A DNA stretch of 64,000 nt, from the IMG/VR virus record IMGVR_UViG_3300045988_125866; one strand, given 5' to 3'. The notes below the pieces were generated by a model that saw only the letters and a list, made by a program, of their open reading frames with translations, had not been told where the DNA came from and did not search any database. The number at the start of each line of letters is the position of its first letter. Positions within the stretch are counted from its first letter, which is position 1. Origin of the DNA: a virus. Made by a program: the position numbers and the translations under genes. Below, piece by piece: positions 1 through 64,000 of this stretch.

Positions 1-1017
1 ACGTCTGATAAAGCCAAGCGACGCGTCCTCTGGGAACGGAAGCTCGTTGAGGTTAAAGATGAGGTACGGGATATTGTTGGCCTCAAGAACATTCCTGCCA
101 AGCTCTCGCATAGGGACAGGCTCTCCGCTCACAAGCCTCTTGAACATACCGGTGTTCTTCCTTCCGAACTTCCGCGGATCAGAGTCCGACGACCAGTTGA
201 AGATGGCGTTCCTTATCGGATATCTGCCCCTCATTCCTTCATCGCCCTCTGCGGTAAGGTCGGCATAATCCATCTTGCTTATCCTGTCCTTGCCAAAGAG
301 GTTGCAAGCCACATCGAAGATAACGCTCTTTCCGTTAGCTCCAGTACCTATAAGAAGCAGACACAGCTCTATCTTCGACGATTCCTTTCCCTCATACGGG
401 TTGTAAGCCGTTCCGCGCTGTATCAAACCTAAACCAAGGAACATCTGTAGTATCATCCTCGATGTCCTGTCAGGGAGCACCTCATGGATAAAGTTCATCC
501 ATCTGTCACACTTGGCCTTCGGATTGAAGTCGTAAGGATGATAGTAGGTCACATGGTAGTCAGGAGAAAACGGCATAACGGCAGGATTATTCTGCAAGCC
601 TCTACCGAAATCCACAACACCATTACTGAAAGCCACGATGTCAAAGGACGGATGAAGAATGTTGTAGCACTCTATGACGTCAATGAAAGACTTGTTCATT
701 ACAGTGCTGACGCCAATCATCGGACTTATGGCGAGGTCGAGGAGCAACAGCTGGTAGGTCTGCTCCAAGACAATCCTTGGAACCGACTCGTATATCTTGC
801 CATTGAAGATATAATAGCTGCCCTTGTAATACTTTACAGGAGCTTTCTTGGCAAGCTGACGCATAGACCTCACGAACTGAGACTTCAGGATATTGTAAGT
901 ATCCGAATTCACCCTGCCCCAAGAGGTAGAACGCAATGCGTCAAAACCAAACTCGCTTTGCCTCGTCAGGTCCAATAGCTGCGTGTGTAAAGTGTCTATA
1001 GCTAAACCATTTTCCAT
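1..1017 (-). CDS. D5/P4-family primase-helicase-like NTPase, first 339 codons; ORF continues beyond the left edge of the window
   Basis: Absent from the supplied ORF track because it has no stop inside the window. The reverse frame is open from ATG (1017-1015) to base 1; I checked every in-frame plus-strand triplet for tta/cta/tca. Translation MENGLAIDTLHTQLL...KIELCLLLIGTGANGKSVIFDVACNLFG carries the GxGxNGKS Walker A typical of phage/plasmid D5_N/P4-type NTPases. Confidence 0.75.
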   Translation of the reverse strand, partial: MENGLAIDTLHTQLLDLTRQSEFGFDALRSTSWGRVNSDTYNILKSQFVRSMRQLAKKAPVKYYKGSYYIFNGKIYESVPRIVLEQTYQLLLLDLAISPMIGVSTVMNKSFIDVIECYNILHPSFDIVAFSNGVVDFGRGLQNNPAVMPFSPDYHVTYYHPYDFNPKAKCDRWMNFIHEVLPDRTSRMILQMFLGLGLIQRGTAYNPYEGKESSKIELCLLLIGTGANGKSVIFDVACNLFGKDRISKMDYADLTAEGDEGMRGRYPIRNAIFNWSSDSDPRKFGRKNTGMFKRLVSGEPVPMRELGRNVLEANNIPYLIFNLNELPFPEDASLGFIRR

Positions 1018-2187
1018 CTGTGTATAATAATTTTTTAGTTTCTGCGTTATTTTAACATGAAAGAACCCCTGTAAACAAAGGAACTTCGGTGGATTACGCA
1101 CCACAAGTGGGCCTCACCTATATGCCCTATATAATAATAGGAATAATGCAAAAATAAGAAATAACTACATAATTATGCTAAAATACATTGTTTATGCGGT
1201 ATATTTATACATTATTAACATTCAAAAGGTGGAGGATAAATATACATTTTACACTTTCAATAACAAGGGTAAGGTCATAAAGTAAATTATCCTGACAAGA
1301 CGCAGACAAAGGTGTTTGAATAAATATGCAATACAGAAGAAAAGTAAATAAACTTGACAGATTAGGTTAAAAAAAAAGAAAAAATTTTTTGTGTGAGGTG
1401 ACTACGCCCCACGGCTGCGCTCCTATAGGGGGGGTGGGGTACTTTGGTAAAATATCATTACATATGTATTTGGTTTACTTTATATAAACCAAACCAAATT
1501 TTCGCATTTTTGTTTCATAAATGTTAATTTCTGTTAATTTACAATTTAGTCTTGTAACTCCCTTATTATCAACCACTTAACAGCTTATAATTATACACCA
1601 TTTGCATTTTTATTCATTCCGTGAAACAATGTATATTTAGAAATATAATTACAAACCTATTGATTTCACGTATCTTTACAATGTATATTTATGCAAGGCT
1701 TTAACCTTTGAAAGATATTTTAACGCAAAAATAATTTAACTTTACATTTATCGTTAATTATTGTATAAAAATTGTGACAATTTGGCAGTTGTAACGTATT
1801 GATATACAGGTAGTTAGGTTCTTTAACGTTTTATTTGCATTTATGTTAAATCCTTTAGCATATTGTGCCACACACAATTTGTAAGTATTTAATTTTCAGC
1901 AAGTTAGAAACGTGTCACCTTGTCACACCCGCATTTTTAAACACTATTTTACAAATACTGACAACATTTGGAATTATTGCAAAGTCTATAAGTAGCTATA
2001 TATCAACAACTTACAAAACGTTAAACGTATTTTTATACTATTTCCCAACTGGTCGCATGGCACGGCTTTTGCAATTATATAGGTATAAGGGGGACGCAAG
2101 ACCGCACACAACGTGCAGCACGTCCATCACTATTTTTCAACACTTAATGCAGGCGCACCCGCTCTTGTGAGGGAGGTGCAAAACAAC
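1018..2187. promoter_or_regulatory. AT-rich ORF-free control region between the divergent primase-helicase gene and the early operon; candidate origin and early promoters
   Basis: No credible ORF. Strongly AT-rich with one GC island (1391-1440, stem ccccac 1407-1412 / gtgggg 1434-1439). Repeated words: TTYGCATTT (1501, 1601, 1834) and CAATGTATATTTA (1627-1639, 1679-1696, third copy 62746-62763). The origin role is inferred only from adjacency to the replicative helicase gene. Confidence 0.35.
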
Positions 2188-2694
2188 ATGACAAACAACA
2201 TGACAAACAACAAGTCGAACGTATCTGCATACGTTGCAGAATGTAAGGAAAACGCTACAATTGTAGCGAGTCTTGAGGTATTGAACGACTACAGAAAGGC
2301 GTTACTATCAGAGTGCACAAACAAAGAAGTCGTTGCAGCACGTAAGGAGATGGAAGAAGCACGCAGCAAGTACAACAAGTTGTCAACCGCTTACGTGTTG
2401 GGAGATGAAAGCTACTGCAACCTGCAAACCGAGTGCGTACGTGCAGCCGTTAGCGAGTTCAGCCACACGCACAACGTGCCACGCTTCTTCCAGTGGTTCA
2501 ACGACAACGGAAAAGACGAGCAAACAAGCATTATAGACTCCGTACAGCGTTTGGGTTCAAAACTCGCTTCTTTGCACACTTCCTTTGCGAGCGGTTCAAA
2601 GGTTGCACGCAAACAGAAAGCAAAGGAAGAAGACCTAACGGAACGTATTGCCCAACTGCAAGCCGAACTCGCAGCCTTAAGAGGCGAGAAGTAA
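2188..2694 (+). CDS. hypothetical early protein with C-terminal coiled coil
   Basis: In frame with track ORF 2113-2694. Start moved to the first ATG of the tandem acaacATGacaa duplication (MTNNMTNNKSN...). C-terminus KQKAKEEDLTERIAQLQAELAALRGEK. Followed by a strong terminator hairpin. Confidence 0.6.
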   Translation: MTNNMTNNKSNVSAYVAECKENATIVASLEVLNDYRKALLSECTNKEVVAARKEMEEARSKYNKLSTAYVLGDESYCNLQTECVRAAVSEFSHTHNVPRFFQWFNDNGKDEQTSIIDSVQRLGSKLASLHTSFASGSKVARKQKAKEEDLTERIAQLQAELAALRGEK

Positions 2695-2697
2695 CAA

Positions 2698-2720
2698 GAT
2701 AGGGCGAAAGCCCTATCTTT
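2698..2720 (+). terminator. intrinsic terminator-like hairpin
   Basis: gatagggc-gaaa-gccctatc (8-bp stem, GNRA-like loop) followed by ttt, starting 4 nt after the stop at 2694. Confidence 0.6.
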
Positions 2721-3573
2721 ACACCCACTATCTTTGCCCACGGTGGACACAATAAAGCCACCGTGGGATATTATACACCAAATCCGGAGATTTGGCGCGG
2801 GCTGTCATGCCCTTATTTTTCCCACACTTTTTGGTAAACCTTGTCGTGGTGTGTGGGCTTAACTTTAGAGAGAGAATTTATTCTCCCTCAGGGGACTAAT
2901 TGCCAAAAATCCAAGACGAAAACGTTCTCCAGAAGTAGCGAGCGGGCTATATCACAGCGAGAGCGGCGGGCGAGAAACCCTGTCAGTCTAAAACAACGCT
3001 GAGACATGGCGGTCGGCACAGGGCGTTATCGCAACGACCCAAGCGAGCTAAACACTCTCCTCCCTTTGATGGGGTTCGGTCACGACAACCGACGGAGAGC
3101 AGGAGCGAGCGGAAGCAAGAACGAAGTCTCAGGGCGGCAGATGGCGGCGTAAACAAACAAAATCATAATTCATATTCTATCGTCTGGCACACGTGGACGA
3201 GTTCCTAAAGTGCTGCGCACATTCATTACAGGGCGCGGGTGGTACAAATCTGTAATCGTGAGTAGTTATCGTTTATCTCACGTGAGGTATATCCAAAAGG
3301 TCTACGATACGTAAGTAGTTGTACGTATAGCTATATCGCTACACAAGTAGCGGACGTGTGGGAATTATTCCCATGAAAACGTGCGGAGAACGCTGAGGGG
3401 TTATCCGCTGGTGTCTTTCGAGATGCCGACAAGTCCTCAGAGGGTGACGAAGCGACACAATACGGTGTCGTGGGTGACAAGCGTGCACAATGAAAGTGTA
3501 TCATCCTGGCAATGGCTGCGCATGGAGAGATCCGTGCGTGGCTCCTATTACGAACCATTTAAAAATTAGAATT
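2721..3573 (+). ncRNA. candidate structured non-coding region (about 850 nt, GC- and purine-rich core), function unknown
   Basis: Only short overlapping ORFs with implausible composition. Many helices: 2737-2767 (10 bp), 2821-2857 (7 bp), 3225-3256, 3257-3282, 3360-3372, 3453-3470. The purine-rich, GC-rich core 2930-3150 contrasts with the AT-rich coding DNA around it. Confidence 0.3.
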
Positions 3574-3759
3574 ATGAAAGAACAGATTTTGAAGAAGATT
3601 GGAAAGACGCTTGTGCGTATTAATGTAACAGATCAGAGTGCAGAGGATGCCTACGATGAACTCGTTAGCAGCAGTCCTCGCCTGTTTGGTATGCTTTCCA
3701 GTATCTACAGACTGAATGATGAAGAAGAAAGATTCGCTTGGTCTGCCGGAATTCAGTAG
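3574..3759 (+). CDS. hypothetical early protein (61 aa)
   Basis: In frame with track ORF 3490-3759. ATG directly preceded by an exact ATTAGAATT junction motif. Confidence 0.65.
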   Translation: MKEQILKKIGKTLVRINVTDQSAEDAYDELVSSSPRLFGMLSSIYRLNDEEERFAWSAGIQ

Positions 3760-3809
3760 CCTAATCTCCCTACGCTTGTAGGGAACAATAACCATAAAAT
3801 TTTAGAGTT

Positions 3810-3944
3810 ATGAGTACAATGAGAATAAAGTGCCTCTCCATGCGAGAGGTCGAGAGTGTCATTGCGGATGCTCAGGAGATTTTGAGTCATGTTGAATTCG
3901 GGTCGCTGAAGAATGGTGTGCTTACATTATTCTGTGTGGCTTGA
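3810..3944 (+). CDS. hypothetical small protein (44 aa), not in ORF track
   Basis: ATG preceded by AACCATAAAATTTTAGAGTT (junction-motif variant). MSTMRIKCLSMREVESVIADAQEILSHVEFGSLKNGVLTLFCVA. Stop followed by GCCTAAAA plus hairpin ccgtagc...gctacgg. Confidence 0.5.
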   Translation: MSTMRIKCLSMREVESVIADAQEILSHVEFGSLKNGVLTLFCVA

Positions 3945-3961
3945 GCCTAAAAATCCGTAGC

Positions 3962-4332
3962 CAGTACGATAATTGTCGTGCGTGTGCTACGGAACAATCA
4001 CTAACAAATTTTAGAATTATGACAGCAAGACAGATTATTTATTCAAGTACGATAATTCTGCTTGGATTTTTTCAGGCGCTTCCTGCGCTGTTGTGTTTGG
4101 CAAGTACGAATATTCCTGTAATTCTGCTTGGAATTATTTGGGGCGTTCTGCTTGGTAAGTTCTGGAGCAGTACGACAATTGGCAAGTGGTATTTCCGCGA
4201 GCTTTGGCGTGCTACGCTCCGCTTGGAGAATCTCATGTTCCCTGAGGTGTGAGAGAGTTGGCAAGTACGAAAATTCTGCTTGGAAACATTCGGCTAAATT
4301 CTGCTTGGAGAAATTCAGGCAGTACGATAATT
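3962..4332 (+). repeat. cluster of about 8 copies of the word GCAGTACGATAATT(CTGCTTGG); extra copies at 4576-4591 and 5793-5808
   Basis: Copies read directly at 3962-3974, 4045-4065, 4099-4131 (with insertion), 4146-4155 (half), 4167-4180, 4260-4283, 4296-4308 (half) and 4318-4332. Irregular spacing of 56-95 nt. Copies lie both inside and outside ORF 4019-4252. Confidence 0.8.
4019..4252 (+). CDS. possible small membrane protein (77 aa); coding status uncertain because it is largely built from the DNA repeat
   Basis: ATG preceded by exact TTTTAGAATT. Hydrophobic product MTARQIIYSSTIILLGFFQALPALLCLASTNIPVILLG.... However, the STIILLG-like peptide repeats are translations of the AGTACGATAATTCTGCTTGG DNA repeat, which continues past the stop. 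Confidence 0.4.
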   Translation: MTARQIIYSSTIILLGFFQALPALLCLASTNIPVILLGIIWGVLLGKFWSSTTIGKWYFRELWRATLRLENLMFPEV

Positions 4333-4349
4333 GACCAAGTTACAGAATT

Positions 4350-4544
4350 ATGAGAAAGACAGAATTAAAGAAAGTCAAGCGAGGAGAGTTCTTCCGCTTG
4401 GCGAATTCAGAGAGCGCTCCTGTATGGGTGCGTGACGGATACAACAGAAGTAGCCGCAAATACGATGGTTACAAATATGATGACGTGTGTCACTGGAGGG
4501 AGTTCAGCGGCACACGTATTGTTTACGTGGATTTCTGCTTTTGA
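4350..4544 (+). CDS. hypothetical early protein (64 aa)
   Basis: ORF track. ATG preceded by CCAAGTTACAGAATT junction variant. Confidence 0.65.
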   Translation: MRKTELKKVKRGEFFRLANSESAPVWVRDGYNRSSRKYDGYKYDDVCHWREFSGTRIVYVDFCF

Positions 4545-4615
4545 AATCCTACAGCCTAAATGCTGCCTGTTCCGTGGGCAGTACGATAATTATGAACCAT
4601 TAAAATATTAGAATT

Positions 4616-4870
4616 ATGAAAAAGAAATTTCCATCATTGTTTTTCTGTGCGATATCTATTATCTGCGCCTACTTTATTGTAGCCATGACTCCAATCTATG
4701 TATCTGACGTACGTAATTTGTACGGATATCTTACATTTATTGATATAGATTGGGAATTGACAGCATGGAATACCCTGTTATTCTCGTTTACAACATTTAT
4801 CATGTTGGCATGCGCTATGGATGCAGTAATATGCGCATGTCTCGCATACAAGAATTGGGACAATGATTAG
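4616..4870 (+). CDS. small membrane protein (84 aa, 2-3 TM)
   Basis: ORF track. Exact TTAGAATTATG start context. Hydrophobic segments. Stop followed by GAGCCAAA plus hairpin. Confidence 0.7.
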   Translation: MKKKFPSLFFCAISIICAYFIVAMTPIYVSDVRNLYGYLTFIDIDWELTAWNTLLFSFTTFIMLACAMDAVICACLAYKNWDND

Positions 4871-4929
4871 TGAGCCAAATCTGAGAGGAGTTTTCGCTCC
4901 TCTCTTCTATTAACCAAAAAATTAAGAAT

Positions 4930-5268
4930 ATGTACAAGACAATAACAAAGGAATTAAGCAAGTGTGAGTTAATTGATATCATGATGGGCATGGCCTGCGA
5001 GGAAGATATGTGTACACACACATCTATCCAGAGAGTTCTATGTCCTATACAGGCGTGCGATGAGTTCGGTGGCGATCCTGAGGATTCTCGTCTTCTGCTG
5101 CCGGGAACATACATGGCAGTATATCATGGCGAGGTGGAGGATGAACCGTTTCCTATGTTTGCAAAGAAATGCGCCCACATCATTACAGATGAGGACAAAT
5201 GTCAGATGCTCATGAACGGAGACGGCTGTATTCTGATTTTCCTGCTGAACAAATACGAGCAGCATTAG
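4930..5268 (+). CDS. hypothetical early protein (112 aa, Cys-rich)
   Basis: ORF track. TATTAACCAAAAAATTAAGAAT-ATG context. Stop embedded in TAGCCAAAA followed by a hairpin. Confidence 0.7.
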   Translation: MYKTITKELSKCELIDIMMGMACEEDMCTHTSIQRVLCPIQACDEFGGDPEDSRLLLPGTYMAVYHGEVEDEPFPMFAKKCAHIITDEDKCQMLMNGDGCILIFLLNKYEQH

Positions 5269-5328
5269 CCAAAATGTGCTCAGGCATTTCCCTGGGCATA
5301 CTATGTAAAACCAATTTAATTTAGAATT

Positions 5329-5505
5329 ATGCAAGACAGGAAATCACAGAAGAATTTTGAGCGTGCCCTTATGCACGAGATGGAAAAGATCAAGATTGCA
5401 GCACGTCAGTGGTACAGCAACAACGCGAAGGGCTACAGGGATTATCGTAGCCGTGAGTCTATCTCAAAGAGTTTCAACGAGATAGCCATTTTGTGTATGA
5501 GCTAA
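5329..5505 (+). CDS. hypothetical small basic protein (58 aa), not in ORF track
   Basis: Exact TTAGAATTATG at 5321-5331. MQDRKSQKNFERALMHEMEKIKIAARQWYSNNAKGYRDYRSRESISKSFNEIAILCMS. 59 codons checked by hand. Confidence 0.6.
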   Translation: MQDRKSQKNFERALMHEMEKIKIAARQWYSNNAKGYRDYRSRESISKSFNEIAILCMS

Positions 5506-5556
5506 AAATGTGCGTGGCGGTTGTCACGCATACAATTCACCAAAAAATGTAGAATT

Positions 5557-5784
5557 ATGAAACGGAAGAAAAAACTAACGGGCTACGTTCTTGTAGATCC
5601 GTTCGATGGTGCAATCTTATGTCAGTATCCAGTAGGACCGTGTTTTGACAGAGATTGCATTTCTGCGAAGATGGAGGCTATTCATGACGCAGAAGAAAAA
5701 AGGATAAAGGGTTGTTGTATGGAGGTTTACGGATGTATTAATAATACGTATTCTGACGGAACAAGAATTTATCCGCACGATTAG
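5557..5784 (+). CDS. hypothetical Cys-rich early protein (75 aa)
   Basis: In frame with track ORF 5521-5784. Start moved to the ATG after CACCAAAAAATGTAGAATT. Stop in TAGCCAGAA followed by a hairpin carrying GCAGTACGATAATT. Confidence 0.65.
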   Translation: MKRKKKLTGYVLVDPFDGAILCQYPVGPCFDRDCISAKMEAIHDAEEKRIKGCCMEVYGCINNTYSDGTRIYPHD

Positions 5785-5843
5785 CCAGAACTGGGCAGTA
5801 CGATAATTGTGCTGCCTGCTATTAACCAAAACATATTAGAATT

Positions 5844-5990
5844 ATGGAAACAGTAAGAGTAACCGACAGACACGGAATAGAGCGAGAGTGGGATATAGTC
5901 ACAGAGAGATGTGTAGGATGCTGCTTTCACGGATTGATGGATAGCAAGATTCATTGCTGCCCTCATAATATTGCGTGCGGTTACAAGTAG
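5844..5990 (+). CDS. hypothetical Cys-rich microprotein (48 aa), not in ORF track
   Basis: Exact TTAGAATTATG. METVRVTDRHGIEREWDIVTERCVGCCFHGLMDSKIHCCPHNIACGYK (7 Cys/His-rich, zinc-ribbon-like). Stop in TAGTCAAAA plus hairpin. Confidence 0.55.
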   Translation: METVRVTDRHGIEREWDIVTERCVGCCFHGLMDSKIHCCPHNIACGYK

Positions 5991-6050
5991 TCAAAACGGC
6001 GGGGCACGTCCTGTGTCCTGCTTCTATTATTAACCAAATACATTAGAATT

Positions 6051-6218
6051 ATGACACAAGCAGATGTTAATTTTCTACAGGCACTTGTAGAGTCTCACGA
6101 GCAAGTTATTGCAGCAGACTGCAAGAGACGTAAATTAAGCAGAGAAGTTTATAACAGGCGTGTATCTAAGAGCGAGAAGAGAGCGAATAAGATACTTCGT
6201 GAGATGATGTGTCGCTAA
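6051..6218 (+). CDS. hypothetical small basic protein (55 aa), not in ORF track
   Basis: Exact TTAGAATTATG at 6043-6053. MTQADVNFLQALVESHEQVIAADCKRRKLSREVYNRRVSKSEKRANKILREMMCR. Confidence 0.55.
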   Translation: MTQADVNFLQALVESHEQVIAADCKRRKLSREVYNRRVSKSEKRANKILREMMCR

Positions 6219-6270
6219 ACAGGGTAGAGCTATTGTTCTACCTACATAATAACCAATTAACGAAAGAATT

Positions 6271-6489
6271 ATGGAGAAAATGACACAGAAAGAGTTGAAG
6301 AGACTCGTTAAAGTAGGAGCTGCCAAGGATATAACAAACAGTTCAAGTCGCGCAGCCATACCTGAAGGATATAGTCAGGTAGGCTATTCTGCCGGCGTGT
6401 ACGGATGCAACGGAATGTTATTTCGTGGTGATAGCGGAAAGCTGTATGCTATTTGTGCAAGAACTACGGCTATCTACATTTTTGGCTAA
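6271..6489 (+). CDS. hypothetical early protein (72 aa)
   Basis: ORF track. AATAACCAATTAACGAAAGAATT-ATG context. Stop followed by hairpin 6495-6521. Confidence 0.65.
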   Translation: MEKMTQKELKRLVKVGAAKDITNSSSRAAIPEGYSQVGYSAGVYGCNGMLFRGDSGKLYAICARTTAIYIFG

Positions 6490-6549
6490 AATTACAGGCA
6501 AGTGTATGGTTCGCTTGCCTGTTTCTATTATCAACCAAAATATAGAAAT

Positions 6550-7011
6550 ATGAATATACAGAAAGTATGGGATGCGTTTATCAAGGAAAATGATAACACA
6601 TCATTCGTTGAGATGGCAAATGCTGTAGTAGAGCAACTTGGTGGTGTTGATGAGGACACAATACTGAACTCGCTCGACAGTTGCAGAAATGCAGATGACG
6701 GATACACCGGGTTTTGTTATTTTTCAGAGACCAGCAAGTTTTGGAACGAGAACAAGAGCGCCATCATTGAGAATATGCACGAGCTTGCCGATGATTTGGG
6801 CGAAGACCTGATTACTATGATTAAGGGATTCAACAATTTTAAGGACGACGAGGATATTACCTACGATGCTATCGGCAAGGCTCTGTATGCTCCTTTTGAT
6901 GAGAACGAGAGCAGATATATCTACGACACATTCGCCAAGTACGCGCTGGAAGAGGTTGCAAACAGATTCCAGGACTGGTGGTACGATCAGGACGAAAGCG
7001 ACTACGAGTAG
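6550..7011 (+). CDS. hypothetical acidic early protein (153 aa)
   Basis: In frame with track ORF 6502-7011. Start moved to the ATG after TCAACCAAAATATAGAAAT. Strongly acidic (many D/E). Stop in TAGCCAAATC plus hairpin 7021-7040. Confidence 0.7.
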   Translation: MNIQKVWDAFIKENDNTSFVEMANAVVEQLGGVDEDTILNSLDSCRNADDGYTGFCYFSETSKFWNENKSAIIENMHELADDLGEDLITMIKGFNNFKDDEDITYDAIGKALYAPFDENESRYIYDTFAKYALEEVANRFQDWWYDQDESDYE

Positions 7012-7069
7012 CCAAATCAATCCCCACATCATCGTGGGGAACAATTATGAACCAATAAACAGAAGAATT

Positions 7070-7603
7070 ATGGAAAAGAATATTGTAGAAGTTGTTATGA
7101 ACAACAAAGGTGAGGTAATTGAGAAAGTTGCCGATTATATTGGTGTGGTAAGTTTCGCCAATACTATCGAAAATCTTTATCGTGAATGTCTGGATAATTA
7201 CGACAACGCAGAGGATATTGAAGAATACCTTGCTGATTGCTGTGGTAAAAATATTCAGAAACTTGCATGGGAGTTTACACTTAAAGCAAATAGAGAGATG
7301 AAGAAATATCTCCATCTGCCTTCTCAGCGAATGCAAGGTAATTTTGCCGATTTACGCATGGACTATCCCAATCACAGAACAGGTACTTTCTGGGTATCTA
7401 AGTACGAAGGATCGGTTGCGGAGTATTTAAACCTGTATCCTGATATGGTTGCTCGTTTGGATGCCGCAGAGGATAGCGAGCAGGCTGACGAGGATAGAGC
7501 GTATCTTGAAGAGTGGTATTTCGAAGCTTTCGGCACGTTTGGGATTACATACAATTTCAGCAACGACCTTGCAGAGATTGTCTACAACCTTGAACGGGAA
7601 TAA
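7070..7603 (+). CDS. hypothetical acidic early protein (177 aa)
   Basis: In frame with track ORF 6866-7603. Start moved to the ATG after GAACCAATAAACAGAAGAATT. Confidence 0.7.
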   Translation: MEKNIVEVVMNNKGEVIEKVADYIGVVSFANTIENLYRECLDNYDNAEDIEEYLADCCGKNIQKLAWEFTLKANREMKKYLHLPSQRMQGNFADLRMDYPNHRTGTFWVSKYEGSVAEYLNLYPDMVARLDAAEDSEQADEDRAYLEEWYFEAFGTFGITYNFSNDLAEIVYNLERE

Positions 7604-7669
7604 TGTGTAACAGCCTAACAATGCGTGGTTAATTCCACGCATACATTACGAACCAATAAAATCATAATT

Positions 7670-8491
7670 ATGAGCTACGAATTTGAAAAGAAGGAAATCG
7701 GTGATTACAGAATCACGGTTTTCCAGGATGAGGATGCCGGATGCCCTTGTACCGACTGGGATTTGGCTGGAGTTTACTTCTGGGATTATCCAAACTACGG
7801 ATACAACAGAAGACTGTCTTCTTATTGCAGCAGCGAAATTGGCGCTGAGAATGCAGAGGATGCTTTAAAACGGCTCGTCTGTAAATATGTGTCACAAAAG
7901 AAGATTATCGACTACATCAATAGCGAAAATGTCGAAAACTTCCGTATGCGCTACGACAAGGCTGACCACATGTGGTATCTTGAAAATCTGTACGACGGAA
8001 AGTGGTACGAGCACGATCGTTTCTCTCCATACGATGTAAAGAACGAGCGCTGTACCGATGATCTTTGTGATATCCTCGAAGAGGGCGATTTTACGTATCT
8101 TCTGCAAGACTGCAAGGATATTGCGTTCTACGAGTGGTCTTCCAGAGGATATTGTCAGGGAGACTATGTAAGCGGATATGCCTACTGTGACAAAGAACGC
8201 TTCAAGGAGATGGTAGACACGAATACCAAAAACTGGAGAAAACGAGCCTTGGACTTATTCGAAGGAGAGGTCAAAGATATCGGTATGTGGATGTGGGGTG
8301 ATGTCAAGGGATTCGTCTTGGAGAAGAAAGTCCACTACAAGAAAGTCTTCACGGAAATAGGTCGTGAGCCGGAGGACGACTACGTCTGGGAGCAGATTGA
8401 TTCATGCTGGGGAGAGTACTACGAAGATGCTGATGACCTCATCGAAGATGTTATCAAGGAATACGGCTTACAGCCGAAAGATGCAGCCTAA
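7670..8491 (+). CDS. hypothetical early protein (273 aa)
   Basis: In frame with track ORF 7625-8491. Start moved to the ATG after GAACCAATAAAATCATAATT. Preceded by hairpin 7623-7640. Confidence 0.7.
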   Translation: MSYEFEKKEIGDYRITVFQDEDAGCPCTDWDLAGVYFWDYPNYGYNRRLSSYCSSEIGAENAEDALKRLVCKYVSQKKIIDYINSENVENFRMRYDKADHMWYLENLYDGKWYEHDRFSPYDVKNERCTDDLCDILEEGDFTYLLQDCKDIAFYEWSSRGYCQGDYVSGYAYCDKERFKEMVDTNTKNWRKRALDLFEGEVKDIGMWMWGDVKGFVLEKKVHYKKVFTEIGREPEDDYVWEQIDSCWGEYYEDADDLIEDVIKEYGLQPKDAA

Positions 8492-8541
8492 CCAAGGGGA
8501 GCTTGCACGCTCCTCTTCTATCAACCAAATTACAAAGAATT

Positions 8542-8868
8542 ATGAAAGCAAGACTTTATCATGACACAAGGAAGAAATCTCGTGATTGTGTGGATGCGTG
8601 GAGTATATATTTCCCGTACCCCAAACGCATGAGAGAGCAGAAACAGACGTATGGCACATTTCTCGGATGTACGCCTACAGAAGACGGAATGATACGTTGT
8701 ACGTGGGATTTTGATGAGTTTGGAATGCGTTCTTACCTCGGAAAGAGGGTAGATATATCGACTACACCAGTTGCCTTTCAGAAAATATTTTATCATCTTG
8801 AAAAGCTATGGAACGATGTTATTACTCTCCATACAGAAGAAGCGGAGGAAGCCTGGCTTAATGCCTAA
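8542..8868 (+). CDS. hypothetical early protein (108 aa)
   Basis: In frame with track ORF 8503-8868. Start moved to the ATG after TCAACCAAATTACAAAGAATT. Confidence 0.65.
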   Translation: MKARLYHDTRKKSRDCVDAWSIYFPYPKRMREQKQTYGTFLGCTPTEDGMIRCTWDFDEFGMRSYLGKRVDISTTPVAFQKIFYHLEKLWNDVITLHTEEAEEAWLNA

Positions 8869-8919
8869 AACGGAGGGAGCAATCCCTCTGACATTATTAA
8901 CCAATAAATTATTAAGAAT

Positions 8920-9255
8920 ATGGCATTACAATGGAATTGGAAAGACAAGATGGGTAAACTCACCATCAGACAGAAAGGAAAGGAGTTCAACGTAAACATT
9001 TACTCCGGAAACGCTCTTGCTGTATTTGTATATGAATATACAGACGGCGGAAAGGAGATGTACTCGTTGTATGATTTCTTTGCCGACAAGAAACACGTCA
9101 GTAAAATTATCAGTAATCGTAAGAAGTTGATAGACGACGATGTTGTCAAGATTGAGTTGAATCTCTGGTACAAATCTGCGAGAGAGCTTCTTCCGTATCT
9201 CGTCAAGAACGGGTACAAGGTTGAGTGTTATTACAAAGAAACTAAATCCGAATAA
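8920..9255 (+). CDS. hypothetical early protein (111 aa)
   Basis: ORF track. TATTAACCAATAAATTATTAAGAAT-ATG context. Confidence 0.7.
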   Translation: MALQWNWKDKMGKLTIRQKGKEFNVNIYSGNALAVFVYEYTDGGKEMYSLYDFFADKKHVSKIISNRKKLIDDDVVKIELNLWYKSARELLPYLVKNGYKVECYYKETKSE

Positions 9256-9257
9256 TC

Positions 9258-9485
9258 ATGAAGAGATATTACGTATCAGTCACAGAGACTTTAAACAGAG
9301 CAGTCAGCGTTGATGCTGAGAGTGAGAAAGAGGCTGTACAGAAGGTGCAGGATGCCTATAACAATAGTGAAATCATTCTCGATAGCGACGATTTCTGCGG
9401 AGAAACAATAGAGGCAGAAGATGATCAGGGATTCTACGCCGAGTACGAGAAAGAGTACGGCGAGACTTATCAGCACATCGACTAA
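9258..9485 (+). CDS. small acidic protein, DpnD/PcfM-like (75 aa)
   Basis: MKRYYVSVTETLNRAVSVDAESEKEAVQKVQDAYNNSEIILDSDDF matches the YxVxxTEtl...v.a.s.eEA..kv pattern I recall for DpnD/PcfM-type proteins. Paralogous to 14521-14697. Family call is from memory. Confidence 0.55.
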   Translation: MKRYYVSVTETLNRAVSVDAESEKEAVQKVQDAYNNSEIILDSDDFCGETIEAEDDQGFYAEYEKEYGETYQHID

Positions 9486-9536
9486 GCCAAACGGGGGAGA
9501 GTAATCTCCCTACTAATAACCAAAAATATTATAGAT

Positions 9537-9716
9537 ATGAAGAAAATAAAAGTAGGAACGAGGGTATACTGCGACATACATTCCCAATCAAAGGGACACG
9601 TTGTTACTCACGTTTCAGAGGAAAGAGGATTCGCAGGGATTGATAATGAATACTGGTGGCCTATAGACCAGTGCTTCCCTTGCGATGAAGTAACATTGCC
9701 TAAAAAGCGCAGCTAA
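9537..9716 (+). CDS. hypothetical small protein (59 aa), not in ORF track
   Basis: ATG after AATAACCAAAAATATTATAGAT. MKKIKVGTRVYCDIHSQSKGHVVTHVSEERGFAGIDNEYWWPIDQCFPCDEVTLPKKRS. A hairpin gcgcag...ctgcgc straddles the stop. Confidence 0.55.
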   Translation: MKKIKVGTRVYCDIHSQSKGHVVTHVSEERGFAGIDNEYWWPIDQCFPCDEVTLPKKRS

Positions 9717-9749
9717 GGACTGCGCACAATAACCAAAACAAGAAGAATT

Positions 9750-10034
9750 ATGAACAACGTAAGATTTATTCCAGGATACTATGAATGGCATCTCGTTGAT
9801 GAGAAAGACAACGTGCTTCTCAACATTCCAGATGGTATCATTGACGATTGTGAGACAAAGGCTGATTTGGATTTCGTTATAGGAGACATTCCAAGACAGG
9901 CATTGAGAGCAGTCGAAGAAGGGGAAGAGCTCTATGGATGTGACGTAAGCAAATACGTCAGCGACATAGATGATGACTGCGTAGCCAAGCTTATGGCAGA
10001 TACCCTATCAGAATATCTTGGTTTAACAGCCTAA
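9750..10034 (+). CDS. hypothetical acidic early protein (94 aa)
   Basis: ORF track. AATAACCAAAACAAGAAGAATT-ATG context. Confidence 0.7.
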   Translation: MNNVRFIPGYYEWHLVDEKDNVLLNIPDGIIDDCETKADLDFVIGDIPRQALRAVEEGEELYGCDVSKYVSDIDDDCVAKLMADTLSEYLGLTA

Positions 10035-10077
10035 AAGCCGTCGAAAGACGGTACTTCAAACCAAAATAATTAGAATT

Positions 10078-11343
10078 ATGAATGAAGACAAAATCCTAAG
10101 TATGTTCTTCGAGCCGGAGCGGTGGCAGAACGCTATCAGCAAAGGCATAGACAAGGACATGAACAAAGCAACCCTGTATCAGCTCACGACACCAGAGGCT
10201 CGTCTTATTATGTATGAGAGGATTAAAAGTGGCAACTACAAGATAATGCCGCCACATACAGCCAAAATTCCAAAAGACAACGGAGATTTCCGTACTGTCT
10301 ATGTGAATGAGCCTGTAGACAGAATCCTCCTGAGCATAGCCAACGACCTCTTGTTCGAGCTGATGCCAGAGATGGTGCATCCACGCTGTACGTCGTATCA
10401 GAAAGGTATCGGCTGCGGTCGTGTGGTGCAAGATGTGTCTCGGATAATATACTCAGCAGAGGGAAAAGTCATCGGATGGAAAGGTGACTTCTCCAAATAC
10501 TTCGACAGCGTACCTATTCGGTTCATCGATTGGGCGTTTGACAAGGTAGAGGAAAAGTACGGAAAATCTGCGCTGATAGACGTCATTCGTGACTACTATC
10601 ACACAGACTTGTATTTCGATGAGGACAACAACCTCTGCGAGAAGTATCAGTCCCTCAAGCAGGGATGCTCTGTTGCGGCATGGTTGGCTGACGTCATCCT
10701 CTATCATCTTGACGACAAGCTGTCTAAGCTTAACGGATATTACGTCCGCTATTCTGACGATACGCTGTTTGTCGGTGAAGACTATGAGAAAGCCATGGAT
10801 ATCATGAAGAGCGAGCTTGAGATGATGCAGATGACTCTTAACCCGAAGAAGGTTGAGTATCTTGACGCTAATCATTGGTTCAAGTTCCTCGGATATTCCA
10901 TCAAGGGTCACAACATCTCTCTGTCGTCTACTCGCATCAAGACCTTCCAAAAAGAGATTGAGAAGAGGACGATAAAGAAACGTGACACCACGATGACGAA
11001 AGCCATCAATGCCGTAAACAGGTATCTCTACAAGGGGTACTGCGATTATTCCTGGGCTACTCAGGTTCTTCCAGTCATTAACGTGAAAGAGGACATCAAC
11101 AAGCTCAACACCTTCGTCATGGACTGCATCCGTGCGGTAAAGACGGGCAAGAGCAAAGTTGGTGGTCTTGGATACGTGAAGACTCAGGCAGTAGGTTGTA
11201 TAGACCGAGGTCGTGGCAGGAACGTGAAAGCCAACAGGAACAAGACAGAGAGCGAAATCAATGGGTATCTATCAATAGGTTGTGCTCAGAATGCCTTGCG
11301 GACGAGCAGGGCAGCGTACAACACATTGGTGAATACTCTGTAG
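10078..11343 (+). CDS. reverse transcriptase, non-DGR type (retron/group-II-like RT domain only, 421 aa)
   Basis: RT motifs read in the translation: IPKDNGDFRTVYV (1), DRILLSIANDLL (2), GWKGDFSKYFDSV (3), SLKQGCSVAAWLADVIL (4), YVRYSDDTLFV (5, catalytic YxDD), LNPKKV (6), FLGY (7). Lacks the IGxxxSQ DGR signature seen in the second RT. No endonuclease or obvious maturase extension. Exact TTAGAATTATG start. Confidence 0.85.
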   Translation: MNEDKILSMFFEPERWQNAISKGIDKDMNKATLYQLTTPEARLIMYERIKSGNYKIMPPHTAKIPKDNGDFRTVYVNEPVDRILLSIANDLLFELMPEMVHPRCTSYQKGIGCGRVVQDVSRIIYSAEGKVIGWKGDFSKYFDSVPIRFIDWAFDKVEEKYGKSALIDVIRDYYHTDLYFDEDNNLCEKYQSLKQGCSVAAWLADVILYHLDDKLSKLNGYYVRYSDDTLFVGEDYEKAMDIMKSELEMMQMTLNPKKVEYLDANHWFKFLGYSIKGHNISLSSTRIKTFQKEIEKRTIKKRDTTMTKAINAVNRYLYKGYCDYSWATQVLPVINVKEDINKLNTFVMDCIRAVKTGKSKVGGLGYVKTQAVGCIDRGRGRNVKANRNKTESEINGYLSIGCAQNALRTSRAAYNTLVNTL

Positions 11344-12695
11344 ATGTAGCACCAAGCGCAAAGGTTTTGCCGGAATGAAGAGTGATTTAACCATCCGGTC
11401 TCGAATGATGTGGACATATCTCTGATTAGAGATGGTCCAACATCCTCTCCACCAGGATGCTATCAAACTGATAAAGCTATGCGCAGTATCTTCTGACCGA
11501 CAGACTCTGTAACCGAGCACACGGACGTGGGAGAAGGACGGATTATTTATGTCACGCCTCTATGATTATCTTCAGTATGGGCCTCTTTCGCTCAAGTGAT
11601 ACTTGAGACCAAAGGGACCATACTGAAGATACACAAGGCGTGCCTAATCGCAGAAGTACAGAAATGTGCCAGTCCGTATGACTCCCACAGGTGGTGCACA
11701 CCACCACTCCCTGATGAATGGCAGAAGTTTATGCAACAGGTCCCTTAACCAGAGTTCTGGATCCTGGTAACCGTCATAACTATGAGCGGTGACCAGGATC
11801 CTGAATTCTGGCGAATCCTGTGTCAAATCAGAATCATAAAGTATTGTGCCGAGCCATCGGTCAGGGAATTACCAGAGTACGATGGTTGTCTTCGGTTGGG
11901 GAATAAGTTTAAGCGAAGTCTTAATCCATCACGCGTTTCCTGCCAATATCAAGCCGTCAACGCGTATCATCAAGACTTCTTTATCAGAACATTACATTGC
12001 CGTACAAAATTCCCATGTCGAAGACAACGTTATTGCCAAACGAGGTACACAAGGAGGCGGTACGATTTAATACCACGTGATAAAAGCAGATCACTGACAC
12101 TGGGTTATACCCAGGTAAGTGATCTCCTCTCTCACGGGGTTATATCAAAATCATACAGCTATGGCAACGAGCCTTTAAGTGTACCTACAAACTACCAAAA
12201 GTGAATTGCATCACGACTTATCAAGAGTATGAGGTTTACACACCAGCGTTCAATTAGATACGACGCCGCACAATATTGCGGCGTCGTATCCTTATGACGC
12301 TGGTATCATCATAAAACTATATTCATGCAACATAATACATGAGATAAGTCATTCGCATTGCAGCGGTGTCCGACAAGGTTTGACAATTCATCCTACATCC
12401 CTTCGTCGAGAACTCGCAGAGGTGGAGCTTACGCTCCATGAGGGCGACTTCTTGCGAAGTTATGTAGCTAATCGAATGCTTAAAGTCATGCAGCATATCA
12501 AATTGAGTCGGAATAGGTTATTGTGAGCCGAATAGTACGCAAGAAGGAAAGATTTAGACAAACAGTCCGTATCTTCCTGAGTCTTCCAGTTAATTAACTG
12601 TACGACTCAGGATTCACTCGACTGTTTACATCGAGCGCATACAGCAACACAACGTATCCTTTGAGCGTACTGCTATTAACCAATATTTTAGAATT
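11344..12695 (+). ncRNA. candidate large structured non-coding RNA / RT-associated region (1352 nt, no credible ORF)
   Basis: Begins at the RT stop and ends at the junction motif of the next gene. Helices read directly: 11570-11628 (11-bp outer stem plus nested 7-bp stem 11591-11607), 11749-11811 (20-nt arms, 18/20 paired), 12089-12124, 12242-12304 (8-bp outer plus 14-bp perfect inner stem) and 12560-12627 (two nested 8-bp stems). Track ORFs here (e.g. 11782-12204) are R/C-rich and unconvincing. Confidence 0.4.
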
Positions 12696-13154
12696 ATGAT
12701 ATACGAACTAATTATCAACGAGGTTAGGGACGGTGCAAAGTTCACCGTCAACTTTCAGAAGAGAACTTGTAGAGTGAATGGTAAGATTATCGTGAATGAT
12801 ATGCAGTATAATGGCTGGCTTGGCACATTTCCTTCTACGGAGGAAGAAATAATGAGCAAGATAGAGCAGCTATATCAGGAATACAAGCATTCTGTGCCGT
12901 CAGAGCGTTCTGAATCACATCGACACTACTACTTCAAGGCTTTGCCTGAGAAAGAGCTCTCAGACGAAGATATGATGTACGGAGAGCGACGTGAGGTGGC
13001 GAGATGCAGACTGGAGGTGTATGTCCTGTTCTGCATAATTCTTGGACGCCTCACATGGAATCCTTCATGGGGAACGTGGTTCTGGCGTTCTAAAGACGAC
13101 AATGACCTGATCATTCTCAGAGACTGGATTGAGCCAAACAAGGGTGGGGCGTAA
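12696..13154 (+). CDS. hypothetical protein (152 aa)
   Basis: ORF track. Exact TTAGAATTATG start context. Confidence 0.7.
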   Translation: MIYELIINEVRDGAKFTVNFQKRTCRVNGKIIVNDMQYNGWLGTFPSTEEEIMSKIEQLYQEYKHSVPSERSESHRHYYFKALPEKELSDEDMMYGERREVARCRLEVYVLFCIILGRLTWNPSWGTWFWRSKDDNDLIILRDWIEPNKGGA

Positions 13155-13209
13155 GCCTCATCCACAAGATTTAATTAACATTTTAATAACCATTAACAAA
13201 ATTAGAATT

Positions 13210-14277
13210 ATGAAACAGATTGCAACAATCACTGGTGAGAACTTGAACATCGTAACTAACAACGTAGAAGCTACTGGCAAGAAGACCAAGGCGCAGATGC
13301 GAATGGAAGCATTGAAGAGTGCCGGCGTTGATGTAAGTAACTACTACACTCTTGGTGCTGATAAGCTTGTCAGAATCGAGAAAGGCGAGGCTATACCTGT
13401 TGATCTTGACGATGTTGCCGTTGATGCTGTTGGCAAGAAGATTGTCGAGGGCGGATACGTGAACAACTGGAAGCTTTTCCGTCGCTGGGTAACCGCTCAG
13501 ATTTTCGGTATGCTCCGTGACATGAAGTCCGACAAGATGTCTTTCAACGAGCTTTTACAGCGCAAGGGCTACGAGTATCAGTGGCGTATGCTGGAAAACG
13601 AGTTTTACGCTCAGGCCAAGATGCAGGAGCACGGTGACACAGAGAACCTTTCGAAGCGAGAGATTTTCTTCAACGAATGCACATTCTCAGGTATGGTGGA
13701 CGACTATATTGAGAAACTTAAGGCTTACGTTAACGATAATCTTATCTTCCGCAAGGACAAGAACGGATGCAACACAAAAGAGTACAAGCACAGATGCAAG
13801 GGCGTTCCTTATGTTCGTCTGAGCAACAAGGACATCTTTGTTTCAGACTTGATGAAAAAAGTGTATGTTCCTCTGTACAAAATTGCTCGCGACGGATTTG
13901 ACACAACGAACAGACGAGAACTCTACAACCTCGTTAAGAAGTTCAACAAGATTCGCAAGCACCTCGCATGGGAAACCAAGCAGTCCGACACGTTCATCAG
14001 CGCCTACAAGGGTGCGGGTTCTTACTTCGCAATGCGTAACCTCATTATGTTCAGCGAGGCTCGCTTTACAGGCAAGTCCGAAGCGGCATCTCTCCGCAAG
14101 ATAGATACCGATGCTGTCAAGTATGGCGCAGATGAAGAGGGATGGAGAATGCTTGGTGTGCTCAAGCAGCTCATCGCAGAATCCAACATCTCTATCGACG
14201 GAAAGCTGTGCGTTTGGGCTGAGGAGTCCGCTTTCAGAAAGGCGGTAAACAAGGCTTGCAAGGAGTCGGGTAAGTAA
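13210..14277 (+). CDS. hypothetical protein (355 aa)
   Basis: In frame with track ORF 13129-14277. Start moved to the ATG after AACAAAATTAGAATT (exact motif). Confidence 0.7.
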   Translation: MKQIATITGENLNIVTNNVEATGKKTKAQMRMEALKSAGVDVSNYYTLGADKLVRIEKGEAIPVDLDDVAVDAVGKKIVEGGYVNNWKLFRRWVTAQIFGMLRDMKSDKMSFNELLQRKGYEYQWRMLENEFYAQAKMQEHGDTENLSKREIFFNECTFSGMVDDYIEKLKAYVNDNLIFRKDKNGCNTKEYKHRCKGVPYVRLSNKDIFVSDLMKKVYVPLYKIARDGFDTTNRRELYNLVKKFNKIRKHLAWETKQSDTFISAYKGAGSYFAMRNLIMFSEARFTGKSEAASLRKIDTDAVKYGADEEGWRMLGVLKQLIAESNISIDGKLCVWAEESAFRKAVNKACKESGK

Positions 14278-14520
14278 CAACACCTAAGGTTTGTCGCCTT
14301 TTTCCCGATGGCCTGGCATTACGGTTTACAAGAGCTTCTTGTATCGCCTTCCGCATCCGGTAGAATCAACCGGTACAGAAGGCGAGCATAAAGCTCTCCG
14401 GATCAAAACGCTAAAGCAAGACACCAAACCAGGAATCGAGAAAACTTTTTGCCGAAAAGGTCGGTTGTTCCTTAATCAGCAACCGACTGCAATTCATTAA
14501 CCAATTAAAATTTTAGAATT
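14278..14520 (+). other. ORF-free structured spacer (243 nt)
   Basis: Hairpins tacaag/cttgta (about 14326-14342), atccgg/ccggat (about 14354-14402) and gtcggttg/caaccgac (14460-14487). Ends in the junction motif. Confidence 0.3.
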
Positions 14521-14697
14521 ATGAGTAAGTATTTTGTAGGTATCAGCGAGACAACGAAGGGTTGGGCGGAAGTAGAGGCGGACAACGTAGAACAAGCCAA
14601 GGCTAAAGCTTATGAGGCATGGAGTAACGGAGAGGCTTTTATGGACGAGAAGAACTCTGAATGTTCCGTTGAGTGTACCTATCTGAAAAGCCTGTAA
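14521..14697 (+). CDS. small acidic protein, DpnD/PcfM-like (58 aa), not in ORF track
   Basis: Exact TTAGAATTATG. MSKYFVGISETTKGWAEVEADNVEQAKAKAYEAWSNGEAFMDEKNSECSVECTYLKSL, a paralogue of 9258-9485. Confidence 0.55.
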   Translation: MSKYFVGISETTKGWAEVEADNVEQAKAKAYEAWSNGEAFMDEKNSECSVECTYLKSL

Positions 14698-14758
14698 ACG
14701 GTTCTCTGTGCCCGACAAGCACAGAAACCACAATTATTAACCAAAAAACTATAAAGAT

Positions 14759-15160
14759 ATGAATACAGATAAAGATGGATATGATGTTATCAAAAGTCTG
14801 CGCCCTGCGCCTGTTGATCAGACGAACGTCCTGGAAGACAGAATTCTTGACCTGTTGTTCGATGGCAGCAGATACGTACAGGAAAACCACAAGGCCGTTG
14901 GTTTTATCTACAGCCTTCCTACTTTGACCTCTGTTTACGACAACTGCCTTACCGTCACTCTTATTCCAAACAACTGTCCAGAAGAGGAGGTTGATGCATG
15001 GGCTCTTCAGGTTGTCAACTCTATCAATGTCCAGTGTTTGGATGAGGTGAGGAAGTTTGAATACGTAAGCCTGTTCAATTTCAACTTCGTCGATGGACTC
15101 GTATGCACTTACATAGTTACACGAGGTGTCGTCGAGTTCCAGTTTCATTTCACAGACTAA
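14759..15160 (+). CDS. hypothetical protein (133 aa)
   Basis: ORF track. TATTAACCAAAAAACTATAAAGAT-ATG. Stop in TAAGCCAAAA plus hairpin. Confidence 0.65.
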   Translation: MNTDKDGYDVIKSLRPAPVDQTNVLEDRILDLLFDGSRYVQENHKAVGFIYSLPTLTSVYDNCLTVTLIPNNCPEEEVDAWALQVVNSINVQCLDEVRKFEYVSLFNFNFVDGLVCTYIVTRGVVEFQFHFTD

Positions 15161-15228
15161 GCCAAAACCGGGCTGTGAGTTATACAACTCCAGCCTTCCA
15201 TTGTCTAACCATTTAAATATTTTGAATT

Positions 15229-15663
15229 ATGACAACAGTAAGAAAAGCAACAAAAATCCTGAAAGCTTCCGATATCATGAAGAAGAAGGGCATCGTCCAG
15301 AAGCAGATGGACATGAGTAAGTTCAATGAGGTCGTGGAGGATTTCTTTATGACCCACGAACCAAAGGAAACAATTCTCCTCACTCCGAAAAGATTTATCG
15401 AGATGGACAACCCTCCAGAAGGTGACTTCATCGACTATCTCGACGTGAGCGTGTGGGAGAAGAAATGCGATGATCCAGACGATCCGTTTGACTTTATAGA
15501 CTATCAGTGCATGAAAAAGAACGGAACACTACGTCCGATGCTTATTGTCAACGAGCCTTTCATCGGAAATGCTGCTGGGTGGCTGAGAGATTTTTGTGGA
15601 TTCACTGTAAAGAGCAGAACACGAAAGAAAAAGAAAGAATACATCGTGTCTCTGCCGGTGTAA
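15229..15663 (+). CDS. hypothetical protein (144 aa)
   Basis: ORF track. CTAACCATTTAAATATTTTGAATT-ATG. Stop followed by AAGCCAAAC plus hairpin. Confidence 0.7.
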   Translation: MTTVRKATKILKASDIMKKKGIVQKQMDMSKFNEVVEDFFMTHEPKETILLTPKRFIEMDNPPEGDFIDYLDVSVWEKKCDDPDDPFDFIDYQCMKKNGTLRPMLIVNEPFIGNAAGWLRDFCGFTVKSRTRKKKKEYIVSLPV

Positions 15664-15729
15664 AAGCCAAACAAGGCGTGGAACATTATTGTTTCACGCT
15701 TCTATTATTAACCAATTAAAATAGAAATT

Positions 15730-15888
15730 ATGGAAGAAAAAATCGAAAAATTCAAGGAATTGATGGAAGCAAAGCATAACTGCCAGTTTTGCCTTGACAA
15801 CGCTACAGGAAGTGCGGATATGCACGGGTTAGTGTATTGGGCAGAGAGAGTCGAGAAATTGAGAGAGGAGGTGTCAGAGCTGTTGTAG
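15730..15888 (+). CDS. hypothetical small protein (52 aa), not in ORF track
   Basis: ATG after TATTAACCAATTAAAATAGAAATT. MEEKIEKFKELMEAKHNCQFCLDNATGSADMHGLVYWAERVEKLREEVSELL. Confidence 0.55.
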   Translation: MEEKIEKFKELMEAKHNCQFCLDNATGSADMHGLVYWAERVEKLREEVSELL

Positions 15889-15944
15889 TCAAACAAAACC
15901 GTTACGTAATGTAGCGGTTTCTACAAACCAAAATATTAAGAATT

Positions 15945-16466
15945 ATGGATAGAAAAGAGTTAAAGAAAGAGATTGTCGAGTTATGTTCAACTGTAAAGAT
16001 TGAGCTTGCATGCACCATTCGTGAGATCATGAGGGAGTACAACGTACAGAAGAAAGAGCTTGGCTGGCCTGTAGTTATCAACAATAGCAGTTATGTAGAT
16101 GTCGTAGAGGTAGGCAGTAGTGATACTGACATTCCGGTTTTCACCATAAGTGTCGGTGCTGGCTGTTACAAAGAGTATCACAAGGTAAGAGCATTTGATG
16201 ATTGTGTGTCGATTGAGCTCCTCGCTGATATTACGACCGGGCTGAATAACGAATTGGGCGGCTACGTCGGCACTTATGTAGCAAAGTACAGATTCCTCTA
16301 TGAAGATGGGGCTACTGCCGACATGGATGAGCCTTATATATTTCTTGCAGAATCAGAAAAAGACGCAGAAGATAAGGCATGCGACTATGCGGAGGTATGG
16401 AACAACTGGAATGATGATACGATAGAACTCGTGTCAGTCGAGAAACGGGTTGATTCTAAAGGTTAA
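15945..16466 (+). CDS. hypothetical acidic protein (173 aa)
   Basis: ORF track. CAAACCAAAATATTAAGAATT-ATG context. Confidence 0.7.
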   Translation: MDRKELKKEIVELCSTVKIELACTIREIMREYNVQKKELGWPVVINNSSYVDVVEVGSSDTDIPVFTISVGAGCYKEYHKVRAFDDCVSIELLADITTGLNNELGGYVGTYVAKYRFLYEDGATADMDEPYIFLAESEKDAEDKACDYAEVWNNWNDDTIELVSVEKRVDSKG

Positions 16467-16489
16467 ATTAGCGTTAAAAACGGCAAAGG

Positions 16490-16522
16490 TTTGGTTTATA
16501 CTGAAAAATATCAATAACTTTG
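16490..16522 (+). promoter_or_regulatory. Bacteroidota sigma-AB-type promoter for the recombinase gene
   Basis: TTTG (16490-16493), 21-nt spacer, TAACTTTG (16515-16522). Matches the TTTG/TAnnTTTG consensus and lies 31 nt upstream of ATG 16553. Confidence 0.6.
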
Positions 16523-16552
16523 CTGTCAATCTAACCAAAATATTTTAGAATT

Positions 16553-17563
16553 ATGAAAGAGATTCATTTAAAAACAAGAGACTGGGAGAGGCTTCTCACC
16601 TACGAACAGCAGCAGAAGTACAAGTATGCGATAAAACAGGGGTGGTTCTCAGACTATCACGGTTCTTCGTGGCGGCATGATACCTTTTATGGCGCATATA
16701 TCTGGAAACACCCTAAGTATATCAATGTTGTACGCACATTTTCCGATCTTGTTGGGCACAAGCCACTGTGGTCCGACGTAACAGACGACAATCTTCGTGA
16801 CTTGACCGAAAAAATACAGGAACTATACGCTCCTAACTCTTCAAGAACGATATGCGCTACTATAAAAGCTGTCATAAGGGAGAACGACGAGAAGGGCATA
16901 CGGAGCAGCAAGTTCGACTCTATACTTAGGGTTAAACGGGTTCCTGTTCAGGCTGTATATCTTGATGATAACGAGATACAGAGCCTTATCGACTATATCC
17001 CTCACGGATCTGTTGAGCGGTACGTTAAGCGAATGTTCATGCTTGAATGTTTGTGCGGTGCCCGTCTGAGCGATTGTCACAACATCACGCCCGAGAATAT
17101 TGATGATACAGGGAAATATATCGTATATGTTGCGCAGAAAACAAAAGCGGAGGTGAGAGTTCCTCTTCACAAGAAGCTACGGCCATTCCTTGTATGTGGG
17201 ACAGCAGACGAGCCTGTTGGCGGAGTTGTTGACGTTTACTTCAACAAGGTTCTGCGAGAAATATGTAGCAACTGCGGAATCGATACTCGTGTAAAGGTAT
17301 TCAAATGCGGTAAGTACGAGTCTGGACCTAAATACAAGTTCGTGTCTTCGCATACGGGCAGGCGCTCGTTTGCTACTAATTTATCAAAGAAGGGCGTACC
17401 GGTCGAGCAGATTGCAATCATGATGGGGCACGCCAACGGAGGCAAGCCAAATATCGAAATGACACAGCGTTACATTGTGGGAAAGACCAATATTGACACA
17501 AGAACCTTGCGCGTTTTCGGTATTTACGACGATGATTACAATAGCGTCGGCGATGAATGCTAA
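16553..17563 (+). CDS. tyrosine recombinase (phage-integrase family, 336 aa), second recombinase of the element
   Basis: Catalytic signature: GARLSD (Arg I), SSHTGRRSFATNL (His-x-x-Arg), MMGH, TQRYI (Tyr). Exact TTAGAATTATG start plus its own promoter. Confidence 0.8.
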   Translation: MKEIHLKTRDWERLLTYEQQQKYKYAIKQGWFSDYHGSSWRHDTFYGAYIWKHPKYINVVRTFSDLVGHKPLWSDVTDDNLRDLTEKIQELYAPNSSRTICATIKAVIRENDEKGIRSSKFDSILRVKRVPVQAVYLDDNEIQSLIDYIPHGSVERYVKRMFMLECLCGARLSDCHNITPENIDDTGKYIVYVAQKTKAEVRVPLHKKLRPFLVCGTADEPVGGVVDVYFNKVLREICSNCGIDTRVKVFKCGKYESGPKYKFVSSHTGRRSFATNLSKKGVPVEQIAIMMGHANGGKPNIEMTQRYIVGKTNIDTRTLRVFGIYDDDYNSVGDEC

Positions 17564-17613
17564 ACAGAGAGGAGGGTATAACCTCCCTCGCTATTAACTA
17601 AAACTTTACAAAT

Positions 17614-17937
17614 ATGGATTACGGAGAAGAATACAAAGAGAAGTTGGCCAACCTTGGCAGGTGGCAGCTTTTGAGAGAAGCAAATAAAATGAGAAGAAAA
17701 CTTTTAGCGTTTTCCGAACTTGGGGATGTTGATAAAGCATTTAAAAACCTCAACGAGAATGAATGGTTGAAGAACGTTATTGATGCAAAGAGAAGACAGA
17801 TCGGCATTGCGAGAAGTTTAATAATGGACGAGCTCGAAAAGAGGGGTATTGATACAGGAGGTAAGTATCTAACAATGCTTACGGCCCTGAAAATCCTTCT
17901 TGGCATCGAGCAGTTCAGAGATAATAACCACAAATAA
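17614..17937 (+). CDS. hypothetical protein (107 aa)
   Basis: ORF track. CTATTAACTAAAACTTTACAAAT-ATG. Confidence 0.65.
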   Translation: MDYGEEYKEKLANLGRWQLLREANKMRRKLLAFSELGDVDKAFKNLNENEWLKNVIDAKRRQIGIARSLIMDELEKRGIDTGGKYLTMLTALKILLGIEQFRDNNHK

Positions 17938-17946
17938 TTTAGAATT

Positions 17947-18381
17947 ATGTTAGAAGGAGTAGAAAAGGAAACGCTCGAAAAGTGGGCCAAGGAGTGCAAT
18001 GAGAAGTATCATAAACTTTTCATACAAACTCTTCAAAAGCCTATGTTGGGCGAGATTGGAACGAACGGACAGATGATCAAAGAGCTGAAAGACCTAAATA
18101 TGAGCTACTTTGAGGAAATGAGCGACTACACAGATGGGTTTATCGATGACATTGATGGCGGTTTCATCGAACTCTTCGAGAAAGCAGAGGAGAATGGAAT
18201 AAACGTCATACAGGAAGCGAAAGAGTGTCTTTTTACCCTTAAAGACGTAGACGACATGCTTAATGCTAAACATTGGGTCAACGAAGATGGCCATATATGC
18301 GACGAAGAAGGCAATAGACTTTCCGAAGACAGAGAGCATCGAGTATTCGAGGTTATCAAGGGAGGCAAGTGTGACGATTAG
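17947..18381 (+). CDS. hypothetical acidic protein (144 aa)
   Basis: ORF track. Exact TTAGAATTATG. Stop in TAGCTAAAACC plus hairpin. Confidence 0.7.
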   Translation: MLEGVEKETLEKWAKECNEKYHKLFIQTLQKPMLGEIGTNGQMIKELKDLNMSYFEEMSDYTDGFIDDIDGGFIELFEKAEENGINVIQEAKECLFTLKDVDDMLNAKHWVNEDGHICDEEGNRLSEDREHRVFEVIKGGKCDD

Positions 18382-18455
18382 CTAAAACCGGGGAGTAGAA
18401 ATACTCCCTGCAATTATTAACCAAGCCCTACGCAGCACGGTCAAGCGAAAAAGAT

Positions 18456-18722
18456 ATGAAGCAATTCAAGGTATATTGGAATAATACAGTAGAGATTAAT
18501 ATGGTAGCAGATTTCGATACCATAGACGAAGCTAAACAGTATTGTGATGAGAATACGAAAGGGTATGATGAAGTCGGCGACAATGATAATTGCTGGGAAG
18601 GTCGCAGTAATAACTTCCACTACGAAGTTTACGATGGCGACAAAGAGATACTGGATGAAGATGGCGATGTTGTAGATTTCAACGAACCAGTTTACGAGAC
18701 ACCTCAGTATTATTGCGATTAA
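18456..18722 (+). CDS. hypothetical acidic protein (88 aa)
   Basis: ORF track. Preceded by the 26-nt leader repeat AGCCCTACGCAGCACGGTCAAGCGAA (18424-18449). Confidence 0.65.
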   Translation: MKQFKVYWNNTVEINMVADFDTIDEAKQYCDENTKGYDEVGDNDNCWEGRSNNFHYEVYDGDKEILDEDGDVVDFNEPVYETPQYYCD

Positions 18723-18764
18723 TAAACTTTCTAAGCCCTACGCATCACGGTCAAGCGAAGAAAT

Positions 18765-19082
18765 ATGATTACTAAAGAATTGGCAAAACAACTCATTGAA
18801 CAGGCTGAGTATAATTGCTCAGGCGAAAAAGTGGAGTACAATATAGACGACATACTTCCGCTCAGTGAAGACGGTGCTTATCTCGTTTTCGCATCATCCG
18901 AGTCTTGCAAGACATCTTTTGTCTGCTACGAAGATGGAACGGCTTATTTTCTCAGCGACTGGCAGGGTTGTTACCCTGTAAGCGAAAATGCAATAGCCGA
19001 GTTCAATAACTGGGTCACGATAGATTGGAAGGAATCGCCCGTCATCTTTAACGGACTTCCAAGAGTTCTATTTGATTTATAA
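18765..19082 (+). CDS. hypothetical protein (105 aa)
   Basis: ORF track. Preceded by leader repeat copy 18734-18759. Confidence 0.65.
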   Translation: MITKELAKQLIEQAEYNCSGEKVEYNIDDILPLSEDGAYLVFASSESCKTSFVCYEDGTAYFLSDWQGCYPVSENAIAEFNNWVTIDWKESPVIFNGLPRVLFDL

Positions 19083-19120
19083 ACTAATTTAGCCCTCGAC
19101 ATCACGGTTAAGTCGTTTCG

Positions 19121-19636
19121 ATGAAGAAGATATTATCTATAGCAATAATCACTATTGCTGGAATTTCACTTGTTTCCTGCAATTCTATGGAGCACAAGGC
19201 GAAGAGTCAGCTTCGAAGTACATTAGAAGAACTCGCTAAGAACCCAGAGTCTTTTAGTATATCAAAAGAGAAGGTAATATTCTCAAATGACTCCATGTGT
19301 ACTATTTCGTTCATAGGAAGAGGGCAGAATGGCTTTGGCGGCTATACATCTTCAAGAATGGAGTACACACTTCTAAAAATAGAGAACGAAAAGGGAAAAA
19401 CTCAATACGACGAGGCTCTGCTTGACATGGAGGATAAAGACCAGAGAAAAGGCTCTATCAAGGAGGCTTTGGAGAATGTTGACGGAGGATACCTGTACGG
19501 ATCGGAGAAGGATGTCTATAATGAATGCCTTAGAGATTGTGGTGGCGACAAGGAGAAGGCAAGAGCGGATTATCTGTTCTCAACGGCACTCTGTAACGTA
19601 ATTAGCAACGGAAGAATAGTCGATTCAGACGACTAA
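19121..19636 (+). CDS. lipoprotein (171 aa)
   Basis: Signal peptide with lipobox MKKILSIAIITIAGISLVSC. Preceded by a degenerate leader repeat, 19091-19115. Confidence 0.7.
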   Translation: MKKILSIAIITIAGISLVSCNSMEHKAKSQLRSTLEELAKNPESFSISKEKVIFSNDSMCTISFIGRGQNGFGGYTSSRMEYTLLKIENEKGKTQYDEALLDMEDKDQRKGSIKEALENVDGGYLYGSEKDVYNECLRDCGGDKEKARADYLFSTALCNVISNGRIVDSDD

Positions 19637-19664
19637 TATAAAATATTTATAAACTTTACAAATT

Positions 19665-20177
19665 ATGAAGAAGTTATTATTTGTTTTAGCGTTAATAGCG
19701 TTTGCTTCTTGTAACAGTTCTCAATCACAAATGAAGAAATGGGTCGAAGACAAGATTGAAAAGCAAGCAACATCAAAAGGACAAAAATATGAAGCGTCAG
19801 ACTTCGGAACGTTTTACGCAATCGGTTTCAAAGAAAATGCGGATTCCCTTGCTAAAGCAAAAGGTATGACACCAATGGGTGATGATGATGTGTATTGGAA
19901 AATGATAAACCGAGAAGGGTGGATTGCGGGTAATCTACAAGAGAATCCATTCTGTGATTTGTCAAAAGTAAAGGAAACAGCCGTTGAGATTGATAACTTT
20001 ATCAAAGAACAACATCTTACTGCTAATTGTTATTTCGTAATTCATAAATACAAAATAACGGATAGCGACCTTGGTGTTAGCTCTAATATGACTGCTGGTT
20101 TGGTCATTGGCGCACCTGGAGAAAAATACGAAGGAGTCCTACATTGTTGTGAGAAGTCAATCCAGCCCAACGAGTAA
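19665..20177 (+). CDS. lipoprotein (170 aa)
   Basis: Signal peptide with lipobox MKKLLFVLALIAFASC. Followed by a terminator-like hairpin plus T-run at about 20188-20222. Confidence 0.7.
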   Translation: MKKLLFVLALIAFASCNSSQSQMKKWVEDKIEKQATSKGQKYEASDFGTFYAIGFKENADSLAKAKGMTPMGDDDVYWKMINREGWIAGNLQENPFCDLSKVKETAVEIDNFIKEQHLTANCYFVIHKYKITDSDLGVSSNMTAGLVIGAPGEKYEGVLHCCEKSIQPNE

Positions 20178-20261
20178 TGTCTATTCAGCCATCCATCTAA
20201 TCGGTGGGTGGCTTTTTTATTAAAAATCGCAAAAATATAGCAAGAATACAGAAATTTTTCG

Positions 20262-20333
20262 TATCTTTGCAGTGTCTATAAATAATTGTGGCGAGGTTGG
20301 AAGCTCTGCTGCAAAACAGCGGGGCATTTTTTT
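20262..20333 (+). ncRNA. candidate short transcript (about 55-60 nt): -7 box plus intrinsic terminator
   Basis: TATCTTTG (20262-20269; no clear -33 box). About 35 nt later comes stem gctctgctg/cagcggggc (20303-20325, 7 Watson-Crick plus 2 G-U pairs), then attttttt (20326-20333). Confidence 0.3.
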
Positions 20334-20514
20334 ATGCTCGCTTATCTTACGAGAATACGATATAACCATATATCAAAGATATTAGGTGTATCGCCCCTTG
20401 CGCATATTGTAATGATATGTGCGTGCTTTCCACAATTAGGCATAGACAGAGGGTAGCGATGCACCTTCTTTGTGTATCAACCCTACATTTGTCTAACGTC
20501 TAAAATTAATTGTA

Positions 20515-21321
20515 ATGGACGAAAATTTAATTTTAACAAAGGATAGTGTTCCATCGGACATCGAACGCTACTTCCGCGGTGTGTTGGCATTAGACCAACA
20601 AGACAAGGTGTTTTCTGTAAACCTTGATGATGTTTGGCAGTTGGTTTACTCTGAAAAAAGTAAAGCGGTTAGGGCGTTAAAAGCTAACTTTATTGAAAAT
20701 GTGGACTTTATAGTTATCGCCCAAAATGGCGAAAAAGGAAGACCAGTTGATTTCTATTACCTCACTTCCGCTTGCTTGGAGTACTTCATTGCCCGTAAGG
20801 TTCGCCCAGTATTCGAGGTTTATCGCAGAGTGTTCCATCATGCAGTTGCGCAAGTTCAGCAGCCATCTTTGCAGGAGCAGATTCAAGCCAACCTCACCTT
20901 TGCGGATTGGGCTATCAAGACCCTCAACATCAACGAGGCATCCAAACTTGGATGGGCGAAGAAGATTAGCGACAAGTTCGGTTTGGCTGCCGAATTACCA
21001 GATGCAGTAAACGCAGGAACGGAAAAGCCGATCACCCACGCTGCCACAGACTTATTGAAGTCACACAACGTTGGCATCTCTGCACAAGCTTTCAATCGTA
21101 TGCTCGAACTCAAAGGAGTGGTAAAGCATGCTACTCGACCAGGAAAGCACGGAAAAGTGCATAGCTGGTATGTTATCACTCCTGCCTTCGACAAGTACGG
21201 ACAGAACCAGCAAGACCCGAAGTTCCAACAGCAGACGCAGATACGTTGGTATGACGCAACATTCAACGAATTACTTACAATCGTTGGACTTAACAGACAA
21301 ACATTATTAAACTTAAAGTAA
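20515..21321 (+). CDS. antirepressor-like protein with KilAC-type C-terminal domain (268 aa)
   Basis: N-terminus FSVNLDDVWQLVYSEKSKAVRALKANFIENVDF (Bro/Ant-like). C-terminus HAATDLLKSHNVGISAQAFNRMLELKGVV...WYVITPAFDKYG resembles KilAC. TACATTTG -7 box at 20484-20491. Confidence 0.55.
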   Translation: MDENLILTKDSVPSDIERYFRGVLALDQQDKVFSVNLDDVWQLVYSEKSKAVRALKANFIENVDFIVIAQNGEKGRPVDFYYLTSACLEYFIARKVRPVFEVYRRVFHHAVAQVQQPSLQEQIQANLTFADWAIKTLNINEASKLGWAKKISDKFGLAAELPDAVNAGTEKPITHAATDLLKSHNVGISAQAFNRMLELKGVVKHATRPGKHGKVHSWYVITPAFDKYGQNQQDPKFQQQTQIRWYDATFNELLTIVGLNRQTLLNLK

Positions 21322-21335
21322 AAGGAGATTAAACT

Positions 21336-21596
21336 ATGAATGAGAATAATGTAGATTACGACATGCTTGAGAATGTAAAACAGCCAAGACTCGCCAAGAC
21401 ACTCATCAAACTGAGCGAGGTATACAGAGAGTATATGAAAGAGACAAACATGGCTTGTGAGAAATTAGGAGTTCCATGCGACAGACAGCAGAACAACTTT
21501 ATCATAAACTACAATAAGTTGACTGCCATCATCACAGGGACAATAGCTTCAATAATGGACGTAGAGGTAAACGAGGCTGTCAGTATATCAGACTAA
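21336..21596 (+). CDS. hypothetical protein (86 aa)
   Basis: ORF track. GGAG-like aaggagatt upstream. Followed by a strong terminator. Confidence 0.6.
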   Translation: MNENNVDYDMLENVKQPRLAKTLIKLSEVYREYMKETNMACEKLGVPCDRQQNNFIINYNKLTAIITGTIASIMDVEVNEAVSISD

Positions 21597-21620
21597 GATA
21601 GCTCACGTATTTCTGCTTCA

Positions 21621-21656
21621 CCTCGCTTGGCACAAGCTGTCGAGCGAGGTTTTTTA
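21621..21656 (+). terminator. intrinsic terminator
   Basis: cctcgct...agcgagg stem (21621-21627 / 21643-21649) followed by tttttt. Confidence 0.7.
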
Positions 21657-21774
21657 TTGAAAAAAATCTAAAAATGTTAAAATCTTACTTTTCCAAAAAG
21701 CCCCGTAAATATACCTAAATATCAAATACGAAACTTATCTATGTCTAAACCTTGTTAATGCAAAAAGTGCCAAA

Positions 21775-21806
21775 TTTGGCGATAAAAAACCTATTGCGTA
21801 CCTTTG
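21775..21806 (+). promoter_or_regulatory. Bacteroidota-type promoter driving the RNase H leader
   Basis: TTTG (21775-21778), 20-nt spacer, TACCTTTG (21799-21806). Confidence 0.6.
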
Positions 21807-21812
21807 TAGCGC

Positions 21813-22269
21813 TTATCAGAAATCGCTCGCTGATAAATTGAATATGCTTTATCTTAGTGGCTTTTGCCACTCCATGATATACCCTATCCAATACTCGGAG
21901 AGCGACTGAGTAGAGGATAGGGTAAATTCTTTTATCCTATTCCTCGAAGTCAAGGTGGAAGAGACGGCTAAATACACCACGCACACCAAGACTTTAAATG
22001 CAAGTGGGACTCATGGCAAAAGTGCAGGGTTTAATCGCAGAAGGCACGAGAAGGGTGGATGCTACAATCCGAAAGCTGCGACGCTGAAGCACGTGTAGTT
22101 CGTGTAGAGGTCGAATGAAGGGTCAATATACTGGGTCCATGCCATTCGAGGAATCCCACGCCTACAAGTTTTTTCTTGTGGGTAAGGGGGATTCTCTCAA
22201 TCAGCTATCTGCAACCTGTTCCATATTCTTTAAATAATGTAAGTATAAATTTAAATAAAATATTATATC
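21813..22269 (+). ncRNA. long structured 5' leader or independent ncRNA upstream of RNase HI (about 450 nt)
   Basis: No ORF. Local hairpins ttatcag/ctgataa, gtggc/gccac and accctatcc/ggatagggt. A 10-bp long-range helix attcctcgaa (21939-21948) / ttcgaggaat (22145-22154) encloses about 200 nt. A competing pairing gaatccc (22151-22157) / gggattc (22188-22194) also exists. Confidence 0.35.
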
Positions 22270-22989
22270 ATGGATAAAGATAAAGAAAATAATATTATTA
22301 TACCCACGCGCGAGGAGTTTGAGGACTTCTGCTCACTGAAGCTTGGGTATAATGACAGAGAGTTTACATCAGAATTGTGGAAAACCTGCCAAAAAGTTGG
22401 TTGGAGGAAGAAAAACGGCGACCCTCCGAAGAGCTGGCAGATACTGGTTATATGCTATAATGGCATCGTGCTTCCAAAATTCGGTCGCAAACCATACAAA
22501 CGAGCATCTGTATCAGAAAAAAGCGGAGAAGAGGAGTTCCCGGATAACGGCATGCACTATATCGCCTATACTGATGGTAGCTGTGAAAACAAATCATCCA
22601 GAAAGGCAGGTGGATCCGCCTATGTCCTGATTAAGGATGAAGAGGTTGTTAGAGTCAAGAATCACGGCCAACTCAACACTACGAACAATCGTATGGAGCT
22701 GCTTGCCATAATTTCTGCGGTCAATGCCTGCCCGGACGGCGCCTTTGTTGATGTTTATACTGATAGCAAATATAGCATACTGACCCTTGAGAAGACGTAC
22801 AAGCCGGATATAAATGGTGACCTGTGGGAACTATACCAAAAGCATTCTCGCCACGTTGCTGGAGTTCGCTTGCATTGGGTTAAAGGCCACAACGGAGATC
22901 ATTATAACGAGATGGCAGACGAAATGGCGTACGGAGCGTATTGCGAGATTTGTGACAAATATGGAATAAAGAAAAGTAATAGACACTAA
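22270..22989 (+). CDS. RNase HI-domain protein with about 95-aa N-terminal extension (239 aa)
   Basis: DEDD residues in canonical contexts: YTDGSC, TNNRMELLAI, VYTDSKY, WVKGHNGDHYNEMADEMA. Confidence 0.85.
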   Translation: MDKDKENNIIIPTREEFEDFCSLKLGYNDREFTSELWKTCQKVGWRKKNGDPPKSWQILVICYNGIVLPKFGRKPYKRASVSEKSGEEEFPDNGMHYIAYTDGSCENKSSRKAGGSAYVLIKDEEVVRVKNHGQLNTTNNRMELLAIISAVNACPDGAFVDVYTDSKYSILTLEKTYKPDINGDLWELYQKHSRHVAGVRLHWVKGHNGDHYNEMADEMAYGAYCEICDKYGIKKSNRH

Positions 22990-23055
22990 TCTTCTATCCT
23001 ATATTTCTTATTGGTATAGAGGTGTTATATATATTACAATAAAAAAATAGACGCA

Positions 23056-23259
23056 ATGAAGAAAATTAAATGGAAAATCGCCGCATTCGTGGCGTGGGTT
23101 GTAATAACCCTCATGGTCGTAGATGTCGGGCTCAGGGGAGTGAGCAAGGCAGACACAACGACGAACATCGTAAGCGTAGCCATCCTCCTGATATGGCTTC
23201 TCGTTTCAATCGCAACGGATTGTTTAACATTCAAAAATAAAAAAGATGAAAAAGATTAA
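23056..23259 (+). CDS. small 2-TM membrane protein (67 aa), possible partner of the SPFH protein
   Basis: Two hydrophobic helices. The 3' end overlaps the start of the SPFH gene, suggesting translational coupling. Confidence 0.6.
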   Translation: MKKIKWKIAAFVAWVVITLMVVDVGLRGVSKADTTTNIVSVAILLIWLLVSIATDCLTFKNKKDEKD

Positions 23260-24031
23260 ATTCGTGTTCATGTTGTCGCTGATTCTTTCAGTGTTGTGTT
23301 TAACTTCTTGCAGCGAGCGTATCGACGCAGGTTCTGAGGGTATCCTGGTGAACCTCTACGGCTCTGACAAGGGCGTTGATGACGTTAGTCTCGTTACAGG
23401 CCGCGTGTGGTACAATCCTTTCACGGAGGAGGTCTATGAGTACCCAACGTTCGTTCAGACCATTGACTACCCTGCATTCACCATCAACGCCAAGGATGGC
23501 TCCGAGTTCACTGTGGACCCTACCGTGTCACTGAAGATGGTTGACGGCAATGCGCCGAGAGTGTTCAAGAAGTACCGCAAGGAGTTGAAAGACATCGTTA
23601 ATGGTACTTTGTTCAACTACGTGAAGGACGCCTTCCGCATTCAGCTCAACAAGTACACAACTGATCAGATTGTCAGCAACAGGGATTTGGTTGAACGTGC
23701 CATCGAGGCGCAGCTCAGCAAGGCTCTCGCCAGGGAGCACTTCCATCTAGAGCAGTTGACATCAGGCTTGAAGTATCCGAGTTCCATCGTGGAGGCCGTT
23801 AATCAGAAAAACAAGGCTATCCAGGAGGCACAGAGAGCACTCAACGAGGTTGCGGTCAAGAAGGCAGAGGCGGAAAAAATGCTCGTACAGGCGCGTGCAG
23901 AACGTGAGGCCAACGAACTCAAGACAGCTTCCCTCACTCCTGCTATCTTGAAAAAGATGTGGATTGAGAAATGGGATGGCCGTCTCCCTGTTTACGGGAA
24001 CGTTCCTCAGATGATGATGACAACCAAGTAG
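23246..24031 (+). CDS. SPFH/Band-7 (prohibitin-like) lipoprotein (261 aa)
   Basis: Lipobox LSVLCLTSC. SPFH-like core followed by an Ala/Glu-rich coiled coil (QEAQRALNEVAVKKAEAEKMLVQARAEREANELK). Confidence 0.7.
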   Translation: MKKIKFVFMLSLILSVLCLTSCSERIDAGSEGILVNLYGSDKGVDDVSLVTGRVWYNPFTEEVYEYPTFVQTIDYPAFTINAKDGSEFTVDPTVSLKMVDGNAPRVFKKYRKELKDIVNGTLFNYVKDAFRIQLNKYTTDQIVSNRDLVERAIEAQLSKALAREHFHLEQLTSGLKYPSSIVEAVNQKNKAIQEAQRALNEVAVKKAEAEKMLVQARAEREANELKTASLTPAILKKMWIEKWDGRLPVYGNVPQMMMTTK

Positions 24032-24039
24032 ATTACAGC

Positions 24040-24072
24040 ATCCCCACGCCATTTTACGAATGACGTGGGGAT
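24040..24072. terminator. bidirectional terminator hairpin between convergent genes
   Basis: atccccacg...cgtggggat (9-bp stem) flanked by T-rich sequence on both strands. Confidence 0.65.
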
Positions 24073-24080
24073 TTTCCTTT

Positions 24081-25244
24081 TTAACCGTTCAGATAGTCGA
24101 TGACTTTTCTGTTGGCCTCATCCACCTTTCTTGTGTCATATTTTATGTACGTCGAAGTTATCGCATTGTCCCAAAGCGAATGACCAAGAGAACGGCCTAT
24201 AACCTCCATTGGAATATCCATCTCGCTTGCGATCGTTGCCCAGGTGTGTCTGCTCCAGTAGCTTGTTATATCCTTCTCGACAGGGTGTATTGTGACATAA
24301 TAGCTGTGTCGCTCCTTTTCTCCTATTGTACGAAGGTGTCTTGTCATGTTGTTTGCGAAGGTGTTTGTAAGAGTCGTTCCAGCCTCCTCCAGGAAACTGA
24401 GAAGATAGTCCTTCTTCCTGCTCTTATGCCGGCTTATTATCTCCATTGCCTCAGGCTCAACCTTGATGTCGTACAATTTTCCTGTCTTGTTGCGCTTGTA
24501 GCTTATACGGCCATTCTTCAAAGCCGTCTTTGGAAGGAACAGCAGGTCGCTTATGTTGATACCGATGAGGTAGAAACATAGCATGAAGCAATCTCTGTAC
24601 ATGGCCTTCTTCCCGGTCAGCCTGAAATCCCTTATCGCACGCAGCTGTTCAAGGGTCAGGCAGCGCTTTTTGGTCTGCTCCTTTCTCAGCGTGATACCAC
24701 GGAACGGATACTTGTCCGTCAGTTCGTCGTCTATTGCCTTGTTGAAGGCGAACTTCATAATCTGAATGTCGGTAGATATTCCGTTCACAGCCCTTCCCTT
24801 ACTCTTCTCGTGGTCGATATAAGAAAGTACCCACTTCTTGTCAATAGTGTTAAAGTTACAGTTCTTGTCGTAAGCCTCAATCGTTCTCGCCACTCGCTCG
24901 TAATTTCTTCTCGTGTTGTACTTACCCTTCGTTTCTGCAACTTTAAGTATATACCCAACAAACGAACCTTGATCCGTCTTCTTTGCGCCCTTGACGATTT
25001 CCGTTACATGACTTTTTAGCTCATCTGCCGTCTCGTCCTTGTGGTTTAAAATGTAATCCTCCACGTCCGCATAGAGATTCGCAAGCCTTGCGGTCTTCGC
25101 CTTTGCGTTTCGGTCCGACTTCGGGAATATCAACCCGGAAAACTTTTCAGTTGTCTGCAAACCTGTGTAGACATAGAACCTCTTGTACTTAAAGGTTATA
25201 GAAAAGAACACCTTTAGATCCCTTTTGTTTACATAAATCTTCAT
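24081..25244 (-). CDS. int: tyrosine integrase, Bacteroides type (387 aa)
   Basis: C-terminal catalytic region SYWSRHTWATIASEMDIPMEVIGRSLGHSLWDNAITSTYIKY (H-x-x-R, GH, Y). N-terminal arm/SAM-like region. Adjacent to the repressor and the excisionase-like gene. Confidence 0.85.
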   Translation of the reverse strand: MKIYVNKRDLKVFFSITFKYKRFYVYTGLQTTEKFSGLIFPKSDRNAKAKTARLANLYADVEDYILNHKDETADELKSHVTEIVKGAKKTDQGSFVGYILKVAETKGKYNTRRNYERVARTIEAYDKNCNFNTIDKKWVLSYIDHEKSKGRAVNGISTDIQIMKFAFNKAIDDELTDKYPFRGITLRKEQTKKRCLTLEQLRAIRDFRLTGKKAMYRDCFMLCFYLIGINISDLLFLPKTALKNGRISYKRNKTGKLYDIKVEPEAMEIISRHKSRKKDYLLSFLEEAGTTLTNTFANNMTRHLRTIGEKERHSYYVTIHPVEKDITSYWSRHTWATIASEMDIPMEVIGRSLGHSLWDNAITSTYIKYDTRKVDEANRKVIDYLNG

Positions 25245-25298
25245 TGCATGATTTCCTTTCGTTATCTAACGCTTCAGTCCAATCAGCCTGTTTGATTT

Positions 25299-25548
25299 TT
25301 GTTTGCATATTGTTTGCATTTTATAATATATTTGGGCGTATTTACGGGGCTTTTCGGGCTGTTTTTTACATTTTTAGCGTATCAGTTTTAATGTTTATAC
25401 TATTGAAAATCAGTGAGTTAAGTAGCGCTGTCGCCCAATACGTTACAGTTATCATTGCTATCTTTGTAACTTACTGATTATTAATTTATTATGAGTTTTT
25501 GAAAATATCTTGTTTGCGTATTGTTTGCAATTTTACTGCTTGTTTGCA
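25299..25548 (+). repeat. five direct TTGTTTGCR repeats in two 11-bp-phased clusters; candidate integrase arm sites or operators flanking a possible attP core
   Basis: Copies at 25299-25308, 25310-25319, 25510-25518, 25521-25529 and 25540-25548. Located between the int start (25244) and the repressor 3' end. A TTTG(25302)-N21-TATATTTG(25327-25334) promoter lies inside the region. Confidence 0.4.
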
Positions 25549-26000
25549 AGCATATCGAGAAGCTGCTTGATCTGAGCATCTTTGCTTGCAAGTTGTTTGC
25601 GCATATCTTTAATCTGTTCGTGGAGTATCCCAATCTCTTTGTCCTTTAAGGACTCGTCGCCTATAAAGAGATTTGATACTTTAGCAAACGCATTGTCCGG
25701 AGTACCCAGTGCTCCTTCGATGGATTTTTCGACATGTCCACCTATATTTATGTCTCTTCCTACACTATATGTATTGTCGGCATAAACATTTCCTTCTCCA
25801 CTTTTGAGCCATTTTTGATTTACGCCCATATACTTGCTTATCTTGAATATGTCTTTGTTCGTTATTCCATACTCGCCCTTTAGCTTCTTTCGAAGATTTC
25901 CAGGGTCAATATCAACTTTCTTCGAAAAAGAGTTGGCATTGTATCCATTCTCTTCCATAAGATGTTTTATTCGACAAATTAACTCTATATCCTTCTTCAT
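25533..26000 (-). CDS. cI-like repressor with XRE-family HTH (155 aa)
   Basis: In frame with track ORF 25533-26054. Start moved to ATG 26000 (MKKDIELICRIKHLMEENGYNANSFSKKVDIDPGNLRKKLKGEYGITNKDIFKISKYMGVNQKWL = HTH). Divergent from the lytic-direction genes. Confidence 0.7.
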   Translation of the reverse strand: MKKDIELICRIKHLMEENGYNANSFSKKVDIDPGNLRKKLKGEYGITNKDIFKISKYMGVNQKWLKSGEGNVYADNTYSVGRDINIGGHVEKSIEGALGTPDNAFAKVSNLFIGDESLKDKEIGILHEQIKDMRKQLASKDAQIKQLLDMLANKQ

Positions 26001-26019
26001 AATTACAAATATACAACTA

Positions 26020-26105
26020 AACACACGATTATTGTAAAATAACCTTAAAAACACACGATTTCACACGAAATTATTTGGTGTTTTCGAGTGAAAGTAGTAC
26101 CTTTG
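26020..26105. promoter_or_regulatory. immunity switch region: three CACACGAWWT operator-like repeats plus a rightward promoter
   Basis: AACACACGATT at 26020-26030 and 26050-26060. TCACACGAAATT at 26061-26072. TTTG (26074-26077), N20, TACCTTTG (26098-26105). Confidence 0.5.
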
Positions 26106-26262
26106 CAAATGTCAATCAGTTAGAACAACGGAAAGACAAAAGCAAGGTGGAACGAGTGGAAGCACTCATCCAACGATTAGACACCGCAAAGATACGTGTT
26201 TTACCTCGTTTTACCAAGTTTTTTTAGTTAATAATTTAAAACGAGTTAGAAAAAGATTTCTT

Positions 26263-26526
26263 ATGAAAGCTAATAAGGTAACTGCCGAAGATATTAAAAA
26301 CATCGGAATAGGCGGAAAAATCGAAGTCGAGTTGCCAAACTATCTCGCTTGTGTTGCTGCGAAGGGTGCTGTTACTTATGTAAAGAGAGCATACCCAAGA
26401 ACGGACGGAAACGTGTATTACACATTCCTCAAAGGCAACACTATTACAATCGGTCTTACAGACCCTCACACAAGAGACGTGATTCTCGGTGAGAATGTAA
26501 AGTACCGAAAGCGGGTTAAGGCATAA
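26263..26526 (+). CDS. hypothetical protein (87 aa), first gene of the rightward operon
   Basis: ORF track. Downstream of the switch promoter. Confidence 0.6.
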   Translation: MKANKVTAEDIKNIGIGGKIEVELPNYLACVAAKGAVTYVKRAYPRTDGNVYYTFLKGNTITIGLTDPHTRDVILGENVKYRKRVKA

Positions 26527-26550
26527 TATTAAATGTGTAGAAGATAAAAA

Positions 26551-27357
26551 ATGAACGAACTAACCAGGAAAGAAACAATGACCTCGTTAGAAATAGCTGA
26601 GGCGACAGGAATGCGTCATGCTGACGTAATGAGAAGCATTCGAAACATGGAGGAAGCATGGGTGAAAGTATCAGAACGCAATTTTGCGTTGTCATCATAC
26701 AAGCAACCTCAGCCGAATGGAGGGTACAAAGATGTTCCTTGTTATATTCTCAGTAAAACCGAATGCCTGTACGTTGCCACAAAGTTCAATGACGAGGCAC
26801 GAGCAAAGCTTGTGTTGAGGTGGGAAGAGCTTGAATCGAAAGAGGTGAGCAAGTACCAGGTTCCGCAATCTTTCTCTGAGGCACTCATGTTGGCGGCTAA
26901 ACAACAGGAGCAAATAGAGAGACAACAGAAACAGCTCGAAGCGAGTTCAAAGGAAATCGTTGAACTTAACGGTGCGATAGCAGAGATGCAGCCAAAGGTG
27001 ACATACGTTGATATCATCCTCTCAAGCAAGGAAACAGTCACAACGACACAGATTGCGCAGGATTATGGTCAGTCTGCAAAGTCATTCAATATCCTGCTTA
27101 GGAATTTTGGGCTACAGCGTAAGGTTGGAGGACAGTGGATATTGTACGCAAAATATCTCCCTTACGGATATGTTCAGTCGGACACTATATCAATAATGCA
27201 CAAGAATGGTTCTGCCGGTTCGGTTATGCACACAAAATGGACACAGAAGGGCCGCTTATTCCTTTACGAGGAATTAAAGAAACACAAAATATTCCCTCTT
27301 GTCGAGGGTGGAAAGGAGGCTCAAAATGACACCAAAAAAGAAGACCGTAATCAATAA
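26551..27357 (+). CDS. Rha-family regulator with KilAC-type C-terminal domain (268 aa)
   Basis: N-terminus TSLEIAEATGMRHADVMRSIRNM (Rha-like). C-terminus TTTQIAQDYGQSAKSFNILLRNFGLQRKVGGQWILYAKY (KilAC-like). Confidence 0.65.
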   Translation: MNELTRKETMTSLEIAEATGMRHADVMRSIRNMEEAWVKVSERNFALSSYKQPQPNGGYKDVPCYILSKTECLYVATKFNDEARAKLVLRWEELESKEVSKYQVPQSFSEALMLAAKQQEQIERQQKQLEASSKEIVELNGAIAEMQPKVTYVDIILSSKETVTTTQIAQDYGQSAKSFNILLRNFGLQRKVGGQWILYAKYLPYGYVQSDTISIMHKNGSAGSVMHTKWTQKGRLFLYEELKKHKIFPLVEGGKEAQNDTKKEDRNQ

Positions 27358-27532
27358 GGTGGATAAAATATGGCTGTCTGCACAGGAAGCGGCCACCTAT
27401 ATTGGAATGGGCAAGACATACATATCCGATCTACGGAAGAAAGGTATTCTTCCTCATTGTATGATAGGCAATACAGCGTTTTTCTTGAAAACAGACATAG
27501 ATAAGATGCTGGAGACGCATAGGGTGTTCTAA
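27326..27532 (+). CDS. excisionase-family HTH DNA-binding protein (68 aa)
   Basis: In frame with track ORF 27299-27532. Start at the ATG after ggaaaggagg. WLSAQEAATYIGMGKTYISDLRKKGILPHCMIGNTAFFLKTDIDKMLE is a typical MerR/excisionase-type HTH. Confidence 0.65.
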   Translation: MTPKKKTVINKVDKIWLSAQEAATYIGMGKTYISDLRKKGILPHCMIGNTAFFLKTDIDKMLETHRVF

Positions 27533-27681
27533 AAAGTATGAAAAAAAGCAACAAATAATTATTATGTTTATAGGTGTTTGAAGTTAATGTTAGAATGTTG
27601 CCCGTGAGGGTAGGTTTAAAATCTTTTATTGTCGGCAGCGGCCGAAACGGGACTGGTAAGTTGCATTGCCAGTCCCCACAT

Positions 27682-27754
27682 GGACACATAGCTCAGTGGA
27701 TAGAGCATTTCCCTCCTAAGGAAAGGGTCGCAGGTTCGATCCCTGCTGTGTCCG
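27682..27754 (+). tRNA. tRNA-Arg(CCT): tRNA-Arg, anticodon CCT (reads AGG)
   Basis: Folded by hand. Acceptor ggacaca/tgtgtcc. D arm gctc-agtggata-gagc. Anticodon arm tttcc-ctCCTaa-ggaaa. Variable loop gggtc. T arm gcagg-ttcgatc-cctgc. Discriminator g. No encoded CCA. Confidence 0.9.
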
Positions 27755-28252
27755 CAATGTTTGCTTCGTTGATTTTTAGGTGCAAAGCTAACGTCCTTTA
27801 AGCTTATAAAGTAGGTAGCTCGGGCAACTACAATCTTACATCTTTTTAAAAACAATAGCAAACAATAGCTCTTTGGCTTAATGGTTGACAACATAGTATG
27901 CGTGGAAAAGAAGTAGCCGGATAGCGCAATGAGCGCCGTGACCTGGTGAAAGGACGCACGACATACGAAAATCCAGCTAATTTCTGCATTAAGTAGTTTG
28001 GCGAACCGCATCGGAAAGAAGAATTGTCGATGTAGGCACATACGAAAATAATGCAGTCTGGTGATTATATTATAATGAGTTCACATCACTCATAGTTTAT
28101 ATATTCAAAGAGGCACGTGGTGTACGAATGTCACGGTTAGACAACCCAATGATACCTTATCTTATCGTCTGACAGGAATTGGTGTAACTCCAATCGTGTC
28201 CTCCACTCTTTTGTTTGTTTTAGAATTTTTAATAAGTTATTATTTATTTTTT
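27755..28252 (+). other. about 500-nt ORF-free inter-tRNA region, probably transcribed (ends at a strong terminator)
   Basis: No credible ORF; track ORF 27616-28041(-) overlaps the tRNA. Direct repeat ACATACGAAAAT at about 27962 and 28040. Several hairpins (gcgc-aatga-gcgc, atgagt/actcat). Confidence 0.3.
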
Positions 28253-28288
28253 ACACCACTTATCTGTGAAGAAAGGTGGTGTTTTTTT
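28253..28288 (+). terminator. intrinsic terminator
   Basis: acaccac...gtggtgt stem followed by ttttttt (28282-28288), 3 nt before the second tRNA. Confidence 0.7.
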
Positions 28289-28290
28289 AC

Positions 28291-28364
28291 AGCGGAATAG
28301 TAGCAGTTGGTAGCTCGTCAGGCTCATATCCTGAAGGTCGGTGGTTCGAGTCCACCTTCCGCAA
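28291..28364 (+). tRNA. tRNA-Met(CAT): tRNA-Met-like, anticodon CAT, atypical (1:72 A-A mismatch, irregular D arm)
   Basis: Aligns position by position with the E. coli initiator tRNA as I recall it. Acceptor agcggaa/ttccgca (A1 x A72 mismatch). Anticodon arm tcagg-ctCATat-cctga. Variable loop aggtc. T arm ggtgg-ttcgagt-ccacc. The D stem pairs only as agc/gct. Could also be tRNA-Ile2 (lysidine). Confidence 0.65.
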
Positions 28365-28662
28365 CGAAATTTATTGCACATGTTAATTTTGCTCGTTAAT
28401 GTCTCCAGGCGTGGCGTTTTTTTAAATGAATATTAGTTTTAATGGCTCAGCTCTGTCTGTGAAGATAGAGCTCTGTTTTTAACCTTAAAGCAATTAGGTA
28501 ATGCGCTTACGCCGCATAGGGCGTATAGGGAAGAAGGCTCGATACCTTCTAAGGTTACGAATAGATCATATTTCTATTTTGTAGTTGTTGGTTATTATTT
28601 GAATGGGAACGGAGGTCGTAAAAAACGCACGGCCTCCTTCCTTTTTCCAAAACAAGAAAAAA

Positions 28663-28923
28663 ATGAAAGTAATATACACAATAAGAGTTAAGAAAGAGAA
28701 TATAAACGAACTCTCCAAGCTTGAGGCAGTAGAGAGAATATTCAATGACGAGAAAGGCCGCATGGTAGTTCTTCTCAAACAGGATTTCACTGACGGAAAG
28801 AGAGAGGTCGCCGAGAACGACTATATTGTTCAGTGGAAAAGTGGAAAATACCAGAGGTTCGGAGCTGTTGCGTTCGATAACCTCTTTAAAACACCGAGTG
28901 AGGAGGGCAAACAATGGCGATAA
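28663..28923 (+). CDS. hypothetical protein (86 aa)
   Basis: In frame with track ORF 28603-28923. Start moved downstream of the hairpin plus T-run at 28611-28650. Confidence 0.55.
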   Translation: MKVIYTIRVKKENINELSKLEAVERIFNDEKGRMVVLLKQDFTDGKREVAENDYIVQWKSGKYQRFGAVAFDNLFKTPSEEGKQWR

Positions 28924-29387
28924 AACGGGTGATGAACAGAAAGGTCCAGCACGAAGGGCTTGAGTTCGACAGTGGAGAAGAGCTTCGTTACTACATTCTT
29001 CTCCTCGATGACAAGAATGTCTCCTGCATTCACAGGCAGGTTAGGCTGTGCCTTATCAAGCCTCTGTATGTACTCGTGCCAAAAGCCCTAAAGACAAAAG
29101 TAAAGTGGGTCAAACGAAGCCTCGTAAAAGGGCATTACTATACGGCAGACTTTGTTTTCTTCGAGAACGGCAAGCTCGTCATCTGTGATGTTAAGTCAGA
29201 ATATACGTCTAAGCTTCGCGAGTTCTCCATTACGATGAAGAATTGCATATCGCTTATCGTAAAGCATAATCTCAAGCGACATCACGGTGAAGCTAAGGTG
29301 ATATTCCGAAAGGCGATATACAAAAACAGCAAAACGCTACGTATTGTCGATTATCCTTCGGATGGCGAAAAAGTCATATACGAATAA
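28914..29387 (+). CDS. DUF1064-like PD-(D/E)xK nuclease (possible Holliday-junction resolvase), 157 aa
   Basis: GLEFDSGEELRYYILL ... YTADFVFFENGKLVICDVKSEYT fits the F-S-x-E / aDF...vED-K pattern recalled for DUF1064 proteins. Confidence 0.5.
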   Translation: MAIKRVMNRKVQHEGLEFDSGEELRYYILLLDDKNVSCIHRQVRLCLIKPLYVLVPKALKTKVKWVKRSLVKGHYYTADFVFFENGKLVICDVKSEYTSKLREFSITMKNCISLIVKHNLKRHHGEAKVIFRKAIYKNSKTLRIVDYPSDGEKVIYE

Positions 29388-29418
29388 CGTGATTATTTAA
29401 CCATATACATGACTTTAC

Positions 29419-29604
29419 TTGAATCATTTTTTGACAGTGGCCGCAGTGATGCGCCTGCTGTTTTTTTATTCATTCAAAAAGCCTATGAAAATTATTATAG
29501 CATCATTTCTGCTTACAGTGATCGTGTTTCTGTTCGCAGCTTTTGTGGCAGTTCTTTTTAGAGCCAGCTCTTTTAAAAACGAAGATGATGGAGAAGGAGT
29601 TTAG
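29419..29604 (+). CDS. small membrane protein (61 aa)
   Basis: ORF track. Two hydrophobic segments. Confidence 0.45.
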   Translation: MNHFLTVAAVMRLLFFYSFKKPMKIIIASFLLTVIVFLFAAFVAVLFRASSFKNEDDGEGV

Positions 29605-30484
29605 GTTCAACAAGAACAATGTGTGTCTGAACCATAACGTCATCGAGGTCTGGGAGAACAACAAGAACACAAAGACGAGGGGTGTCATACCAGGGTTCTA
29701 CATAAAGACAGCCGTCTTCAACGGAAAGTGGATATACGGTTACGATATAACCCTGCATAACGGAGGTATTGGAGAGCCATGTATGCAACGGCCATGCAAA
29801 AAAGACTGCGACACCGAGCGTGAAGCTGTATTGGAAGCATGTAAGGAGGTTAGAGAATACCTTCTTGAGCACAAACGGGCCTCAAGTCCAGACTACTCTC
29901 ATCACGAGATAGACAACTATTCTCCGAAACTCATCAAACTTCTTGACGATCTCATGAGGCCCAGAGCTGTTCAGTTAAGCTTTATCTTAAACATTAAAGA
30001 TATATTTATGGAGAAGTTAAAATGTAATTCAGGCAATTTCTATGTTGTCGCTGTAGCTGTCGTTGAAGACAAGGATGGCGAAGTGAAAAAGGTGCGTAAG
30101 ACTATTGTTGTCGAAGCGGTCTCTTTTGGTGACGCAGAGCTCAAGGCGTCCGATTTTATGGGCGATTACAGTGTTGGCGATGTTGAGGTACTCAATATCA
30201 CTCCTGCCGCATTCAGCGAAGTCTACTCTTCCTGTGATAGCGATGACGACAAGTTCTATAAGGGAACCGTCGACTACATCACTGTGAACGAGAATACGGG
30301 CAAACCAAAGAAAACCAAGCAGTCGATGCTCATCCAGGCTAACTGCCTCAACAGGGCCACCCGTTATCTTGACGAGATTATGCGTGGGTCGATGGTAGAC
30401 TACTCTTCTGTTTCTGTTTCCGAAACTCAGATTTTTGACAGTTTCTTTATTCATAAAGTGAAAGCCAATGATCAACAGGGATAG
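29585..30484 (+). CDS. hypothetical protein (299 aa)
   Basis: In frame with track ORF 29543-30484. Start at MMEKEF. Composite: Cys-containing N-terminal half, beta-rich C-terminal half. Confidence 0.6.
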   Translation: MMEKEFRFNKNNVCLNHNVIEVWENNKNTKTRGVIPGFYIKTAVFNGKWIYGYDITLHNGGIGEPCMQRPCKKDCDTEREAVLEACKEVREYLLEHKRASSPDYSHHEIDNYSPKLIKLLDDLMRPRAVQLSFILNIKDIFMEKLKCNSGNFYVVAVAVVEDKDGEVKKVRKTIVVEAVSFGDAELKASDFMGDYSVGDVEVLNITPAAFSEVYSSCDSDDDKFYKGTVDYITVNENTGKPKKTKQSMLIQANCLNRATRYLDEIMRGSMVDYSSVSVSETQIFDSFFIHKVKANDQQG

Positions 30485-30734
30485 TTTGCAGGCAGTATTC
30501 GCTCGCCTCACACCACAGGTAGCAGAGGCCGTAATGCGAAAGAGGACAGAACATAAGTGTCTTATGAATCTTACGAGAAACAACTCTCTTATGGTTCAAC
30601 AACAAGCCATCTTTCTTAACTACATAGCAGGAGAGGGCAGACGAAAGTTTGTCATCCCCACTGTTGAGACCGATGCAGACGGAAGACAGAAAGTCGTCGA
30701 TAAGATTTCGTTCAAATACATTGACCAGAAATGA
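30468..30734 (+). CDS. hypothetical protein (88 aa)
   Basis: ORF track. ATGA stop/start overlap with the next small ORF. Confidence 0.55.
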   Translation: MINRDSLQAVFARLTPQVAEAVMRKRTEHKCLMNLTRNNSLMVQQQAIFLNYIAGEGRRKFVIPTVETDADGRQKVVDKISFKYIDQK

Positions 30735-30844
30735 AACACGCCTGTATGAGCTGCTTCTGGCGAGGTCAGTGCGACGACAAGAAGTCTGGACGCACATGGG
30801 AACACACGTGCGAAAGATGGGAGTTTAGATACGAAAGTGATTAA
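30731..30844 (+). CDS. Cys-rich microprotein (37 aa), not in ORF track
   Basis: MKHACMSCFWRGQCDDKKSGRTWEHTCERWEFRYESD. ATGA overlap with the upstream gene. Confidence 0.4.
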   Translation: MKHACMSCFWRGQCDDKKSGRTWEHTCERWEFRYESD

Positions 30845-30864
30845 TTTTTTAAATTTTAGATAAA

Positions 30865-31710
30865 ATGGAAAACGAAAACAACGGATATGAGGTCATGCAG
30901 GTTAGCCATGACAATAGTATCATTCAGATGGACCCTGTAGAGCGTGCAAATGTTGACTCTCAAGTTGCAACAGCAAAGCAATATCCGAGAGATCTTACAA
31001 GAAGTGTAAACAACTCCATCGTTATGGCAACAATGGACTATGCTACCGCACAGAGCTGTGGTTATGCTCTTCCACGTGGTGGCAAGCCTATTACGGGCCC
31101 AAGCGTCCATCTTGCCAAGCTTCTTGTTTCAAATTGGGGTAACATGCGAGCAGAAGCAAAGGTTGTTCAGATTACCGACAAACAAGTTATCAGTCGCGGT
31201 ACTTGTTGGGATTTGGAGAACAATGTAGCTACAGCATTTGAGGTAAGACGCTCTATCGTCGGGAAGAATGGTAATCGATTCTCTGACGATATGATTACTG
31301 TTACTGGTAATGCTGCAAATGCTATCGCTTATCGTAATGCGGTATTCTCTGTTATTCCGAAGGCGATTGTAGATAAGGTATATCAGGCTGCACAGCGGTG
31401 CATTACAGGCGACCTCTCTGACGAAGAAAAAGTAATTTCGCGCAGAAAGAAGTGTATCGACTTCTTTAAGGATGAGTATGGTATCAACGAGCAGGAGGTT
31501 GTTATGCTCTGTGGCAAGCAGACGGTCAACCAGATTAAGGCAGATCAAATAGCACTGCTTCTTGGTATCACTCAGTCGTTAAAAGATGGCGATACAACGG
31601 TCGACGAACTGATGAAGCCGTACCGTAAGGAAGAAAACAAGAAGACTGTTGCTGCTATGGCCGCTGACGCTGCGAAGGCTGATGCCGCAAAGAAGGAGGA
31701 TAAGAAATGA
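30865..31710 (+). CDS. putative single-strand annealing protein (RecT/Red-beta-like by position), 281 aa
   Basis: Immediately upstream of, and overlapping (ATGA), a YqaJ-type exonuclease, followed by an SSB-like gene. This is the canonical SSAP-exonuclease-SSB module. Lys/Ala-rich tail. The family itself was not verified. Confidence 0.5.
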   Translation: MENENNGYEVMQVSHDNSIIQMDPVERANVDSQVATAKQYPRDLTRSVNNSIVMATMDYATAQSCGYALPRGGKPITGPSVHLAKLLVSNWGNMRAEAKVVQITDKQVISRGTCWDLENNVATAFEVRRSIVGKNGNRFSDDMITVTGNAANAIAYRNAVFSVIPKAIVDKVYQAAQRCITGDLSDEEKVISRRKKCIDFFKDEYGINEQEVVMLCGKQTVNQIKADQIALLLGITQSLKDGDTTVDELMKPYRKEENKKTVAAMAADAAKADAAKKEDKK

Positions 31711-32399
31711 TTACCGACAATGTAGAACAGCGCAGCTTAGAATGGCACAGGATGCGATGTGGCTGCATAACTGGTTCTAAGGTTGCCGACATCATGAAGT
31801 CTGGTCGCAAGAAAGATGAGGTTTTTTCCGACACGGCAAAAGCGTATCTCTTCCAGGTTGCAGGCGAACGTATGTTTAATCCTGCATTCTTGAATGATGA
31901 TGATATTTTTCAAGACTACATCGACCAAGTTTCTGTCAATACTAAGGCTATGCAGTGGGGAGCCGACCAGGAGGATGCAGCTAAGGCTCTCTATATGCAG
32001 ATGAACTTCCCTGAAGGAGAGATGGCGGAGCTGTCGTCTTGTAAGCACGACACAATACCTTACTTCGCAGCTTCTCCCGACGGTGCAATATATTGTCGCG
32101 ATGGCGAAGACCTCAAAATCATCGAGGTCAAGTGCCCAAACATCAACACATATATGAAGTACCGAACTCTCATTCACGACGCAGCTTCGCTCAAAGAAAC
32201 AGAACCGAAGTACTACTGGCAAATGATGGCGGAGATGAGTTGTACTGGCGCTAAAGGCGGAGTTTTCATCGTGTATTGCCCTTGGCTGACGAAGCCTATT
32301 CACTGGGCTGAGATCGAAAGAGTTGAGGATGATATTAATCTTATGGAACAGAGGGTAATCCTCGCAAACGATTTTATTAACAAAATTATAGACAGTTAA
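31707..32399 (+). CDS. YqaJ/lambda-Exo-family recombination exonuclease (230 aa)
   Basis: N-terminal RSLEWHRMRCGCITGSKVADIM (YqaJ signature). PD-(D/E)xK-like SPDG...IIEVKCP. Confidence 0.75.
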   Translation: MITDNVEQRSLEWHRMRCGCITGSKVADIMKSGRKKDEVFSDTAKAYLFQVAGERMFNPAFLNDDDIFQDYIDQVSVNTKAMQWGADQEDAAKALYMQMNFPEGEMAELSSCKHDTIPYFAASPDGAIYCRDGEDLKIIEVKCPNINTYMKYRTLIHDAASLKETEPKYYWQMMAEMSCTGAKGGVFIVYCPWLTKPIHWAEIERVEDDINLMEQRVILANDFINKIIDS

Positions 32400-32849
32400 A
32401 TGGAGCTACAAGGAAAGGTTATTGCCGTTTTACCTGAAAGAAGCGGCATTTCGGCAAGAGGCGAGTGGAAATGTCAGACTTATGTAATAGAAACACAAGA
32501 GCAATACCCTAAGAAGATGGCTTTTGATGTTTTTGGAGCTGATAGAATTGTCAATTTTGGCATTCAGGTTGGCATGGTTGTCGATGTTAGCTTTGACATT
32601 GATGCGCATGAATATCAAGGTAGATATTTTAACCAGATTCGTGCTTGGGATGTTAAGAATGTGGCGCAGCAAAATCCTGCGCAGGGTGTGAATTATAACG
32701 GCAATGCTCATGCAGGCGCCCAGGCAGCCCAGGCAGCACAACAGGCAGCTATGGCCGGAGCGCCAAACCCGATGAATCCAAACAATCCGTTTCCTCCAGC
32801 ACAACAGCCAGGAGCGCCAGCAGGGAAATCCGATGACCTTCCATTCTGA
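32400..32849 (+). CDS. SSB-like OB-fold protein (DUF3127-like) with acidic DDLPF tail (149 aa)
   Basis: MELQGKVIAVLPERSGISARGEWKCQTYVIET... OB-like N-terminus, Q/A/P/N-rich linker, C-terminal SDDLPF resembling the SSB protein-interaction tip. Confidence 0.65.
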   Translation: MELQGKVIAVLPERSGISARGEWKCQTYVIETQEQYPKKMAFDVFGADRIVNFGIQVGMVVDVSFDIDAHEYQGRYFNQIRAWDVKNVAQQNPAQGVNYNGNAHAGAQAAQAAQQAAMAGAPNPMNPNNPFPPAQQPGAPAGKSDDLPF

Positions 32850-32900
32850 TCTGGATGATAAGGTGAAACTTATACAAAAAGCATTTAATGCTGTAATAGT

Positions 32901-33338
32901 ATGATGTACAACACAAGCAACCCTCTTGAGGCACAGAACTTGAGGCTTCGTGTCGACAAGCTGATAGAACGCGGAGAGATGGTGGAACTGATAAGCAAGA
33001 AGCCACGGTCACTCAAGGCCAATGCTTATCTTCATGCCATCCTCTCATACTTCGGCTTGCAGACAGGTAACACGCTCGACGAAGTCAAAAGTTACTACTT
33101 CAAGAGGGTTGTCAATAGTGATCTGTTTGTGAGGCACAAACACGATGATATTCTTGGTGACGACAGAATATATCTTCAGTCTACCACAAAGCTGACACAG
33201 GAAGAACTTTCGCTTGCCATAGACCGTTTCCGAAACTGGTCTGCCGACAAGGCTGGTATCTACATTCCGTCATCAGAAGAATATATCGCACTTCTTCACA
33301 TACAGCACGACATTGACAATGCTAAAAATTATCTCTAA
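32901..33338 (+). CDS. hypothetical protein (145 aa)
   Basis: ORF track. Confidence 0.6.
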   Translation: MMYNTSNPLEAQNLRLRVDKLIERGEMVELISKKPRSLKANAYLHAILSYFGLQTGNTLDEVKSYYFKRVVNSDLFVRHKHDDILGDDRIYLQSTTKLTQEELSLAIDRFRNWSADKAGIYIPSSEEYIALLHIQHDIDNAKNYL

Positions 33339-33753
33339 GCAAATGATATTACCCAAAAAGATAAGAAATAAGTCTGACGAGTTGTTCCCCGACAACCATG
33401 AGGCTCACAAGGCATTTCTGATGGGAGCCGCGATGGCACTTGGATACGACCTGTCCGACTTTCAGAGCGACGAACAGTCCTGCTGTGATGATTATCCCTG
33501 CAAGGAAGCTCTCGAAGCATGGCTTGCATACAAGAAAGAAAAACGTCAGACTTACAAGCCACGTGGGTTAGAAGCTCTTAAAAAGAAACTTCTACAGTTG
33601 TCAAACGGAAATCCTGAATACGCAAAGGTTATCGTTGAGTATTCTATGGGCAACAACTACACTGGGTTGTTCGCTCCTAAAAACAATGGTGTAAACAGCT
33701 ATGAACAACAGCAACGAACTTTCAACAAGATTAATTCAATCCTTGCCGACTGA
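33313..33753 (+). CDS. hypothetical protein (start uncertain: 33313 or 33343)
   Basis: ORF track. The in-frame ATG at 33343 lies 5 nt after the upstream stop. Confidence 0.55.
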   Translation: MTMLKIISKQMILPKKIRNKSDELFPDNHEAHKAFLMGAAMALGYDLSDFQSDEQSCCDDYPCKEALEAWLAYKKEKRQTYKPRGLEALKKKLLQLSNGNPEYAKVIVEYSMGNNYTGLFAPKNNGVNSYEQQQRTFNKINSILAD

Positions 33754-34375
33754 ATATAGTCAAGCGGTATCAAAATATGGTGAACAATATGCGCTATTCT
33801 TGGAGAAATATCCTACTCTGCAAAATCGCACGGACACTATAACTTCCATATACGATTCTGTCGATAGAGGCGGTATGTCCTTTGTTGAAGTTGACAAATA
33901 CTTCAAAGATGGTGCAAGCGAGTTCTGGATTAAGGTAATGCTTATTGATTTGTTTATGGTTGTTGGAGCTATCGACTCAACTACCTCTTACCAGTTCAAG
34001 GCTATGGCGCAGCGCATCAGACAAGAATACTATCACCTTACTCCAAGCGAGCTTACCAGATTCTTCTACGAGTTTTCTATTGGCGAGTATGGTGAAATCT
34101 ATGTCGGCAAGACCGTGAATCCTCAGATACTTTTTATAGCCCTCGACAAGTATATGTGCAAGGTATACGAAAAGAGAGCCGAAATTGACGGACAGAGAAA
34201 CCGCGACAAGCAGAAGATAGAGGATGAGAAGGCTAAGGCGAACGCTATATCCTACGAAGAGTATTGTTTAAGGAAAGGTGTTGATCCGAAACAATCCCCT
34301 CTTTTCGAGCTAAAACAAAAATTTCAAAAAGAATCAAAACGTAATAAAGATGGAAACTCCAGGGAAATGCAGTGA
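33701..34375 (+). CDS. hypothetical protein (224 aa)
   Basis: ORF track. Basic, coiled C-terminus. Confidence 0.6.
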   Translation: MNNSNELSTRLIQSLPTEYSQAVSKYGEQYALFLEKYPTLQNRTDTITSIYDSVDRGGMSFVEVDKYFKDGASEFWIKVMLIDLFMVVGAIDSTTSYQFKAMAQRIRQEYYHLTPSELTRFFYEFSIGEYGEIYVGKTVNPQILFIALDKYMCKVYEKRAEIDGQRNRDKQKIEDEKAKANAISYEEYCLRKGVDPKQSPLFELKQKFQKESKRNKDGNSREMQ

Positions 34376-34503
34376 ATGGACGAGGAGAAGGTGTAAACAT
34401 CAGCCTCGTCTTTACGGCGCAGCAAATGTGTGCGCAGAATGTGTTGAAGAACAGTGCTTTGCCCCGAACGCTTTTTATTACACGAGTAAATTGCGTGATA
34501 ATT

Positions 34504-34641
34504 ATGAATGCGATGACGAAGAAGACACTTAACCAGCTTAAGAAAGAGTGGCTGTCCGCGCACCCGGATGCCACCGTAGAGCAGGCTTTCGATGCAGGAG
34601 CCTTCGCTGAGACATGGCTGTGGTGTAACCAAACCAAGTAA
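34504..34641 (+). CDS. hypothetical small protein (45 aa)
   Basis: In frame with track ORF 34372-34641. Start moved to the ATG after GATAATT (junction-like context). Confidence 0.45.
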   Translation: MNAMTKKTLNQLKKEWLSAHPDATVEQAFDAGAFAETWLWCNQTK

Positions 34642-34652
34642 ATTTTAGAATT

Positions 34653-34928
34653 ATGACACAGAAAGAACGTATTGAGAACGCTACCACAAAGCAGGCGGTA
34701 GTGTTCATCGGAGTTTATTCTTGGGGTATCGTCAGAAACCTGGGAAGAGCAATCAATAAGGCAGTATACCGACTTCCCTGGCTCTTCATAACACTAACGG
34801 TTATCATTTCCTTTATCGTTAGCTTTATCCTTATCTCCAAGGCACGTGCCGAACGTGACAGATACGATAAGGATATGGAGCATATATCTCAACAACTCGA
34901 CAGCTACAAGGCTGTTTACGATAAGTAA
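34653..34928 (+). CDS. membrane protein (91 aa)
   Basis: ORF track. Exact TTAGAATTATG. One or two TM helices. Confidence 0.65.
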   Translation: MTQKERIENATTKQAVVFIGVYSWGIVRNLGRAINKAVYRLPWLFITLTVIISFIVSFILISKARAERDRYDKDMEHISQQLDSYKAVYDK

Positions 34929-34943
34929 TTTAATCACGCAGAA

Positions 34944-35102
34944 ATGAGAAAATACAAACATACAATCATCATATTACTGATCGTTGTTGCAACGGCTATA
35001 CTCTGCCTCAGCTTCCTCTGCTTCATGGTCCATCATTACATTCTCGCCTCAGTGGCGCTGGTGTGTATTTTTGGGGTGTTCTTTGTCGAAAGGGAGGTCT
35101 GA
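34944..35102 (+). CDS. small membrane protein (52 aa), not in ORF track
   Basis: MRKYKHTIIILLIVVATAILCLSFLCFMVHHYILASVALVCIFGVFFVEREV. The stop lies 1 nt before the next ATG. Confidence 0.5.
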   Translation: MRKYKHTIIILLIVVATAILCLSFLCFMVHHYILASVALVCIFGVFFVEREV

Positions 35103-35103
35103 T

Positions 35104-36057
35104 ATGCAGTGGAAACCAAACAGATCAAAACCATTAATAGCAGGTATCCCTCTGAAAAGACCATCACAGGAACAGGTCAACAAGGCTTACATGCTTTTCT
35201 ACTCCATGATAGGAGGTTTCGCCTCTGTGGTCCAGACACAGATTACTGATGTATACAACTATGCGCGACAGGATAAAAAACTGTTCCGAATGGAGGCAAA
35301 AAAGCGGCTTACGGAGGCGAAACGATGTTCTGACGAACTTGTTGAATCTTTCATGTTCTACATGGGCAAGATTGGTATGCAGCAGATATGGCTCGACCTA
35401 ACAGATGCTATCGAGGAGGATATTAGGCCCGATATACAGAAATGCTTTTATGCTCTCGATAACCAGTTCTTGAAGTTCGGTATTAAGCAGCATAAACTCT
35501 ACACCCTAATTCTCATGGCCGAAATTTTATCAAGAATGCTTTGTAAGTCTGTGGATGAGTTCTCGTCTGTTATGCAGAAGAACTACGGCATGACAGCATT
35601 TACCGTTGGCAGCCGGTTCACTATGCCGGTCAAGGGCGTTTATGCAAGGATACGCAACGTGATGGAACTTCTTTATCCTGTTTCTATAGACAACAATGTG
35701 TTTTCGGAATGCAAAGACAAGTTTAATCTTGGCTTCGAGATTATCGGTCTTAAAATTCTTGATTGCCATCGTGCTGGCGAAGCCTTATCCAAGGCATGCG
35801 AACTTAACGGCGTTAATATAACACAAGACGGGTCTGATAAGAAAAATCAGATCGTCAACACCGGCACACCTTGGAATGAGGCTCAGATAAGGGCGCTTAC
35901 TATAGGGTTCCCGGATTCTCCTACAAAAGAAGTCGCACATATTGTAGGCCGCAGCGTTTATGAGGTAAACAAGAAAGCCAAGGAGCTTGGATTGAAAAAA
36001 TCTCCTAAATACCTCAAAGCTATAAGAACAGCAAACCTTAAAAAGAAAACAAAATGA
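35104..36057 (+). CDS. hypothetical protein with C-terminal HTH-like segment (317 aa)
   Basis: In frame with track ORF 34984-36057. Start at MQWKPN. The C-terminus PWNEAQIRALTIGFPDSPTKEVAHIVGRSVYEVNKKAKELGL looks Myb/sigma-region-4-like. Confidence 0.6.
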   Translation: MQWKPNRSKPLIAGIPLKRPSQEQVNKAYMLFYSMIGGFASVVQTQITDVYNYARQDKKLFRMEAKKRLTEAKRCSDELVESFMFYMGKIGMQQIWLDLTDAIEEDIRPDIQKCFYALDNQFLKFGIKQHKLYTLILMAEILSRMLCKSVDEFSSVMQKNYGMTAFTVGSRFTMPVKGVYARIRNVMELLYPVSIDNNVFSECKDKFNLGFEIIGLKILDCHRAGEALSKACELNGVNITQDGSDKKNQIVNTGTPWNEAQIRALTIGFPDSPTKEVAHIVGRSVYEVNKKAKELGLKKSPKYLKAIRTANLKKKTK

Positions 36058-36467
36058 AAAAGATTCCAAAGTTATACACAAAGAATAATAAAGGTCGCTA
36101 CGAGGAATATAAGATTCCCGAATGTGACACATCTGATACATTTTATCAGAAGATAAATGGAAGGTACGAACCCGCATGTATGCTCTTGCATGACTCTCTA
36201 CCAGAGGGCGTGTGGGTAATCACTCGACATCGTTCTTCTACAGAGTATATCAGAGGGGCATACCTTCGTGAGCGCTTCCGTCTTGATAAGGTCTCTGATA
36301 TTGAGCGTTTTCCTCTGTCAAAGATGGGACATATAAACAAGGTGTCTGATCGCATCATGAGTGAATTAAAACTAAGTAATACCGATTCTAAGCCTATGAC
36401 CAATCGCGAACTTGTTGATGCTGTTGTTGGGCTTGTATACAAGATTAACGAGGAGGATAGCTTATGA
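36054..36467 (+). CDS. hypothetical protein (137 aa)
   Basis: ORF track. ATGA overlap with the upstream gene. Confidence 0.6.
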   Translation: MKKIPKLYTKNNKGRYEEYKIPECDTSDTFYQKINGRYEPACMLLHDSLPEGVWVITRHRSSTEYIRGAYLRERFRLDKVSDIERFPLSKMGHINKVSDRIMSELKLSNTDSKPMTNRELVDAVVGLVYKINEEDSL

Positions 36468-36664
36468 TGTCAGAAAAGCAATATCGAGTAGCCAGAAAGG
36501 GTATTGTCGAGCAAATTAAGTTAGCTCAGAAGCTACACTGCGTCAACATTGAAAAGAAGCACAGAGCCGCGTTAAAGAAGTTGGAGCTACGTTTCTTAAA
36601 ACCCGACGCAACGGGTTGTTTTGATTGGGGGGCAAGAGTGTCGAGTAGTCGTTATCATTTATAA
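36464..36664 (+). CDS. hypothetical protein (66 aa)
   Basis: ORF track. Overlapping start. Confidence 0.5.
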   Translation: MMSEKQYRVARKGIVEQIKLAQKLHCVNIEKKHRAALKKLELRFLKPDATGCFDWGARVSSSRYHL

Positions 36665-36676
36665 ATTACCGAGCTT

Positions 36677-37297
36677 ATGGAGAGAAAGATTGGAGAAACC
36701 TTTGAGTACCAAGGTAAGACTTATAAGGTAGCAGAATTTGACGATTGTAGAAATTGCGCATTTATACATATTAATTGTTCTTCTTTAAGGTCTATTACAG
36801 GTAATTGTATGGACTTTTTGAGGAATGATGGCGCTAATGTTAAATTTGAAGAAGTTAAAGATATGGAAATCAAAGATAACAAACTTACTATAAATATCCC
36901 TGATGGGATGGAGATAGACTTACAGAATAGCAACTTTGATACTGGCGTTATCAAGTTCAAGAAGAAAGAATTGACCTATGAAGATATAAAGGCTTCTTTA
37001 AGACTCAATGAAAACATGACAGTTATAGACGTTGCTGACGAAAACGCAAATAGACTTTATGCTATTAATCGACTTATGTGTATAGCTAAGTTCTATAATG
37101 GTAACTGGAAACCTAATTGGAATAGTGTAGAATCTAAATATTGTATTCTATATAGTAATCGTGCCCAATGCTATATAACAGATTATCGTACTTGTTTTGC
37201 TGCCGATACGGTATATTTCAAACGCGAAAAAGATGCTCAGGCTGTCATAGACAGCCCTAACTTCCGAGAAATCTTGGATGCAATTTACAAAGACTAA
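36677..37297 (+). CDS. hypothetical protein (206 aa)
   Basis: ORF track. Confidence 0.6.
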   Translation: MERKIGETFEYQGKTYKVAEFDDCRNCAFIHINCSSLRSITGNCMDFLRNDGANVKFEEVKDMEIKDNKLTINIPDGMEIDLQNSNFDTGVIKFKKKELTYEDIKASLRLNENMTVIDVADENANRLYAINRLMCIAKFYNGNWKPNWNSVESKYCILYSNRAQCYITDYRTCFAADTVYFKREKDAQAVIDSPNFREILDAIYKD

Positions 37298-37308
37298 ACA
37301 ATACGATT

Positions 37309-38310
37309 ATGGAAAAAGAAATTAACATAGCGGAAATCCTGAAGGATAAACCGCAAGGTACTAAATTATATGATTGGCTGTATAATGTAGATGTAGAGTT
37401 AGATACAATCAGCAATACAGATACAGAAACAGTAGTTTGGTGTACAAATAAGACCGATAATAATACTACTTGCCATCGTGGTTATTCCCGAATTGGTACA
37501 GTAAGAGGATGTCCTGATGGTTTACAGATCCTTCTTCCTTCAAAATCAATGCGAGATTGGTCTAAGCTCGCCTGGAAGATAGGTGATTTACTTACCAATG
37601 AATGTGGATTTCAGTGCATTTTCAAAGAATGGGCATCTGATGATTACACGAAGTTCAATGGATGTTATTCTAATAGTAGGGATGGTTATGAAGATGTGTT
37701 AAATACCGAAACCGCTAAGTTTGAGAAGTTAGATGACAATATTGCACATGATTATATCAAAGAAATTGAAAGAAAATTGGGTGGTAAGCTTAACCTTGAG
37801 ACTTTGGAGATTGAAAAGCAGCCTGAGTTCAAGGATGGGGATATACTTAGCATCCAAGAAGATGAAGAATATTATCATACAATTTTAATCTTCAAAGGAG
37901 GTGCAGATGTCTATGTGTATTTTGATTGTTTTCATAGGGTTTTAACCTATGGTACAAAAGTAGATGGAAACGAGAAATCTATATATCACCTTGCTACAGA
38001 AGAAGAGAAACAACAACTCTTTACCGCTCTTGCAAAGGAAGGCAAGGCTTGGGATGCTGAGAAGAAACAGATTGTTGATTTGAAGCCAAAGTGGACTCCA
38101 AAGCCATTTGACAGATGTATTTGGAAGATACGGAATTGTGAAGGCTCTATATGGCAAGCAAGTTTCGTTTCTTATGTTGATGAGTATGGTGCTACTCCAA
38201 TGGGTATGTCTATAGATGAAGATTTGGTTAACTTAATTATCCTTCCTTATAACGACCAGACTAAGCTCATCGTGGGTACTACAGATGAAGGGGAAGGAGG
38301 TGAGCAATGA
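37309..38310 (+). CDS. hypothetical protein (333 aa)
   Basis: ORF track. Confidence 0.6.
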   Translation: MEKEINIAEILKDKPQGTKLYDWLYNVDVELDTISNTDTETVVWCTNKTDNNTTCHRGYSRIGTVRGCPDGLQILLPSKSMRDWSKLAWKIGDLLTNECGFQCIFKEWASDDYTKFNGCYSNSRDGYEDVLNTETAKFEKLDDNIAHDYIKEIERKLGGKLNLETLEIEKQPEFKDGDILSIQEDEEYYHTILIFKGGADVYVYFDCFHRVLTYGTKVDGNEKSIYHLATEEEKQQLFTALAKEGKAWDAEKKQIVDLKPKWTPKPFDRCIWKIRNCEGSIWQASFVSYVDEYGATPMGMSIDEDLVNLIILPYNDQTKLIVGTTDEGEGGEQ

Positions 38311-38639
38311 AAGAACTTAAAGTTGGAGAAAGAATAATTTTGGAGGTGGTTGAAGCAACAAGTTTTTCTTGCCAAGACTGCTTCTTCGCAAAGGAAGGGT
38401 ATGCTTGCCCAGACTACTGCTATAACCGCTTAGACGGCAAGAATGTAATCTTTAAAGAAGTTAAGGTTCAAAAAAGAAAAATGAAAGAAGACAAATATTC
38501 ATTAAAGATAAGCCGTAACTCTGGTGATACTACTCTTGATGGTTATCCAATAGCTACATATTCAAATGATGAATTGAAAATCCTAAAAAGACTGCTTACA
38601 AAGGTTTTGGGTGAAGTAAATGAATATATAAAAGAATAA
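38307..38639 (+). CDS. hypothetical protein (110 aa)
   Basis: ORF track. ATGA overlap. Confidence 0.6.
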   Translation: MKELKVGERIILEVVEATSFSCQDCFFAKEGYACPDYCYNRLDGKNVIFKEVKVQKRKMKEDKYSLKISRNSGDTTLDGYPIATYSNDELKILKRLLTKVLGEVNEYIKE

Positions 38640-38641
38640 GC

Positions 38642-38974
38642 ATGAATAAAATGGCATTTGGTAAATATAAAGGACAGAATGTTACAAGTGTTCTAAGAAA
38701 TAACCCATGTTATTTTGAATGGTGTAAAAATAATGTTCATTGGTTCAAATTCTCTAAAAGAGATTATGAAATATACTTAGAATGGCTGCGAATACATCAA
38801 AATCATTTACAATTTACAGGATATGCAGATAATGAGAAAATTATGGAATTCCTTTTTGAAAAAGTAAAAGAAGGTAAGTTTAATACTTACTCTGATACAG
38901 AATATCTTACTAAAGAGACGTGTAGTGAATATCTAAAAAGTACAAAAGAACATTATTTTAGCAAACGTGTTTAA
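38642..38974 (+). CDS. DUF3820-like protein (110 aa)
   Basis: MAFGKYKGQNVTSVLRNNPCYFEWC resembles the FGKYKG...YL.W motif recalled for DUF3820. Weak call. Confidence 0.45.
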   Translation: MNKMAFGKYKGQNVTSVLRNNPCYFEWCKNNVHWFKFSKRDYEIYLEWLRIHQNHLQFTGYADNEKIMEFLFEKVKEGKFNTYSDTEYLTKETCSEYLKSTKEHYFSKRV

Positions 38975-39001
38975 CCGCCTTCGGGCATAAATATATAGAT
39001 T

Positions 39002-39307
39002 ATGACAAAAGAAGACTTAGATGAAAAAGTAGAGGAACAACAAAGTATTATTGAACATGCAGAAAATCAGATTTGTTCCTATGTAACACAATACATTGAA
39101 ACCCTTCCATACAAGGTAGGCGACAAAGTAAGCTGCCGCAGATGTGATGTATGCTGGATAGCAAGTATTGTTCCTGAGAAATATAGAAACCATTTCACTG
39201 GCAATATTGAGGTAAGAGTCAATCCTGCAAAGAAAGATGGTACTCGCTCTAATAGAGAGTTCGTACTTTACTATGGAGAAATTGATAGTATCAATAAAAT
39301 TAACTAA
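39002..39307 (+). CDS. hypothetical protein (101 aa)
   Basis: ORF track. Confidence 0.6.
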   Translation: MTKEDLDEKVEEQQSIIEHAENQICSYVTQYIETLPYKVGDKVSCRRCDVCWIASIVPEKYRNHFTGNIEVRVNPAKKDGTRSNREFVLYYGEIDSINKIN

Positions 39308-39338
39308 CCATCCTGCAAAGGATATAAATAGATAGAAT

Positions 39339-40271
39339 ATGAGTAAAAAAGTAATCAAATCGTACAAGGCATTCGACAAGAATATGCAATGCCGAGGATT
39401 CCAGTACGAAGTTGGAAAAGAGTATGAAATGGACGGAGAAATCAAGTGTTGTAAACGAGGTTTCCATGCTTGCAAGTCTCCTTTGGAAGTATGGGACCAC
39501 TACGATATGCTTAGCTCTCGCTTTGCAGAGGTAGAGCAATCTGGTAAGATTGAGGAAGAAGGAAATTCAACAAAGGTTTGTTCTTCACATATCAAGATTA
39601 AGGCTGAGTTGAAGCTGGCAGACATCATTAAGATCGGTGTCGAGTGGTTGAAAGATATTACCTCACCGTCAAAGGTTAAGACAGATATTGCGAAGAATGA
39701 TAACGGAGGCGACTCTGCTAAGATTGGCTCATCAGGCTACTCTGCTAAGATTGGCTCATCAGGCGACTTTGCTAAGATTGGCTCATCAGGCGACTCTGCT
39801 AAGATTGGCTCATCAGGCTACTATGCTCAGATTGGCTCATCAGGCGACTATGCTAAGATTGGCTCATCAGGCGACTCTGCTCAGATTGGCTCATCAGGCG
39901 ACTCTGCTAAGATTGGCTCATCAGGCGACTATGCTAAGATTGGCTCATCAGGCTACTATGCTCAGATTGGCTCATCAGGCGACTCTGCTAAGATTGGCTC
40001 ATCAGGCGACTATGCTCAGATTGGCTCATCAGGCGACTCTGCTAAGATTAATAGCACTGGAGAAGATTCTGTTATCATGTGTGCTGGCAATAAATCCAGA
40101 GCGAAAGCAAAGGTTGGCTCATGGATAACGCTTGCAGAATGGGAATGGAATGACGAGAAGAACCATTATGTTCCAGTGTGCGTTAAGACAGAGTACGTTG
40201 ATGGAAATAATATCAAGGCTGATACTTGGTATCAACTCAAAAACGGAGAATTCGTTGAAGTAACTAAGTAA
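39339..40271 (+). CDS. repeat protein: conserved Cys-rich N-terminal domain plus 13 x 9-aa (SGDSAKIGS) solenoid-like repeats (310 aa)
   Basis: The N-terminus KAFDKNMQCRGFQYEVGKEYEMDGEIKCCKRGFHACKSPLEVWDHY resembles a phage domain I recall as DUF7666. The centre is encoded by the 27-bp tandem array. Confidence 0.7.
   Translation: MSKKVIKSYKAFDKNMQCRGFQYEVGKEYEMDGEIKCCKRGFHACKSPLEVWDHYDMLSSRFAEVEQSGKIEEEGNSTKVCSSHIKIKAELKLADIIKIGVEWLKDITSPSKVKTDIAKNDNGGDSAKIGSSGYSAKIGSSGDFAKIGSSGDSAKIGSSGYYAQIGSSGDYAKIGSSGDSAQIGSSGDSAKIGSSGDYAKIGSSGYYAQIGSSGDSAKIGSSGDYAQIGSSGDSAKINSTGEDSVIMCAGNKSRAKAKVGSWITLAEWEWNDEKNHYVPVCVKTEYVDGNNIKADTWYQLKNGEFVEVTK
39711..40034 (+). repeat. tandem repeat, 27-bp unit x 12 (plus a partial 13th copy to about 40050), in frame within CDS 39339-40271
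   Basis: Unit gaCTcTGCTaAGATTGGCTCATCAGGC. Copies differ at only 1-3 positions (g/t at position 1; c/a/t at position 5; a/c at position 10). Confidence 0.95.
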
Positions 40272-40317
40272 CTAACCACCCTCTCCTGTAAAAGGGAGAG
40301 GGTAAAAAGAAGAGGAT

Positions 40318-40785
40318 ATGAAGAAAAGGATATTAGATATGTGCTGCGGCTCACGTATGTTTTATTTCGACAAGCAAGACCCCAATGTACTTTTCGCAGA
40401 TATAAGAGAAGTTCATGATACTTTGTGTGATGGCAGGAAATTGGATGTGATGCCCGATATAATTGCCGATTGCACTAATTTGCCATTTGAAGATGAAGCA
40501 TTTGATATGGTAGTTTTTGACCCTCCTCATCTGTTAAAAGTAGGTCAGAACTCCTGGCTATGCAAGAAATATGGTAAGCTGCCCGAAAACTGGCAAGCAT
40601 TCATCAACGACTCAATCCACGAAGGTATGAGAGTACTAAAAACAAATGGAACGCTAATATTCAAGTGGAACGAAAATCAGATAAAGGTTCACGACATACT
40701 CAATGCGATTACTGATTATAAGCCGATATTCGGGCATCGCACTACGTCTAAGAATCAAACTGTTTGGATGGCGTTCTTAAAGTAA
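40318..40785 (+). CDS. small SAM-dependent DNA methyltransferase (N6A/N4C type), 155 aa
   Basis: Motif I ILDMCCGSRMF and motif IV VVFDPPH (DPPH). Domain order and size fit minimal phage MTases. Confidence 0.7.
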   Translation: MKKRILDMCCGSRMFYFDKQDPNVLFADIREVHDTLCDGRKLDVMPDIIADCTNLPFEDEAFDMVVFDPPHLLKVGQNSWLCKKYGKLPENWQAFINDSIHEGMRVLKTNGTLIFKWNENQIKVHDILNAITDYKPIFGHRTTSKNQTVWMAFLK

Positions 40786-40817
40786 TTATAATAATACAAA
40801 GAGCTGGAGGATTGATT

Positions 40818-41222
40818 ATGACAAGAGAAGAAGTGAAACAGCTATTGCCTATTTGGGTAGCTTTTGCCGAAGGAAAGGTAATTGAGTGTAGGGCAAAACC
40901 AGGAACTATAAGCGCCGGTATTCCGAATGAATGGACCGAAATGAAAGAAATTGGTTTTTGGAATGGTATAGAGTATCGTATCAAGCCAGAGTCAAAGTAT
41001 CGTCCATTCAAGAACGCAGAAGAGTGTTGGCTGGAAATGCTGAAGCATCAACCTTTTGGATATACGTATGATAGGTTTAATAATATAAGAGATTGTATCA
41101 CAAAGGTGGCTACTACTGGTGTTTCGTACGATTCGCCAACTGTTGTTATATCTTTCGAAGAGGTTTTCGATAGATTTGTTTTTGCTGACGGAGTTCCTTT
41201 TGGCGTAAAAGTGGAGGAATAA
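40818..41222 (+). CDS. hypothetical protein (134 aa)
   Basis: In frame with track ORF 40764-41222. Start at the ATG after ggaggattgatt. Confidence 0.55.
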   Translation: MTREEVKQLLPIWVAFAEGKVIECRAKPGTISAGIPNEWTEMKEIGFWNGIEYRIKPESKYRPFKNAEECWLEMLKHQPFGYTYDRFNNIRDCITKVATTGVSYDSPTVVISFEEVFDRFVFADGVPFGVKVEE

Positions 41223-41271
41223 TATAGCTTGGTGTTTTTGCGATAAGACCGAGATTAAAACCAAAAAAATT

Positions 41272-42081
41272 ATGGAAGAATCTTTAGCTAAAAAAATAGA
41301 TGCTGCGATAAAATTGCTTCAATCAACATGCAAAAATGAAGTCGTTGAGCTTTGCTATTCGGGGGGAAAAGACTCTGATGTGATACTTATGCTCGCAAAA
41401 TTGGCTGGTATTAAATATCGTGCTATATATAGATGTACTACCATAGACCCTCCTGGAACCATTGCGCATTGCATCGAAAATAATGTTGAAATAATTAGAC
41501 CTTCAAAATCTTTTTTGAATCTTATAAGAGAAAAAGGATTTCCAACCCGAAGGGTAAGATTTTGTTGCGAGAAACTGAAAGAATACAAAATTTTAGATAG
41601 GGCAATACAAGGCATAAGAAGATGTGAAAGTTATAAAAGAGCAAAAAATTACAAAGAGCCTACAATATGCAGAATATATGGTTCTAAGAAAAATTGCGTT
41701 GAAGTTATATTGCCAATATTAAATTTTTCAGATAAAGATATTGAAAACTTTATAATTGAATACAAGATTAAATTGCATCCATTATATTACAATGCCGATG
41801 GAAGCTTAAATATAAAAAAAAGATTAGGTTGTATGGGTTGCCCATTAGCTTCTGATAAAGGATTGTCAGATTTCAAAAGCTATCCTTTGCTTGTTAAAGC
41901 ATGGATAAGAAATGGGTTAATTTGGTGGAATAACCATCCTAAAGCAGCTTGTCATAAGAAATACGAATCTATATACGAACTTTTCGTGTCTAACGTATTT
42001 TTTAAATCGTTGGCAGAAACAAAACTTGCTATAGATGGTGGTTTATTCGGAGAAAAAAATAGACTGCAAGAAATTTCTTGA
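41272..42081 (+). CDS. PAPS-reductase-family PP-loop protein (269 aa)
   Basis: PP-loop CYSGGKDSDVIL. Cys-rich C-terminal part (RLGCMGCPL). This region has a lower GC than its neighbours. Confidence 0.65.
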   Translation: MEESLAKKIDAAIKLLQSTCKNEVVELCYSGGKDSDVILMLAKLAGIKYRAIYRCTTIDPPGTIAHCIENNVEIIRPSKSFLNLIREKGFPTRRVRFCCEKLKEYKILDRAIQGIRRCESYKRAKNYKEPTICRIYGSKKNCVEVILPILNFSDKDIENFIIEYKIKLHPLYYNADGSLNIKKRLGCMGCPLASDKGLSDFKSYPLLVKAWIRNGLIWWNNHPKAACHKKYESIYELFVSNVFFKSLAETKLAIDGGLFGEKNRLQEIS

Positions 42082-42110
42082 AGATTATTTTAATATTAAA
42101 TTTGAATAGT

Positions 42111-42206
42111 ATGGCGTATTGTTTGTGTGATTTTTGCGATTACAAGGATAAGTGTAAGTACTATCGAAAGGTAGTTGTTTGTCCTTATTTGAAAGAGGAG
42201 GAATAG
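42111..42206 (+). CDS. Cys-rich microprotein (31 aa), not in ORF track
   Basis: MAYCLCDFCDYKDKCKYYRKVVVCPYLKEEE. Confidence 0.35.
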   Translation: MAYCLCDFCDYKDKCKYYRKVVVCPYLKEEE

Positions 42207-42209
42207 TAT

Positions 42210-42395
42210 ATGAACCAAGAATATATAATACACAAAGAGCTGAAAGATATGCTTGTATATTGGTTTGAGGACATTGAGGAACTTAGTAGTAAGCTAACAA
42301 GTGGAAATGTTTCTCATCAAGGAGCAACTATTAGAAACAAGGCTATAAGATGTTCTAAGTTTATCAAGGAGTTTTGTAAAACTAAGGAGGATTAG
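42210..42395 (+). CDS. hypothetical protein (61 aa)
   Basis: ORF track. Confidence 0.5.
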   Translation: MNQEYIIHKELKDMLVYWFEDIEELSSKLTSGNVSHQGATIRNKAIRCSKFIKEFCKTKED

Positions 42396-42397
42396 TT

Positions 42398-42598
42398 ATG
42401 GCATGGGTAGCAGTTAATAGGTATGGTGACGAATACATCTATGAAGCAATGCCAGAACGTTTTTATTGTGTATGGGCGCCAACATTTTGTGAATACGAAA
42501 ATAGAGTGTACGACTACGTAGAACTTCCCAAAGGCAGCATTAAGAAGCTCATCGGAAGAGAATTATCCTGGAACGATGAGCCAGTAGAACTTAAATAA
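42398..42598 (+). CDS. hypothetical protein (66 aa)
   Basis: ORF track. aggaggatt upstream. Confidence 0.55.
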   Translation: MAWVAVNRYGDEYIYEAMPERFYCVWAPTFCEYENRVYDYVELPKGSIKKLIGRELSWNDEPVELK

Positions 42599-42607
42599 TT
42601 ATAGCTT

Positions 42608-42748
42608 ATGAAAAGTATATTCTCTATGTTTGCTTATTGGGATAGGGTACATCAATTCCAAGACGGACATATCAAAGTGGAAAGAAACCTTGCTTGGAGA
42701 AGAAAGTATCTTCATGTTCGTAATAGTAATAAACAATTAATCTTTTAG
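42608..42748 (+). CDS. hypothetical small protein (46 aa), not in ORF track
   Basis: MKSIFSMFAYWDRVHQFQDGHIKVERNLAWRRKYLHVRNSNKQLIF. Fills the gap. The stop lies in a TAGTGTATG coupling motif. Confidence 0.4.
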   Translation: MKSIFSMFAYWDRVHQFQDGHIKVERNLAWRRKYLHVRNSNKQLIF

Positions 42749-42751
42749 TGT

Positions 42752-42928
42752 ATGAAAGAAGAAACAAGAAAAGTTGTAGTTCTCGATTGGGAAGATAAAA
42801 TCAAGCTACAACAAGTTATCAAGGACTTGGAACAAGTTGCTGATACCTATCAAAGCCCCTGCAAGGAGCTTACTGGTATCAACAATACACTTTACTATCT
42901 CAAAACGATTGAGGAGAAAATTAATTAG
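42752..42928 (+). CDS. hypothetical small protein (58 aa), not in ORF track
   Basis: MKEETRKVVVLDWEDKIKLQQVIKDLEQVADTYQSPCKELTGINNTLYYLKTIEEKIN. TAGTGTATG coupling motifs at both ends. Confidence 0.5.
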   Translation: MKEETRKVVVLDWEDKIKLQQVIKDLEQVADTYQSPCKELTGINNTLYYLKTIEEKIN

Positions 42929-42931
42929 TGT

Positions 42932-43288
42932 ATGGAAAGACAAATAACAATTAGCATAGAAGAGTATAATAAGCTCATTGATATGCACACAAAAAGAGAG
43001 GAACTTCCCAAAAAGATAGAAGTAAAGAAGTATACCTCAAAGTGGTGGAGATGTATTAAACATGCATCGTATTCACTCTTTCATTATAACAAGAATGTGG
43101 AGCAACAAAAGCTCATCAAGTATTGCATCAATGAAATGTCAAGAGTAATACTCGCTAATCTGTATGGTTATTGGCGAGGCGATTTATCTGATTATCTCAA
43201 AAATAGAGACAATTTAGAGTATTTTATGAGAAGTTATAAAGATAGTGCCTATCATAACATAATGGAATGGTTAGATAAAAAGAAGTAG
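42932..43288 (+). CDS. hypothetical protein (118 aa)
   Basis: ORF track. Confidence 0.6.
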   Translation: MERQITISIEEYNKLIDMHTKREELPKKIEVKKYTSKWWRCIKHASYSLFHYNKNVEQQKLIKYCINEMSRVILANLYGYWRGDLSDYLKNRDNLEYFMRSYKDSAYHNIMEWLDKKK

Positions 43289-43291
43289 CGT

Positions 43292-43465
43292 ATGAAGAAG
43301 ATAAGTTTTAATCTCAAATATCTTATAACCAAATACGATTGGTGCATTTATTTCATTCCAAGTTTAATCGTATGGAAGCCTTATAGTGGTGTTTATGAAA
43401 TTAATGTAGCCTTTCTGCTTTGGGAGTTTAATATTAAATATCAATTAAAAAGAAATAAGAAATGA
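43292..43465 (+). CDS. hypothetical small protein (57 aa), not in ORF track
   Basis: MKKISFNLKYLITKYDWCIYFIPSLIVWKPYSGVYEINVAFLLWEFNIKYQLKRNKK. TAGCGTATG start context. ATGA overlap downstream. Confidence 0.45.
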   Translation: MKKISFNLKYLITKYDWCIYFIPSLIVWKPYSGVYEINVAFLLWEFNIKYQLKRNKK

Positions 43466-43656
43466 AGAAGGAAATATTTGACTTCTCAGAGGCTTTAAAG
43501 CGTATGAGAAAAGGAAAGCTCGTAAAGCGTGAAAATGGGCTTTATCCGTTTGGTATTGACGAGGAAGGAATATTCTATCATTATGGGCATCATATATTCA
43601 AGGAAGAAAGAATGCTCTCAGAGGATATACTTGCAACAGACTGGGAGGAGGTGTAA
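43462..43656 (+). CDS. DUF2829-like small protein (64 aa); this family includes the anti-Thoeris sponge Tad2
   Basis: FDFSEALKRMRKGKLVKRENG resembles the F-x-x-A-l-x-a-l-K-x-G-K-x-v-x-R opening of DUF2829 proteins. Short and divergent; call from memory. Confidence 0.35.
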   Translation: MKKEIFDFSEALKRMRKGKLVKRENGLYPFGIDEEGIFYHYGHHIFKEERMLSEDILATDWEEV

Positions 43657-43658
43657 AG

Positions 43659-44036
43659 ATGGAGAAGAAAACATTGACCCTCAACGTCAGCAAGCAATGG
43701 TTCGATATGATAGTATCGGGCGAAAAGACCGAGGAATATCGAGTTATTAAGCCATATTGGGTAGTACGATTTTTCCAAAATAACAACAATACTGTTGACG
43801 TGAAAGATTTAGCTTCGTGTTTGGCTGGGAGAACAGATTTGCTTAAAGGATATATTAATACGCAAAGAATTATATTGAAGCCATATACCCACGTTCTCTT
43901 CGTAAAAGGCTATCCGAAAGGTAATAAGCCGTCCGTTGAGAAGGAGATTGATAGTATATCAATCGGTAAGCCGAAGAGGGGTTTATGTCCTGATAAGTGG
44001 CTTGATACAGAGTTTTTCATAATTAAGTTTAAGTAG
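43659..44036 (+). CDS. ASCH-domain protein (125 aa)
   Basis: LNVSKQWFDMIVSGEKTEEYRVIKPYW fits the ASCH/PUA-like opening (f..i..G.Kt.E.R). Confidence 0.55.
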   Translation: MEKKTLTLNVSKQWFDMIVSGEKTEEYRVIKPYWVVRFFQNNNNTVDVKDLASCLAGRTDLLKGYINTQRIILKPYTHVLFVKGYPKGNKPSVEKEIDSISIGKPKRGLCPDKWLDTEFFIIKFK

Positions 44037-44039
44037 CGT

Positions 44040-44276
44040 ATGACAAATAAAGAATTTTTTAATGCGCATTGTGGAGAGCCTGTTCTTTATAAAGGTAAGG
44101 ACATTGGCGCATACGTGGCAGGGTATATAGAAGAAAAGTATATCATCTTAGGTTTTGATGATTATACAGGCTGCATTCAGTTCTTCACATCTAAAGTGCA
44201 TAAAACGCTTGGTGGAATATATAACTCATACCGATTCGCAAAATTGAAGTATTTGGAAGTGATAAAACATCGGTAA
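44040..44276 (+). CDS. hypothetical protein (78 aa)
   Basis: ORF track. TAGCGTATG start context. Confidence 0.55.
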   Translation: MTNKEFFNAHCGEPVLYKGKDIGAYVAGYIEEKYIILGFDDYTGCIQFFTSKVHKTLGGIYNSYRFAKLKYLEVIKHR

Positions 44277-44424
44277 TATGGAAAAATAAGAAAAATGTTG
44301 CGGCAACTGCCTTTGGATGGGATGCGAAGACATCTTAGGCAATGGATGGTGCTCCAAAAAAGATTGCGAAACATCTTGTGATAAGGTTTGCAAGAAACAT
44401 GAATTTTAAACTTTAAATATTAAA

Positions 44425-44796
44425 ATGGAAAATAAAGAATTGACTCTTAATGAGTATCAGAAGGCAGCAATGACTACTTGCATGTCTAGTTGTGAGAACT
44501 TTAGCTACATGGTCCTTAATCTTATGGGTGAACTTGGAGAGTTTACTTCAAAGATTGGTAAGCTTATCAGAAAAGGAAAAGCTCACATCGAAAACAACAA
44601 GTTAGTGGTTCACGACGATGTTGAGTGTGTAGATTTTGAGGCAATCCGCGCAGAACTCGGTGACTGTTTTTGGCAGTTAAACGGAATCTGTTCTGTATTA
44701 GGATATAACGTAAATTCTATATGCAGGGAAAACTTAAAAAAACTTGCATCTCGAAAGGATAGAGGCAAGATAGACGGTAATGGTGATTTTAGATAG
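44425..44796 (+). CDS. MazG-like nucleoside triphosphate pyrophosphohydrolase (123 aa)
   Basis: LNEYQKAAMTT ... LMGELGEFTSKIGK ... ELGDCFWQL: the EExxE/D-type all-alpha NTP-PPase pattern. Confidence 0.65.
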   Translation: MENKELTLNEYQKAAMTTCMSSCENFSYMVLNLMGELGEFTSKIGKLIRKGKAHIENNKLVVHDDVECVDFEAIRAELGDCFWQLNGICSVLGYNVNSICRENLKKLASRKDRGKIDGNGDFR

Positions 44797-44877
44797 CCTA
44801 TGAACGTGAAAGAAGCACTACAAGACAGAGTACGGCATTAGCTTCCTCCATGGAAGCTGAAGATTATCTATACGCTT

Positions 44878-44917
44878 AGGGGTGGCTACACGTTATGTGC
44901 GGTCACCCCTTTTTTTG
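44878..44917. terminator. bidirectional terminator at the convergence of the + and - gene blocks
   Basis: ggggtg (44879-44884) ... cacccc (44904-44909) followed by tttttttg. Lies between the last + gene (44796) and the last - gene (44969). Confidence 0.7.
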
Positions 44918-44968
44918 TTTGTAAATCAACTAATAACCAATAAAAACATCAGAAAAAACTAAGAACGT

Positions 44969-45556
44969 TTAATGTAGCTTTAATTTCCAGTAAATCCAAC
45001 CTAAAAACGCGAGAACGCCTATAAAAAGACAAGCTGATGCAATCTTACCTATATTCAAGAAAACTCTGTCTGTCTTTGATAGTTGTTTCTCGACATATAC
45101 TTTATCTTTCGATATTTTACTTATCACTGAGATTAAGGAGTCGCACTTGCTATGATACATCGTCGTACTATCCTTGTATTCTTTAAGGCTCGAAATACTA
45201 TCTCTCAGTATCTGTACATCTTCCTGTGATAGCTCGTGATATTCGTAGTGAAATCTGTCTTCGCCGACTTTGTTTCCGTTCGCATCGTACTTCGAAGCTG
45301 TGCTGTCCCTTATATGCGTCTTCTCTTTTGTGGTGGATTTAACGGATTCATTATGCGATGCTTTATAAGATTCCAGTTCCTTAATAAGCCTTGCGTTAAA
45401 GAGCGAATCCCACTTAGCCTCGTTACGTTTATCAGAGATGTATGTCTGTTTTTCTATCACGCGCTCTTTCGCCTTACATCTACAGAACATTGATAGAATC
45501 AGCATTGCTACTGCAATAGCAATTACAACTCTTGTTATCTTATCAACCAGTTTCAT
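44969..45556 (-). CDS. membrane-anchored coiled-coil protein, spanin-like lysis accessory (195 aa)
   Basis: N- and C-terminal TM helices with a long charged helical centre. Last gene of the holin/lysin cluster. Confidence 0.45.
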   Translation of the reverse strand: MKLVDKITRVVIAIAVAMLILSMFCRCKAKERVIEKQTYISDKRNEAKWDSLFNARLIKELESYKASHNESVKSTTKEKTHIRDSTASKYDANGNKVGEDRFHYEYHELSQEDVQILRDSISSLKEYKDSTTMYHSKCDSLISVISKISKDKVYVEKQLSKTDRVFLNIGKIASACLFIGVLAFLGWIYWKLKLH

Positions 45557-45559
45557 AAG

Positions 45560-46021
45560 CTACTGAATTACAATCGTTACTTTTTCCTTTTTATCCCAAG
45601 CAGTCTTCATGGTCTGAATGAGCTTGCTTGTCCAGAATCTGGAATCGCTAACCCATCCTTTCTTATCGTTTTTACCGACAAGAATACACCCCTCAGTGTC
45701 TTTTGCAGAGTTACCGCTATGTATGCGTACCCCACCAAATCCTTTGACGTTCAGAAGCAATGGCAACATCTTCTTGAACCGGTTAGAGTAGGTGTATACA
45801 CATTCGTAGCTGCCGCTTGGTATCGCAGTCTGCCCATACACCTTTTTGTTCTTGATTTTGTTCAATTCCATTTCTTGATTCAGCCCTCTGTCTGTATCCT
45901 CAAGAGTGTTGCATCCGAACAAATTACCATTCACGTACAGACGACTGATAGTATAGTCGTCCTTTTTCCAGGCCCTATCAATTAGTACTTCCATTCTCGT
46001 TTTCCTCCTCTTTTTTATCAA
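45560..46021 (-). CDS. putative cell-wall hydrolase, DUF5675 / YkuD-like fold (153 aa)
   Basis: VRIHSGNSAKDTEGCILVG resembles the H...S/T-x-GC catalytic motif of L,D-transpeptidase-fold enzymes. Position between the holin-like and spanin-like genes. Confidence 0.5.
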   Translation of the reverse strand: MIKKRRKTRMEVLIDRAWKKDDYTISRLYVNGNLFGCNTLEDTDRGLNQEMELNKIKNKKVYGQTAIPSGSYECVYTYSNRFKKMLPLLLNVKGFGGVRIHSGNSAKDTEGCILVGKNDKKGWVSDSRFWTSKLIQTMKTAWDKKEKVTIVIQ

Positions 46022-46493
46022 ACTCCTGACTCAATCTCTCCAATATCGGCTTCCAATAGCTCGGCAATGCCTTTGCGAACTCAAACCTCAGAATGTAATA
46101 AATAACCCTGAATGAGATATTTTTAGGGTATGCCTTAATGAGATTTTTAAACGCATTGCATATATACACATAGCAGAATATATACGTGAGCATCTTGATC
46201 ACAAACAAAGCCTTGCTTCCGTCATTACAACCGACCATGATGCCGTATATGACGTAATCAATGGTCAGGTATAGCAACATTTCCAAAATGGCGTTTACGA
46301 ACTTCGATGCAGAAAAGTTCTTGCACCGCACAACACTTACACCATCGGCCCTCATTCCGCAGAAGATATTAAAGCCGAAAGCGATTACCAGCGCCAACAC
46401 GAAACCTTCAGTCGGCGTTGCAAAGGCGAGTATAGCAGAGAATATTGTCACCGCTATCTGCCGGATTTGGGAAGAATCTAACAAACCTATCAT
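45978..46493 (-). CDS. holin-like membrane protein (171 aa, 4 TM)
   Basis: Four hydrophobic helices and a charged C-terminus (KKEEENENGSTN). The TATATTTG -7 box (complement of 46549-46556) lies 55 nt upstream. Confidence 0.55.
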   Translation of the reverse strand: MIGLLDSSQIRQIAVTIFSAILAFATPTEGFVLALVIAFGFNIFCGMRADGVSVVRCKNFSASKFVNAILEMLLYLTIDYVIYGIMVGCNDGSKALFVIKMLTYIFCYVYICNAFKNLIKAYPKNISFRVIYYILRFEFAKALPSYWKPILERLSQEFDKKEEENENGSTN

Positions 46494-46597
46494 AATCGTT
46501 ATCCTGAATAATTTGTAATAAAAAAAATATAAGTTTCGGTCTTTTCTGCAAATATAGCAATAAAATCCCGAAACTCAATCAGATAACGATCAAAAAG

Positions 46598-47026
46598 TCA
46601 AACTTTTAGGTCATAAAATGGCAATTCTCCGTTAGCGAGAAACGAAATACACTCATCGAAGATTTTTCTCTCGTAGTCCATAGTGCCTATTTTAGGGAAC
46701 CACTTCCTTATCTTTTCGTCATTTCTGTTAACCATCTCTCCCCATAGCACACACCAGTCTGCTATATTGATTTTGTCGTTTTTCACTTCGTGCCAATAGT
46801 CTTTTGCTACGTCTTTCGTGTGCAGCTGCCCTATAAGACACAGGTGCATATCGGCCATTTCTTCATCATAGTTGCAACAAGACACCTCTCCTTGTATCTG
46901 CTTCATCATCTCAAGCATGGCGCTGTTATTCATACCTATCTCGCAACTCTCTATCATGATTTGCAGGCAAGCCTTCAACTCTTGCATGTCTTCGCACGAC
47001 ACGACATTCTCAAAAACCTTTTTCAT
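46598..47026 (-). CDS. hypothetical protein (142 aa)
   Basis: ORF track. Confidence 0.6.
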   Translation of the reverse strand: MKKVFENVVSCEDMQELKACLQIMIESCEIGMNNSAMLEMMKQIQGEVSCCNYDEEMADMHLCLIGQLHTKDVAKDYWHEVKNDKINIADWCVLWGEMVNRNDEKIRKWFPKIGTMDYERKIFDECISFLANGELPFYDLKV

Positions 47027-47045
47027 TATCTGTTTTTTTAAATGT

Positions 47046-47546
47046 TTATTTCATAAAATACTCTCTGATATCATATACGCCGTCCTTGTCTTTTAGCAAG
47101 TCGACAGCAAGGCTATATGCGTACACCAAAAGATGATCATCATCAATGTCGCTCAAACTGTCCTTGCCGAGAATCTTTGCTACGGTTTCTCCATGATCGC
47201 TCACCACTTGATTCATGGCCACGTACAAGGCATAGTCGTTATAGCAAGGGCTGTCTTCTGTGTGTAGATTGTGCTTTTTCATTTCTCCGGACCACACTTG
47301 CATATCCCAAGTAGCCTTTGGATCCATTTTCTGAATGATGGACAAAGCTTCCTTTTTCGTAAGGTAGTTCTTCCACTTGATGGCACATAGTTTCTCGATA
47401 TACTCTTGTGCCAGTTCGGGATGCCTGTCCGCCATATCCTTCATCATGCAGCGCATGGTATCACCAAACACGCGCATGTATTTCACGTTTGCCGACGTAG
47501 CCATTATTCCATATAGCTCATCAAAGTTTTTCATCAATTCTTCCAT
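47046..47546 (-). CDS. hypothetical protein (166 aa)
   Basis: ORF track. Confidence 0.6.
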   Translation of the reverse strand: MEELMKNFDELYGIMATSANVKYMRVFGDTMRCMMKDMADRHPELAQEYIEKLCAIKWKNYLTKKEALSIIQKMDPKATWDMQVWSGEMKKHNLHTEDSPCYNDYALYVAMNQVVSDHGETVAKILGKDSLSDIDDDHLLVYAYSLAVDLLKDKDGVYDIREYFMK

Positions 47547-47553
47547 ATCCGTA

Positions 47554-47985
47554 TTATTCAGTTAATAAATTTTTTAATTCAGCAAAATCGCTCTCTCCAA
47601 AACCAATACTCTTCTTGCTCCCGAAAAGAAGTGTCGTGAAGATATTGTCGGGTAGGTCAATATACAGAGTTCCGCCATCAATCCTACCGCTTATGAATCC
47701 AATCTCAAAGCTATAGTTGTCAATGGTTTTTAGCATCTGCATGGCATCGTCAAAGATGGTATCTACATTAATATCACCATTCTCGTCACCGATAAACAAT
47801 GCTGCATTATCAATAGTTTTACCTAACTTCTCCTTGTTGATGGATATGATATTGTGCGCCGCACGTTTCATGTAGACGGAAGGAATTGCCAATGCAGGGT
47901 TCTCCTTCACCATGTCACTTATTCTTGCGTCTGCCCACAGGTCTAACGATGTAAGCAGCTTCTCTTTAAGTTCCGTTATGTTCAT
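47554..47985 (-). CDS. hypothetical protein (143 aa)
   Basis: ORF track. Confidence 0.6.
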   Translation of the reverse strand: MNITELKEKLLTSLDLWADARISDMVKENPALAIPSVYMKRAAHNIISINKEKLGKTIDNAALFIGDENGDINVDTIFDDAMQMLKTIDNYSFEIGFISGRIDGGTLYIDLPDNIFTTLLFGSKKSIGFGESDFAELKNLLTE

Positions 47986-48476
47986 TTCTTAACTCCTCCT
48001 TTCTTTGTTTTGTTGTACCATACGAGGTATTCTTGCCAAGTTTTGTCGCTGTGGTTAGTCATATAATCGTTGAGCATGGCAGATTTCTGCTCCTCTGCTT
48101 GTGCTACTTCTTTTCTCAGTCTTTGCATCAAGGACAAGTGTTTCTTCAATGCCTCCTGTCCTTGCTGAGTGCTTTCGATACGAGGGCGTATGATACGCAA
48201 CTCCTCATCTTGCACTAACTTAGACACATATTGCAAGCTATTGACGTATTCTTGGTTTTGCATCAAGTACTGACGTTGTGCGCCCGTAAGATTGTCCTCT
48301 ATCTTGTCTATCTCATCCCAAAGTGGTGTGGAAGACTGCTGCGCTTGCATGTTGATAGATGCTCGCTTCTGCTGTATTGCCTCATACATCTTCTGTAGCT
48401 CTGCATCCAACACCTGAGGCTGCTGTTGCTGACTTGTGCCCATATCAAGCAAAGGGCTGTTTCCAAAATTCATCAT
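47982..48476 (-). CDS. hypothetical Gln-rich coiled-coil protein (164 aa)
   Basis: In frame with track ORF 47982-48545. Start moved to MMNFGNSPLL (cat cat at 48471-48476). Confidence 0.55.
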   Translation of the reverse strand: MMNFGNSPLLDMGTSQQQQPQVLDAELQKMYEAIQQKRASINMQAQQSSTPLWDEIDKIEDNLTGAQRQYLMQNQEYVNSLQYVSKLVQDEELRIIRPRIESTQQGQEALKKHLSLMQRLRKEVAQAEEQKSAMLNDYMTNHSDKTWQEYLVWYNKTKKGGVKK

Positions 48477-48599
48477 AATCAATATCTTTAAGTTGGTGAT
48501 ATATTTTAGAGAGGTGAGAGGGCATCCACCAACGAGGGCAAACACCCCTCACCAACTCATTTCTTTTTAGTCCTTTTTACAGACTTCCTTGCTGCTCTG

Positions 48600-49331
48600 T
48601 TACGCTCCTGTAGTGGGAGTTGAGGGAGTGGAGGGAGTGGAGGGAGTGGCACAGTTACAGCCGTAGCTGCCGTAACCAGAAACTACTGGCGTAGATGGGA
48701 GTACCAACTGACCACGAAGACAGTTACATGTCTTCTCGTTCACGTAAGCCATCATCAGCTTCTCCTTGTAAGGAGTAAGAGCTTCCATTACGGCCACCTT
48801 CTTGTCAAGGTCGCAATACTTTGCTTGCAACGCATCGTACTGGTCTCTCTGATTCTTGTACAGACCGAAGTCCGCATCAATCTGAGACTTGTACAGACCG
48901 AACTCAGCCTGCATTGCACGGCGGTTCTCAGCGTTGATAGCATCTGTAGCACCCTTGTACATAGAGAACTTCTCAGCGATGTCTGTCTCGCGCATAGCGT
49001 AGAACTTATTATCAGTGTCGAGCTTCAAGCCGAACATGTCGGTAAGCAACTTCACCTCATCAGCGCATTCCTTCTCCATTACCTGCAATGCGGTTGGCTG
49101 ATTTGAGCTTGAGTTAGCTCCGTAAGTGTTGATGTTTACGTTCTCAGGCATATTGCTGCCACCGAGAGAGCCGAATATACCACGACCATTGCCGTTGAGC
49201 AAAGCTAAAGCCAAGCCACCGATACCAATGCCAAGTGCGGTTCCTGCCAGACCCTTGCTGGCATACTCATCGTGCTTCTTTCCCTCTTCGTAGATTTTCT
49301 TCTCTACGACCTTTGCATCTGTCATTTCCAT
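48600..49331 (-). CDS. hypothetical protein with Gly-rich TM segment and C-terminal (TPS)n tail (243 aa)
   Basis: ORF track. The C-terminal TPSTPSTPSTPTTGA is encoded by 9-bp repeats (48613-48648). The TACCTTTG -7 box (complement of 49387-49394) lies upstream. Confidence 0.6.
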   Translation of the reverse strand: MEMTDAKVVEKKIYEEGKKHDEYASKGLAGTALGIGIGGLALALLNGNGRGIFGSLGGSNMPENVNINTYGANSSSNQPTALQVMEKECADEVKLLTDMFGLKLDTDNKFYAMRETDIAEKFSMYKGATDAINAENRRAMQAEFGLYKSQIDADFGLYKNQRDQYDALQAKYCDLDKKVAVMEALTPYKEKLMMAYVNEKTCNCLRGQLVLPSTPVVSGYGSYGCNCATPSTPSTPSTPTTGA

Positions 49332-49545
49332 AATACAATCTTTTGAAATCCTTAATATTAACTAACACTATTGTAACGTTACGATGCAAAGGTACAGCGA
49401 ATTAATAAGAACAAATATAACTCTATCACACTTTCTTTTATTGGTTGATTATCAGTGTTTTAAGGTGATAGTAGGTAATATCATTTTGAGCTAATATAGG
49501 GGGAATAAAAATCTTTTCCAATCTTGCAAACATTGGAAAGGATTG

Positions 49546-49578
49546 AAAACAAAAAGAGAGGCAATCACTTACCTCTCT
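49546..49578 (-). terminator. intrinsic terminator (minus strand)
   Basis: agagagg/cctctct stem (49555-49578). On the minus strand it is followed by tttttgtttt. Confidence 0.65.
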
Positions 49579-49583
49579 TTAGC

Positions 49584-49790
49584 TTATAAGAAACAATTAA
49601 AATACAGATACAGTCCAACTCCGAGCCACATTGTCAATATCATAGTTGACATCGTTACCCAAGCCAGGAAGAACTTATCGACCTTCTCGTACTCATGCGT
49701 AATGTATAGGTATGCAATGAACGTGCAATTAATGACGACTATCATTGCTACTATAATCAAAGTCTGAAACACAAAGTCCATAATACTCAT
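49584..49790 (-). CDS. small 2-TM membrane protein (68 aa)
   Basis: ORF track. Two hydrophobic helices. Confidence 0.55.
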   Translation of the reverse strand: MSIMDFVFQTLIIVAMIVVINCTFIAYLYITHEYEKVDKFFLAWVTMSTMILTMWLGVGLYLYFNCFL

Positions 49791-49830
49791 ACATACTCGC
49801 TTATCCGTGATGCGATAGGGCTTTCATACG

Positions 49831-50202
49831 TTATAATTTTCTCTTACTCTTAATGTAGTGCAGAATATCCCACTTCTTAAAATATCGGGTGTGACCTCGT
49901 TTCTTGCACTCGCCATTCGGAATATCACCCCTTGCCACCATTCTATTAAGGGTAGCATCAGAAACGTGCAGTTTCTCCTTGACTTCCTCGGTGCTCATCA
50001 TCGGGTTGAGCATATCAGGAATAATATCACACAGTCTATCCAGGTCCTCATCGCTCATCCCGCAAGCGGTAATCTTTTCACCATTTCGCTGCTGCTCGTC
50101 TGCCTTAAAGCAAGCGTCACTCAGCGACTTCAAAGCCGTGCCGAGCAACTTATAATTTAGTATCTTTCCCATATTACCTTTGTTTTTACGAAAAATTCTC
50201 AA
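49831..50202 (-). CDS. excisionase-family HTH DNA-binding protein (123 aa)
   Basis: C-terminal LHVSDATLNRMVARGDIPNGECKKRGHTRYFKKWDILHYI is a MerR/Xis-type winged HTH. Confidence 0.55.
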   Translation of the reverse strand: MRIFRKNKGNMGKILNYKLLGTALKSLSDACFKADEQQRNGEKITACGMSDEDLDRLCDIIPDMLNPMMSTEEVKEKLHVSDATLNRMVARGDIPNGECKKRGHTRYFKKWDILHYIKSKRKL

Positions 50203-50211
50203 AAATCGCCT

Positions 50212-50718
50212 TTATGCGCAGATTTTACGTCCTAATTTGGTTCGACTAATGAACATATCAAAAAATCCGTATATATAAAACATTGCCGTTACTATCATGA
50301 CAGTAAAACACGAATCAATCATATCTTGAGTTGTGTACCAACTCCACTCTACAATATGGGCAGCGTTGATACCGAAGAAGTAGAAAAATGGTATTCTATA
50401 TCTCCAACAAAGGAAAAAGAATCGGCTTGCTAATATCAAAACCATAGGTAAAATATAAACCATAAAATAGATGAATAAATAGCAGGGAAAATTCTCATTA
50501 TTAGTTATGAACATTTCCCTTGGATGCTGACTAAAATCCCACATTCCATAAGCGTGTAAGCACATAATAATTATTGGAACGTACTTACAGAACCAGCAAA
50601 AGAATTTCAGAATCCTTCTGCTATACCGATTTCCGTGCTTCATCAGCAAGTTCATCACTTCACTTACGTCTTTGTCTTGCAACCACCTTAATAAGTCGCC
50701 TTCGTCTTCTTTATTCAT
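50212..50718 (-). CDS. polytopic membrane protein (168 aa)
   Basis: ORF track. 4 TM helices. Confidence 0.6.
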   Translation of the reverse strand: MNKEDEGDLLRWLQDKDVSEVMNLLMKHGNRYSRRILKFFCWFCKYVPIIIMCLHAYGMWDFSQHPREMFITNNENFPCYLFIYFMVYILPMVLILASRFFFLCWRYRIPFFYFFGINAAHIVEWSWYTTQDMIDSCFTVMIVTAMFYIYGFFDMFISRTKLGRKICA

Positions 50719-50740
50719 AATTTTCGGTTTTAAGATTCAA

Positions 50741-50830
50741 AATAAGATGGTTGCAAAGTTACATTTCTGTTGTAATAACGCAAGAAAAATGTCAGATTGC
50801 TATTGTTAAACTTTGCTAAACCATCTTATT
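50741..50830. repeat. 90-bp palindromic element (20-bp arms) containing a -7 promoter box
   Basis: Left arm aataagatggttgcaaagtt (50741-50760). Right arm aactttgc-ta-aaccatcttatt (50809-50830); 20/20 paired with a 2-nt bulge and a 48-nt loop. The minus-strand TAACTTTG (complement of 50754-50761) lies inside the left arm, 36 nt upstream of ATG 50718. Confidence 0.8.
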
Positions 50831-50854
50831 GTTACCAATAACGGCGTTTTACTA

Positions 50855-51379
50855 TCAATTTGTTATCCAGTACGTCACGAATACGTCCAGAAACCCTGCA
50901 ACCTCTGCCATATACCACACAGGCTTATATCCTTCGTCATCGTCCGAACAGCTTACGAGTAGCAGATAGATAAGAGCTATTACAGCCGTTGGTACCCAGC
51001 ACACCGACAGACACCAGCCTACACACCCTGCCGCAGCTATAAGCGCACCTCCTTTGTGAATAGGGTAGGCATCAGCATCGAGATAGTTGGGTGCTGCACC
51101 TACAAACATCAGTCCTGCGCAACCTATGAAGGCGAGACACTGTATGCCCTTACCTATGGTGAGCATACATATCATCATCAGTACCGCACACGTAACCATT
51201 ACTGCCGTGAATAGCCAACCATAATTCCGTTTGCGGTTGTCTCCGATGATTTCACTACCAGTACAACCCTGTAGCTGATAGTACACGTCACTCACCATAG
51301 CTGGCACACCGAAGCGCATAGCTGATAACAACAGAAATCCTCCAAGCAAGAGGAATGAAATCAATGAAAATATCCACAT
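50855..51379 (-). CDS. polytopic membrane protein (174 aa)
   Basis: ORF track. 5-6 TM helices. Confidence 0.6.
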   Translation of the reverse strand: MWIFSLISFLLLGGFLLLSAMRFGVPAMVSDVYYQLQGCTGSEIIGDNRKRNYGWLFTAVMVTCAVLMMICMLTIGKGIQCLAFIGCAGLMFVGAAPNYLDADAYPIHKGGALIAAAGCVGWCLSVCWVPTAVIALIYLLLVSCSDDDEGYKPVWYMAEVAGFLDVFVTYWITN

Positions 51380-51401
51380 AATACTTAACTTTTTAATCGT
51401 T

Positions 51402-51995
51402 CTACAACTTCATTTCGAGTTGCTTTGGATAGTCGGCAGTCACATCGAATGCCTCTACCTCTTTGATGGTCTTCAGCTCAGCCACGTCAGCCTTGTGCTT
51501 GGCAGTGACATTGAAGCATTCCAGGGCATACATTTCCAGCGCACTCAGCAACTGGATAGCCTTATCACAATCCACCTCCAGCTTAACGTCTCCAAGCCAA
51601 AGCGTAGTAGTCTGCTGACCTGCTGCCTTGGCGATGGTGGTGGAGTTCATCAAACCCACTCTCGTAGCCTTGTCAAGCCAAACGGTCATACCATTCAATA
51701 CAAAGCCATTGACCTTGCTAGAGGTATCATAAGCCTCAATCTCAGCAACCTTTGAGCGGATGCTATAGGCTAGCTCGGATGCATCGTGCTTGGTTTTCCA
51801 AGTCTCGTATTCAGCCTTAACCTCGTCGGCATTGTAATCAGTTACTGACACGGAGCATTCCACACACTCGTAGGCACCCATGCCTTCCTTTTCGGCTGGG
51901 TCGAAATGGATAAGGTAGATACCACCTTCTACTTCCTCTTTTTCTTTGTAATCGCTCTTGGCGATAATAGTCTTAACAAATGAAATCTTGCTCAT
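51402..51995 (-). CDS. DUF4376-like protein (tail-fibre-associated/assembly-like), 197 aa
   Basis: The pattern FVLNGMTVWLDKATRVGLMNS...LWLGDVKLEVDCDKAIQLLSALEMYALECFNVTAKHK resembles the DUF4376 domain seen next to phage fibres. From memory. Confidence 0.45.
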   Translation of the reverse strand: MSKISFVKTIIAKSDYKEKEEVEGGIYLIHFDPAEKEGMGAYECVECSVSVTDYNADEVKAEYETWKTKHDASELAYSIRSKVAEIEAYDTSSKVNGFVLNGMTVWLDKATRVGLMNSTTIAKAAGQQTTTLWLGDVKLEVDCDKAIQLLSALEMYALECFNVTAKHKADVAELKTIKEVEAFDVTADYPKQLEMKL

Positions 51996-52003
51996 ATTTA
52001 TAC

Positions 52004-53212
52004 TTATTTATGATTGTTTCTGATACATATCTTCCGCATATTTTGGCAATAGACAACATCCTTGTGCCGCATCATATTCCAAGCCTGCCATCTGATAGCG
52101 TAGGTATCACGACGAATCATCAGCCCTAGAAGGGAATTACATCTACAAGCAAATACCATTGCATCCTTGCTAGTAGGTTCATCTATCTCGTTCCACCACT
52201 TTATCAGTCCAAACAGATGGTCTCTTGTTCGGTTGATGGTATAGCACCTATGCGGCTTAATGATTGCGCCTGTCATTTGCACACCCTTCTTAGCCTCTTG
52301 GAGATAGACCTTATCAGGATGGAGAGTAAGCCCTAGATTTACCTTTAGCCATTTTCTTGCATCCTCCAAGGTATCTAGCAGCAATCGCTTGTCACGACTT
52401 ATGCAGACAAAATCATCAACATACCTTCCATAGCCCGAACCATCGCCCATCCTAGCCATTATCCACTTGTCGAAGATGCCCATCAGCAGATTGGCGAGTA
52501 TCTGACTAGGTAAATTGCCAATCGGTAATCCCTTGCCTTTCTCGTTCGTGAATAACGACTTATTCTTAGGCAGCTTGGCAAAGAGCGACAAATCTCCAAC
52601 CTTGATGCAATTTTTGGTAGGGTCGTGGAGGACGACTTTCTTCCATAACCATAACCAAAACTCTATATCGTTCTCGTGATACTCCTTTCGGATAATGTCC
52701 CCTACGATGTTATAGAGTCGTTGGCGGTTAATGCTCATAAAGAAGCCACTTAGGTCACACCTCAATATCCAGGCCTCCAAGGCATAATCTCCACTGATAG
52801 CCTCTATCTGACCTATAAGATGATTGATACCATAATCAACACCCTTACCCTTGCGACAAGCATAGGCGTTATCGGTCATATATTGCTCGAAGATAGACAA
52901 GAACTTGATAGCTAATATGTGATGTACTATTCTGTCCTTGAAGGTAGCACACCATACTTCCCGAAGCTTCGGGCGAGTGACACAGAAAGCCTTGCTCTGA
53001 CCTATCTCGTAGGTCATACTATTCAGCTCCAGATATAGCTGGTAGTTATTGGTGAGGAAGTTCATCTTATACTCGATGCAACCCCAAGTACTGCCCTTAT
53101 GCTTGCAGCAGTCTCGAAAGCCTTCATCTACAAGTTCTATCGGCACATATTCCCTCGCTATGTCGGTAGTCGTATTCTCTTCATAATCGGTCATTATATC
53201 AAATTTAAGCAT
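52004..53212 (-). CDS. DGR reverse transcriptase (402 aa)
   Basis: RPKLREVWCATFKDRIVHHIL, LRCDLSGFFMSI, GLPIGNLPSQILANLLM (the DGR-specific I/LGxxxSQ motif), YGRYVDDFVCI (YxDD). Directly downstream of the TR and Avd. Confidence 0.92.
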   Translation of the reverse strand: MLKFDIMTDYEENTTTDIAREYVPIELVDEGFRDCCKHKGSTWGCIEYKMNFLTNNYQLYLELNSMTYEIGQSKAFCVTRPKLREVWCATFKDRIVHHILAIKFLSIFEQYMTDNAYACRKGKGVDYGINHLIGQIEAISGDYALEAWILRCDLSGFFMSINRQRLYNIVGDIIRKEYHENDIEFWLWLWKKVVLHDPTKNCIKVGDLSLFAKLPKNKSLFTNEKGKGLPIGNLPSQILANLLMGIFDKWIMARMGDGSGYGRYVDDFVCISRDKRLLLDTLEDARKWLKVNLGLTLHPDKVYLQEAKKGVQMTGAIIKPHRCYTINRTRDHLFGLIKWWNEIDEPTSKDAMVFACRCNSLLGLMIRRDTYAIRWQAWNMMRHKDVVYCQNMRKICIRNNHK

Positions 53213-53243
53213 ACAGAAAATCTTATCGTCACTAAGTGATAAT

Positions 53244-53334
53244 CGAAAACTGGCAGGACATAGTAGCTATTGTTCTTGTTGTTGTTGTTCGCCTGAGAAT
53301 TGTAGTACCAAGCGTTCGTGGCATTGTTCTGCGT
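53244..53334 (-). repeat. DGR template repeat (TR), 91 nt (possibly 53240-53336)
   Basis: 80/91 identical to 53907-53997. On the coding (minus) strand it reads T Q N N A T N A W Y Y N S Q A N N N N K N N S Y Y V L P V F, rich in AAC/AAT, with 32 adenines. Confidence 0.92.
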
Positions 53335-53424
53335 TTACGGCTTCACTGACTTATTCCTAGCAACTCCATCCCTCAGAGGATGGCTGATTGCGGAAGCCCC
53401 TTGTCACATTTAGTGACGGCTCTC

Positions 53425-53805
53425 TTACCTTGCCGTAGCTCGGTAACTCTCACCTTTGCGATTCCTTGTCGATTTCAGCCAGCCATATCCCTCTTGCAAT
53501 ACCTTGTCAACTACATAGTTTAGGTTGGTTGCCGCCTTCACGCTCAAAAACTGCGCTTCGGCAAAGAGGGTGATTCTAGACTTGACCTCTGATAGACAAA
53601 GGATGAACTCGTTCAGATTGCGCTCACGGTCTTCAAAGGATGAGTTAATCCTTCTCACCAAGTCCAAGGCTGTGCAAGCCTTGCTTATCGCTACCTCGAA
53701 CTGTCCGTACCTCACTATCTTGCTAATAGTCTTAGAATAGTTCAATAGTAGCTTGCACAAGGTGAACGTGTCCTTGTATATCTGTAGATTCTCTGTATAT
53801 GCCAT
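53425..53805 (-). CDS. avd: DGR accessory variability determinant (Avd-like four-helix-bundle protein), 126 aa
   Basis: Size, helical character, basic C-terminus and position between the target gene and the TR. Resembles the 23S-rRNA-IVS/Avd family. Confidence 0.75.
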   Translation of the reverse strand: MAYTENLQIYKDTFTLCKLLLNYSKTISKIVRYGQFEVAISKACTALDLVRRINSSFEDRERNLNEFILCLSEVKSRITLFAEAQFLSVKAATNLNYVVDKVLQEGYGWLKSTRNRKGESYRATAR

Positions 53806-53898
53806 GGTTATTTATTCTAAAAATTGCATACTTGCTTGCTTATCTTGCTTGCCACCTCCCTTCCGTGGAAGAGATAAAGAGGCAAAGAGATAAAGAGG

Positions 53899-55830
53899 TC
53901 AGCAAGCGAAAACTGGCAGGACATAGCCGCTACTGCCCTTGCTGCTGTAGTTCGCCTGAGAATAGTAGAACCAAGCGTTCCTGGCATTGTTCTGCGTACT
54001 AGTCCATCTATTCTGACCATTCACGAACTTATAGTAAGCGTCAGCCACGCTATCCCCGAAGAGTGTTCTCAACACTTCTCGGATGGTGCCAGCATTACTG
54101 ATATGTACGTACTCCTGACCTACTGACATAAGGAAGCCATTCAGTTTCTCACCGCCAATCTCTAAGCTCTGACCATAGGCGAAGGAAAATGCAGGTACAC
54201 TAAGACTTCGCTCCTCAGCCTCTTGTCGAACCAAGAAGGACGATTGCTCTCCGTTCCAATAGTTAGGGTCAGACGATGTATTGCCATTGAGGGCGATTGA
54301 GGTAAATTGTAGATTCTGCGTACACCACTGATACTTTTGCAGCTTCGTCATATCCTTTAAGTCGGTGCAGCGGATGATGAAGGTACCTCTGTTAAGGCGA
54401 AGGTTCTGGTCTGACACCTTGATGGCGATAGCTTCCTCGGCAGTCTTGCCAGCAGCCACCCAGTCCTCGATGTAGTACTCAGTTGCATCAGAATCAAGCA
54501 CGTAGATACCTGTCTTGAACTGGTACATATTGACTTGAATAAGTCGCTGAGCTACCCTTGATGTGTAGGTACGAGAGTTCTTGTTAAAGCGAACATAGTA
54601 GCCATCCTCGTCATCAACCCTCACGGTGTACTCCTTGAGATACGGAACATAGATGGTCGCCTGTCCCTTATCATCGGTGGTGTAGGTTGTTGCCTTATTG
54701 TCGATGGTTACAATCACGTCCTTTCCTTCCCAAGGCGTGCCATTGCCATCGGTGTATTTGGTGACAGTCACGATAACTTTCTCGCTTGCCTCCTCATCAT
54801 AAGGCTCGTAGCTAAACGTGATGGTCTTGCTCACGCCCACAGAGGTAAAGCCTATTGGAGACAAGGGCTGAGCGTTGGCATACTCGGGGACGGCTACTTG
54901 GTAGTACACACCTCGGCTGACCTTGAATGTGGTCTTGCCCTCTGAGTCGGTGGTGTAGGTCTGAGGAGTCTTGCCGTTATTGAGAAATACGTTAATCTTG
55001 ATACCAGCCACCTTGATAGAGTCAACAGAAGAGGCAATTGTGACAGTCACTTCCTCATCAGTGTTGATAACATCTACCGATTTGGTTTCTCCGTTGCGGT
55101 TTGTCACAGAGATAGTCGAACCCGACATCTCTATATCGCAGGTTTCCGCACCTGTCGTGGCGGCCTCTGCGTCTTTGATGGCAGTAGTGAAATCTTTCTC
55201 ACGCTTTGTTTCTGCGTCCACACGAGATTGCTCTGCTTCTACTCTTGCATCTTCTGCGGCAGCTCTGTCTGTCTCTGCCTGCTTGCGAGTTATTTCTGCA
55301 TCAACACGTTCTTTCTCAGCAGATACTCTCTGCGTCTCGGCTTCCTTTCTCGCTTCCTCATTCGCATTGAGGGTATCGTTTATCTCCTTGTTGTTTTTCA
55401 GAACCTCATTCGCCTTATCAATTAGGTCACTCAACTCAACAGAAGGAGGCAGAATAACCATAGCCGTATCCATCTCTACGCTGTTGTCGCCCTCATCAGT
55501 AGTCCCAAACTCAGTATCAGCATCGGCATTGTTGGCCACGATGGCAAACTGAGGGTATTCGTTGCTTCGCCAGTCATTGCCGAATATCTTACCCTTTACC
55601 TCGATAGCATACGTGCCGAGGCTCATCTTATCACCCTCTACTCTCGCAAGGAGAACATTATCCTCCTTTACATCAATCGTAAATGCAAGAGGTATGCGTT
55701 TGAATTGATTACACACCTGTACCACCACGTCCGTACAGGCTGGCAAGGGGAAAGCCTTCGCTTGCCCCTCCACCATCTTCATCACTGGAATCCTCAGCGT
55801 GAAGTCATTACCTTTAACGATTTTCTTCAT
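53899..55830 (-). CDS. DGR target: tail-fibre/receptor-binding-like protein with C-terminal variable C-type-lectin/DUF1566-like domain (643 aa)
   Basis: N-terminal Ig-like region. Charged coiled coil (EARKEAETQRVSAEKERVDAEITRKQAETDRAAAEDARVEAEQSRVDAETKRE). Beta-rich repeats. The C-terminus ...NRWTSTQNNARNAWFYYSQANYSSKGSSGYVLPVFAC overlaps the VR. Confidence 0.85.
   Translation of the reverse strand: MKKIVKGNDFTLRIPVMKMVEGQAKAFPLPACTDVVVQVCNQFKRIPLAFTIDVKEDNVLLARVEGDKMSLGTYAIEVKGKIFGNDWRSNEYPQFAIVANNADADTEFGTTDEGDNSVEMDTAMVILPPSVELSDLIDKANEVLKNNKEINDTLNANEEARKEAETQRVSAEKERVDAEITRKQAETDRAAAEDARVEAEQSRVDAETKREKDFTTAIKDAEAATTGAETCDIEMSGSTISVTNRNGETKSVDVINTDEEVTVTIASSVDSIKVAGIKINVFLNNGKTPQTYTTDSEGKTTFKVSRGVYYQVAVPEYANAQPLSPIGFTSVGVSKTITFSYEPYDEEASEKVIVTVTKYTDGNGTPWEGKDVIVTIDNKATTYTTDDKGQATIYVPYLKEYTVRVDDEDGYYVRFNKNSRTYTSRVAQRLIQVNMYQFKTGIYVLDSDATEYYIEDWVAAGKTAEEAIAIKVSDQNLRLNRGTFIIRCTDLKDMTKLQKYQWCTQNLQFTSIALNGNTSSDPNYWNGEQSSFLVRQEAEERSLSVPAFSFAYGQSLEIGGEKLNGFLMSVGQEYVHISNAGTIREVLRTLFGDSVADAYYKFVNGQNRWTSTQNNARNAWFYYSQANYSSKGSSGYVLPVFAC
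53907..53997 (-). repeat. DGR variable repeat (VR), last 31 codons of the target gene
   Basis: 11 mismatches to the TR. Nine fall at TR adenines (coding strand): Y>F, N>Y, N>Y, N>S, N>S, N>G (two As), N>S, and one of two changes in Y>G. Ends 5 nt before the stop codon (53899-53901). Confidence 0.92.
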
Positions 55831-55848
55831 ATAGCTATACTATTTTAA

Positions 55849-58800
55849 TTAGTACTGTCTGTTAATTATTCTCGCAAGATATGGCTGTGTAAAACCTTCG
55901 AGTGTGTAAGACTTGTCGGGGTTATACATCAACAGAAATTCATAAGAGTCTCCTGCCGCCATATCAAAATCAGCCCAATAGCCACCGTTCCAGTGTGTAA
56001 TAAGCGGGAGGCCTTTAGTGTTCCATCGCGCCACATTTGCGCCGTCTTTTGTTGTGCATCTTCCTCTCATGGCGATGGACTCGCTGCCAATATCCATCAC
56101 GATTGTAAGCCTTACGCAGAACTTGTCATCGACATGCTGCGAACCGAACAGTATCTGCTTGATCGTCCCGAGAGTGGGCAGCGCAAGCGCAAGATAATTT
56201 TTCGAGCTGACTATCAGGGTAAGCGAATCTATTTTCTGTACTTCGTTATAAGTAGTTCCTCTAAACAAACCTGTATTATCAAGGAATACATCCTTGGTAG
56301 TCATATTTATCATCGTGTACTTATATCCGTATACTCCACCGTTGACCGATACGTCACCAATACCGCGCAGCGCATAGTTCTGCACGCCGTTCTTCGCTTC
56401 CGCAAAGTAGCACACGTTGCTATGGTAGCCGTCAGTTGTATCGATGGCATCTACCCTCATCTTCGCACTGAGGTAAGTTCCAGGGCCAGGAACAGCGAGG
56501 GTCTGGTCCGTGTCGATGAATATAGCACTCCGCCCCTCTGCCTTGATCAGCTGAAAACGAGTATCTGTCAACATCATGCTGTCTTCCTTGAATAAAGCAC
56601 CACTCGACAGACCTTCGCCCGTTATCTCGAACCGTCCGAACTTCTTTCGTGTACCACTGTCCTCATCTTCGTAATATCTCACACCGAAAGCACCCTTGTC
56701 GGCATACATGTAGCCATCCTTAGAGACACGGAACGGAGAGTCGGCGGCTGTCGACGAACCTACCCAGAGAGGATATTGCTTTCCGTCTTCATCCTTCGCC
56801 TCATCTATATCGTAGTTGCCGAAGTGAGCGAGCGTATTTTGGTTATTACCATCTTTCGCCCAAACATGGTGAACATTGATGGTGTCAGCATCTATCAGGT
56901 CGGCATTAAGCTTGCCGTCCTGAAACATTGCAGTGGTAGTGCCGTTATTGCTTACCTTCACCTTGTCGCCATACAGCTCCACACCATCTGCTGTAATATT
57001 TAAGCCCGCAGCCTTGGCTGTCGCCTTGTCGATGAGGTCAGTCTTCTTCTCTGTGTACTCTGTCATCAGAGCACCTTCCTCCAACTTCGGCTTAGCCACC
57101 CAAGCCTCACAGCCGTCAACAGCTCGCAGCAGTACCGACTGAGGTAACACAGTTTCGCCATCACCCGTATAAAGGTCTATACGCCAGTGTACCCAGTATC
57201 GCTTCCATTCGCTCGTCAGTGTGAAGTTCGATGCTCCGTCGGCCACATTCTCCGTCACCTTTCCCTGGCTGTTCTCTGCGTAGATATTCACGTGAACGCT
57301 GTCCTTATACAGGTGTGCTCTCAGAGTTCCGCTTCCCTTCGCAAGGAACGAGAATACATAATTCTTCCTCAGCTCGAAGTTAAGAATCCTTCCGTTCTCT
57401 CCGTTGAATCTCAGGAAGTCACACATATTATTGTTACTGCTGTCTGCCTTTCCGTGAACTACGGCATACGCACCCTCGTAGGTGTCCTGTGCCACCTCAT
57501 TGGCCGTATAAAGGTTGCTCAACTGTCCGCTCGCAACAAGCGTCCTCGTGTCGTCGAGCATATTTCCGCCAAGGTAGTCGTAGTCCGTTTCCGCAGGAGT
57601 CCAGCCTGTGTACTCGCTTCCTTCCTCCAGCATTGGCATACATATCCATCCGTTACCAGAGGCAGTATAACCAAATGTTCCGTCCACGGTTATGCCATTG
57701 TAGACAAAGATATTCACCTCGATAAACTCTGCGTCGCCCGAGTTGAAAGTGTAGTTCACCTGCCTCCATTGGTTCACCTCGTTCTCCTTCGTTATCCACT
57801 GCATGTTACCCGAGGTGGCAGTAATTTGGTCCCCTCTATTGCCATTCAGCGCAGCCATCTTGAACACCTCCGAATGAATCTGTAAGTCCTTCGTGTCGCA
57901 CTTTATCCATGCGGAAAATGTATAATCGGTGTTCTTCTTCACAGCGATGCCGTTGATGGTCAGTCCCCAGAAAAGTCCCTTGTACTGAGGCGTTCCGTTA
58001 CCCGTCACCGAGAAGCGGATGGCATTATGGCCGTTCACGCCCTGTGTTATCGTAGGCTGGAAGAGGCCGTCCGAATAATATATATCACCCTTCCTTGTCA
58101 ATGACGTATCTCGCAGTAGGTTGTGCCGTCCTTGCTGGTTCTGAGTCACGCTGAGAGTAATCTCCTTTGCTGTCTGCTTGATAGTAGATGTGTAGGCGTT
58201 GAGAACGGTAGGATTACTTCCTTTCAGGTCTTTCTCCAGTGCCTCAAATTTCGACTGGTACTGCTTGGCCGTAGCCTTTACACTGCCCATGTACTTTGTC
58301 ACATTCACAGAGAATGGAACCTGTGTACTGTAGCTCTTCCCTCCGAGAGAGAATGTGATTGTGACAAATCCCTCGCTCACCGACACCTTGTCTCCGCTCG
58401 CCAGAGTGATAGTGTTCACAGAATTGAGCTTCACCTTTATGTATCCTGTAGCCAAGCTTGCCGCAGCCGTACAGTTCTGCATATAGCTCACCCTTACGTC
58501 TGAGCACTCGTTAGTAACATTCTCGCCACCTCTCATCACCATTACTCGTCCTTCTGCCGTGGTGTCCGACACGATGCCGTCATCGTTAGTGTCGAGCACG
58601 ATGGGCTGTACGAGAAGTATGCTCACTCCGTCCTCTCCGTCATTTCCGTTCACACCAGGAGTACCTTGTTCTCCTTTCTCGCCCTGTGGTCCCTGTGCGC
58701 CCGTTTCGCCCTGCGCACCTGTTTCTCCTTTAGGTCCCTGTGGCCCTTCGTCACCTCTATCTCCCTTTTCGCCTTTGTCTCCTTTGCCTCCCTTTTCTCC

Positions 58801-61800
58801 CGACAACACCTTCTGCCAGTCGCTGTTTGCGTCCGAAGGCTCTTGACTTGTTCCGTTCTCGTTGATACAAGTCCACAGGGCGTTGTTATGGTTCACTTGG
58901 TCGTAGTAGTCATAGCTTCCTGCCTTCCACTCACCTCTGTAGTTCACCATGTGCATAGCATCCCCAGTCGAAGATACCCACTCAAAGATACCGCTATTAA
59001 GCCTTATCTTGTCAGGCGAAAGCACGAATACCTCCTTGCCATCGTGTGTATATCTGTCTACACCCTTGAAGCCTACGATGCGAGGTGTGTTCTCGCCAGT
59101 ACTCTCCAGTATCAGCACACCTTTTCTGCTATCATCGTCAACAATTTGTCCTCCAACAAAAACAGCTCTATGTCCGTCAAGCACAATAGTGTCTCCTGCT
59201 TCAGGAATACCACCTATCTCTGCCGTTGCAAACTCCTCAGTCATTGAGTCTAACGACAAAGAATGTTTGCCGATTACTATCCATGAGAACATCTGTCCTC
59301 CATACAGTTCGTTGCCATATCCGTCATATATCTTCTCGTTCACACTCGATACGCCGTGCTCAGGGATTGTTCGCCAGTAGCTCTTGTTGCTTGCGTTCGT
59401 GGTTCCAGTAGCCAGCGTTCCGATGGTCTTGCACCTCACTTGGTCTCCCTCTCTCCACAGGTTTTGTGTAGCCGTAGTTCCGTCATCCGCCAAGAGATAA
59501 CAGAGCCAGCCTTTGCATTTATCTACAGAGGTCTCTATCCATTCACTGCTCTCGCTTTCCCATGTTACAGGCACGACCTTCACTATCTTGCTTCCTGCGC
59601 CCGAGAGATACACATTACCGCCTGCATACGACAGTTTTCTTACCTCCAGTTGATTAAAGATAGCCTTTCCCCAAATGGTGAGGTTGGTGATAAAGCCGTT
59701 GTATTTCCCGTTTTCCTTCTTGACAGCGAAACCTTGCTCTGCTTCATTGTCGTAGTCGATGGACTGCAACGACTCCAAGATGGCCCGTCCTGCCTCGTCT
59801 ATCAACGCTCCGCCCTTACCAAAGTAAGCACCTCCGTTCAACTTCACTAAAGCCTCGCTTACCAGTCCTTTGATGAAGGTAATCACGCCTTGTGCGGTGT
59901 CATCCTTTAGCTTCGACAGAAAGTGTTTTGAAGCTTCATTGATAGTCGAGTCGGTTATCTGTTTCGATGTCTCGCTACTTACCTTTCCGTTTCCAGACTC
60001 AAGGGATGAAATCTGCTGCTTTATCTTAGCCATCGTTCCGACTTCTACATCGTTCCTCAGAGTTACTTCATAGGTTGGTATGCCTCCTTCGTTTTCTCTT
60101 ATAACGAGCTGGTCGATGGTCACCTTGCCTCCTATGTGTAAGTCGCCATCGTCAAACTCCATGATGTCGCCGGCCTTCAACGTGTCGTGAAGGCTCTTGA
60201 TGGTTCCGGTTTTATCTTCAGTCGCTTGGTCGTTTTGTCTCGCCATAAACACTTCGTCTACCTTGGGCTGGTACACATACCTTGTGTAGTCGTTCTTGTC
60301 TATGTAGGCAATGGCGTATTTCAGAAGCTTTAGTGATGCTGCGTTCACATAAGAGTCGGGCAGGGTGATACCTGTCAGTACAAAGTGATCTCCTTTTCTG
60401 ATAGGATAGTCTTTGTATGGGAACCACAGCTCCAAGGCATCGTCCTTTACTCTCTGTATGGTCAACCTCCATCTGCCGTTCTCTTTTACCGATGATGCTA
60501 CCTTAAAGGTTCTTCCTCCACACATGCCATCCTTCATGGCGATAGAGAAATCACTGTCCTTCAGGTCGTTGATATCGAAGTCGATAGACGGATTCAGGTA
60601 GATGTCAACATTGTTTACGGTTTGTCCGTCTTCAAACCTTCCGTTGTCATTTGGTGCAACGCCCTCGTCAATCTCATCAACACGCACACCACCGATAACC
60701 ATTTCTTCGATTGTAGGGTATATCTCTACGATACCGTTGGTCTTGTCATCGTTATCAAAATATTGCGATGCGGAACGAAGACCAATCTGCTGTATGTTCA
60801 CAGAGTCAATATAGGGCCTGTATGGATTCGTCGAAAAGATATGTTCCTTGCCCGTTGGGTTTACATATTCCTTATCAGCCTTACTCAGCGAGTTGTAGTA
60901 GTCGTTAAGTGAAACATGAGGGAATCCTGGCAACATCAGCCTGTTGATAGACATGTTGTTGGGAAGATTCTGCGCATACTCCTTCATTGACGATGGCACT
61001 GCCTTAGTGTTCAGGCCGCCAGTTATATACAACTTTCTGTTTCCTGCGTTTACTTGTGCGATAAACCTGTCAAGATTTTCTTTTGACGGCTCGTCTCCGT
61101 TGTCTTCCATGTTGTTCTTCACTTTCGAGTATAACATTACGGCCTGCCCGCTGCTCAAAGCTGTCACAACACAGGTGATGACCGTCTGAAAGTCAAACGT
61201 CACCTTCAGGACGTATCCGTATGTCTGTTCTTTACCAGTCCCGTCATTAGGTACGAAAACTCTTGGGATGGTGAAATAATTGTCAATGTACTCCATGTCG
61301 ATATACACTGACAGATAACTTGTTGCAGTGTTCACCTCTGTGATGTTACAGAAGTACTTTGTGCCAAGGTCTGCGTAGTAGTGAGATGGGAGGTTCTTTT
61401 CTGAACCGTAAGCTCTTAGCCTTGTCACGATTTGCTGTTCTGAGTCTGCATTTTGGATCAACTCACTCAAACCTTTTCCAAGCCCGTACTTGAAGATATT
61501 TTTTGCGAGCACGCCTGCCGTTCCAACGTACACATTCCGACCTCTTACGATGAAGTTTACGTCCCACTCGCTATTTACTAAGGCCAAAGCTTCCCAACAG
61601 GTCTTTCCGTCAACGGTGATAGACTTGGATTCGATATCGTTCTTAGGTGTTCCTCCTCCATAAACATTCGTCCAGTCCGCATCCGAACAGCCTCTCTGCA
61701 AAGACCTTTTCTTGTTGCGTGAGTACACTTTCCACACACCCTTGCCGATCTGTTCGTCAAGGTTGGCTTGTATTCTGTCGAGAAGGTCGTCAAGTGTCTC

Positions 61801-62178
61801 TACGTAGAACGAAAACTTCGGCAGGGCAGTATAATGCAGTTCGTTGTCGTTCAGAACCACGTCGAGAAACTCCGATCTCGACAACTCGTCCTGCAACGCA
61901 TTGAACTTTACGCTGTCATACACGAATCCCTCTCCGTATGTGTTTAGCCTTGCTTTTTTGTCCTTTCCCGGCTCATAGTTCAACTCGAAGCGCTCTCCTC
62001 TGTATATGATGTAGTCGCCTATCTTAAAGTTGATTGGAGCGTTGTTTTTGAAGTCAATGGTAAGGAAGCAGTCTCCCATCCATTTGTCTGAGTACTGCAA
62101 TCCGTGAACGACAACCTCGTCATCGTTCACGTCTGTAAGCTTTGTTCCGTCCTTATGATATATGTTCCACCTACTCAT
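55849..62178 (-). CDS. giant tail protein (Tal/host-specificity-like N-terminus, collagen-like segment, multiple beta-rich domains), 2109 aa
   Basis: Follows the Dit-like and tape-measure genes. The N-terminus resembles phage minor structural/prophage-tail proteins. A 58-triplet Gly-X-Y run, GEKGGKGDKGEKGDRGDEGPQGPKGETGAQGETGAQGPQGEKGEQGTPGVNGNDGEDG, is encoded at 58627-58800. Confidence 0.75.
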   Translation of the reverse strand: MSRWNIYHKDGTKLTDVNDDEVVVHGLQYSDKWMGDCFLTIDFKNNAPINFKIGDYIIYRGERFELNYEPGKDKKARLNTYGEGFVYDSVKFNALQDELSRSEFLDVVLNDNELHYTALPKFSFYVETLDDLLDRIQANLDEQIGKGVWKVYSRNKKRSLQRGCSDADWTNVYGGGTPKNDIESKSITVDGKTCWEALALVNSEWDVNFIVRGRNVYVGTAGVLAKNIFKYGLGKGLSELIQNADSEQQIVTRLRAYGSEKNLPSHYYADLGTKYFCNITEVNTATSYLSVYIDMEYIDNYFTIPRVFVPNDGTGKEQTYGYVLKVTFDFQTVITCVVTALSSGQAVMLYSKVKNNMEDNGDEPSKENLDRFIAQVNAGNRKLYITGGLNTKAVPSSMKEYAQNLPNNMSINRLMLPGFPHVSLNDYYNSLSKADKEYVNPTGKEHIFSTNPYRPYIDSVNIQQIGLRSASQYFDNDDKTNGIVEIYPTIEEMVIGGVRVDEIDEGVAPNDNGRFEDGQTVNNVDIYLNPSIDFDINDLKDSDFSIAMKDGMCGGRTFKVASSVKENGRWRLTIQRVKDDALELWFPYKDYPIRKGDHFVLTGITLPDSYVNAASLKLLKYAIAYIDKNDYTRYVYQPKVDEVFMARQNDQATEDKTGTIKSLHDTLKAGDIMEFDDGDLHIGGKVTIDQLVIRENEGGIPTYEVTLRNDVEVGTMAKIKQQISSLESGNGKVSSETSKQITDSTINEASKHFLSKLKDDTAQGVITFIKGLVSEALVKLNGGAYFGKGGALIDEAGRAILESLQSIDYDNEAEQGFAVKKENGKYNGFITNLTIWGKAIFNQLEVRKLSYAGGNVYLSGAGSKIVKVVPVTWESESSEWIETSVDKCKGWLCYLLADDGTTATQNLWREGDQVRCKTIGTLATGTTNASNKSYWRTIPEHGVSSVNEKIYDGYGNELYGGQMFSWIVIGKHSLSLDSMTEEFATAEIGGIPEAGDTIVLDGHRAVFVGGQIVDDDSRKGVLILESTGENTPRIVGFKGVDRYTHDGKEVFVLSPDKIRLNSGIFEWVSSTGDAMHMVNYRGEWKAGSYDYYDQVNHNNALWTCINENGTSQEPSDANSDWQKVLSGEKGGKGDKGEKGDRGDEGPQGPKGETGAQGETGAQGPQGEKGEQGTPGVNGNDGEDGVSILLVQPIVLDTNDDGIVSDTTAEGRVMVMRGGENVTNECSDVRVSYMQNCTAAASLATGYIKVKLNSVNTITLASGDKVSVSEGFVTITFSLGGKSYSTQVPFSVNVTKYMGSVKATAKQYQSKFEALEKDLKGSNPTVLNAYTSTIKQTAKEITLSVTQNQQGRHNLLRDTSLTRKGDIYYSDGLFQPTITQGVNGHNAIRFSVTGNGTPQYKGLFWGLTINGIAVKKNTDYTFSAWIKCDTKDLQIHSEVFKMAALNGNRGDQITATSGNMQWITKENEVNQWRQVNYTFNSGDAEFIEVNIFVYNGITVDGTFGYTASGNGWICMPMLEEGSEYTGWTPAETDYDYLGGNMLDDTRTLVASGQLSNLYTANEVAQDTYEGAYAVVHGKADSSNNNMCDFLRFNGENGRILNFELRKNYVFSFLAKGSGTLRAHLYKDSVHVNIYAENSQGKVTENVADGASNFTLTSEWKRYWVHWRIDLYTGDGETVLPQSVLLRAVDGCEAWVAKPKLEEGALMTEYTEKKTDLIDKATAKAAGLNITADGVELYGDKVKVSNNGTTTAMFQDGKLNADLIDADTINVHHVWAKDGNNQNTLAHFGNYDIDEAKDEDGKQYPLWVGSSTAADSPFRVSKDGYMYADKGAFGVRYYEDEDSGTRKKFGRFEITGEGLSSGALFKEDSMMLTDTRFQLIKAEGRSAIFIDTDQTLAVPGPGTYLSAKMRVDAIDTTDGYHSNVCYFAEAKNGVQNYALRGIGDVSVNGGVYGYKYTMINMTTKDVFLDNTGLFRGTTYNEVQKIDSLTLIVSSKNYLALALPTLGTIKQILFGSQHVDDKFCVRLTIVMDIGSESIAMRGRCTTKDGANVARWNTKGLPLITHWNGGYWADFDMAAGDSYEFLLMYNPDKSYTLEGFTQPYLARIINRQY

Positions 62179-62185
62179 GTCTGCA

Positions 62186-62674
62186 TCAGGTTAAGTTCGT
62201 TATGTTTCCGTCCGCACCCATCACTGGCTTAATGTCTGTCACGGGGTCATTAAACTTAAAGGTAACACTCATCACCAATAAGTCTTCATTCTCTGGGTCC
62301 CTGTACAGCACAGGGTCTATGCTTTTCAGCCTCACGTGCTGCCTGCCAATCTTATTGAAGTCGCAATACATCTTCATCATACCTGTTGTTCGGAGATAAT
62401 TCACAAAGCTCCTGCATTTCTCGTTCGCCCCATAAACTTTTCCCTTAAACAGGAACTTTACCTTATTTTCGTAAGCTGCCATATACAGGCCGTCTTTGCC
62501 TATATATTCATCGTCTCCGTGCTCGTCATACCAGCTCCTCTTTACTGGTTCTTTCACTGCGTCGCATGGTTTGAACGGACTCTCGCTTACGTACATACCG
62601 AAATCGGTTATAGTGTCCATTACCTTGGCACCATCACCTTCTTTCTGCATATAAATTCTGAAATAATCTTTCAT
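62186..62674 (-). CDS. distal tail protein (Dit)-like (162 aa)
   Basis: Size and position between the tape measure and the Tal-like protein. The TATATTTG -7 box (complement of 62700-62707) lies upstream. Confidence 0.5.
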   Translation of the reverse strand: MKDYFRIYMQKEGDGAKVMDTITDFGMYVSESPFKPCDAVKEPVKRSWYDEHGDDEYIGKDGLYMAAYENKVKFLFKGKVYGANEKCRSFVNYLRTTGMMKMYCDFNKIGRQHVRLKSIDPVLYRDPENEDLLVMSVTFKFNDPVTDIKPVMGADGNITNLT

Positions 62675-62806
62675 AACTCAAAATCACTTATTTATGATGC
62701 AAATATACAATTAATTGTATAATTATACAAGTAAAATGAAAATATCAATGTATATTTATGCAATTAAGGGCGCGAATAGCACTTCATCACGCCCTTAATC
62801 ATTACA

Positions 62807-64000
62807 TTATCTTACCTTGATAGACTTAACTCCGTTGATAACCATGTTGAAATTACTGCTATACTCCTCGAATACGCGCTCTATTCGCTCTGCTGCTTCA
62901 GCGTTTCTTAGGGTGTTGGCAGATATGAAGTTCAACTGTGTTAGTTGCGACTTGGCTATCTCGTTCGATTCCGACATACATTTCACTTGCTCCTCTCTTA
63001 TTACTGACACATCAAGACGTATGCTATTGAGGTAACTGGCAATCAGGTCTCCTGTCTCTTCCGTTATCCCTTTTACAGAATTTGTAAGAGAAGAACTGCT
63101 GTTGTCGCTCCATCCGTAGTACCGCTTGATATAATCTCTTGATGCCTCTATCCGCTTTGTCACGTCAGCAAGGTCTTTGCCTATCTCATCCATCTCTGTG
63201 TCGGTGTACTCGGACATTACTTTTCCCGTTGCTGTGTCAAGCTTCTTTTCCGTACCGCCATTAGGGTCGCCATACTTCTTGGTCTTCTCTATCAGAGCTT
63301 TTATCTTCTCTCCATAAAGGTTCTCTATCATGGATTTCAAGATAACATTCCTTAGATTTTCCTCGAAATGGTCCACAAGGTTGTCAGATGTGTTCGACAT
63401 CGTGGCCATTGCGTCACCCCAGGCGGAAACGAGGTCGGAATACTTGTTGCCGGTAAGCTTCTCAGTCAGAGACTCTATCATATCCTCCGACTTCTCGCCG
63501 TACTCTATCAGTTTGTCAAGATAGGTCCTTGAGTCCTCATCAAGGTTGGCCCAAAGCTCCGCGTAGTCCTTCTTTATCTGCTGAAGCACCTTGTAGTCTA
63601 TATCCAAGATATCAGTCATGCTGTCAAACTTCACGCCGTATCTCTTGGATATTTCGGGGGCAGCTTCTTTCCACCCGCGCTTCTCCCAGTCTCTCACCTT
63701 GATAGAGTGACTTCCTGCCGAAGCACCTGAGTTGAAGTTCTTCATGGCGATCACCTTCGTCTGCTTTATCTCAGCTTCCAGCATCTCCTGGGCTTCCTTT
63801 GAGGCGTTTGCAGCCTCAGTACCCCAGTGAATGTTCATGTACTCCGACTTCTTGGAGATGAGAGAATCCCAGATCGAAGAAAGCGTTTCGTACTTCTGCT
63901 TCGCTTTGTTGTACTCTGAATAATCTGCTCCAAAAGCCCCTATCAGAGAACTTGCAACGCTTAACCCCGCACCAACAGCAGCTCCATAAGGAGCAAGGTT
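62807..64000 (-). CDS. tail tape-measure protein, C-terminal part; ORF continues beyond the right edge
   Basis: Track ORF 62807-63838 starts at an internal Met. The same frame stays open to base 64000 (...NLAPYGAAVGAGLSVASSLIGAFGADYSEYNKAKQKYETLSSIWDSLISKKSEY-MNIHWG...). Gly/Ala-rich and helical, positioned upstream of Dit and Tal. Confidence 0.7.
   Translation of the reverse strand, partial: NLAPYGAAVGAGLSVASSLIGAFGADYSEYNKAKQKYETLSSIWDSLISKKSEYMNIHWGTEAANASKEAQEMLEAEIKQTKVIAMKNFNSGASAGSHSIKVRDWEKRGWKEAAPEISKRYGVKFDSMTDILDIDYKVLQQIKKDYAELWANLDEDSRTYLDKLIEYGEKSEDMIESLTEKLTGNKYSDLVSAWGDAMATMSNTSDNLVDHFEENLRNVILKSMIENLYGEKIKALIEKTKKYGDPNGGTEKKLDTATGKVMSEYTDTEMDEIGKDLADVTKRIEASRDYIKRYYGWSDNSSSSLTNSVKGITEETGDLIASYLNSIRLDVSVIREEQVKCMSESNEIAKSQLTQLNFISANTLRNAEAAERIERVFEEYSSNFNMVINGVKSIKVR

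Follow-up and report, generated by a model that had tools for sequence, protein, structure and literature searches.

According to the passage of PMC13000457 that cites PMC6847099, known determinants of translation starts in the Shine-Dalgarno-less Bacteroidia are adenines at positions -3, -6, -12, and -13. In the viral DNA analysed here (IMG/VR record IMGVR_UViG_3300045988_125866; the whole stretch of 64,000 nucleotides is referred to as the window), two short boxes that recur between the genes of an array put A at these same positions, matching the determinants given in that passage. From the sequence, the junctions are best read as linkers that combine an RNA hairpin with a fixed ribosome start site and that a gut (Segatella/Prevotella copri) phage family would reuse between about 30 small genes of unknown function.

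The array genes (Table 1) are separated mostly by spacers of 50-74 nt, and 30 of the 34 share the same junction grammar, namely the stop codon/AGCCWAA (box 0), a hairpin, (C)TATTAACCAAA (box A), 4-8 nt, TTAGAATT (box B), and the ATG. Such a stereotyped, reused junction had been described in an earlier note on this DNA, and the hairpins (6495-6521, 7021-7040, 7623-7640, and 9495-9510) and stop contexts (5266, 7009, 9483, 15158, and 15661, with 18379 reading TAGCTAAA) quoted there were found as described. The sequence TTAGAATTATG occurs exactly 13 times, on the + strand only, versus 0.04 expected from shuffles, and the ATGs are those already listed in the note (3574, 4019, 4616, 5329, 5844, 6051, 10078, 12696, 13210, 14521, 16553, 17947, and 34653). 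Allowing up to two mismatches and requiring a terminal ATG gives 30 copies on the + strand (25 within 3566-17949) versus 11 on the - strand. The estimate of about 17 more starts with 1-2 differences was slightly high: box B stands before 12 additional real starts of genes with one or two mismatches, and before four with three. Box B directly abuts the ATG in every case and is absent from the last four array genes (18456-19665); box A (AACCAA) ends 9-16 nt upstream of the ATG at 30 of the 34 starts (19 exact and 11 with one mismatch). Folding of 14 spacers gave a single hairpin in each, after which the box A-box B-AUG tail stays unpaired (z -1.6 to -5.7). At 17947 and 34653 the hairpin is missing but both boxes are kept, with box A inside the upstream ORF. 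Apart from the RT and the recombinase, none of the 12 array ORFs scanned had an above-cut-off match in Pfam.

Table 1. Coordinates of the array, its junctions, and associated elements in the window (all on the + strand).
Feature	Position	Stop/box 0	Hairpin	Box A	Box B	Remarks
Host-type -7 box	2729..2736					TATCTTTG; ~840 nt upstream of gene 1
Structured leader RNA domain	3163..3576					~415 nt; compensatory base-pair changes between 2-3 lineages
Invariant 18-mer at leader head	3163..3180					TCATAATTCATATTCTAT; reverse complement of box B+ATG; predicted pairing with 3566-3576
Gene array	3574..20177					34 co-oriented genes, 44-421 aa; includes RT (10078-11343) and tyrosine recombinase (16553-17563)
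Junction before gene 1	3508..3576		3508-3545	3553-3558 (AACCAT)	3566-3573	ATG 3574; also 3' end of structured leader
Junction	3757..3812	TAG; 3759-3764 GCCTAA	3767-3784	3790-3795	3802-3809 (TTAGAGTT)	
Junction	3942..4021	3945-3950	3954-3993	4003-4008 (A-like, AACAAA)	4011-4018	Hairpin contains CCAGTACGATAATT copy
Long junction	4250..4352		~4290-4327	4333-4338 (A-like)	4342-4349 (ACAGAATT)	97 nt; two GCAGTACGATAATT-like copies
Junction	4542..4618	AGCCTAA ~4553-4559	within 4546-4587	4595-4600 (AACCAT)	4608-4615	
Junction	4868..4932	4874-4879	4883-4904	4912-4917	4922-4929 (TTAAGAAT)	
Junction	5266..5331	TAGCCAAAA; 5268-5273	5275-5300	5309-5314	5321-5328	
Junction	5503..5559		5509-5532	5538-5543 (A-like, CACCAA)	5549-5556 (GTAGAATT)	
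Junction	5782..5846	TAGCCAGAA	5793-5817	5824-5829	5836-5843	Loop contains GCAGTACGATAATT
Junction	5988..6053		5998-6022	6032-6037	6043-6050	
Junction	6216..6273		6222-6243	6251-6256	6263-6270 (AAAGAATT)	
Junction	6487..6552		6494-6522	6533-6538	6542-6549 (ATAGAAAT)	
Junction	7009..7072	TAGCCAAAT; 7011-7016	7021-7040	7050-7055	7062-7069 (GAAGAATT)	
Junction	7601..7672	7613-7618 GCCTAA	7621-7642	7651-7656	7662-7669 (TCATAATT)	
Junction	8486..8544	Stop within box 0 (GCC-TAA, 8486-8491)	8494-8517	8523-8528	8534-8541 (AAAGAATT)	
Junction	8863..8922	Stop within box 0 (8863-8868)	8871-8890	8899-8904	8912-8919 (TTAAGAAT)	
Junction	9483..9539	TAAGCCAAAC; 9486-9491	9494-9511	9518-9523	9529-9536 (TTATAGAT)	
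Short junction	9707..9752		9707-9725	9731-9736	9742-9749 (GAAGAATT)	Hairpin across stop codon
Junction before RT gene	10029..10080	Stop within box 0 (10029-10034)	10037-10052	10059-10064	10070-10077	
Boxes ending non-coding stretch	12678..12698			12678-12683	12688-12695	Stretch of 1352 nt; without strong hairpin
Junction	13142..13212		13142-13163	13188-13193 (AACCAT)	13202-13209	Hairpin across stop codon
End of 243-nt spacer	14449..14523		14449-14492	14499-14504	14513-14520	
Junction	14695..14761		14700-14729	14739-14744	14751-14758 (ATAAAGAT)	Degenerate box B
Junction	15158..15231	TAAGCCAAAA; 15161-15166	~15171-15196	15207-15212 (AACCAT)	15221-15228 (TTTGAATT)	
Junction	15661..15732	TAAAAGCCAAAC; 15666-15671	15674-15701	15710-15715	15722-15729 (B-like)	
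Junction	15886..15947		~15896-15920	15926-15931	15937-15944 (TAAGAATT)	
Junction before recombinase gene	16490..16555			16533-16538	16545-16552	Host-type promoter (TTTG 16490-16493, TAACTTTG 16515-16522) replaces hairpin
Junction	17559..17616	17559-17564 (box 0-like, GCTAAA)	17567-17589	17596-17601 (A-like, AACTAA)	17606-17613 (TTACAAAT)	
Minimal junction	17926..17949			17926-17931 (A-like)	17939-17946 (exact)	9-nt gap; box A-like in upstream gene's 3' end; without hairpin
Variant junction	18379..18458	TAGCTAAAA	~18390-18409	18419-18424		26-nt element AGCCCTACGCAGCACGGTCAAGCGAA (18424-18449) replaces box B
Canonical intrinsic terminator	20187..20213					Hairpin and TTTTTTATT; just past last array gene
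Remote copy outside array	34632..34655			34632-34637	34645-34652 (exact)	ATG 34653; box A in upstream reading frame; without hairpin

The same grammar was found in 822 distinct junctions from related viral contigs and S. copri prophages, in most of which box A ends 12-15 nt upstream of the ATG. The earlier note had named a comparable frequency at the starts of ordinary host genes as evidence against a special role; this was not observed, and in DNA from the host side and from other Bacteroidales the motif is rarer by a factor of 50-500. Counts of box B with at most one mismatch plus an ATG are 16 in the 16.6 kb of the array, one in the 43.8 kb of the rest, and none in 19.8 kb of flanking S. 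copri/Prevotella host DNA; 1.07 Mb from other Bacteroidales contains 20, none of them exact. When start contexts were scored with a PWM, the array genes had a median near 11; the highest score was 8.1 among the window's other genes and 8.7 among host-flank genes. No such junctions occur in a Bacteroides phage with a shared RT module.

One of three functions proposed in the earlier note, linkers for cassette exchange, predicted a pattern that is seen: related phages differ by whole ORFs swapped at the junctions. Among 907 HSP ends, 67% fall in spacers, which make up 16% of the array (p ~3e-24). Relatives of at least 92% identity gave 33 distinct breakpoints, of which 15 lie at box B/ATG and 11 at the stop/box 0 (together 26 of 33, in windows covering 9.6% of positions), and only one lies inside an ORF although ORFs occupy 74.5% of positions. 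Whole genes are replaced with ORF precision in the related locus L088, and L047 carries an extra cassette inserted at junction 15158..15231 between 16-nt direct repeats (ACAGACTAAGCCRAAA) that include box 0. The junction at 5782..5846 is ~90% conserved across many contigs despite different flanking genes. Each genome contains these short boxes about 30 times, and a large family of S. copri phages shares them; they would therefore be sites of ORF gain, loss, and replacement, most likely by short-homology recombination, although 7-12 nt is short for homologous recombination. Some of the breakpoints at ORF edges could also be explained by selection against gene disruption and by BLAST alignments extending through conserved motifs. 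The phage codes for a YqaJ-type exonuclease and SSB, and a candidate annealase (30865-31710) has no family name and a poor structure model. The tyrosine recombinase does lie within the array, as the note had pointed out; nothing connects it to the exchanges, and it is not an integron integrase.

The hairpins carry an RNA-strand signature. Folding at -8 kcal/mol or below was found for 93% of junctions (mean -14.1 versus -7.2 for shuffles), with 353 distinct hairpin sequences, a median stem of 9 bp, and a loop of 4 nt. On the sense strand, internal G.U pairs outnumber A.C mismatches by 289 to 7, versus 40 to 140 on the antisense strand, and the sense fold is the more stable (p ~1e-58). Loops of orthologous hairpins change 3.4 times faster than stems, where 46 events are wobble-preserving, 12 compensatory, and 26 disruptive. 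Since G.U is tolerated and A.C is not, and since compensatory changes occur, the hairpins appear to act in the sense RNA. A conserved structure of free sequence after each ORF, preceded by AGCCWAA that often supplies the stop codon, would mark the 3' side of the cistron, probably serving to insulate, to stabilise, or as a landmark for processing and not as a terminator. A pure 3' stabiliser would be odd given that the stop codon lies 0-10 nt from the hairpin foot, where a terminating ribosome would melt it.

Across the 822 junctions, the start consensus has A at -3, -4, -6, and -9 to -15. Boxes A and B would together provide a fixed Shine-Dalgarno-less ribosome start site, ~22 nt long and unstructured, that abuts the AUG and gives the same start signal to any ORF behind it. 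Predicted accessibility at these starts exceeds that of the window's other genes only slightly (0.61 vs 0.56, p = 0.02). The junction in front of the recombinase gene has a host-type promoter whose distance upstream of box A is 7-10 nt, both here and in at least 17 related loci; in this conserved case the boxes therefore lie in the 5' UTR. The -7 box at 2729..2736 is a candidate promoter of the leader and the array. The leader domain has no match in Rfam, and an invariant antisense copy of box B stands at its head, upstream of the array. The known preferences of the ribosome account for the adenines but not for T-8, T-7, G-5, T-2, T-1, or the AACC of box A, which are near-invariant here and which host genes manage without; for this reason, a phage-specific reader of the boxes, protein or RNA, may exist. 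Hairpins combined with a shared translational element had also been suggested in the note, and the RNA-level part of that proposal stands, given the tolerance of G.U over A.C, the compensatory changes, the position of the boxes past a promoter, and the match to Bacteroidia determinants; a RegA-like repressor acting on the element is a possibility.

The remaining proposal, phage-specific promoter/terminator units, is not supported, as ordinary junctions have no host-type -33/-7 promoter (with one host-type -7 box in all array spacers), the phage genes scanned include no RNA polymerase or sigma factor, and the junction hairpins have no U-tract and no U-rich tails, in which they differ from the canonical terminator past the array.

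Taken together, the three proposals are partly supported. We consider it rather probable that the junctions serve as standardised linkers between the cistrons of a largely polycistronic mRNA, with possible roles in translation, insulation, or the stability of the RNA, and that they are short-homology exchange points as well. As such, the linkers would be akin, as a variant, to the PeSLs of T4 and to the SAS/ESAS of mycobacteriophages.

The window covers most of a temperate, siphovirus-like Bacteroidota phage, and its recognisable genes outside the gene array are collected in the table below. The reverse transcriptase (RT) near the tail fibre is read as a DGR-type enzyme from that position; it scored 214 bits against the phage RT family phrog_1423, compared with 74 bits for the RT encoded within the array. 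A near-identity search of the array against deposited phage genomes gave 0 matches, that is, no closely related deposited phage. Relatives are integrated in Segatella copri genomes, and in S. copri HDD04 an integrase homologue (59% identical) has array genes on one side and unrelated DNA, presumably of the host, on the other; the prophage of this strain occupies roughly 912-948 kb of NZ_CP152484.1. Repeats of TTGTTTGCA, which are probably arm-type sites, adjoin the integrase start within 25289-25600, and the prophage/host boundary of S. copri HDD04 maps there. Two loci labelled as a Bacilli bacterium (L153) and as Firmicutes bacterium CAG:103 (L164) each contain 6-8 junctions in arrays that belong to this family of Segatella phages, and their Firmicutes labels are probably binning errors. 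Rfam searches at gathering thresholds returned two tRNAs and nothing else, a permissive scan of 2600-12800 returned nothing credible, and the array proteins scanned against Pfam matched no family.

Phage genes recognised outside the gene array
Feature	Coordinates	Strand	Basis	Remark
Primase	1-1017	-	gene scan	
Integrase	24081-25244	-	gene scan	
CI-like HTH protein	25533-26054	-	gene scan	
Antirepressor	26551-27357		gene scan	
YqaJ exonuclease	31707-32399		gene scan	
SSB-like protein	32400-32849		gene scan	
Reverse transcriptase, read as DGR-type	52004-53212	-		close to the 2109-aa tail fibre
Tail fibre, 2109 aa	55849-62178	-		collagen-like and carbohydrate-binding segments

The array consists of 34 + strand genes delimited in 3574-20177, with spacers mostly 50-74 nt in length. 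A typical junction comprises a stop codon embedded in AGCCWAA (box 0), a hairpin, box A with its AACCAA core, 4-8 nt, and an 8-mer (box B) followed by the ATG; the consensus for this Bacteroidota phage is TTAGAATT. An exact shared motif had been read by eye at thirteen starts in the earlier note, and all thirteen were recovered where it had placed them, as TTAGAATTATG occurs exactly 13 times, on the + strand only, against 0.04 in shuffles. With up to two mismatches there are 30 + strand matches, 25 of which lie in the array. Box A ends 9-16 nt ahead of the ATG at 30 of the 34 array starts, a hairpin with the conserved block is present at 30 of the 34 junctions, and all 14 of the spacers folded singly gave one hairpin followed by an unpaired tail of box A, box B and AUG. 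Box 0 is counted here as a fourth element. It takes the form GCC[AT]AA, lies 0-4 nt 5' of the hairpin in 323 of 682 distinct junctions (1.7% in control windows), and provides the stop codon in two alternative registers, TAG-CCAAA or GCC-TAA.

Two further repeats were observed within the array. The sequence GCAGTACGATAATT has seven + strand copies (three exact) in 3961-5808, located in hairpins, in spacers and inside the gene 4019-4252. A 26-nt element, AGCCCTACGCAKCACGGTCAAGCGAA, replaces box B ahead of the genes at 18456, 18765 and 19121 (18424-18449, 18734-18759 and ~19092-19117, respectively); the copy before 19121 is degenerate, and the element is ~90% conserved in other contigs.

The junction grammar is a trait of the phage family and not of the host. 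Searching viral contigs for the two-box pattern identified at least 119 stretches, mostly on contigs of 45-90 kb and many of them carrying arrays, and 822 distinct junctions were collected. In 185,579 reference genomes, the matches listed were single copies except for prophage-like S. copri loci with two each. Counting box B with at most one mismatch followed by ATG gave 16 copies in the array (16.6 kb), 1 in the rest of the window (43.8 kb), 0 in the host flank (19.8 kb) and 20, none of them exact, in 1.07 Mb of other Bacteroidales DNA. Start-context scores have a median of ~11 in the array, against maxima of 8.1 in the other window genes and 8.7 in host-flank genes. Bacteroides phage BS-TP1 (L318, PQ571274) shares the RT module of the array, and its gene starts are ordinary, without stereotyped junctions. 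By the host and Bacteroidales counts, the start-context scores and the BS-TP1 starts, the motif is rarer at host gene starts than in the array; a similar frequency at host starts, which the earlier note had named as speaking against its interpretation, was not found. A full-text literature search for the motif strings gave no relevant paper on the motif in this context.

The shared RT module occupies 10078-14277 and retains its gene order at 5443-9996 of BS-TP1, with a gap of the same size. It comprises a group-II-intron-like RT that scores under the cut-off of its family, a non-coding stretch of 1352 nt found at full length and ~70% identity in more than 30 contigs, and then genes of 152 and 355 aa. 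A 140-codon ORF (11782-12204) in the 1.35-kb gap was rejected as a gene, as its protein is not conserved in the 70%-identical relatives. A long non-coding RNA may be the partner of the RT in this module.

Stable hairpins were predicted in 93% of junctions picked solely by box A, ATG and a downstream ORF, with a mean of -14.1 kcal/mol compared with -7.2 kcal/mol in shuffles. The hairpins comprise 353 distinct sequences with a median stem of 9 bp and a loop of 4 nt. MAFFT alignment of the junction hairpins, including equal-length loop-centred inputs, found no shared register and a covariance model was not obtained; since sequence-unrelated hairpins cannot be held in register by MAFFT, the hairpin statistics come from direct folding. 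Folded as the sense strand, the stems contain 289 internal G.U pairs and 7 A.C mismatches, against 40 and 140 for the antisense fold, and with no energy filter the sense strand was the more stable in 586 of 822 junctions (p ~1e-58). Between orthologous junctions, loops change at 3.4 times the rate of stems, and the stems showed 46 wobble-preserving, 12 compensatory and 26 disruptive changes. The hairpin tails (TCTATT, ACAAT and ACATTATT) have no U-tract, such that of the two parts of a canonical intrinsic terminator, a G+C-rich hairpin and a U-tract directly after it, the junctions have the hairpin and lack the U-rich tail. The strand signature, the stem conservation and these tails argue that the hairpins are selected RNA structures and not canonical terminators. 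The loops of orthologous junctions are at times exact reverse complements (e.g., TCTGTGCAGTCTATCTGCACAGA and TCTGTGCAGATAGACTGCACAGA), which points to inversion of the loop via the stem arms.

Box B abuts the ATG in every case, with zero spacing, and the consensus has A at positions -3, -4, -6 and -9 to -15. Work on Flavobacterium johnsoniae has shown that initiation in Bacteroidia is favoured by A at -3, -6, -12 and -13 and by low structure, which are Kozak-like start determinants (Baez et al., 2019, PMC6847099, via Arpin et al., 2026, PMC13000457), and the ribosomes of Bacteroidia are described as ignoring Shine-Dalgarno (SD) sequences. The junctions have the same A residues and an unstructured start, although the start region is predicted to be barely more accessible than that of other genes (0.61 vs 0.56). 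The generic signal is a bias in composition, whereas here a specific 8-mer and a 7- to 11-mer are repeated near-verbatim and have no copies at host genes. Judged by their sequence and placement, boxes A and B behave as a 5' UTR and start site and would serve initiation. Some positions without a known ribosomal role are near-invariant in the junctions and absent from host starts, and this near-invariance beyond known ribosome reading leaves room for a dedicated reader.

A candidate for such a reader lies in the leader, a structured RNA domain (3163-3576) ahead of the first gene. The 18-mer at its head, TCATAATTCATATTCTAT (3163-3180), is the reverse complement of box B and ATG. It does not vary among the leader types of the family, including those in which the sequences on both sides of it are unrelated. 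Sense-strand copies of CATAATTC in 1.28 Mb of array-oriented loci number 90, and 68 of these are the 18-mer, which leaves 22 where 31 are expected. Between the 18-mer and the start site lie 310-420 nt of structured RNA (fold z = -3.4 for 2740-3573), and the leader has 23-28 compensatory pairs between two or three lineages and no match in Rfam. Pairing of the 18-mer with the start region of the first gene was predicted in 20 of 21 leader variants, from inputs cut exactly at both partners, which favours end-to-end pairing. On these predictions the leader would, at the least, mask the start site of the first cistron. Reading the 18-mer as the start of a divergent gene was rejected, as no conserved minus-strand ORF begins there. 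Upstream of the leader, a ~125-nt block (2792-2916) is 87-93% identical in many contigs compared with ~68-70% for the neighbouring sequence and contains a promoter-like TTTG ... TAACTTTA; a host-type -7 box, TATCTTTG, occurs at 2729-2736.

The leader and the near-invariant positions speak for a shared translational operator, in which one trans-acting factor reads box B, with or without box A, on ~30 cistrons and turns the whole array on or off together. The factor could be either a phage RNA-binding protein or the antisense 18-mer of the leader, and such control could coexist with the linker function proposed below. T4 RegA offers a precedent, acting through a shared start-region element on some tens of early cistrons. 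Both RegA sites and box B would allow co-ordinate control of tens of cistrons, but RegA sites are loosely conserved and the conservation of box B is far stricter; moreover, we know of no repressor for box B, unlike for RegA operators. The genes scanned yielded no candidate for an RNA-binding protein, the cis partner of the 18-mer (the start site of the first gene) can alone explain its conservation, and concerted evolution by repeated recombination also keeps repeats uniform without a specific reader. We regard an array-wide operator as on balance unlikely.

The earlier note had asked whether related phages differ by whole genes exchanged at the junctions, and such exchange was found in breakpoints, in gene replacements and in an inserted cassette. 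Among 907 internal ends of BLAST matches (HSPs) between the array and related contigs, 67% fall in spacers, which make up 16% of the array (p ~3e-24). Comparison with relatives at least 92% identical gives 33 distinct breakpoints. Of these, 15 fall at box B/ATG, 11 at the stop codon/box 0, 6 elsewhere in spacers and 1 in an ORF, where the shares expected by chance are 5.1%, 4.5%, 15.9% and 74.5%, respectively. In the related locus L088, an unrelated ORF stands in place of gene 1 and a single unrelated ORF in place of genes 5-6, and in both replacements identity ends just past the ATG and restarts at the stop codon. Another related locus, L047, has an extra paralogous cassette between 16-nt direct repeats, ACAGACTAAGCCRAAA, that take in box 0. 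Some junctions are ~90% conserved between otherwise unrelated genes (e.g., 5782-5846). Across all pairs, the hairpin stays with the upstream ORF in 80% and with the downstream ORF in 41%, which indicates crossovers on either side of the hairpin. A finer split of the breakpoints by tail-segment similarity was dropped as it is confounded by ordinary divergence.

Such boundaries could also arise if the junctions were expression signals only, with illegitimate recombination occurring anywhere, selection retaining the products with intact genes, and the boxes having no role in exchange. Phage genomes usually have their mosaic boundaries at gene borders, boxes of 7-12 nt are short, and BLAST ends are pulled towards conserved motifs. 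However, 26 of the 32 breakpoints outside ORFs lie in the two ORF-proximal boxes, which account for ~38% of spacer positions, and neither hairpin loops nor other neutral sites are favoured. The 16-nt direct repeat at either end of the L047 insertion and the matches confined to junctions between unrelated genes also run against this explanation, which we consider unlikely.

The possibility that each small gene is its own transcription unit, with boxes A and B as a promoter and the hairpin as a terminator or attenuator, is the arrangement established for the promoter early stem-loops (PeSLs) of T4-type phages. The promoter would be read by the host RNA polymerase, phage-modified or with an unrecognised phage factor. 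The combination of stem-loop, conserved block and ORFans is that of PeSLs with measured promoter and terminator activity (PMC2839356), a lenient terminator scan flags several junction hairpins (30 found vs 13.8 expected), and a 16.6-kb operon with ~30 hairpins and very few recognisable promoters would be unusual. On the other hand, host-type promoters (TTTG ... TAnnTTTG) are present at regulatory places of the phage (21775, 25302, 26074 and 16490) and in no ordinary junction. In array spacers, TTTG N17-23 TAnnTTTG occurs only once (16490-22), ahead of the recombinase gene, and a scan for the single -7 box agrees. In that junction box A follows the -7 box at a distance of 7-10 nt, an arrangement kept in at least 17 related loci, and boxes A and B must thus both be transcribed there. 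The zero spacing between box B and the ATG leaves no room for a transcription start downstream, and the scan of phage genes turned up neither an RNA polymerase nor a sigma factor among those covered. In addition, the terminators right after the array (20187-20213 and 20303-20325) have T-runs, unlike the junction hairpins. Promoter/terminator units are an improbable account of the junctions. A sigma-70 consensus scan (48 found vs 39 expected) was discarded as uninformative for this host.

At two starts, 17947 and the remote 34653, the boxes are kept without a hairpin and box A lies within the upstream reading frame. Just past the array terminator, the short hairpin and T-run at 20303-20325 come after a host-type -7 box at 20262 (TATCTTTG), and 20262-20330 could be a small RNA gene of ~60 nt.

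Integrons provide another form of gene exchange between hairpins. Their arrays consist of one-way, mostly promoterless ORFs, each followed by an attC hairpin that is conserved in structure and variable in sequence, with a tyrosine recombinase nearby; attC sites have inverted core sites (R''/R'), and the crossover occurs inside the site. The array shares the one-way promoterless ORFs, the hairpin after each and the tyrosine recombinase, whose gene lies inside this and many related arrays and has its own conserved host-type promoter. With AGCCWAA and AACCAAA flanking the hairpin and with sharply localised breakpoints, the recombinase could be imagined to recognise the hairpin and flanking RCCAAA boxes and to insert or excise ORF cassettes. 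Yet the integron integrase model TIGR02249, with a cut-off of 265 bits, gives the recombinase 22.8 bits, and the array is hence not an integron with an IntI-type integrase. Furthermore, the flanking boxes are direct repeats and not inverted core sites, the hairpins are short, perfect and devoid of attC features, and their excess of G.U over A.C points to RNA. Exchange points are found at three different boxes, at the ATG and the stop codon, and not at one crossover point inside a hairpin site, and the L047 repeat reaches into coding sequence, as homology predicts rather than a fixed site. A site-specific platform of this kind is highly improbable.

Two copies of AAACACACGATT, a probable operator, lie at 26019-26060 in the interval that separates the CI-like gene from the rightward genes. 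Least probable is that box B is a DNA operator at which the prophage repressor silences the array in lysogens from ~30 intergenic places, in the manner of the stoperators spread through Cluster A mycobacteriophage prophages. In its favour, this temperate phage encodes an integrase and a CI-like repressor and has integrated relatives, and the sites are asymmetric, intergenic and in one orientation. However, the switch-region repeats are unrelated to box B, and a role in RNA agrees better with the constant absence of a gap before the ATG and with the RNA-strand signature of the adjacent hairpin.

The observations to be explained are the anatomy and specificity of the junctions, the covariation of their hairpins and its strand signature, one conserved case in which the boxes lie in the 5' UTR, and the breakpoint positions. 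We propose that the junctions are standardised intercistronic linkers in a mostly polycistronic mRNA. Each linker would place an RNA hairpin module on the 3' side of one cistron, where it may insulate cistrons, protect 3' ends after processing or cause pausing, and a fixed SD-less start module (boxes A and B) ahead of the next cistron, where it would drive initiation. The repeated boxes would double as short-homology exchange points, and the phage exonuclease and a candidate annealase would make the joints. The candidate annealase, encoded at 30865-31710, has neither a family name nor a sequence match to solved structures, and its single-sequence AlphaFold model (pLDDT 38.6) is unusable.

A bolder and rather improbable extension of the linker model is that the array is a phage 'plug-and-play' ORF platform, with fixed crossover boxes and one riboregulator for the whole set as two coupled layers. 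In the first layer, promoterless ORFs would be swapped precisely between phages by means of box B/ATG on the left and the stop codon/box 0 on the right, an analogue of integron cassettes working through expression signals. In the second, the leader 18-mer would pair with any of the ~30 identical start sites, beyond the first cistron, which would explain the near-invariance of box B.

The junctions offer a natural, highly repeated and portable start module for bacteria without Shine-Dalgarno pairing. Hundreds of natural variants make the sequence rules of Bacteroidota initiation directly testable and provide ready-made parts for the engineering of Segatella and Bacteroides. The ORFs of the array are cleanly bounded units and thus a convenient library for anti-defence or host-takeover screens. 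Linkers that combine expression signals with gene shuffling had been described in T4-like phages and, to some extent, in Cluster K mycobacteriophages. That a temperate phage family unrelated to these, whose host is a dominant bacterium of the human gut, has such linkers built of different parts points to a general way of carrying accessory genes that change fast.

Of these known systems, the PeSLs (Arbiol et al., 2010, PMC2839356; Comeau et al., 2014, PMC4122927) are likewise composites of an intergenic stem-loop and a conserved block, with many copies in a plastic region rich in small genes without known function. In both systems the motifs delimit the indels and replacements that distinguish relatives, as the breakpoints demonstrate here, and recombination between short repeated regulatory sequences is the proposed driver in both. 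The PeSL block, however, is a host sigma-70 promoter and its stem-loop a measured terminator (PMC2839356), whereas the block described here has no match to the host promoter consensus, abuts the ATG and is part of the 5' UTR in the case that has a promoter; a U-tract is missing from the hairpins as well. The junctions fail the defining promoter feature of PeSLs. The phages also differ, as PeSLs belong to T4-like myoviruses and the present phage is temperate and siphovirus-like, with a host without Shine-Dalgarno sites.

The SAS/ESAS elements (start-associated sequences) of Cluster K mycobacteriophages (Pope et al., 2011, PMC3203893) are also short asymmetric repeats near the starts of some non-structural genes, in one orientation, often with an inverted repeat ahead, and practically absent from the host genome; there are 11-19 SAS copies per genome compared with ~30 junctions here. 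A role in translation initiation has been proposed and is unproven in both, and the function of SAS/ESAS was still untested in 2025 (PMC12699233). The SAS consensus, GGGATAGGAGCCC, holds an SD core and lies within a few bases upstream of the start (3-7 bp), whereas the motif described here has no SD and box B abuts the ATG. ESAS inverted repeats are a conserved 17-bp sequence, in contrast to the distinct hairpins of the array, which have no shared sequence. Boxes 0 and A are additional here, and ORF-precise exchange has not been described at SAS sites. The junctions fail the sequence features of SAS/ESAS, and we file them as a variant of the PeSL and SAS/ESAS kind of linker that is built from different parts.

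Follow-up and report, generated by a model that had tools for sequence, protein, structure and literature searches.

We find that positions 10078–14441 of the window, the whole 64,000-nt stretch of phage DNA analysed here, very probably constitute a complete UG27 reverse transcriptase (RT) system, made up of the RT gene, an array of eight non-coding RNA (ncRNA) units, the accessory genes sORF and bORF, and one further ncRNA unit. The system is an ordinary member of a described, phage-borne class and is in that sense already known: a paper of 2022 (PMC9226505) described the RT family, its phage habitat, its accessory genes and its structured intergenic region, and the array architecture and the short cDNAs made from it were reported in September 2026 (bioRxiv 10.64898/2026.09.22.753630), so little is added here as discovery. 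The value of the analysis lies in an independent reconstruction, from one locus, of the units with their motifs, helices and pseudoknot, and in the exact coordinates that it gives for the nine stretches of a Segatella copri phage predicted to template cDNA.

The reverse transcriptase belongs to the UG27 group

The RT gene (10078–11343, plus strand) encodes a protein of 421 residues, in which Pfam RVT_1 covers residues 64–275 and the catalytic YSDD is intact at residue 225; the IGxxxSQ signature of diversity-generating retroelement (DGR) RTs is absent from the sequence at 10078–11343. An earlier, sequence-only reading of this DNA had noted the length of the protein, the intact YSDD, the lack of IGxxxSQ and the end of the preceding gene 43 nt before it, and ORF, Pfam and motif inspection bear this out, the upstream ORF ending at 10034. 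When the RT was classified with PADLOC profiles, RT_UG27 matched it far above every other group (E = 2.7e-227, 752.6 bits; residues 3–421 on profile positions 2–420 of 420), the runners-up being UG26 (3.7e-33), Drt9 (2.8e-28), Drt2 (1.3e-12) and retron (8e-12). By its sequence, the RT is classed as a full-length member of the UG27 group of class 2 UG/Abi RTs, and it is 69% identical to the RT of an Alistipes putredinis locus (L111, strain DSM 17216), which, going by the hCom2 strain list, is probably the A. putredinis system tested in the preprint. The sequence-only reading had called the RT an orphan that fitted no described class; the full-length profile match and the sORF and bORF partners contradict the first statement, and membership of UG27, described in 2022 (PMC9226505), contradicts the second.

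UG27 is typical of phages of gut Bacteroidota and Bacillota, and its loci combine two accessory genes with a long structured intergenic region (PMC9226505). According to the September 2026 preprint, which covers more than 14,000 loci, UG27 encodes an ncRNA array that is copied into short cDNAs; its units are about 135–167 nt long, with AUCNNNNNNNUANAG and UUYA flanking a central hairpin, and a basal hairpin and a pseudoknot are among their features (bioRxiv 10.64898/2026.09.22.753630). In the systems tested, five in number and including one from A. putredinis, RT-dependent single-stranded DNAs (ssDNAs) of 50–100 nt map to the central hairpins, and both sORF and bORF are required (bioRxiv 10.64898/2026.09.22.753630).

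Eight tandem ncRNA units follow the RT gene

The 1352 nt that follow the RT gene (11344–12695) contain no credible ORF, as had been noted earlier. Instead of the single large 1.35-kb RNA then proposed, the region resolves into eight tandem ncRNA units of 149–176 nt each, which tile 11351–12671, with a ninth at 14287–14441, all on the plus strand. UUYA is found in all nine units, 73–101 nt 5′ of an AUC-N7-UANAG motif that is exact in seven of the nine and carries one mismatch in the other two; on the plus strand, the array copies of this motif are 156–185 nt apart. This periodicity, both accessory genes and the ninth unit had been overlooked in the sequence-only reading. Every central hairpin is more stable than shuffled sequence (RNA z = -3.5 to -10.1), and the predicted cDNAs, 76–104 nt in length, also form hairpins when folded as DNA (z = -4.0 to -9.8). 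The long hairpins listed in the earlier reading are real and correspond to the central hairpins of units 2, 3, 5, 6 and 8, all of which beat their shuffles.

For each unit we give below the positions of the two motifs, the predicted cDNA template, the score with covariance model R2 (next section) and the z values of the central hairpin as RNA and as DNA. Unit 1 (11351–11504) has UUUA at 11386 and an exact AUC-N7-UANAG at 11462–11476, with a predicted template at 11386–11464 (79 nt), a score of 71.8 bits and z values of -3.5 and -4.0; its pseudoknot joins GCGCA (11356–11360) to TGCGC (11480–11484). Unit 2 (11513–11688; UUUA 11546; exact motif 11647–11661; predicted template 11546–11649, 104 nt) was missed with the default filters and scored 47.1 bits with filters off, its hairpin having z values of -7.9 and -9.8. 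Unit 3 (11693–11867) has UUUA at 11728 and an exact motif at 11827–11841, with a predicted template at 11728–11829 (102 nt; 68.1 bits; z = -7.7 and -6.4). The first of the mismatches occurs in unit 4 (11872–12025), where UUUA at 11908 is followed at 11983–11997 by a motif ending in UACAU; the predicted template spans 11908–11985 (78 nt; 43.2 bits; z = -5.2 and -5.4). Unit 5 (12029–12186; UUUA 12066; exact motif 12144–12158) has a 6-bp pseudoknot, UUGCCA/UGGCAA, and a predicted template at 12066–12146 (81 nt; 74.8 bits; z = -5.7 and -7.1). The other mismatch, UAUAU, lies in the motif of unit 6 (12202–12350; UUUA 12235; motif 12308–12322), which gave 75.7 bits and has z values of -10.1 and -9.5 over a predicted template at 12235–12310 (76 nt). 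Unit 7 (12354–12512) carries UUCA at 12387 and an exact motif at 12471–12485, with a predicted template at 12387–12473 (87 nt; 44.3 bits; z = -5.8 and -5.4), and unit 8 (12516–12671) carries UUUA at 12553 and an exact motif at 12630–12644, with a predicted template at 12553–12632 (80 nt; 71.0 bits; z = -7.3 and -6.4). The solitary unit 9 (14287–14441; UUUA 14325; exact motif 14402–14416; predicted template 14325–14404, 80 nt; 59.1 bits; z = -6.9 and -5.9) lies 3′ of bORF, in a 243-nt gap after 14277, and most related loci have a unit at the equivalent position.

The units share one covarying fold

Each unit begins at its 5′ end with a small hairpin, the loop of which pairs with nucleotides 4–8 after UANAG to form a 5-bp pseudoknot. 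A basal stem in two parts, split by an AAGR/UGA internal loop, leads to an asymmetric internal loop with UUYA on its 5′ side and AUC-N7-UANAG on its 3′ side, and beyond this stands the long, sequence-variable central hairpin. The structure was derived from the sequence and from the verbal description in the preprint, with models built here and not with the authors' covariance models. Plain MAFFT alignments of the nine units (A1 and A2) scrambled the helices, because the units have almost no sequence in common, and were replaced by a hand-built structural alignment (A3), N-padded to equal length, with the apical part of the central hairpins trimmed, that was used only to seed a first covariance model, R1. 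In A3, every one of the 26 pairs varies on both sides. Matches to R1 on both strands of the 64 kb were these nine units only; R1 was weak on other loci (19 matches at E <= 0.01), and a second model, R2, was rebuilt from 51 real matches after R1. R2 gave 168 matches (E <= 0.01) over the window and 28 related loci together; all fall within arrays and on the strand of the RT, and some of them lie in the locus of A. putredinis DSM 17216.

Over a set of 149 distinct units, pairing occurs in 92.3% of cells, as against 34–41% with the partners slid, a percentage that is inflated because the alignments behind the pair counts were fitted to the structure, A3 by hand and A6 by the model; the corresponding covariation scores are 1.05 and 0.07–0.14. 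The pseudoknot, though left out of the model, was recovered by mutual information in these units, with pairing of 92.7% compared to 73.3% in shuffles and 9–62% when slid, and with a longest Watson-Crick match averaging 4.6 nt compared to 3.1 nt in the null. This alignment-fitting bias affects neither the test of the pseudoknot nor the specificity of the matches for strand and location. The covariation for which the sequence-only reading had proposed to test 11344–12695 is present in all helices and in the pseudoknot. Conservation of the motif over the units reaches 100/99/100% for AUC, 100/99% for UA, 100% for the following A and 93% for the G, and no pairing partner for the N7 spacer was found by mutual information in the 149 units or by eye. 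Rfam, which that reading had also suggested, returned no family at the gathering threshold or, in 9900–14600, at E <= 1, the sole match being a chance similarity of the unit 3 hairpin to a miRNA precursor.

Two accessory genes complete the system

Downstream of the array lie sORF (12696–13154, plus strand), which encodes a small protein of 152 residues with no known domain, and bORF (13210–14277, plus strand), which encodes a large protein of 355 residues when read from the ATG after the junction motif. The bORF frame is open from a TTG at 13129, and TTAGAATTATG at 13202 points to 13210 as its probable start. Both were assigned by BLASTP to the A. putredinis locus, which substituted for the authors' HMMs: sORF shares 52% identity (E = 2e-58) with the ORF at the equivalent place, and bORF 37% (E = 2e-61) with its counterpart. 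Of the 115 loci that we fetched, 105 have homologues of the pair next to the RT, and several of the remaining 10 loci end at a contig edge. On these sequence grounds, sORF and bORF are assigned to the UG27 system, in which the two proteins correspond to clusters 337 and 346 of Mestre et al. (PMC9226505).

Neither protein contains a Pfam or PHROG domain, in agreement with reports on the UG27 family, and no Pfam domain occurs among the 120 listed of the 815 homologues of bORF. A PDB sequence search with both proteins gave no credible match, and an AlphaFold2 model of bORF (28-sequence alignment) reached a mean pLDDT of only 52.3, which does not allow a fold search.

The carrier is a temperate phage of Segatella copri

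The window belongs to a temperate phage of Segatella (Prevotella) copri; it contains two integrases, genes for tail and virion proteins, tRNAs and a DGR. Its close relatives are IMG/VR contigs and S. copri genomes, among them the complete HDD04 chromosome, into which one close relative (L083) is integrated; a megablast search of the locus against GenBank phages gave no match. The DGR is separate from the UG27 locus, as had been stated earlier, with its own RT at 52004–53212 on the minus strand carrying IGNLPSQ, a TR at 53241–53334 and a VR at 53904–53997.

The locus lies within a block of small, same-strand phage genes with a common junction motif, TTAGAATTATG, which occurs 13 times in the window and is found at the starts of the RT gene, sORF, bORF and the next gene; the conserved junction motif that had been noticed at the end of the ORF-free gap is real. 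The array is probably co-transcribed with the RT, because the two lie on the same strand, no terminators are predicted inside the array and the junction motifs are common to the block. A sigma-70 promoter scan was at chance level and is in any event not suited to Bacteroidota.

Predicted cDNA output and comparison with known systems

In the mechanism that we propose, the RT, together with sORF and bORF, would start cDNA synthesis at AUC and stop after UUYA, giving nine different minus-sense ssDNA hairpins of about 76–104 nt. We infer these steps by homology to the five UG27 systems of the preprint (bioRxiv 10.64898/2026.09.22.753630), whose RTs are about 69% identical to the window RT or less. 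Between the window and known UG27 systems we see no categorical difference, the cDNA output being predicted here. The A. putredinis locus has the same RT family, YSDD and order of RT, array, sORF, bORF and extra unit; UG27 systems in general have the same unit build (149–176 nt here), UUYA, AUC-N7-UANAG, basal hairpin, pseudoknot, phage context, Bacteroidota host and domainless accessory proteins. The array has 8+1 units in the window and 7+1 in A. putredinis, and the host of the window phage is S. copri.

The sequence-only reading had proposed an RT with a dedicated, co-oriented non-coding template, akin in its logic to DRT2 and DRT9; the array does lie on the RT strand as a predicted template, and all three are class 2 UG/Abi RTs. 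DRT9 (UG28), DRT2 (UG2) and the window RT stand alone, each with a dedicated structured ncRNA beside the gene, but in DRT9 and DRT2 this consists of one unit, which precedes the RT gene, whereas the window has a downstream array, and the NCBIfam Drt2 model scores 43.5 bits on the window RT against a cut-off of 390. The cDNAs of other class 2 RTs are long or concatemeric, whereas UG27 produces short hairpins and requires two accessory proteins (bioRxiv 10.64898/2026.09.22.753630).

Retrons resemble UG27 in that the RT copies a defined part of an adjacent structured ncRNA into short, abundant stem-loop ssDNA. They have one msr-msd unit upstream of the RT, which is primed from a branching G and yields an RNA-DNA hybrid, whereas the window has nine units with other flanking motifs and an RT of a different clade (best retron profile 8e-12; best NCBIfam retron score 42.4 bits, cut-off 235). 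The gap before the RT measures only 43 nt, and Rfam gave no retron match. CRISPR arrays offer an analogy only, being tandem, with a conserved scaffold, a variable insert and units that are gained, lost or replaced among relatives; unlike them, the window units are structured RNAs predicted to template cDNA, with no repeat-spacer layout at the DNA level, scaffolds within one array are unlike in sequence, and no cassette has a target match in the window.

Variation among relatives is concentrated in the cassettes

We define the cassette as the part predicted to be copied into cDNA, from UUYA to AUC, plus the N7 spacer, and the rest of the unit as scaffold. In near-identical loci, cassettes are replaced or rewritten while the scaffold stays fixed: the scaffold of unit 6 is about 98% identical over 74 loci and holds more than 30 different cassettes, in which compensatory changes preserve the hairpin. 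In the 12 closest arrays, identity is 97.2% in the scaffold and 89.0% in the cassettes, and the scaffold is no less conserved than the RT gene (95–97% nucleotide identity). Units are also gained, lost or swapped among relatives, units 7 and 8 having no counterpart in most loci with an RT about 95% identical. Comparison of the cassettes with the rest of the window gave only chance-level matches of 14–20 nt (E >= 0.2), and no second copy of any cassette, as a TR/VR candidate, was found there.

This concentration of variation in the cDNA-templating cassettes provides a lead on the role of the hairpin cDNAs. Our preferred guess is that the predicted ssDNA hairpins serve, in conflict between phage and host or between phages, as ligands or decoys with specificity of sequence or shape. 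Only tentatively would we go on to suggest that the array holds a library of ssDNA hairpins on which diversifying selection acts; these would be specificity determinants or decoys in such conflict, and the library would perhaps be rewritten via the cDNA of the system itself.

With the same anatomy, the system could instead serve prophage-borne defence or superinfection exclusion, like DRT2 and DRT9, and not the phage's own infection cycle, an assignment that we consider rather unlikely. Its nearest characterised relatives by profile, Drt9 and Drt2, are antiviral, and the element is temperate, with two integrases and the integrated relative in HDD04. DRT9 and DRT2, however, are host defence genes, whereas UG27 is phage-borne and shows no enrichment in defence islands, and Mestre et al. 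predicted a non-defence role for it (PMC9226505); the locus is embedded in a phage gene block through its TTAGAATTATG junctions, and the tested UG27 products are short hairpins, compared to the long or concatemeric cDNAs of DRT2 and DRT9 (bioRxiv 10.64898/2026.09.22.753630). These points against a defence role are not decisive.

Other accounts of the ORF-free region

It is very improbable that the region forms a single structured ncRNA of about 1.35 kb, closed by a long-range helix between 11356–11364 and 12657–12666, and represents a new class of RT with a giant RNA and no accessory proteins. The region is hairpin-dense, and the 9–10-nt stretches are complementary by eye; yet it consists of eight in-register units, each with the identical set of motifs and helices, and two conserved accessory genes come after it. 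Both arms of the closing helix considered possible in the sequence-only reading are used in local, covarying helices, the 5′ arm in the unit 1 pseudoknot and the 3′ arm (12657–12666) within the 3′ strand of the unit 8 basal stem, which has its partner at 12534–12550. The 3′ arm is also not conserved, because units 7 and 8 are missing in most of the relatives with an RT about 95% identical.

We give scarcely any credence to the view that 11344–12695 is decayed coding DNA with incidental hairpins: the longest ORF of the gap (140 aa, 11782–12204) is open, but it is Arg/Cys-rich, junk-like in composition, and crosses three ncRNA units (3–5), all helices covary over the 149 units, as coding decay would not lead one to expect, the scaffold matches or exceeds the RT gene in conservation, and the corresponding gap of Bacteroides phage BS-TP1, in which at least four units are present, is free of annotated genes. 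That the locus is a retron, the remnant of a group II intron or a second DGR is just as implausible, as the earlier reading had also judged: the RT does match TIGR04416 (group II RT/maturase, 103.6 bits) and the retron St85 RT (E = 5e-11), and the solved structures nearest to it are RTs of group II intron and retron type (E = 1e-8 to 1e-11), but these scores fall far below the family cut-offs (103.6 against 300; 42.4 against 235) and far below the UG27 match, neither intron domains nor a retron msr were detected with Rfam in the window, or at E <= 1 in 9900–14600, the RT lacks IGxxxSQ, no duplicated cassette forms a TR/VR pair, and the DGR of the window lies elsewhere with its own RT.

The UG27 assignment extends to a cultured phage, BS-TP1, which carries a UG27 system and so provides a further lead on the role of the hairpin cDNAs; its RT is mis-annotated as a tail protein.

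The reverse transcriptase belongs to the UG27 family

The reverse transcriptase (RT) ORF occupies 10078-11343 on the + strand and encodes 421 aa, with a Pfam RVT_1 domain at residues 64-275 and YSDD at residue 225; the upstream ORF stops at 10034, and no further long ORF begins before 12696. No IGxxxSQ was found on inspection of the protein sequence. The sequence-only reading had described this ORF, with its YSDD and without IGxxxSQ, and its coordinates and sequence hold. Its view of the RT as an unclassifiable orphan does not, since the PADLOC RT_UG27 profile matches the protein end to end (E = 2.7e-227, residues 3-421 against profile positions 2-420 of 420). The runner-up PADLOC profiles were UG26 (3.7e-33), Drt9/UG28 (2.8e-28) and UG17 (1.5e-26), and the top retron profile scored 8e-12. 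Assignment as a group II intron RT/maturase, Drt2 or retron was rejected, the NCBIfam scores being far under the model cut-offs.

UG27 falls within class 2 of the UG/Abi RTs. According to Mestre et al. 2022 (PMC9226505), it occurs commonly in predicted gut phages of Bacteroidetes and Firmicutes, shows no defence-island enrichment and is associated with two uncharacterised protein clusters, and a long intergenic region downstream of it holds a putative structured ncRNA. The locus, correctly observed in the sequence-only reading, is a known system of an already described kind. Its RT is 69% identical to that of Alistipes putredinis.

The intergenic region is an array of structured units

The region 11344-12695 contains short ORFs only, the longest (11782-12204, 140 aa) being Arg/Cys-rich with a junk-like composition, so the earlier description of an ORF-poor stretch was borne out. 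On the + strand, we found exact copies of ATC-N7-TA-N-AG at 11462, 11647, 11827, 12144, 12471 and 12630, and single-mismatch copies at 11983 and 12308, the eight being spaced successively by 185, 180, 156, 161, 164, 163 and 159 nt. A further exact copy, the ninth overall, at 14402 lies inside the 243-nt gap past the stop codon, at 14277, of the large accessory gene (bORF), and belongs to a solitary unit (unit 9, 14287-14441, + strand) that was absent from the sequence-only reading. A unit at this post-bORF position also occurs in most related loci, A. putredinis included. What had been taken for a single giant RNA is hence an array of eight motif-bearing units, with a ninth further on.

The unit layout was read by eye and then checked by script. 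From the 5′ end, every unit comprises a 3-6-bp mini-hairpin, a 6-8-bp outer stem, an internal loop, a 4-5-bp inner stem, a short joiner and UUYA, and then a central hairpin, AUC-N7-UANAG, an 11-12-nt tail and two closing strands. UUYA stands 73-101 nt 5′ of each AUC in the nine units, as UUUA in eight and UUCA in unit 7, and the central hairpins span 53-80 nt past their basal stem. With the mini-hairpin counted, array units measure 149-176 nt and cover 11351-12671, separated by linkers of 3-15 nt. The hairpins previously listed are all present, as the central hairpins of units 2, 3, 5, 6 and 8; with the RT ORF and the ORF-poor stretch also found, sequence and coordinates match the earlier account.

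The region is the array known from a preprint dated 24 September 2026, which describes the UG27 intergenic region as a variable array of ncRNA units of ~150 nt, each combining a basal hairpin and a pseudoknot with a main hairpin in whose internal loop UUYA and AUCNNNNNNNUANAG flank the central stem (bioRxiv 10.64898/2026.09.22.753630).

Covariation supports the unit fold and a pseudoknot

Central hairpins were more stable than dinucleotide shuffles in 9/9 units (z = -3.5 to -10.1). Because MAFFT fails on the units, which resist sequence alignment according to the preprint too (bioRxiv 10.64898/2026.09.22.753630), we built a seed alignment of the nine units by hand (A3), N-padded and with hairpin tips trimmed. 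Both sides change in 26/26 of its pairs; the percentage paired in A3 is circular, having been fitted by eye. A covariance model built from A3 (R1) matched only the nine units when both strands of the whole window were searched, even at E ≤ 10, and in the window plus 28 related loci at E ≤ 0.5 all 51 matches fell on the RT strand and within arrays. A second model (R2), trained on those 51 real sequences, yielded 168 matches at E ≤ 0.01 in the same set, all on the + strand and all in arrays, including six units of A. putredinis DSM 17216 (L111); with filters off, it recovered 8/8 array units at 43-76 bits.

In an alignment of 149 distinct units, 92.3% of cells were paired compared to 34-41% with slid partners. 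Covariation had been proposed earlier as a check on 11344-12695; its score reached 1.05 in these units compared to 0.07-0.14 for slid partners. Conservation was 100/99/100% for AUC, 100/99% for UA, 100% for A, 93% for G and 92/93% for UU. The internal loop between outer and inner stems, commonly AAGR facing WUGA, was also conserved in the model-made alignment of these units (A6, columns 48-51 and 287-289), with A65% A75% G82% G56% on the 5′ side and U63% G77% A75% opposite; in unit 6 it lies at 12223-12226 and 12339-12342. It looks like a tandem G-A motif and is a candidate protein-binding site.

Tail nucleotides 4-8 complement the mini-hairpin loop of their own unit in 8/8 array units, and in unit 9 at 4/5 pairs. 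The strands of this pseudoknot vary by unit: GCGCA/UGCGC in unit 1, GCACA/UGUGC in units 2 and 3, GUACG/CGUAC in unit 4, UUGCCA/UGGCAA in unit 5, UUGCA/UGCAA in unit 6 and UUGUG/CACAA in unit 8. Since it had been left out of the model, the pseudoknot provides an independent test. Its five pairs ranked directly after the modelled helices in mutual information over the 149 units. Pairing reached 92.7%, compared to 73.3% when shuffled and 9-62% with slid partners, and both sides changed in 164 cells where 49.5 were expected. The longest Watson-Crick match between loop and tail averaged 4.6 nt within a unit and 3.1 nt between mismatched units. A suggested helix closing the whole region (11356-11364 with 12657-12666) is explained by local pairings, namely the unit 1 pseudoknot and the unit 8 basal stem; its 3′ arm sits in unit 8, which lacks a counterpart in most loci with ~95%-identical RT.

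Two accessory genes accompany the array

The small accessory gene (sORF, 12696-13154, + strand, 152 aa) shares 52% identity (E = 2e-58) with the A. putredinis ORF at the same position, and bORF (+ strand, stop at 14277) shares 37% (E = 2e-61) with its A. putredinis counterpart. By tblastn, both adjoin the RT in 105/115 fetched loci, usually in the order RT, array, sORF, bORF and a single extra unit. Neither matched Pfam or PHROG, in agreement with the report on the UG27 family. The JGI label "glutaredoxin" on P0002, a bORF homologue with 96% identity, was rejected as unsupported, no Pfam domain being found in P0002 or in the window bORF.

The 11-mer TTAGAATTATG, which ends in a start codon, has 13 + strand copies at gene starts in the window (3566, 4011, 4608, 5321, 5836, 6043, 10070, 12688, 13202, 14513, 16545, 17939 and 34645), preceding among others the RT, sORF, the bORF ATG and the next gene. 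It may be a common translation-initiation or junction signal of this gene block. The bORF start is probably ATG 13210, because this ATG follows TTAGAATTATG.

Predicted single-stranded DNA products

The anatomy of the UG27 locus (10078-14441, + strand) and its conservation are direct observations. In the preprint, five cloned UG27 systems produced RT-dependent ssDNAs of 50-100 nt that start at AUC and stop after UUYA, and both accessory ORFs were required in 2/2 systems tested for need (bioRxiv 10.64898/2026.09.22.753630). By homology to these systems, the RT, sORF and bORF would copy each central hairpin from AUC to UUYA. The predicted output is nine minus-sense ssDNAs of 79, 104, 102, 78, 81, 76, 87, 80 and 80 nt for units 1-9; 9/9 form hairpins when folded as DNA (z = -4.0 to -9.8). 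A terminator scan found no terminator-like site on the + strand inside the array, and because array and RT also share a strand, the sequence fits their co-transcription. The UUYA-to-AUC parts, or cassettes, had no match in the rest of the window.

The locus is carried by a temperate phage with a separate DGR

The phage in the window is tailed and temperate, and encodes two tyrosine integrases (16553-17563, + strand; 24081-25244, - strand), a tape-measure-like protein, tail-fibre-like and virion proteins, and two tRNAs (27682-27754 and 28292-28363). The two integrases and two tRNAs fit a temperate phage, possibly one with a composite or nested element. Relatives were found among IMG/VR contigs and in genomes of Segatella/Prevotella copri; the complete HDD04 chromosome of S. 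copri carries one of them in integrated form.

As the sequence-only reading had stated, the phage owns a separate, complete DGR (52004-55830, - strand), with its own RT (52004-53212, 402 aa, YVDD and IGNLPSQ), a TR (53241-53334) and, at the 3′ end of the gene for a 643-aa virion protein, a VR (53904-53997). TR and VR differ at 12 positions, 10 of them TR adenines. This DGR is unconnected with the UG27 locus.

The same UG27 system is present in the cultured Bacteroides phage BS-TP1 (L116; PQ571274.1, record 79351-84000), whose 67%-identical RT is labelled 'tail protein'. After this RT come a 1350-nt gap that has zero annotated genes and at least four unit model matches, and then genes annotated as hypothetical proteins.

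Cassettes vary between fixed scaffolds

Among close relatives, change concentrates in the cassette and in N7, the spacer between AUC and UANAG, while the rest of the unit (the scaffold) is fixed, as observed for unit 6 and also for units 1-3 (loci L002-L085). The two scaffold halves of unit 6 (12202-12350), of 37 nt and 33 nt, were found in 74 loci with 0-3 errors each and enclose >30 distinct cassettes, many differing by compensatory changes that keep the hairpin, with N7 changing alongside; mean scaffold identity was ~98% compared to 74-92% at RT third-codon positions, a comparison biased by the picking of orthologues through scaffold similarity. Positional alignment of the 12 closest arrays, which is free of this selection bias, gave 97.2% identity for scaffolds, 89.0% for cassettes and 89.9% for N7, with RT nucleotides at 95-97%. 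In loci with 98-100% identical RT protein, single units ranged from 71% to 100% identity to window units. The preprint's main text notes that units are gained and lost; it makes no mention of this cassette-versus-scaffold pattern (bioRxiv 10.64898/2026.09.22.753630). As leads on the function of the UG27 family, this locus offers cassette variation and the cultured phage BS-TP1, and none beyond these.

At a larger scale, sequence comparison indicates that the locus is mosaic. Compared to window 10078-14277, L001 (IMGVR_UViG_3300045988_092386) has a 100% identical RT protein and 97-100% identical units 4-5, together with a sORF of 67% and a bORF of 60% identity and different units in place of 6-8, which lack a counterpart, pointing to a recombination breakpoint within the array. 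Other sORF/bORF combinations were observed in L009, L012 and L064.

What the first reader, a model, noticed from the sequence alone, without database searches (positions are those of the whole stretch)
52004..55830. Complete diversity-generating retroelement targeting a tail-fibre-like protein
On the minus strand the order is target gene (VR at its 3' end), Avd, TR, RT. TR 53244-53334 and VR 53907-53997 are 80/91 identical, and 9 of the 11 differences sit at adenines of the TR coding strand. The TR reads TQNNATNAWYYNSQANNNNKNNSYYVLPVF. The VR reads TQNNARNAWFYYSQANYSSKGSSGYVLPVF. This is the classic AAC/AAT-codon template. The RT carries the DGR-specific IGNLPSQ motif and YVDD. The variable C-terminus looks like a C-type-lectin/DUF1566-type ligand-binding fold. 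The gene sits next to the 2109-aa fibre/Tal protein, so the DGR most likely diversifies receptor binding.
Basis: partly seen in the sequence, partly recalled or inferred. Interest (0 to 1): 0.8.

Follow-up and report, generated by a model that had tools for sequence, protein, structure and literature searches.

The report
Phage diversity-generating retroelement on a tail protein
This is a real and complete diversity-generating retroelement in an uncultured gut phage that rewrites the tip of a tail-module protein, so it is a well-known kind of system, here with two family-specific RNA structures.

Summary
TR (53244-53334, minus strand) and VR (53907-53997) are 80/91 identical, and 9 of the 11 differences lie at TR adenines (P = 1e-3). 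Across 24 related loci, 263 of 277 TR/VR substitutions are at TR adenines.

Near-clonal relatives differ by 15-16 nt in the 75-nt VR. They differ by 0-1 nt in the 378 nt upstream and by 0 nt across avd, TR and the spacer. That indicates ongoing mutagenic homing.

- **RT:** its best solved-structure match is BPP-1 bRT (2e-24), and it carries IGNLPSQ and YVDD.
- **Avd:** the 126-aa basic protein matches the PHROG family 'Avd protein of DGR' (1e-6).
- **Variable domain:** it has no Pfam or PDB sequence match. A confident AlphaFold model (pLDDT 97.7) resembles DUF1566 / Lcl C-terminal, C-type-lectin-like domains.
- **Context:** the cassette sits in the tail module, in the order tape measure, 2109-aa fibre, target, avd, TR, RT.

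This is a new member of a known kind: architecture target-avd-TR-RT with a CLec2/DUF1566-type VR, like the Bacteroides 'Bacuni' phages.

Extras:
- A covarying structured RNA lies just upstream of TR.
- A long-range helix pairs the avd start codon region with the post-TR spacer.
- Some relatives lack the cassette, and their VRs are unchanged across many samples.
- A separate UG27 RT system lies elsewhere in the window.

The parts
53899..55830 (-). DGR target gene (643 aa): conserved N-terminal domain, coiled coil at about residues 135-225, Ig-like/prealbumin-like sandwiches, and a C-terminal ~205-aa variable-ligand domain
   Evidence: ORF. Weak Big_1, CarboxypepD_reg and SpaA hits. More than 4123 homologs. 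The C-terminal domain family has 149 clusters at 50% identity, nearly always at the extreme C-terminus. AF2 pLDDT 97.7. DUF1566-like fold.
53907..53997 (-). Variable repeat (VR), last 30 codons of the target. Homology to TR runs on to 53904
   Evidence: 80/91 identical to TR with 9 of 11 mismatches at TR adenines. Hypervariable columns in 120 homologs coincide with A-containing TR codons.
53904..53924 (-). IMH-like invariant 3' end of VR (ATGTCCTGCCAGTTTTCGCTT). TR has ATGTCCTGCCAGTTTTCGATT (53241-53261), and homology ends after it
   Evidence: No variable column among relatives, including the A in CCAG. The fixed A/C difference marks the boundary.
53806..53898 (-). Target-avd intergenic region with a CT-rich / purine-rich imperfect inverted repeat (GCTTGC...GCAAGC)
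   Evidence: DNA fold -15.2 kcal/mol, z = -1.14, not significant. A similar arrangement is seen in L002.
53425..53805 (-). avd (accessory variability determinant-like), 126 aa, pI 9.45
   Evidence: phrog_3206 'Avd protein of DGR', 1e-6, covering residues 1-119. pI and length. Position between target and TR. No detectable similarity to BPP-1 Avd.
53786..53805 (-). avd start-codon strand (ATGGCATATACAGAGAATCT) of a long-range RNA helix
   Evidence: Pairs with 53208-53223. Conserved with compensatory changes across the family.
53339..53419 (-). Structured non-coding RNA element between avd stop and TR. P1 hairpin: 53413-53419 with 53399-53407. P2 closing helix: 53393-53398 with 53339-53344
   Evidence: RNAalifold and pair counts: 100% of cells paired, 5 of 6 P2 pairs with compensatory changes, slid controls 29-41%. 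About 10 distinct complementary P2 versions. No Rfam match.
53244..53334 (-). Template repeat (TR): 32 adenines, 11 AAC/AAT codons, non-coding in this phage
   Evidence: Identical or nearly identical among relatives whose VRs all differ. Theoretical repertoire about 10^18 peptides.
53208..53223 (-). Spacer strand (AGATTTTCTGTATGCT) of the long-range helix. It overlaps the first ATG of the RT ORF
52004..53212 (-). DGR reverse transcriptase (402 aa from the first ATG; the conserved start is probably the ATG at 53192-53194)
   Evidence: RVT_1 2.4e-14. phrog_1423 8.6e-63. PDB 8ub7 bRT 2e-24. Bacteroides phage F2 DGR RT, 40% identity. Start-codon comparison. Motifs.
55849..62178 (-). Context: 2109-aa tail fibre/tip protein with collagen repeats and CBM_4_9, immediately upstream of the target
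51402..51995 (-). Context: DUF4376 tail-fibre-like protein immediately downstream of RT. In cassette-less relatives it directly follows the target gene

Best explanation
A complete diversity-generating retroelement of the commonest architecture (target-avd-TR-RT) sits in the tail module of an uncultured gut phage of about 84 kb, probably temperate and probably infecting Prevotella or another Bacteroidota.

Inferred by analogy to BPP-1: the region is transcribed as sense RNA. The RT, with pentameric Avd, copies the 91-nt TR into cDNA and misincorporates opposite adenines. The cDNA then replaces the VR, the last 30 codons of the 643-aa target, with the 3' limit set by the invariant IMH-like end.

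Shown here:
- the adenine-specific TR-to-VR pattern;
- an invariant TR against ever-different VRs in relatives;
- VR-only differences between near-clonal genomes;
- an intact RT with catalytic motifs.

The varied residues lie in the C-terminal beta-strand region of a DUF1566 / C-type-lectin-like domain on a protein with a coiled coil and Ig-like domains. The gene lies directly after the tape measure and the 2109-aa fibre. The most likely role is therefore to diversify a ligand-binding tip of the tail, with a repertoire of about 10^18 peptides, to follow changing host surface receptors.

Family-specific additions are predicted from covariation and not tested:
- an ~80-nt structured RNA immediately 5' of TR;
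- a helix pairing the avd translation start with the spacer 3' of TR. It closes avd plus TR into one RNA domain and may act like the BPP-1 avd:Sp duplex and/or occlude the avd start codon.
For: - **TR/VR in the window:** 80/91 identical, 9 of 11 mismatches at A, P = 1.1e-3.
- **TR/VR in the family:** 24 loci give 263 of 277 substitutions at TR-A, while A makes up 33% of TR bases.
- **Variability in homologs:** entropy in 120 homologs peaks exactly at A-containing TR codons.
- **Near-clonal genomes:** L017, L018 and L034 differ by 0-1 nt in the 378 nt upstream of VR, 15-16 nt in the 75-nt VR, and 0 nt in the 673 nt from the VR 3' end through avd, TR and spacer.
- **Copy counts:** single RT sequences recur on 26-39 contigs, while linked targets are almost all singletons.
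- **Cassette-less relatives:** they carry one identical target protein on at least 23 and 13 contigs.
- **RT:** bRT 2e-24 with aligned IGxxxSQ and YxDD; phrog_1423 8.6e-63.
- **Avd:** phrog_3206 1e-6; pI 9.45 and 126 aa, against 9.5 +/- 0.7 and 128 aa in PMC5758913.
- **Fold:** AF2 pLDDT 97.7. BFVD TM 0.71-0.75 at E 1e-10 to 6e-8, including a DUF1566 protein and a 'tail fiber protein'. Top PDB hit is Lcl-CTD with probability 0.98, described as C-type-lectin-like and trimeric (PMC11162425).
- **Context:** TMP-162aa-2109aa-target-avd-RT-DUF4376. There is no terminator-like site on the minus strand inside the cassette.
- **RNA elements:**
Against: - There are no read-level data from the source sample, so activity in this particular genome is inferred from relatives.
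- Two of the 11 differences in the window are not at adenines. Across the family about 5% are not. This is known for 23% of DGRs (PMC5758913).
- Avd shows no profile similarity to BPP-1 Avd and only E = 0.011 to the Bacteroides phage F2 Avd.
- The inverted repeat downstream of VR is not significant (z = -1.14).
- The variable domain matches no Pfam CLec-type family, and the only PDB match is partial (79 columns, E = 0.11).
- Nothing shows directly that the target is on the virion or binds a host receptor.
- The long-range helix is weakest in the window itself (rank 6 of 868, z = -1.35).
Confidence: 0.88

Rival explanations
1. The DGR is real, but the diversified protein is not the primary host-receptor binder. 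It could be an accessory adhesin or decoration, for example one binding capsule, mucin or other glycans, or a protein acting in another conflict, as proposed for the second Quimbyvirus target.
For: - The target has several Ig-like/prealbumin-like domains and no recognisable receptor-binding-protein family.
- A separate 2109-aa fibre with a CBM domain lies next to it and could be the main receptor binder.
- Relatives without the cassette persist with fixed VRs.
- DGR targets outside structural roles are documented (PMC8008677).
Against: - The gene lies inside the tail module, between the fibre and a DUF4376 fibre-like gene.
- Family members carry collagen, fibritin_C and phage-fibre repeats N-terminal to the same domain.
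- In the closest cultured relatives (Bacuni phages), VR differences track host range (PMC8143477).
Confidence: 0.25
2. The cassette in this genome is a fossil. TR and VR record past homing, but the element is no longer active.
For: There are two non-adenine differences in the window's VR. There is no read-level evidence. Some relatives have lost the cassette altogether.
Against: - RT, avd, TR and the RNA elements are intact and under conservation. There are zero differences over 673 nt among relatives whose VRs differ by 15-16 nt.
- The catalytic motifs are present.
- A drifted VR looks different. L013 has many non-A changes.
Confidence: 0.07
3. The repeat is an ordinary duplication, and the adenine bias is chance.
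For: None beyond the small numbers in the window alone (11 mismatches).
Against: P = 1.1e-3 in the window. 263 of 277 substitutions in 24 loci are at A. The repeat sits beside a DGR-type RT and Avd.
Confidence: 0.01

Closest known systems
Bordetella phage BPP-1 DGR (mtd-avd-TR-brt)
   Same: - Same gene order, with VR at the 3' end of a tail-module gene.
- A-to-N pattern on an AAC-rich TR.
- An Avd of about 126-128 basic residues.
- The RT is the best solved-structure match (8ub7, 2e-24).
- Pairing between RNA upstream and downstream of TR exists in both (avd:Sp 'cPRT Stop' duplex, bioRxiv 10.1101/2023.10.23.563531).
   Different: - The RT match to bRT is distant (2e-24, in two stretches). Avd and target are not detectably similar.
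- The target domain is DUF1566-like, not Mtd-type.
- The TR-RT spacer is about 45 nt against 140 nt in BPP-1. The structured RNA lies upstream of TR.
- The upstream strand of the long-range duplex is the avd start codon region, about 450 nt upstream of TR, not the last nucleotides of avd.
- There is no significant GC-rich hairpin after VR.
Bacteroides uniformis 'Bacuni' phages F1/F2/F4 DGR (PMC8143477)
   Same: - They carry the closest RTs in GenBank phages (37-40% identity).
- Order is target-avd-TR-RT.
- Hosts are gut Bacteroidota.
- The VR is of the DUF1566/Fib_succ_major (CLec2) type with a similar motif...NAW...N..K......V(R/L)PV.
   Different: - The Bacuni genome is 40 kb and has two targets; here the genome is about 84 kb with one VR in the 64 kb examined.
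- The target proteins share no detectable sequence similarity.
- The avd-start:spacer helix is absent in F2.
- The P1 RNA motif was found only next to RTs at least 53% identical to this one.
Legionella pneumophila DGR (LdtA), the exemplar of Wu et al. category 'd' / CLec2 VR class (PMC5758913)
   Same: DUF1566-type variable domain. The avd-TR-RT core belongs to architecture B.
   Different: It is a cellular lipoprotein target on an integrative conjugative element and has an MSL accessory gene. Here the target is a phage tail-module protein, and the domain is too divergent for the DUF1566 Pfam model.
Hankyphage / Quimbyvirus DGRs of Bacteroides phages (PMC8008677)
   Same: Temperate gut Bacteroidota phages with DGRs acting on C-type-lectin-fold domains downstream of tail fibre genes.
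   Different: There is no nucleotide similarity. The RT here is a single intact ORF, not frameshifted. No second target in a defence island was found in this window.

Membership tests
Diversity-generating retroelement (DGR) | Reverse transcriptase of the DGR clade with the (I/L)GxxxSQ motif and YxDD catalytic site | tested here: met
   Best PDB match is BPP-1 bRT (8ub7), 2e-24, with IGNLPSQ aligned to IGSLTSQ and YVDD to YMDD. phrog_1423 8.6e-63. Nearest GenBank phage RTs are DGR RTs of Bacteroides phages. Below cut-off for group II, retron and DRT models.
Diversity-generating retroelement (DGR) | A TR/VR repeat pair near the RT whose differences fall at TR adenines | tested here: met
   9 of 11 in the window, P = 1.1e-3. 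263 of 277 in 24 related loci.
Diversity-generating retroelement (DGR) | VR in frame inside a protein-coding target, with TR adenines in codon positions 1-2 (AAC/AAT) | tested here: met
   VR is the last 30 codons of the 643-aa ORF. There are 11 AAC/AAT codons and only one codon (AAG) that can mutate to a stop.
Diversity-generating retroelement (DGR) | Accessory variability determinant (Avd): small, basic protein next to TR | tested here: met
   phrog_3206 'Avd protein of DGR', 1e-6, over residues 1-119 of 126. pI 9.45. Caveats: no hit to bAvd in PDB or by hhalign, and Pfam bAvd hits 1 of 28 homologs at E = 0.072. The four-helix-bundle pentamer fold was not modelled.
Diversity-generating retroelement (DGR) | IMH at the VR 3' end and a non-identical IMH* at the TR 3' end marking the limit of mutagenesis | tested here: inconclusive
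   An invariant 21-nt 3' end is shared by VR and TR, with one fixed difference (GCTT against GATT), and homology ends after it. It is not GC-rich as in BPP-1, and its function is untested.
Diversity-generating retroelement (DGR) | GC-rich inverted repeat (cruciform) downstream of IMH. This feature is present in only 34% of DGRs (PMC5758913) | tested here: inconclusive
   An imperfect inverted repeat is present, but z = -1.14 against shuffles.
Diversity-generating retroelement (DGR) | Ongoing diversification: VR varies while TR and flanks stay constant in closely related genomes | tested here: met
   L017, L018 and L034 differ by 15-16 nt in the VR, 0-1 nt in the 378 nt upstream, and 0 nt in 673 nt downstream.
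Diversity-generating retroelement (DGR) | Adenine-mutagenic cDNA synthesis and retrohoming demonstrated | not testable with these tools
   This needs reads from the sample or biochemistry.
CLec2 / DUF1566-type DGR variable protein (Wu et al. category 'd') | Sequence match of the VR-bearing domain to DUF1566, DUF823 or Fib_succ_major | tested here: not met
   0 of 62 diverse family members hit these, FGE-sulfatase or Lectin_C at E <= 0.1. No PDB sequence or profile hit.
CLec2 / DUF1566-type DGR variable protein (Wu et al. category 'd') | C-type-lectin-like / DUF1566 fold with VR forming the C-terminal part of the domain | tested here: met
   AF2 pLDDT 97.7. BFVD: a DUF1566 domain-containing protein from phage cr10_1 at TM 0.74, E = 2.3e-10, and three further DUF1566 proteins at E from 3e-3 to 2e-2. 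Top PDB hit is Lcl-CTD (DUF1566) with probability 0.98 but E = 0.11 over 79 columns. VR maps to the last beta-strands, model residues 173-202.
BPP-1-type DGR RNA (cPRT Stop duplex) | A duplex between sequence upstream of TR and the spacer downstream of TR | tested here: inconclusive
   A covarying duplex exists, but its upstream strand is the avd start region, about 450 nt upstream of TR. Whether it plays the same role is unknown. An alternative CGUCAC:GUGACG pairing next to TR has no covariation to test.

The most novel reading that the evidence does not exclude
This RT lineage may use a rearranged DGR RNA. Instead of a long structured spacer after TR, as in BPP-1, most of the structure lies before TR. 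That structure is an ~80-115-nt multi-helix element that carries the invariant CGUCAC-loop-GUGACAAGG hairpin.

A 16-40-bp helix also joins the avd translation-initiation region to the short post-TR spacer. In one subgroup it also covers the RT start codon. This helix would make translation of avd (and RT) and use of the same RNA as template mutually exclusive. Alternatively it could move the cDNA stop to the 5' end of avd, or create an RNase III site that releases the avd-TR RNA.
Probability: 0.35. Interest if true: 0.55.

Novelty: new member of a known kind. Interest (0 to 1): 0.35.

Why it matters
DGRs are common in gut phages, so this cassette mainly confirms what is known.

It offers three useful things:
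- It defines a large phage target family (more than 4000 proteins) whose variable domain escapes Pfam but folds like DUF1566. That helps annotate many 'hypothetical' tail proteins.
- The lineage contains natural cassette-plus and cassette-minus relatives at the same locus. This is a ready-made comparison of diversified and frozen receptor-binding tips.
- The covarying RNA elements around TR give testable predictions on how the template RNA is organised in a DGR far from the BPP-1 model.

Tried and rejected
- **AF2 with a shallow alignment.** 38 close homologs gave an unusable model (pLDDT 54.5). Adding distant representatives fixed it.
- **Sequence searches of the target.** Pfam, NCBIfam, PDB phmmer, PDB profile search and tblastn against GenBank phages found nothing for the variable domain.
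- **hhalign.** The Avd family against bAvd, and the C-terminal domain against Mtd, gave no similarity.
- **Rfam.** No match in 51500-56500 at E <= 1.
- **Hairpin downstream of VR.** Not significant.
- **Whole avd-TR-spacer RNA fold of the window.** z = +0.59, so single-sequence folding is uninformative.
- **Second VR in the window.** None.
- **Repeats near the second RT.** No TR/VR pair, so it is not a DGR. It is a UG27 system.
- **Host from reference genomes.** The RT pattern scan of 185,579 species genomes found no relative.
- **MAFFT alignment of the two helix strands.** It put the spacer out of register, so pairs were tabulated per sequence instead.
- **P1 motif beyond this lineage.** 95 of 119 hits in viral contigs have no RT nearby and are probably chance matches.
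- **Other cultured phages.** The long-range helix is absent from Bacteroides phage F2.
- **Sigma-70 promoter scan.** Uninformative for Bacteroidota.

Full report
**Observation**

The minus strand of 52004-55830 holds three ORFs: 643 aa (53899-55830), 126 aa (53425-53805) and 402 aa (52004-53212). The only direct repeat in 51000-57000 is 53241-53334 against 53904-53997, 94 nt.

Nine of the 11 mismatches are at TR adenines. The other two are C>G and T>G, the latter adjacent to an A>G. With 32 A in 91 nt, P = 1.1e-3.

The VR is in frame and forms the last 30 codons of the 643-aa ORF. No other copy exists in the 64-kb window.

**Components**

- **RT.** It matches RVT_1 and phrog_1423 at 8.6e-63. 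Its best solved relative is the BPP-1 DGR RT at 2e-24. IGNLPSQ aligns to IGSLTSQ, YVDD to YMDD, and the first catalytic Asp is also aligned. It scores far below the curated cut-offs of group II, retron and DRT models. Its nearest GenBank phage relatives are the DGR RTs of Bacteroides phages F1, F2 and F4 at 37-40% identity. Comparison with relatives suggests the real start is the second ATG (53192-53194).
- **Avd.** The 126-aa protein hits the PHROG family 'Avd protein of DGR' at 1e-6 over nearly its whole length. Its pI is 9.45, as expected for Avd (PMC5758913). It has no detectable similarity to BPP-1 Avd and only E = 0.011 to the F2 Avd.

**Is it active?**

Twenty-four related cassettes from viral contigs, with RTs 57-93% identical, all have a TR/VR pair in the same place. 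Of 277 substitutions, 263 are at TR adenines, and adenine is 33% of TR bases. About 24 of the 263 are the fixed A/C difference at the homology boundary. Three VRs carry a 3-nt insertion.

Six loci share an identical TR while each has a different VR.

In the sub-group L015-L018 and L034, no column varies from the VR 3' end through avd, the RNA element, TR and the spacer (673 nt), while 24 of 75 VR columns vary. L017, L018 and L034 differ by 0-1 nt in the 378 nt upstream of VR but by 15-16 nt inside it.

Among the 120 closest protein homologs, variability is confined to residues encoded by A-containing TR codons.

Single RT sequences recur on 26-39 contigs, whereas linked targets are nearly all singletons.

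**A natural control**

In L010, L011 and L013 the target homolog is followed directly by the DUF4376 gene. The avd-TR-RT block is absent at that site. Those target proteins occur as one identical sequence on at least 23 and 13 contigs, and the L013 VR shows many non-adenine changes. I could not exclude a cassette elsewhere in those genomes.

**The target**

No sequence method recognises the C-terminal ~205 residues. A profile search of 1.84 billion representatives finds only 149 clusters. The domain is nearly always at the extreme C-terminus, behind variable N-terminal parts that contain Ig-like sandwiches, collagen, fibritin_C or fibre repeats.

With a deep alignment, AlphaFold gives pLDDT 97.7. 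Foldseek against viral models gives full-length matches (TM 0.71-0.75, E from 1e-10 to 6e-8). These include a DUF1566 protein of a crAss-like phage and a 'tail fiber protein', and further DUF1566 proteins match more weakly.

Against the PDB nothing is significant. The top hit (probability 0.98, 79 columns) is the Legionella Lcl C-terminal domain, which is a DUF1566, C-type-lectin-like trimer (PMC11162425).

By eye, the VR motif resembles that of the Bacuni phage VRs, whose targets are DUF1566/Fib_succ_major (PMC8143477). Wu et al. place such targets in category 'd', the CLec2 VR class (PMC5758913). I therefore file it as working like, and folding like, a CLec2 target, while noting that the Pfam criterion is not met.

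**Context and host**

The source contig (84 kb, ENA ERZ28573326) has the order tape measure (2298 aa), 162 aa, 2109-aa collagen/CBM fibre, target, avd, RT, DUF4376. The same order is seen in a 95-kb relative.

There is no close relative among GenBank phages. The fibre N-terminus resembles LoVEphage tail proteins at 40% identity. Relatives come from human gut metagenomes. One Avd homolog is labelled 'uncultured Prevotella sp.'.

**RNA features (predicted)**

1. *Structured element upstream of TR.* The ~90 nt between the avd stop and TR are nearly identical between sub-groups whose Avd proteins are only about 63% identical. They fold into an invariant hairpin (CGUCAC-loop-GUGAC) and a closing helix P2. 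In P2, 5 of 6 pairs show compensatory changes and 100% of cells pair, against 29-41% when the partner is slid. About ten different complementary P2 versions are seen, and by eye the inner helices also change in step. The hairpin motif occurs next to an RT only in this RT lineage. All 24 RT-bearing hits have it 206-291 nt upstream of the RT on the same strand.

2. *Long-range helix.* The avd start region (AUGGCA....C.GAG.A) is complementary to the spacer 15-35 nt after TR.
   - The spacer is the best duplex partner of the 28-nt avd start region among about 1600 same-strand windows in 10 of 13 representative loci.
   - It is also best in 9 of 10 loci of a partly overlapping set retrieved through the hairpin motif.
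   - Several columns show A-U to G-C exchanges.
   - The G-U pairs are standard pairs only in the sense strand, so the helix is an RNA feature.
   - In one sub-group the helix reaches about 40 bp and includes the RT start codon.
   - In the window itself it is the weakest: 13 bp plus 3-4 bp, rank 6 of 868, z = -1.35.

BPP-1 also needs a duplex between avd and the spacer, the 'cPRT Stop', and such distal duplexes were predicted in 207 of 278 DGRs (bioRxiv 10.1101/2023.10.23.563531). The principle is therefore known. The placement at the avd start codon, and the structured element upstream rather than downstream of TR, are the differences.

**Verdict**

This is a canonical and very probably active phage DGR, and a new member of a known kind.

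Noticed in passing
window 10078-14277 (+): A second, unrelated reverse transcriptase system. ORF 10078-11343 matches PADLOC RT_UG27 at 2.7e-227 over the full profile. Its two associated genes follow: RTas346 (12696-13154, 4.9e-60) and RTas337 (13129-14277, 2.3e-93). There is no TR/VR repeat nearby. It is a candidate phage-borne defence RT (DRT class).
   Followed up: partly
window 16553-17563 (+), 24081-25244 (-), 27682-27755, 28291-28365: Two tyrosine-integrase-like ORFs (phrog_1) and two tRNA genes (Arg-CCT, Met-CAT). They suggest a temperate lifestyle or a mosaic accessory region.
   Followed up: no
window 5539-15750 (+): A repeated 40-47-nt motif (ATTATTAACCAA...AGAATTATGGA) lies directly upstream of several start codons (5818, 6245, 7044, 14733, 15704; also 5539, 10060, 13192). 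It looks like a shared promoter or translation-initiation signal of this gene block.
   Followed up: no
L010 6083-6198, L011, L013 6365-6388: Relatives in which the target homolog is followed directly by the DUF4376 gene, with avd-TR-RT absent at this site. Their target proteins are identical across many samples (at least 23 and 13 contigs).
   Followed up: partly
L025, L026, L029, L037, L038 (avd at about 2875-3483): In one sub-group the avd ORF has no stop before TR. It reads through the RNA element and TR (202-205 aa) and ends just before the RT start.
   Followed up: no
L022, L031, L033 VRs; homologs such as P0022 and P0060: VR length polymorphism: 3-nt insertions relative to TR in the AAC run, and longer VRs in some homologs. 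This is consistent with slippage described for other DGRs.
   Followed up: no
window 53226-53240 (-) against 53399-53419 (-): The spacer after TR contains a conserved GUGACGAU that could pair with the CGUCAC 5' strand of the P1 hairpin. That would be an alternative pairing bracketing TR. Both strands are invariant, so covariation cannot test it.
   Followed up: no
window 44000-46000: GC and AT skew change sign, and the gene strand switches from + to -. This marks the boundary between the early/accessory block and the tail/lysis block.
   Followed up: no
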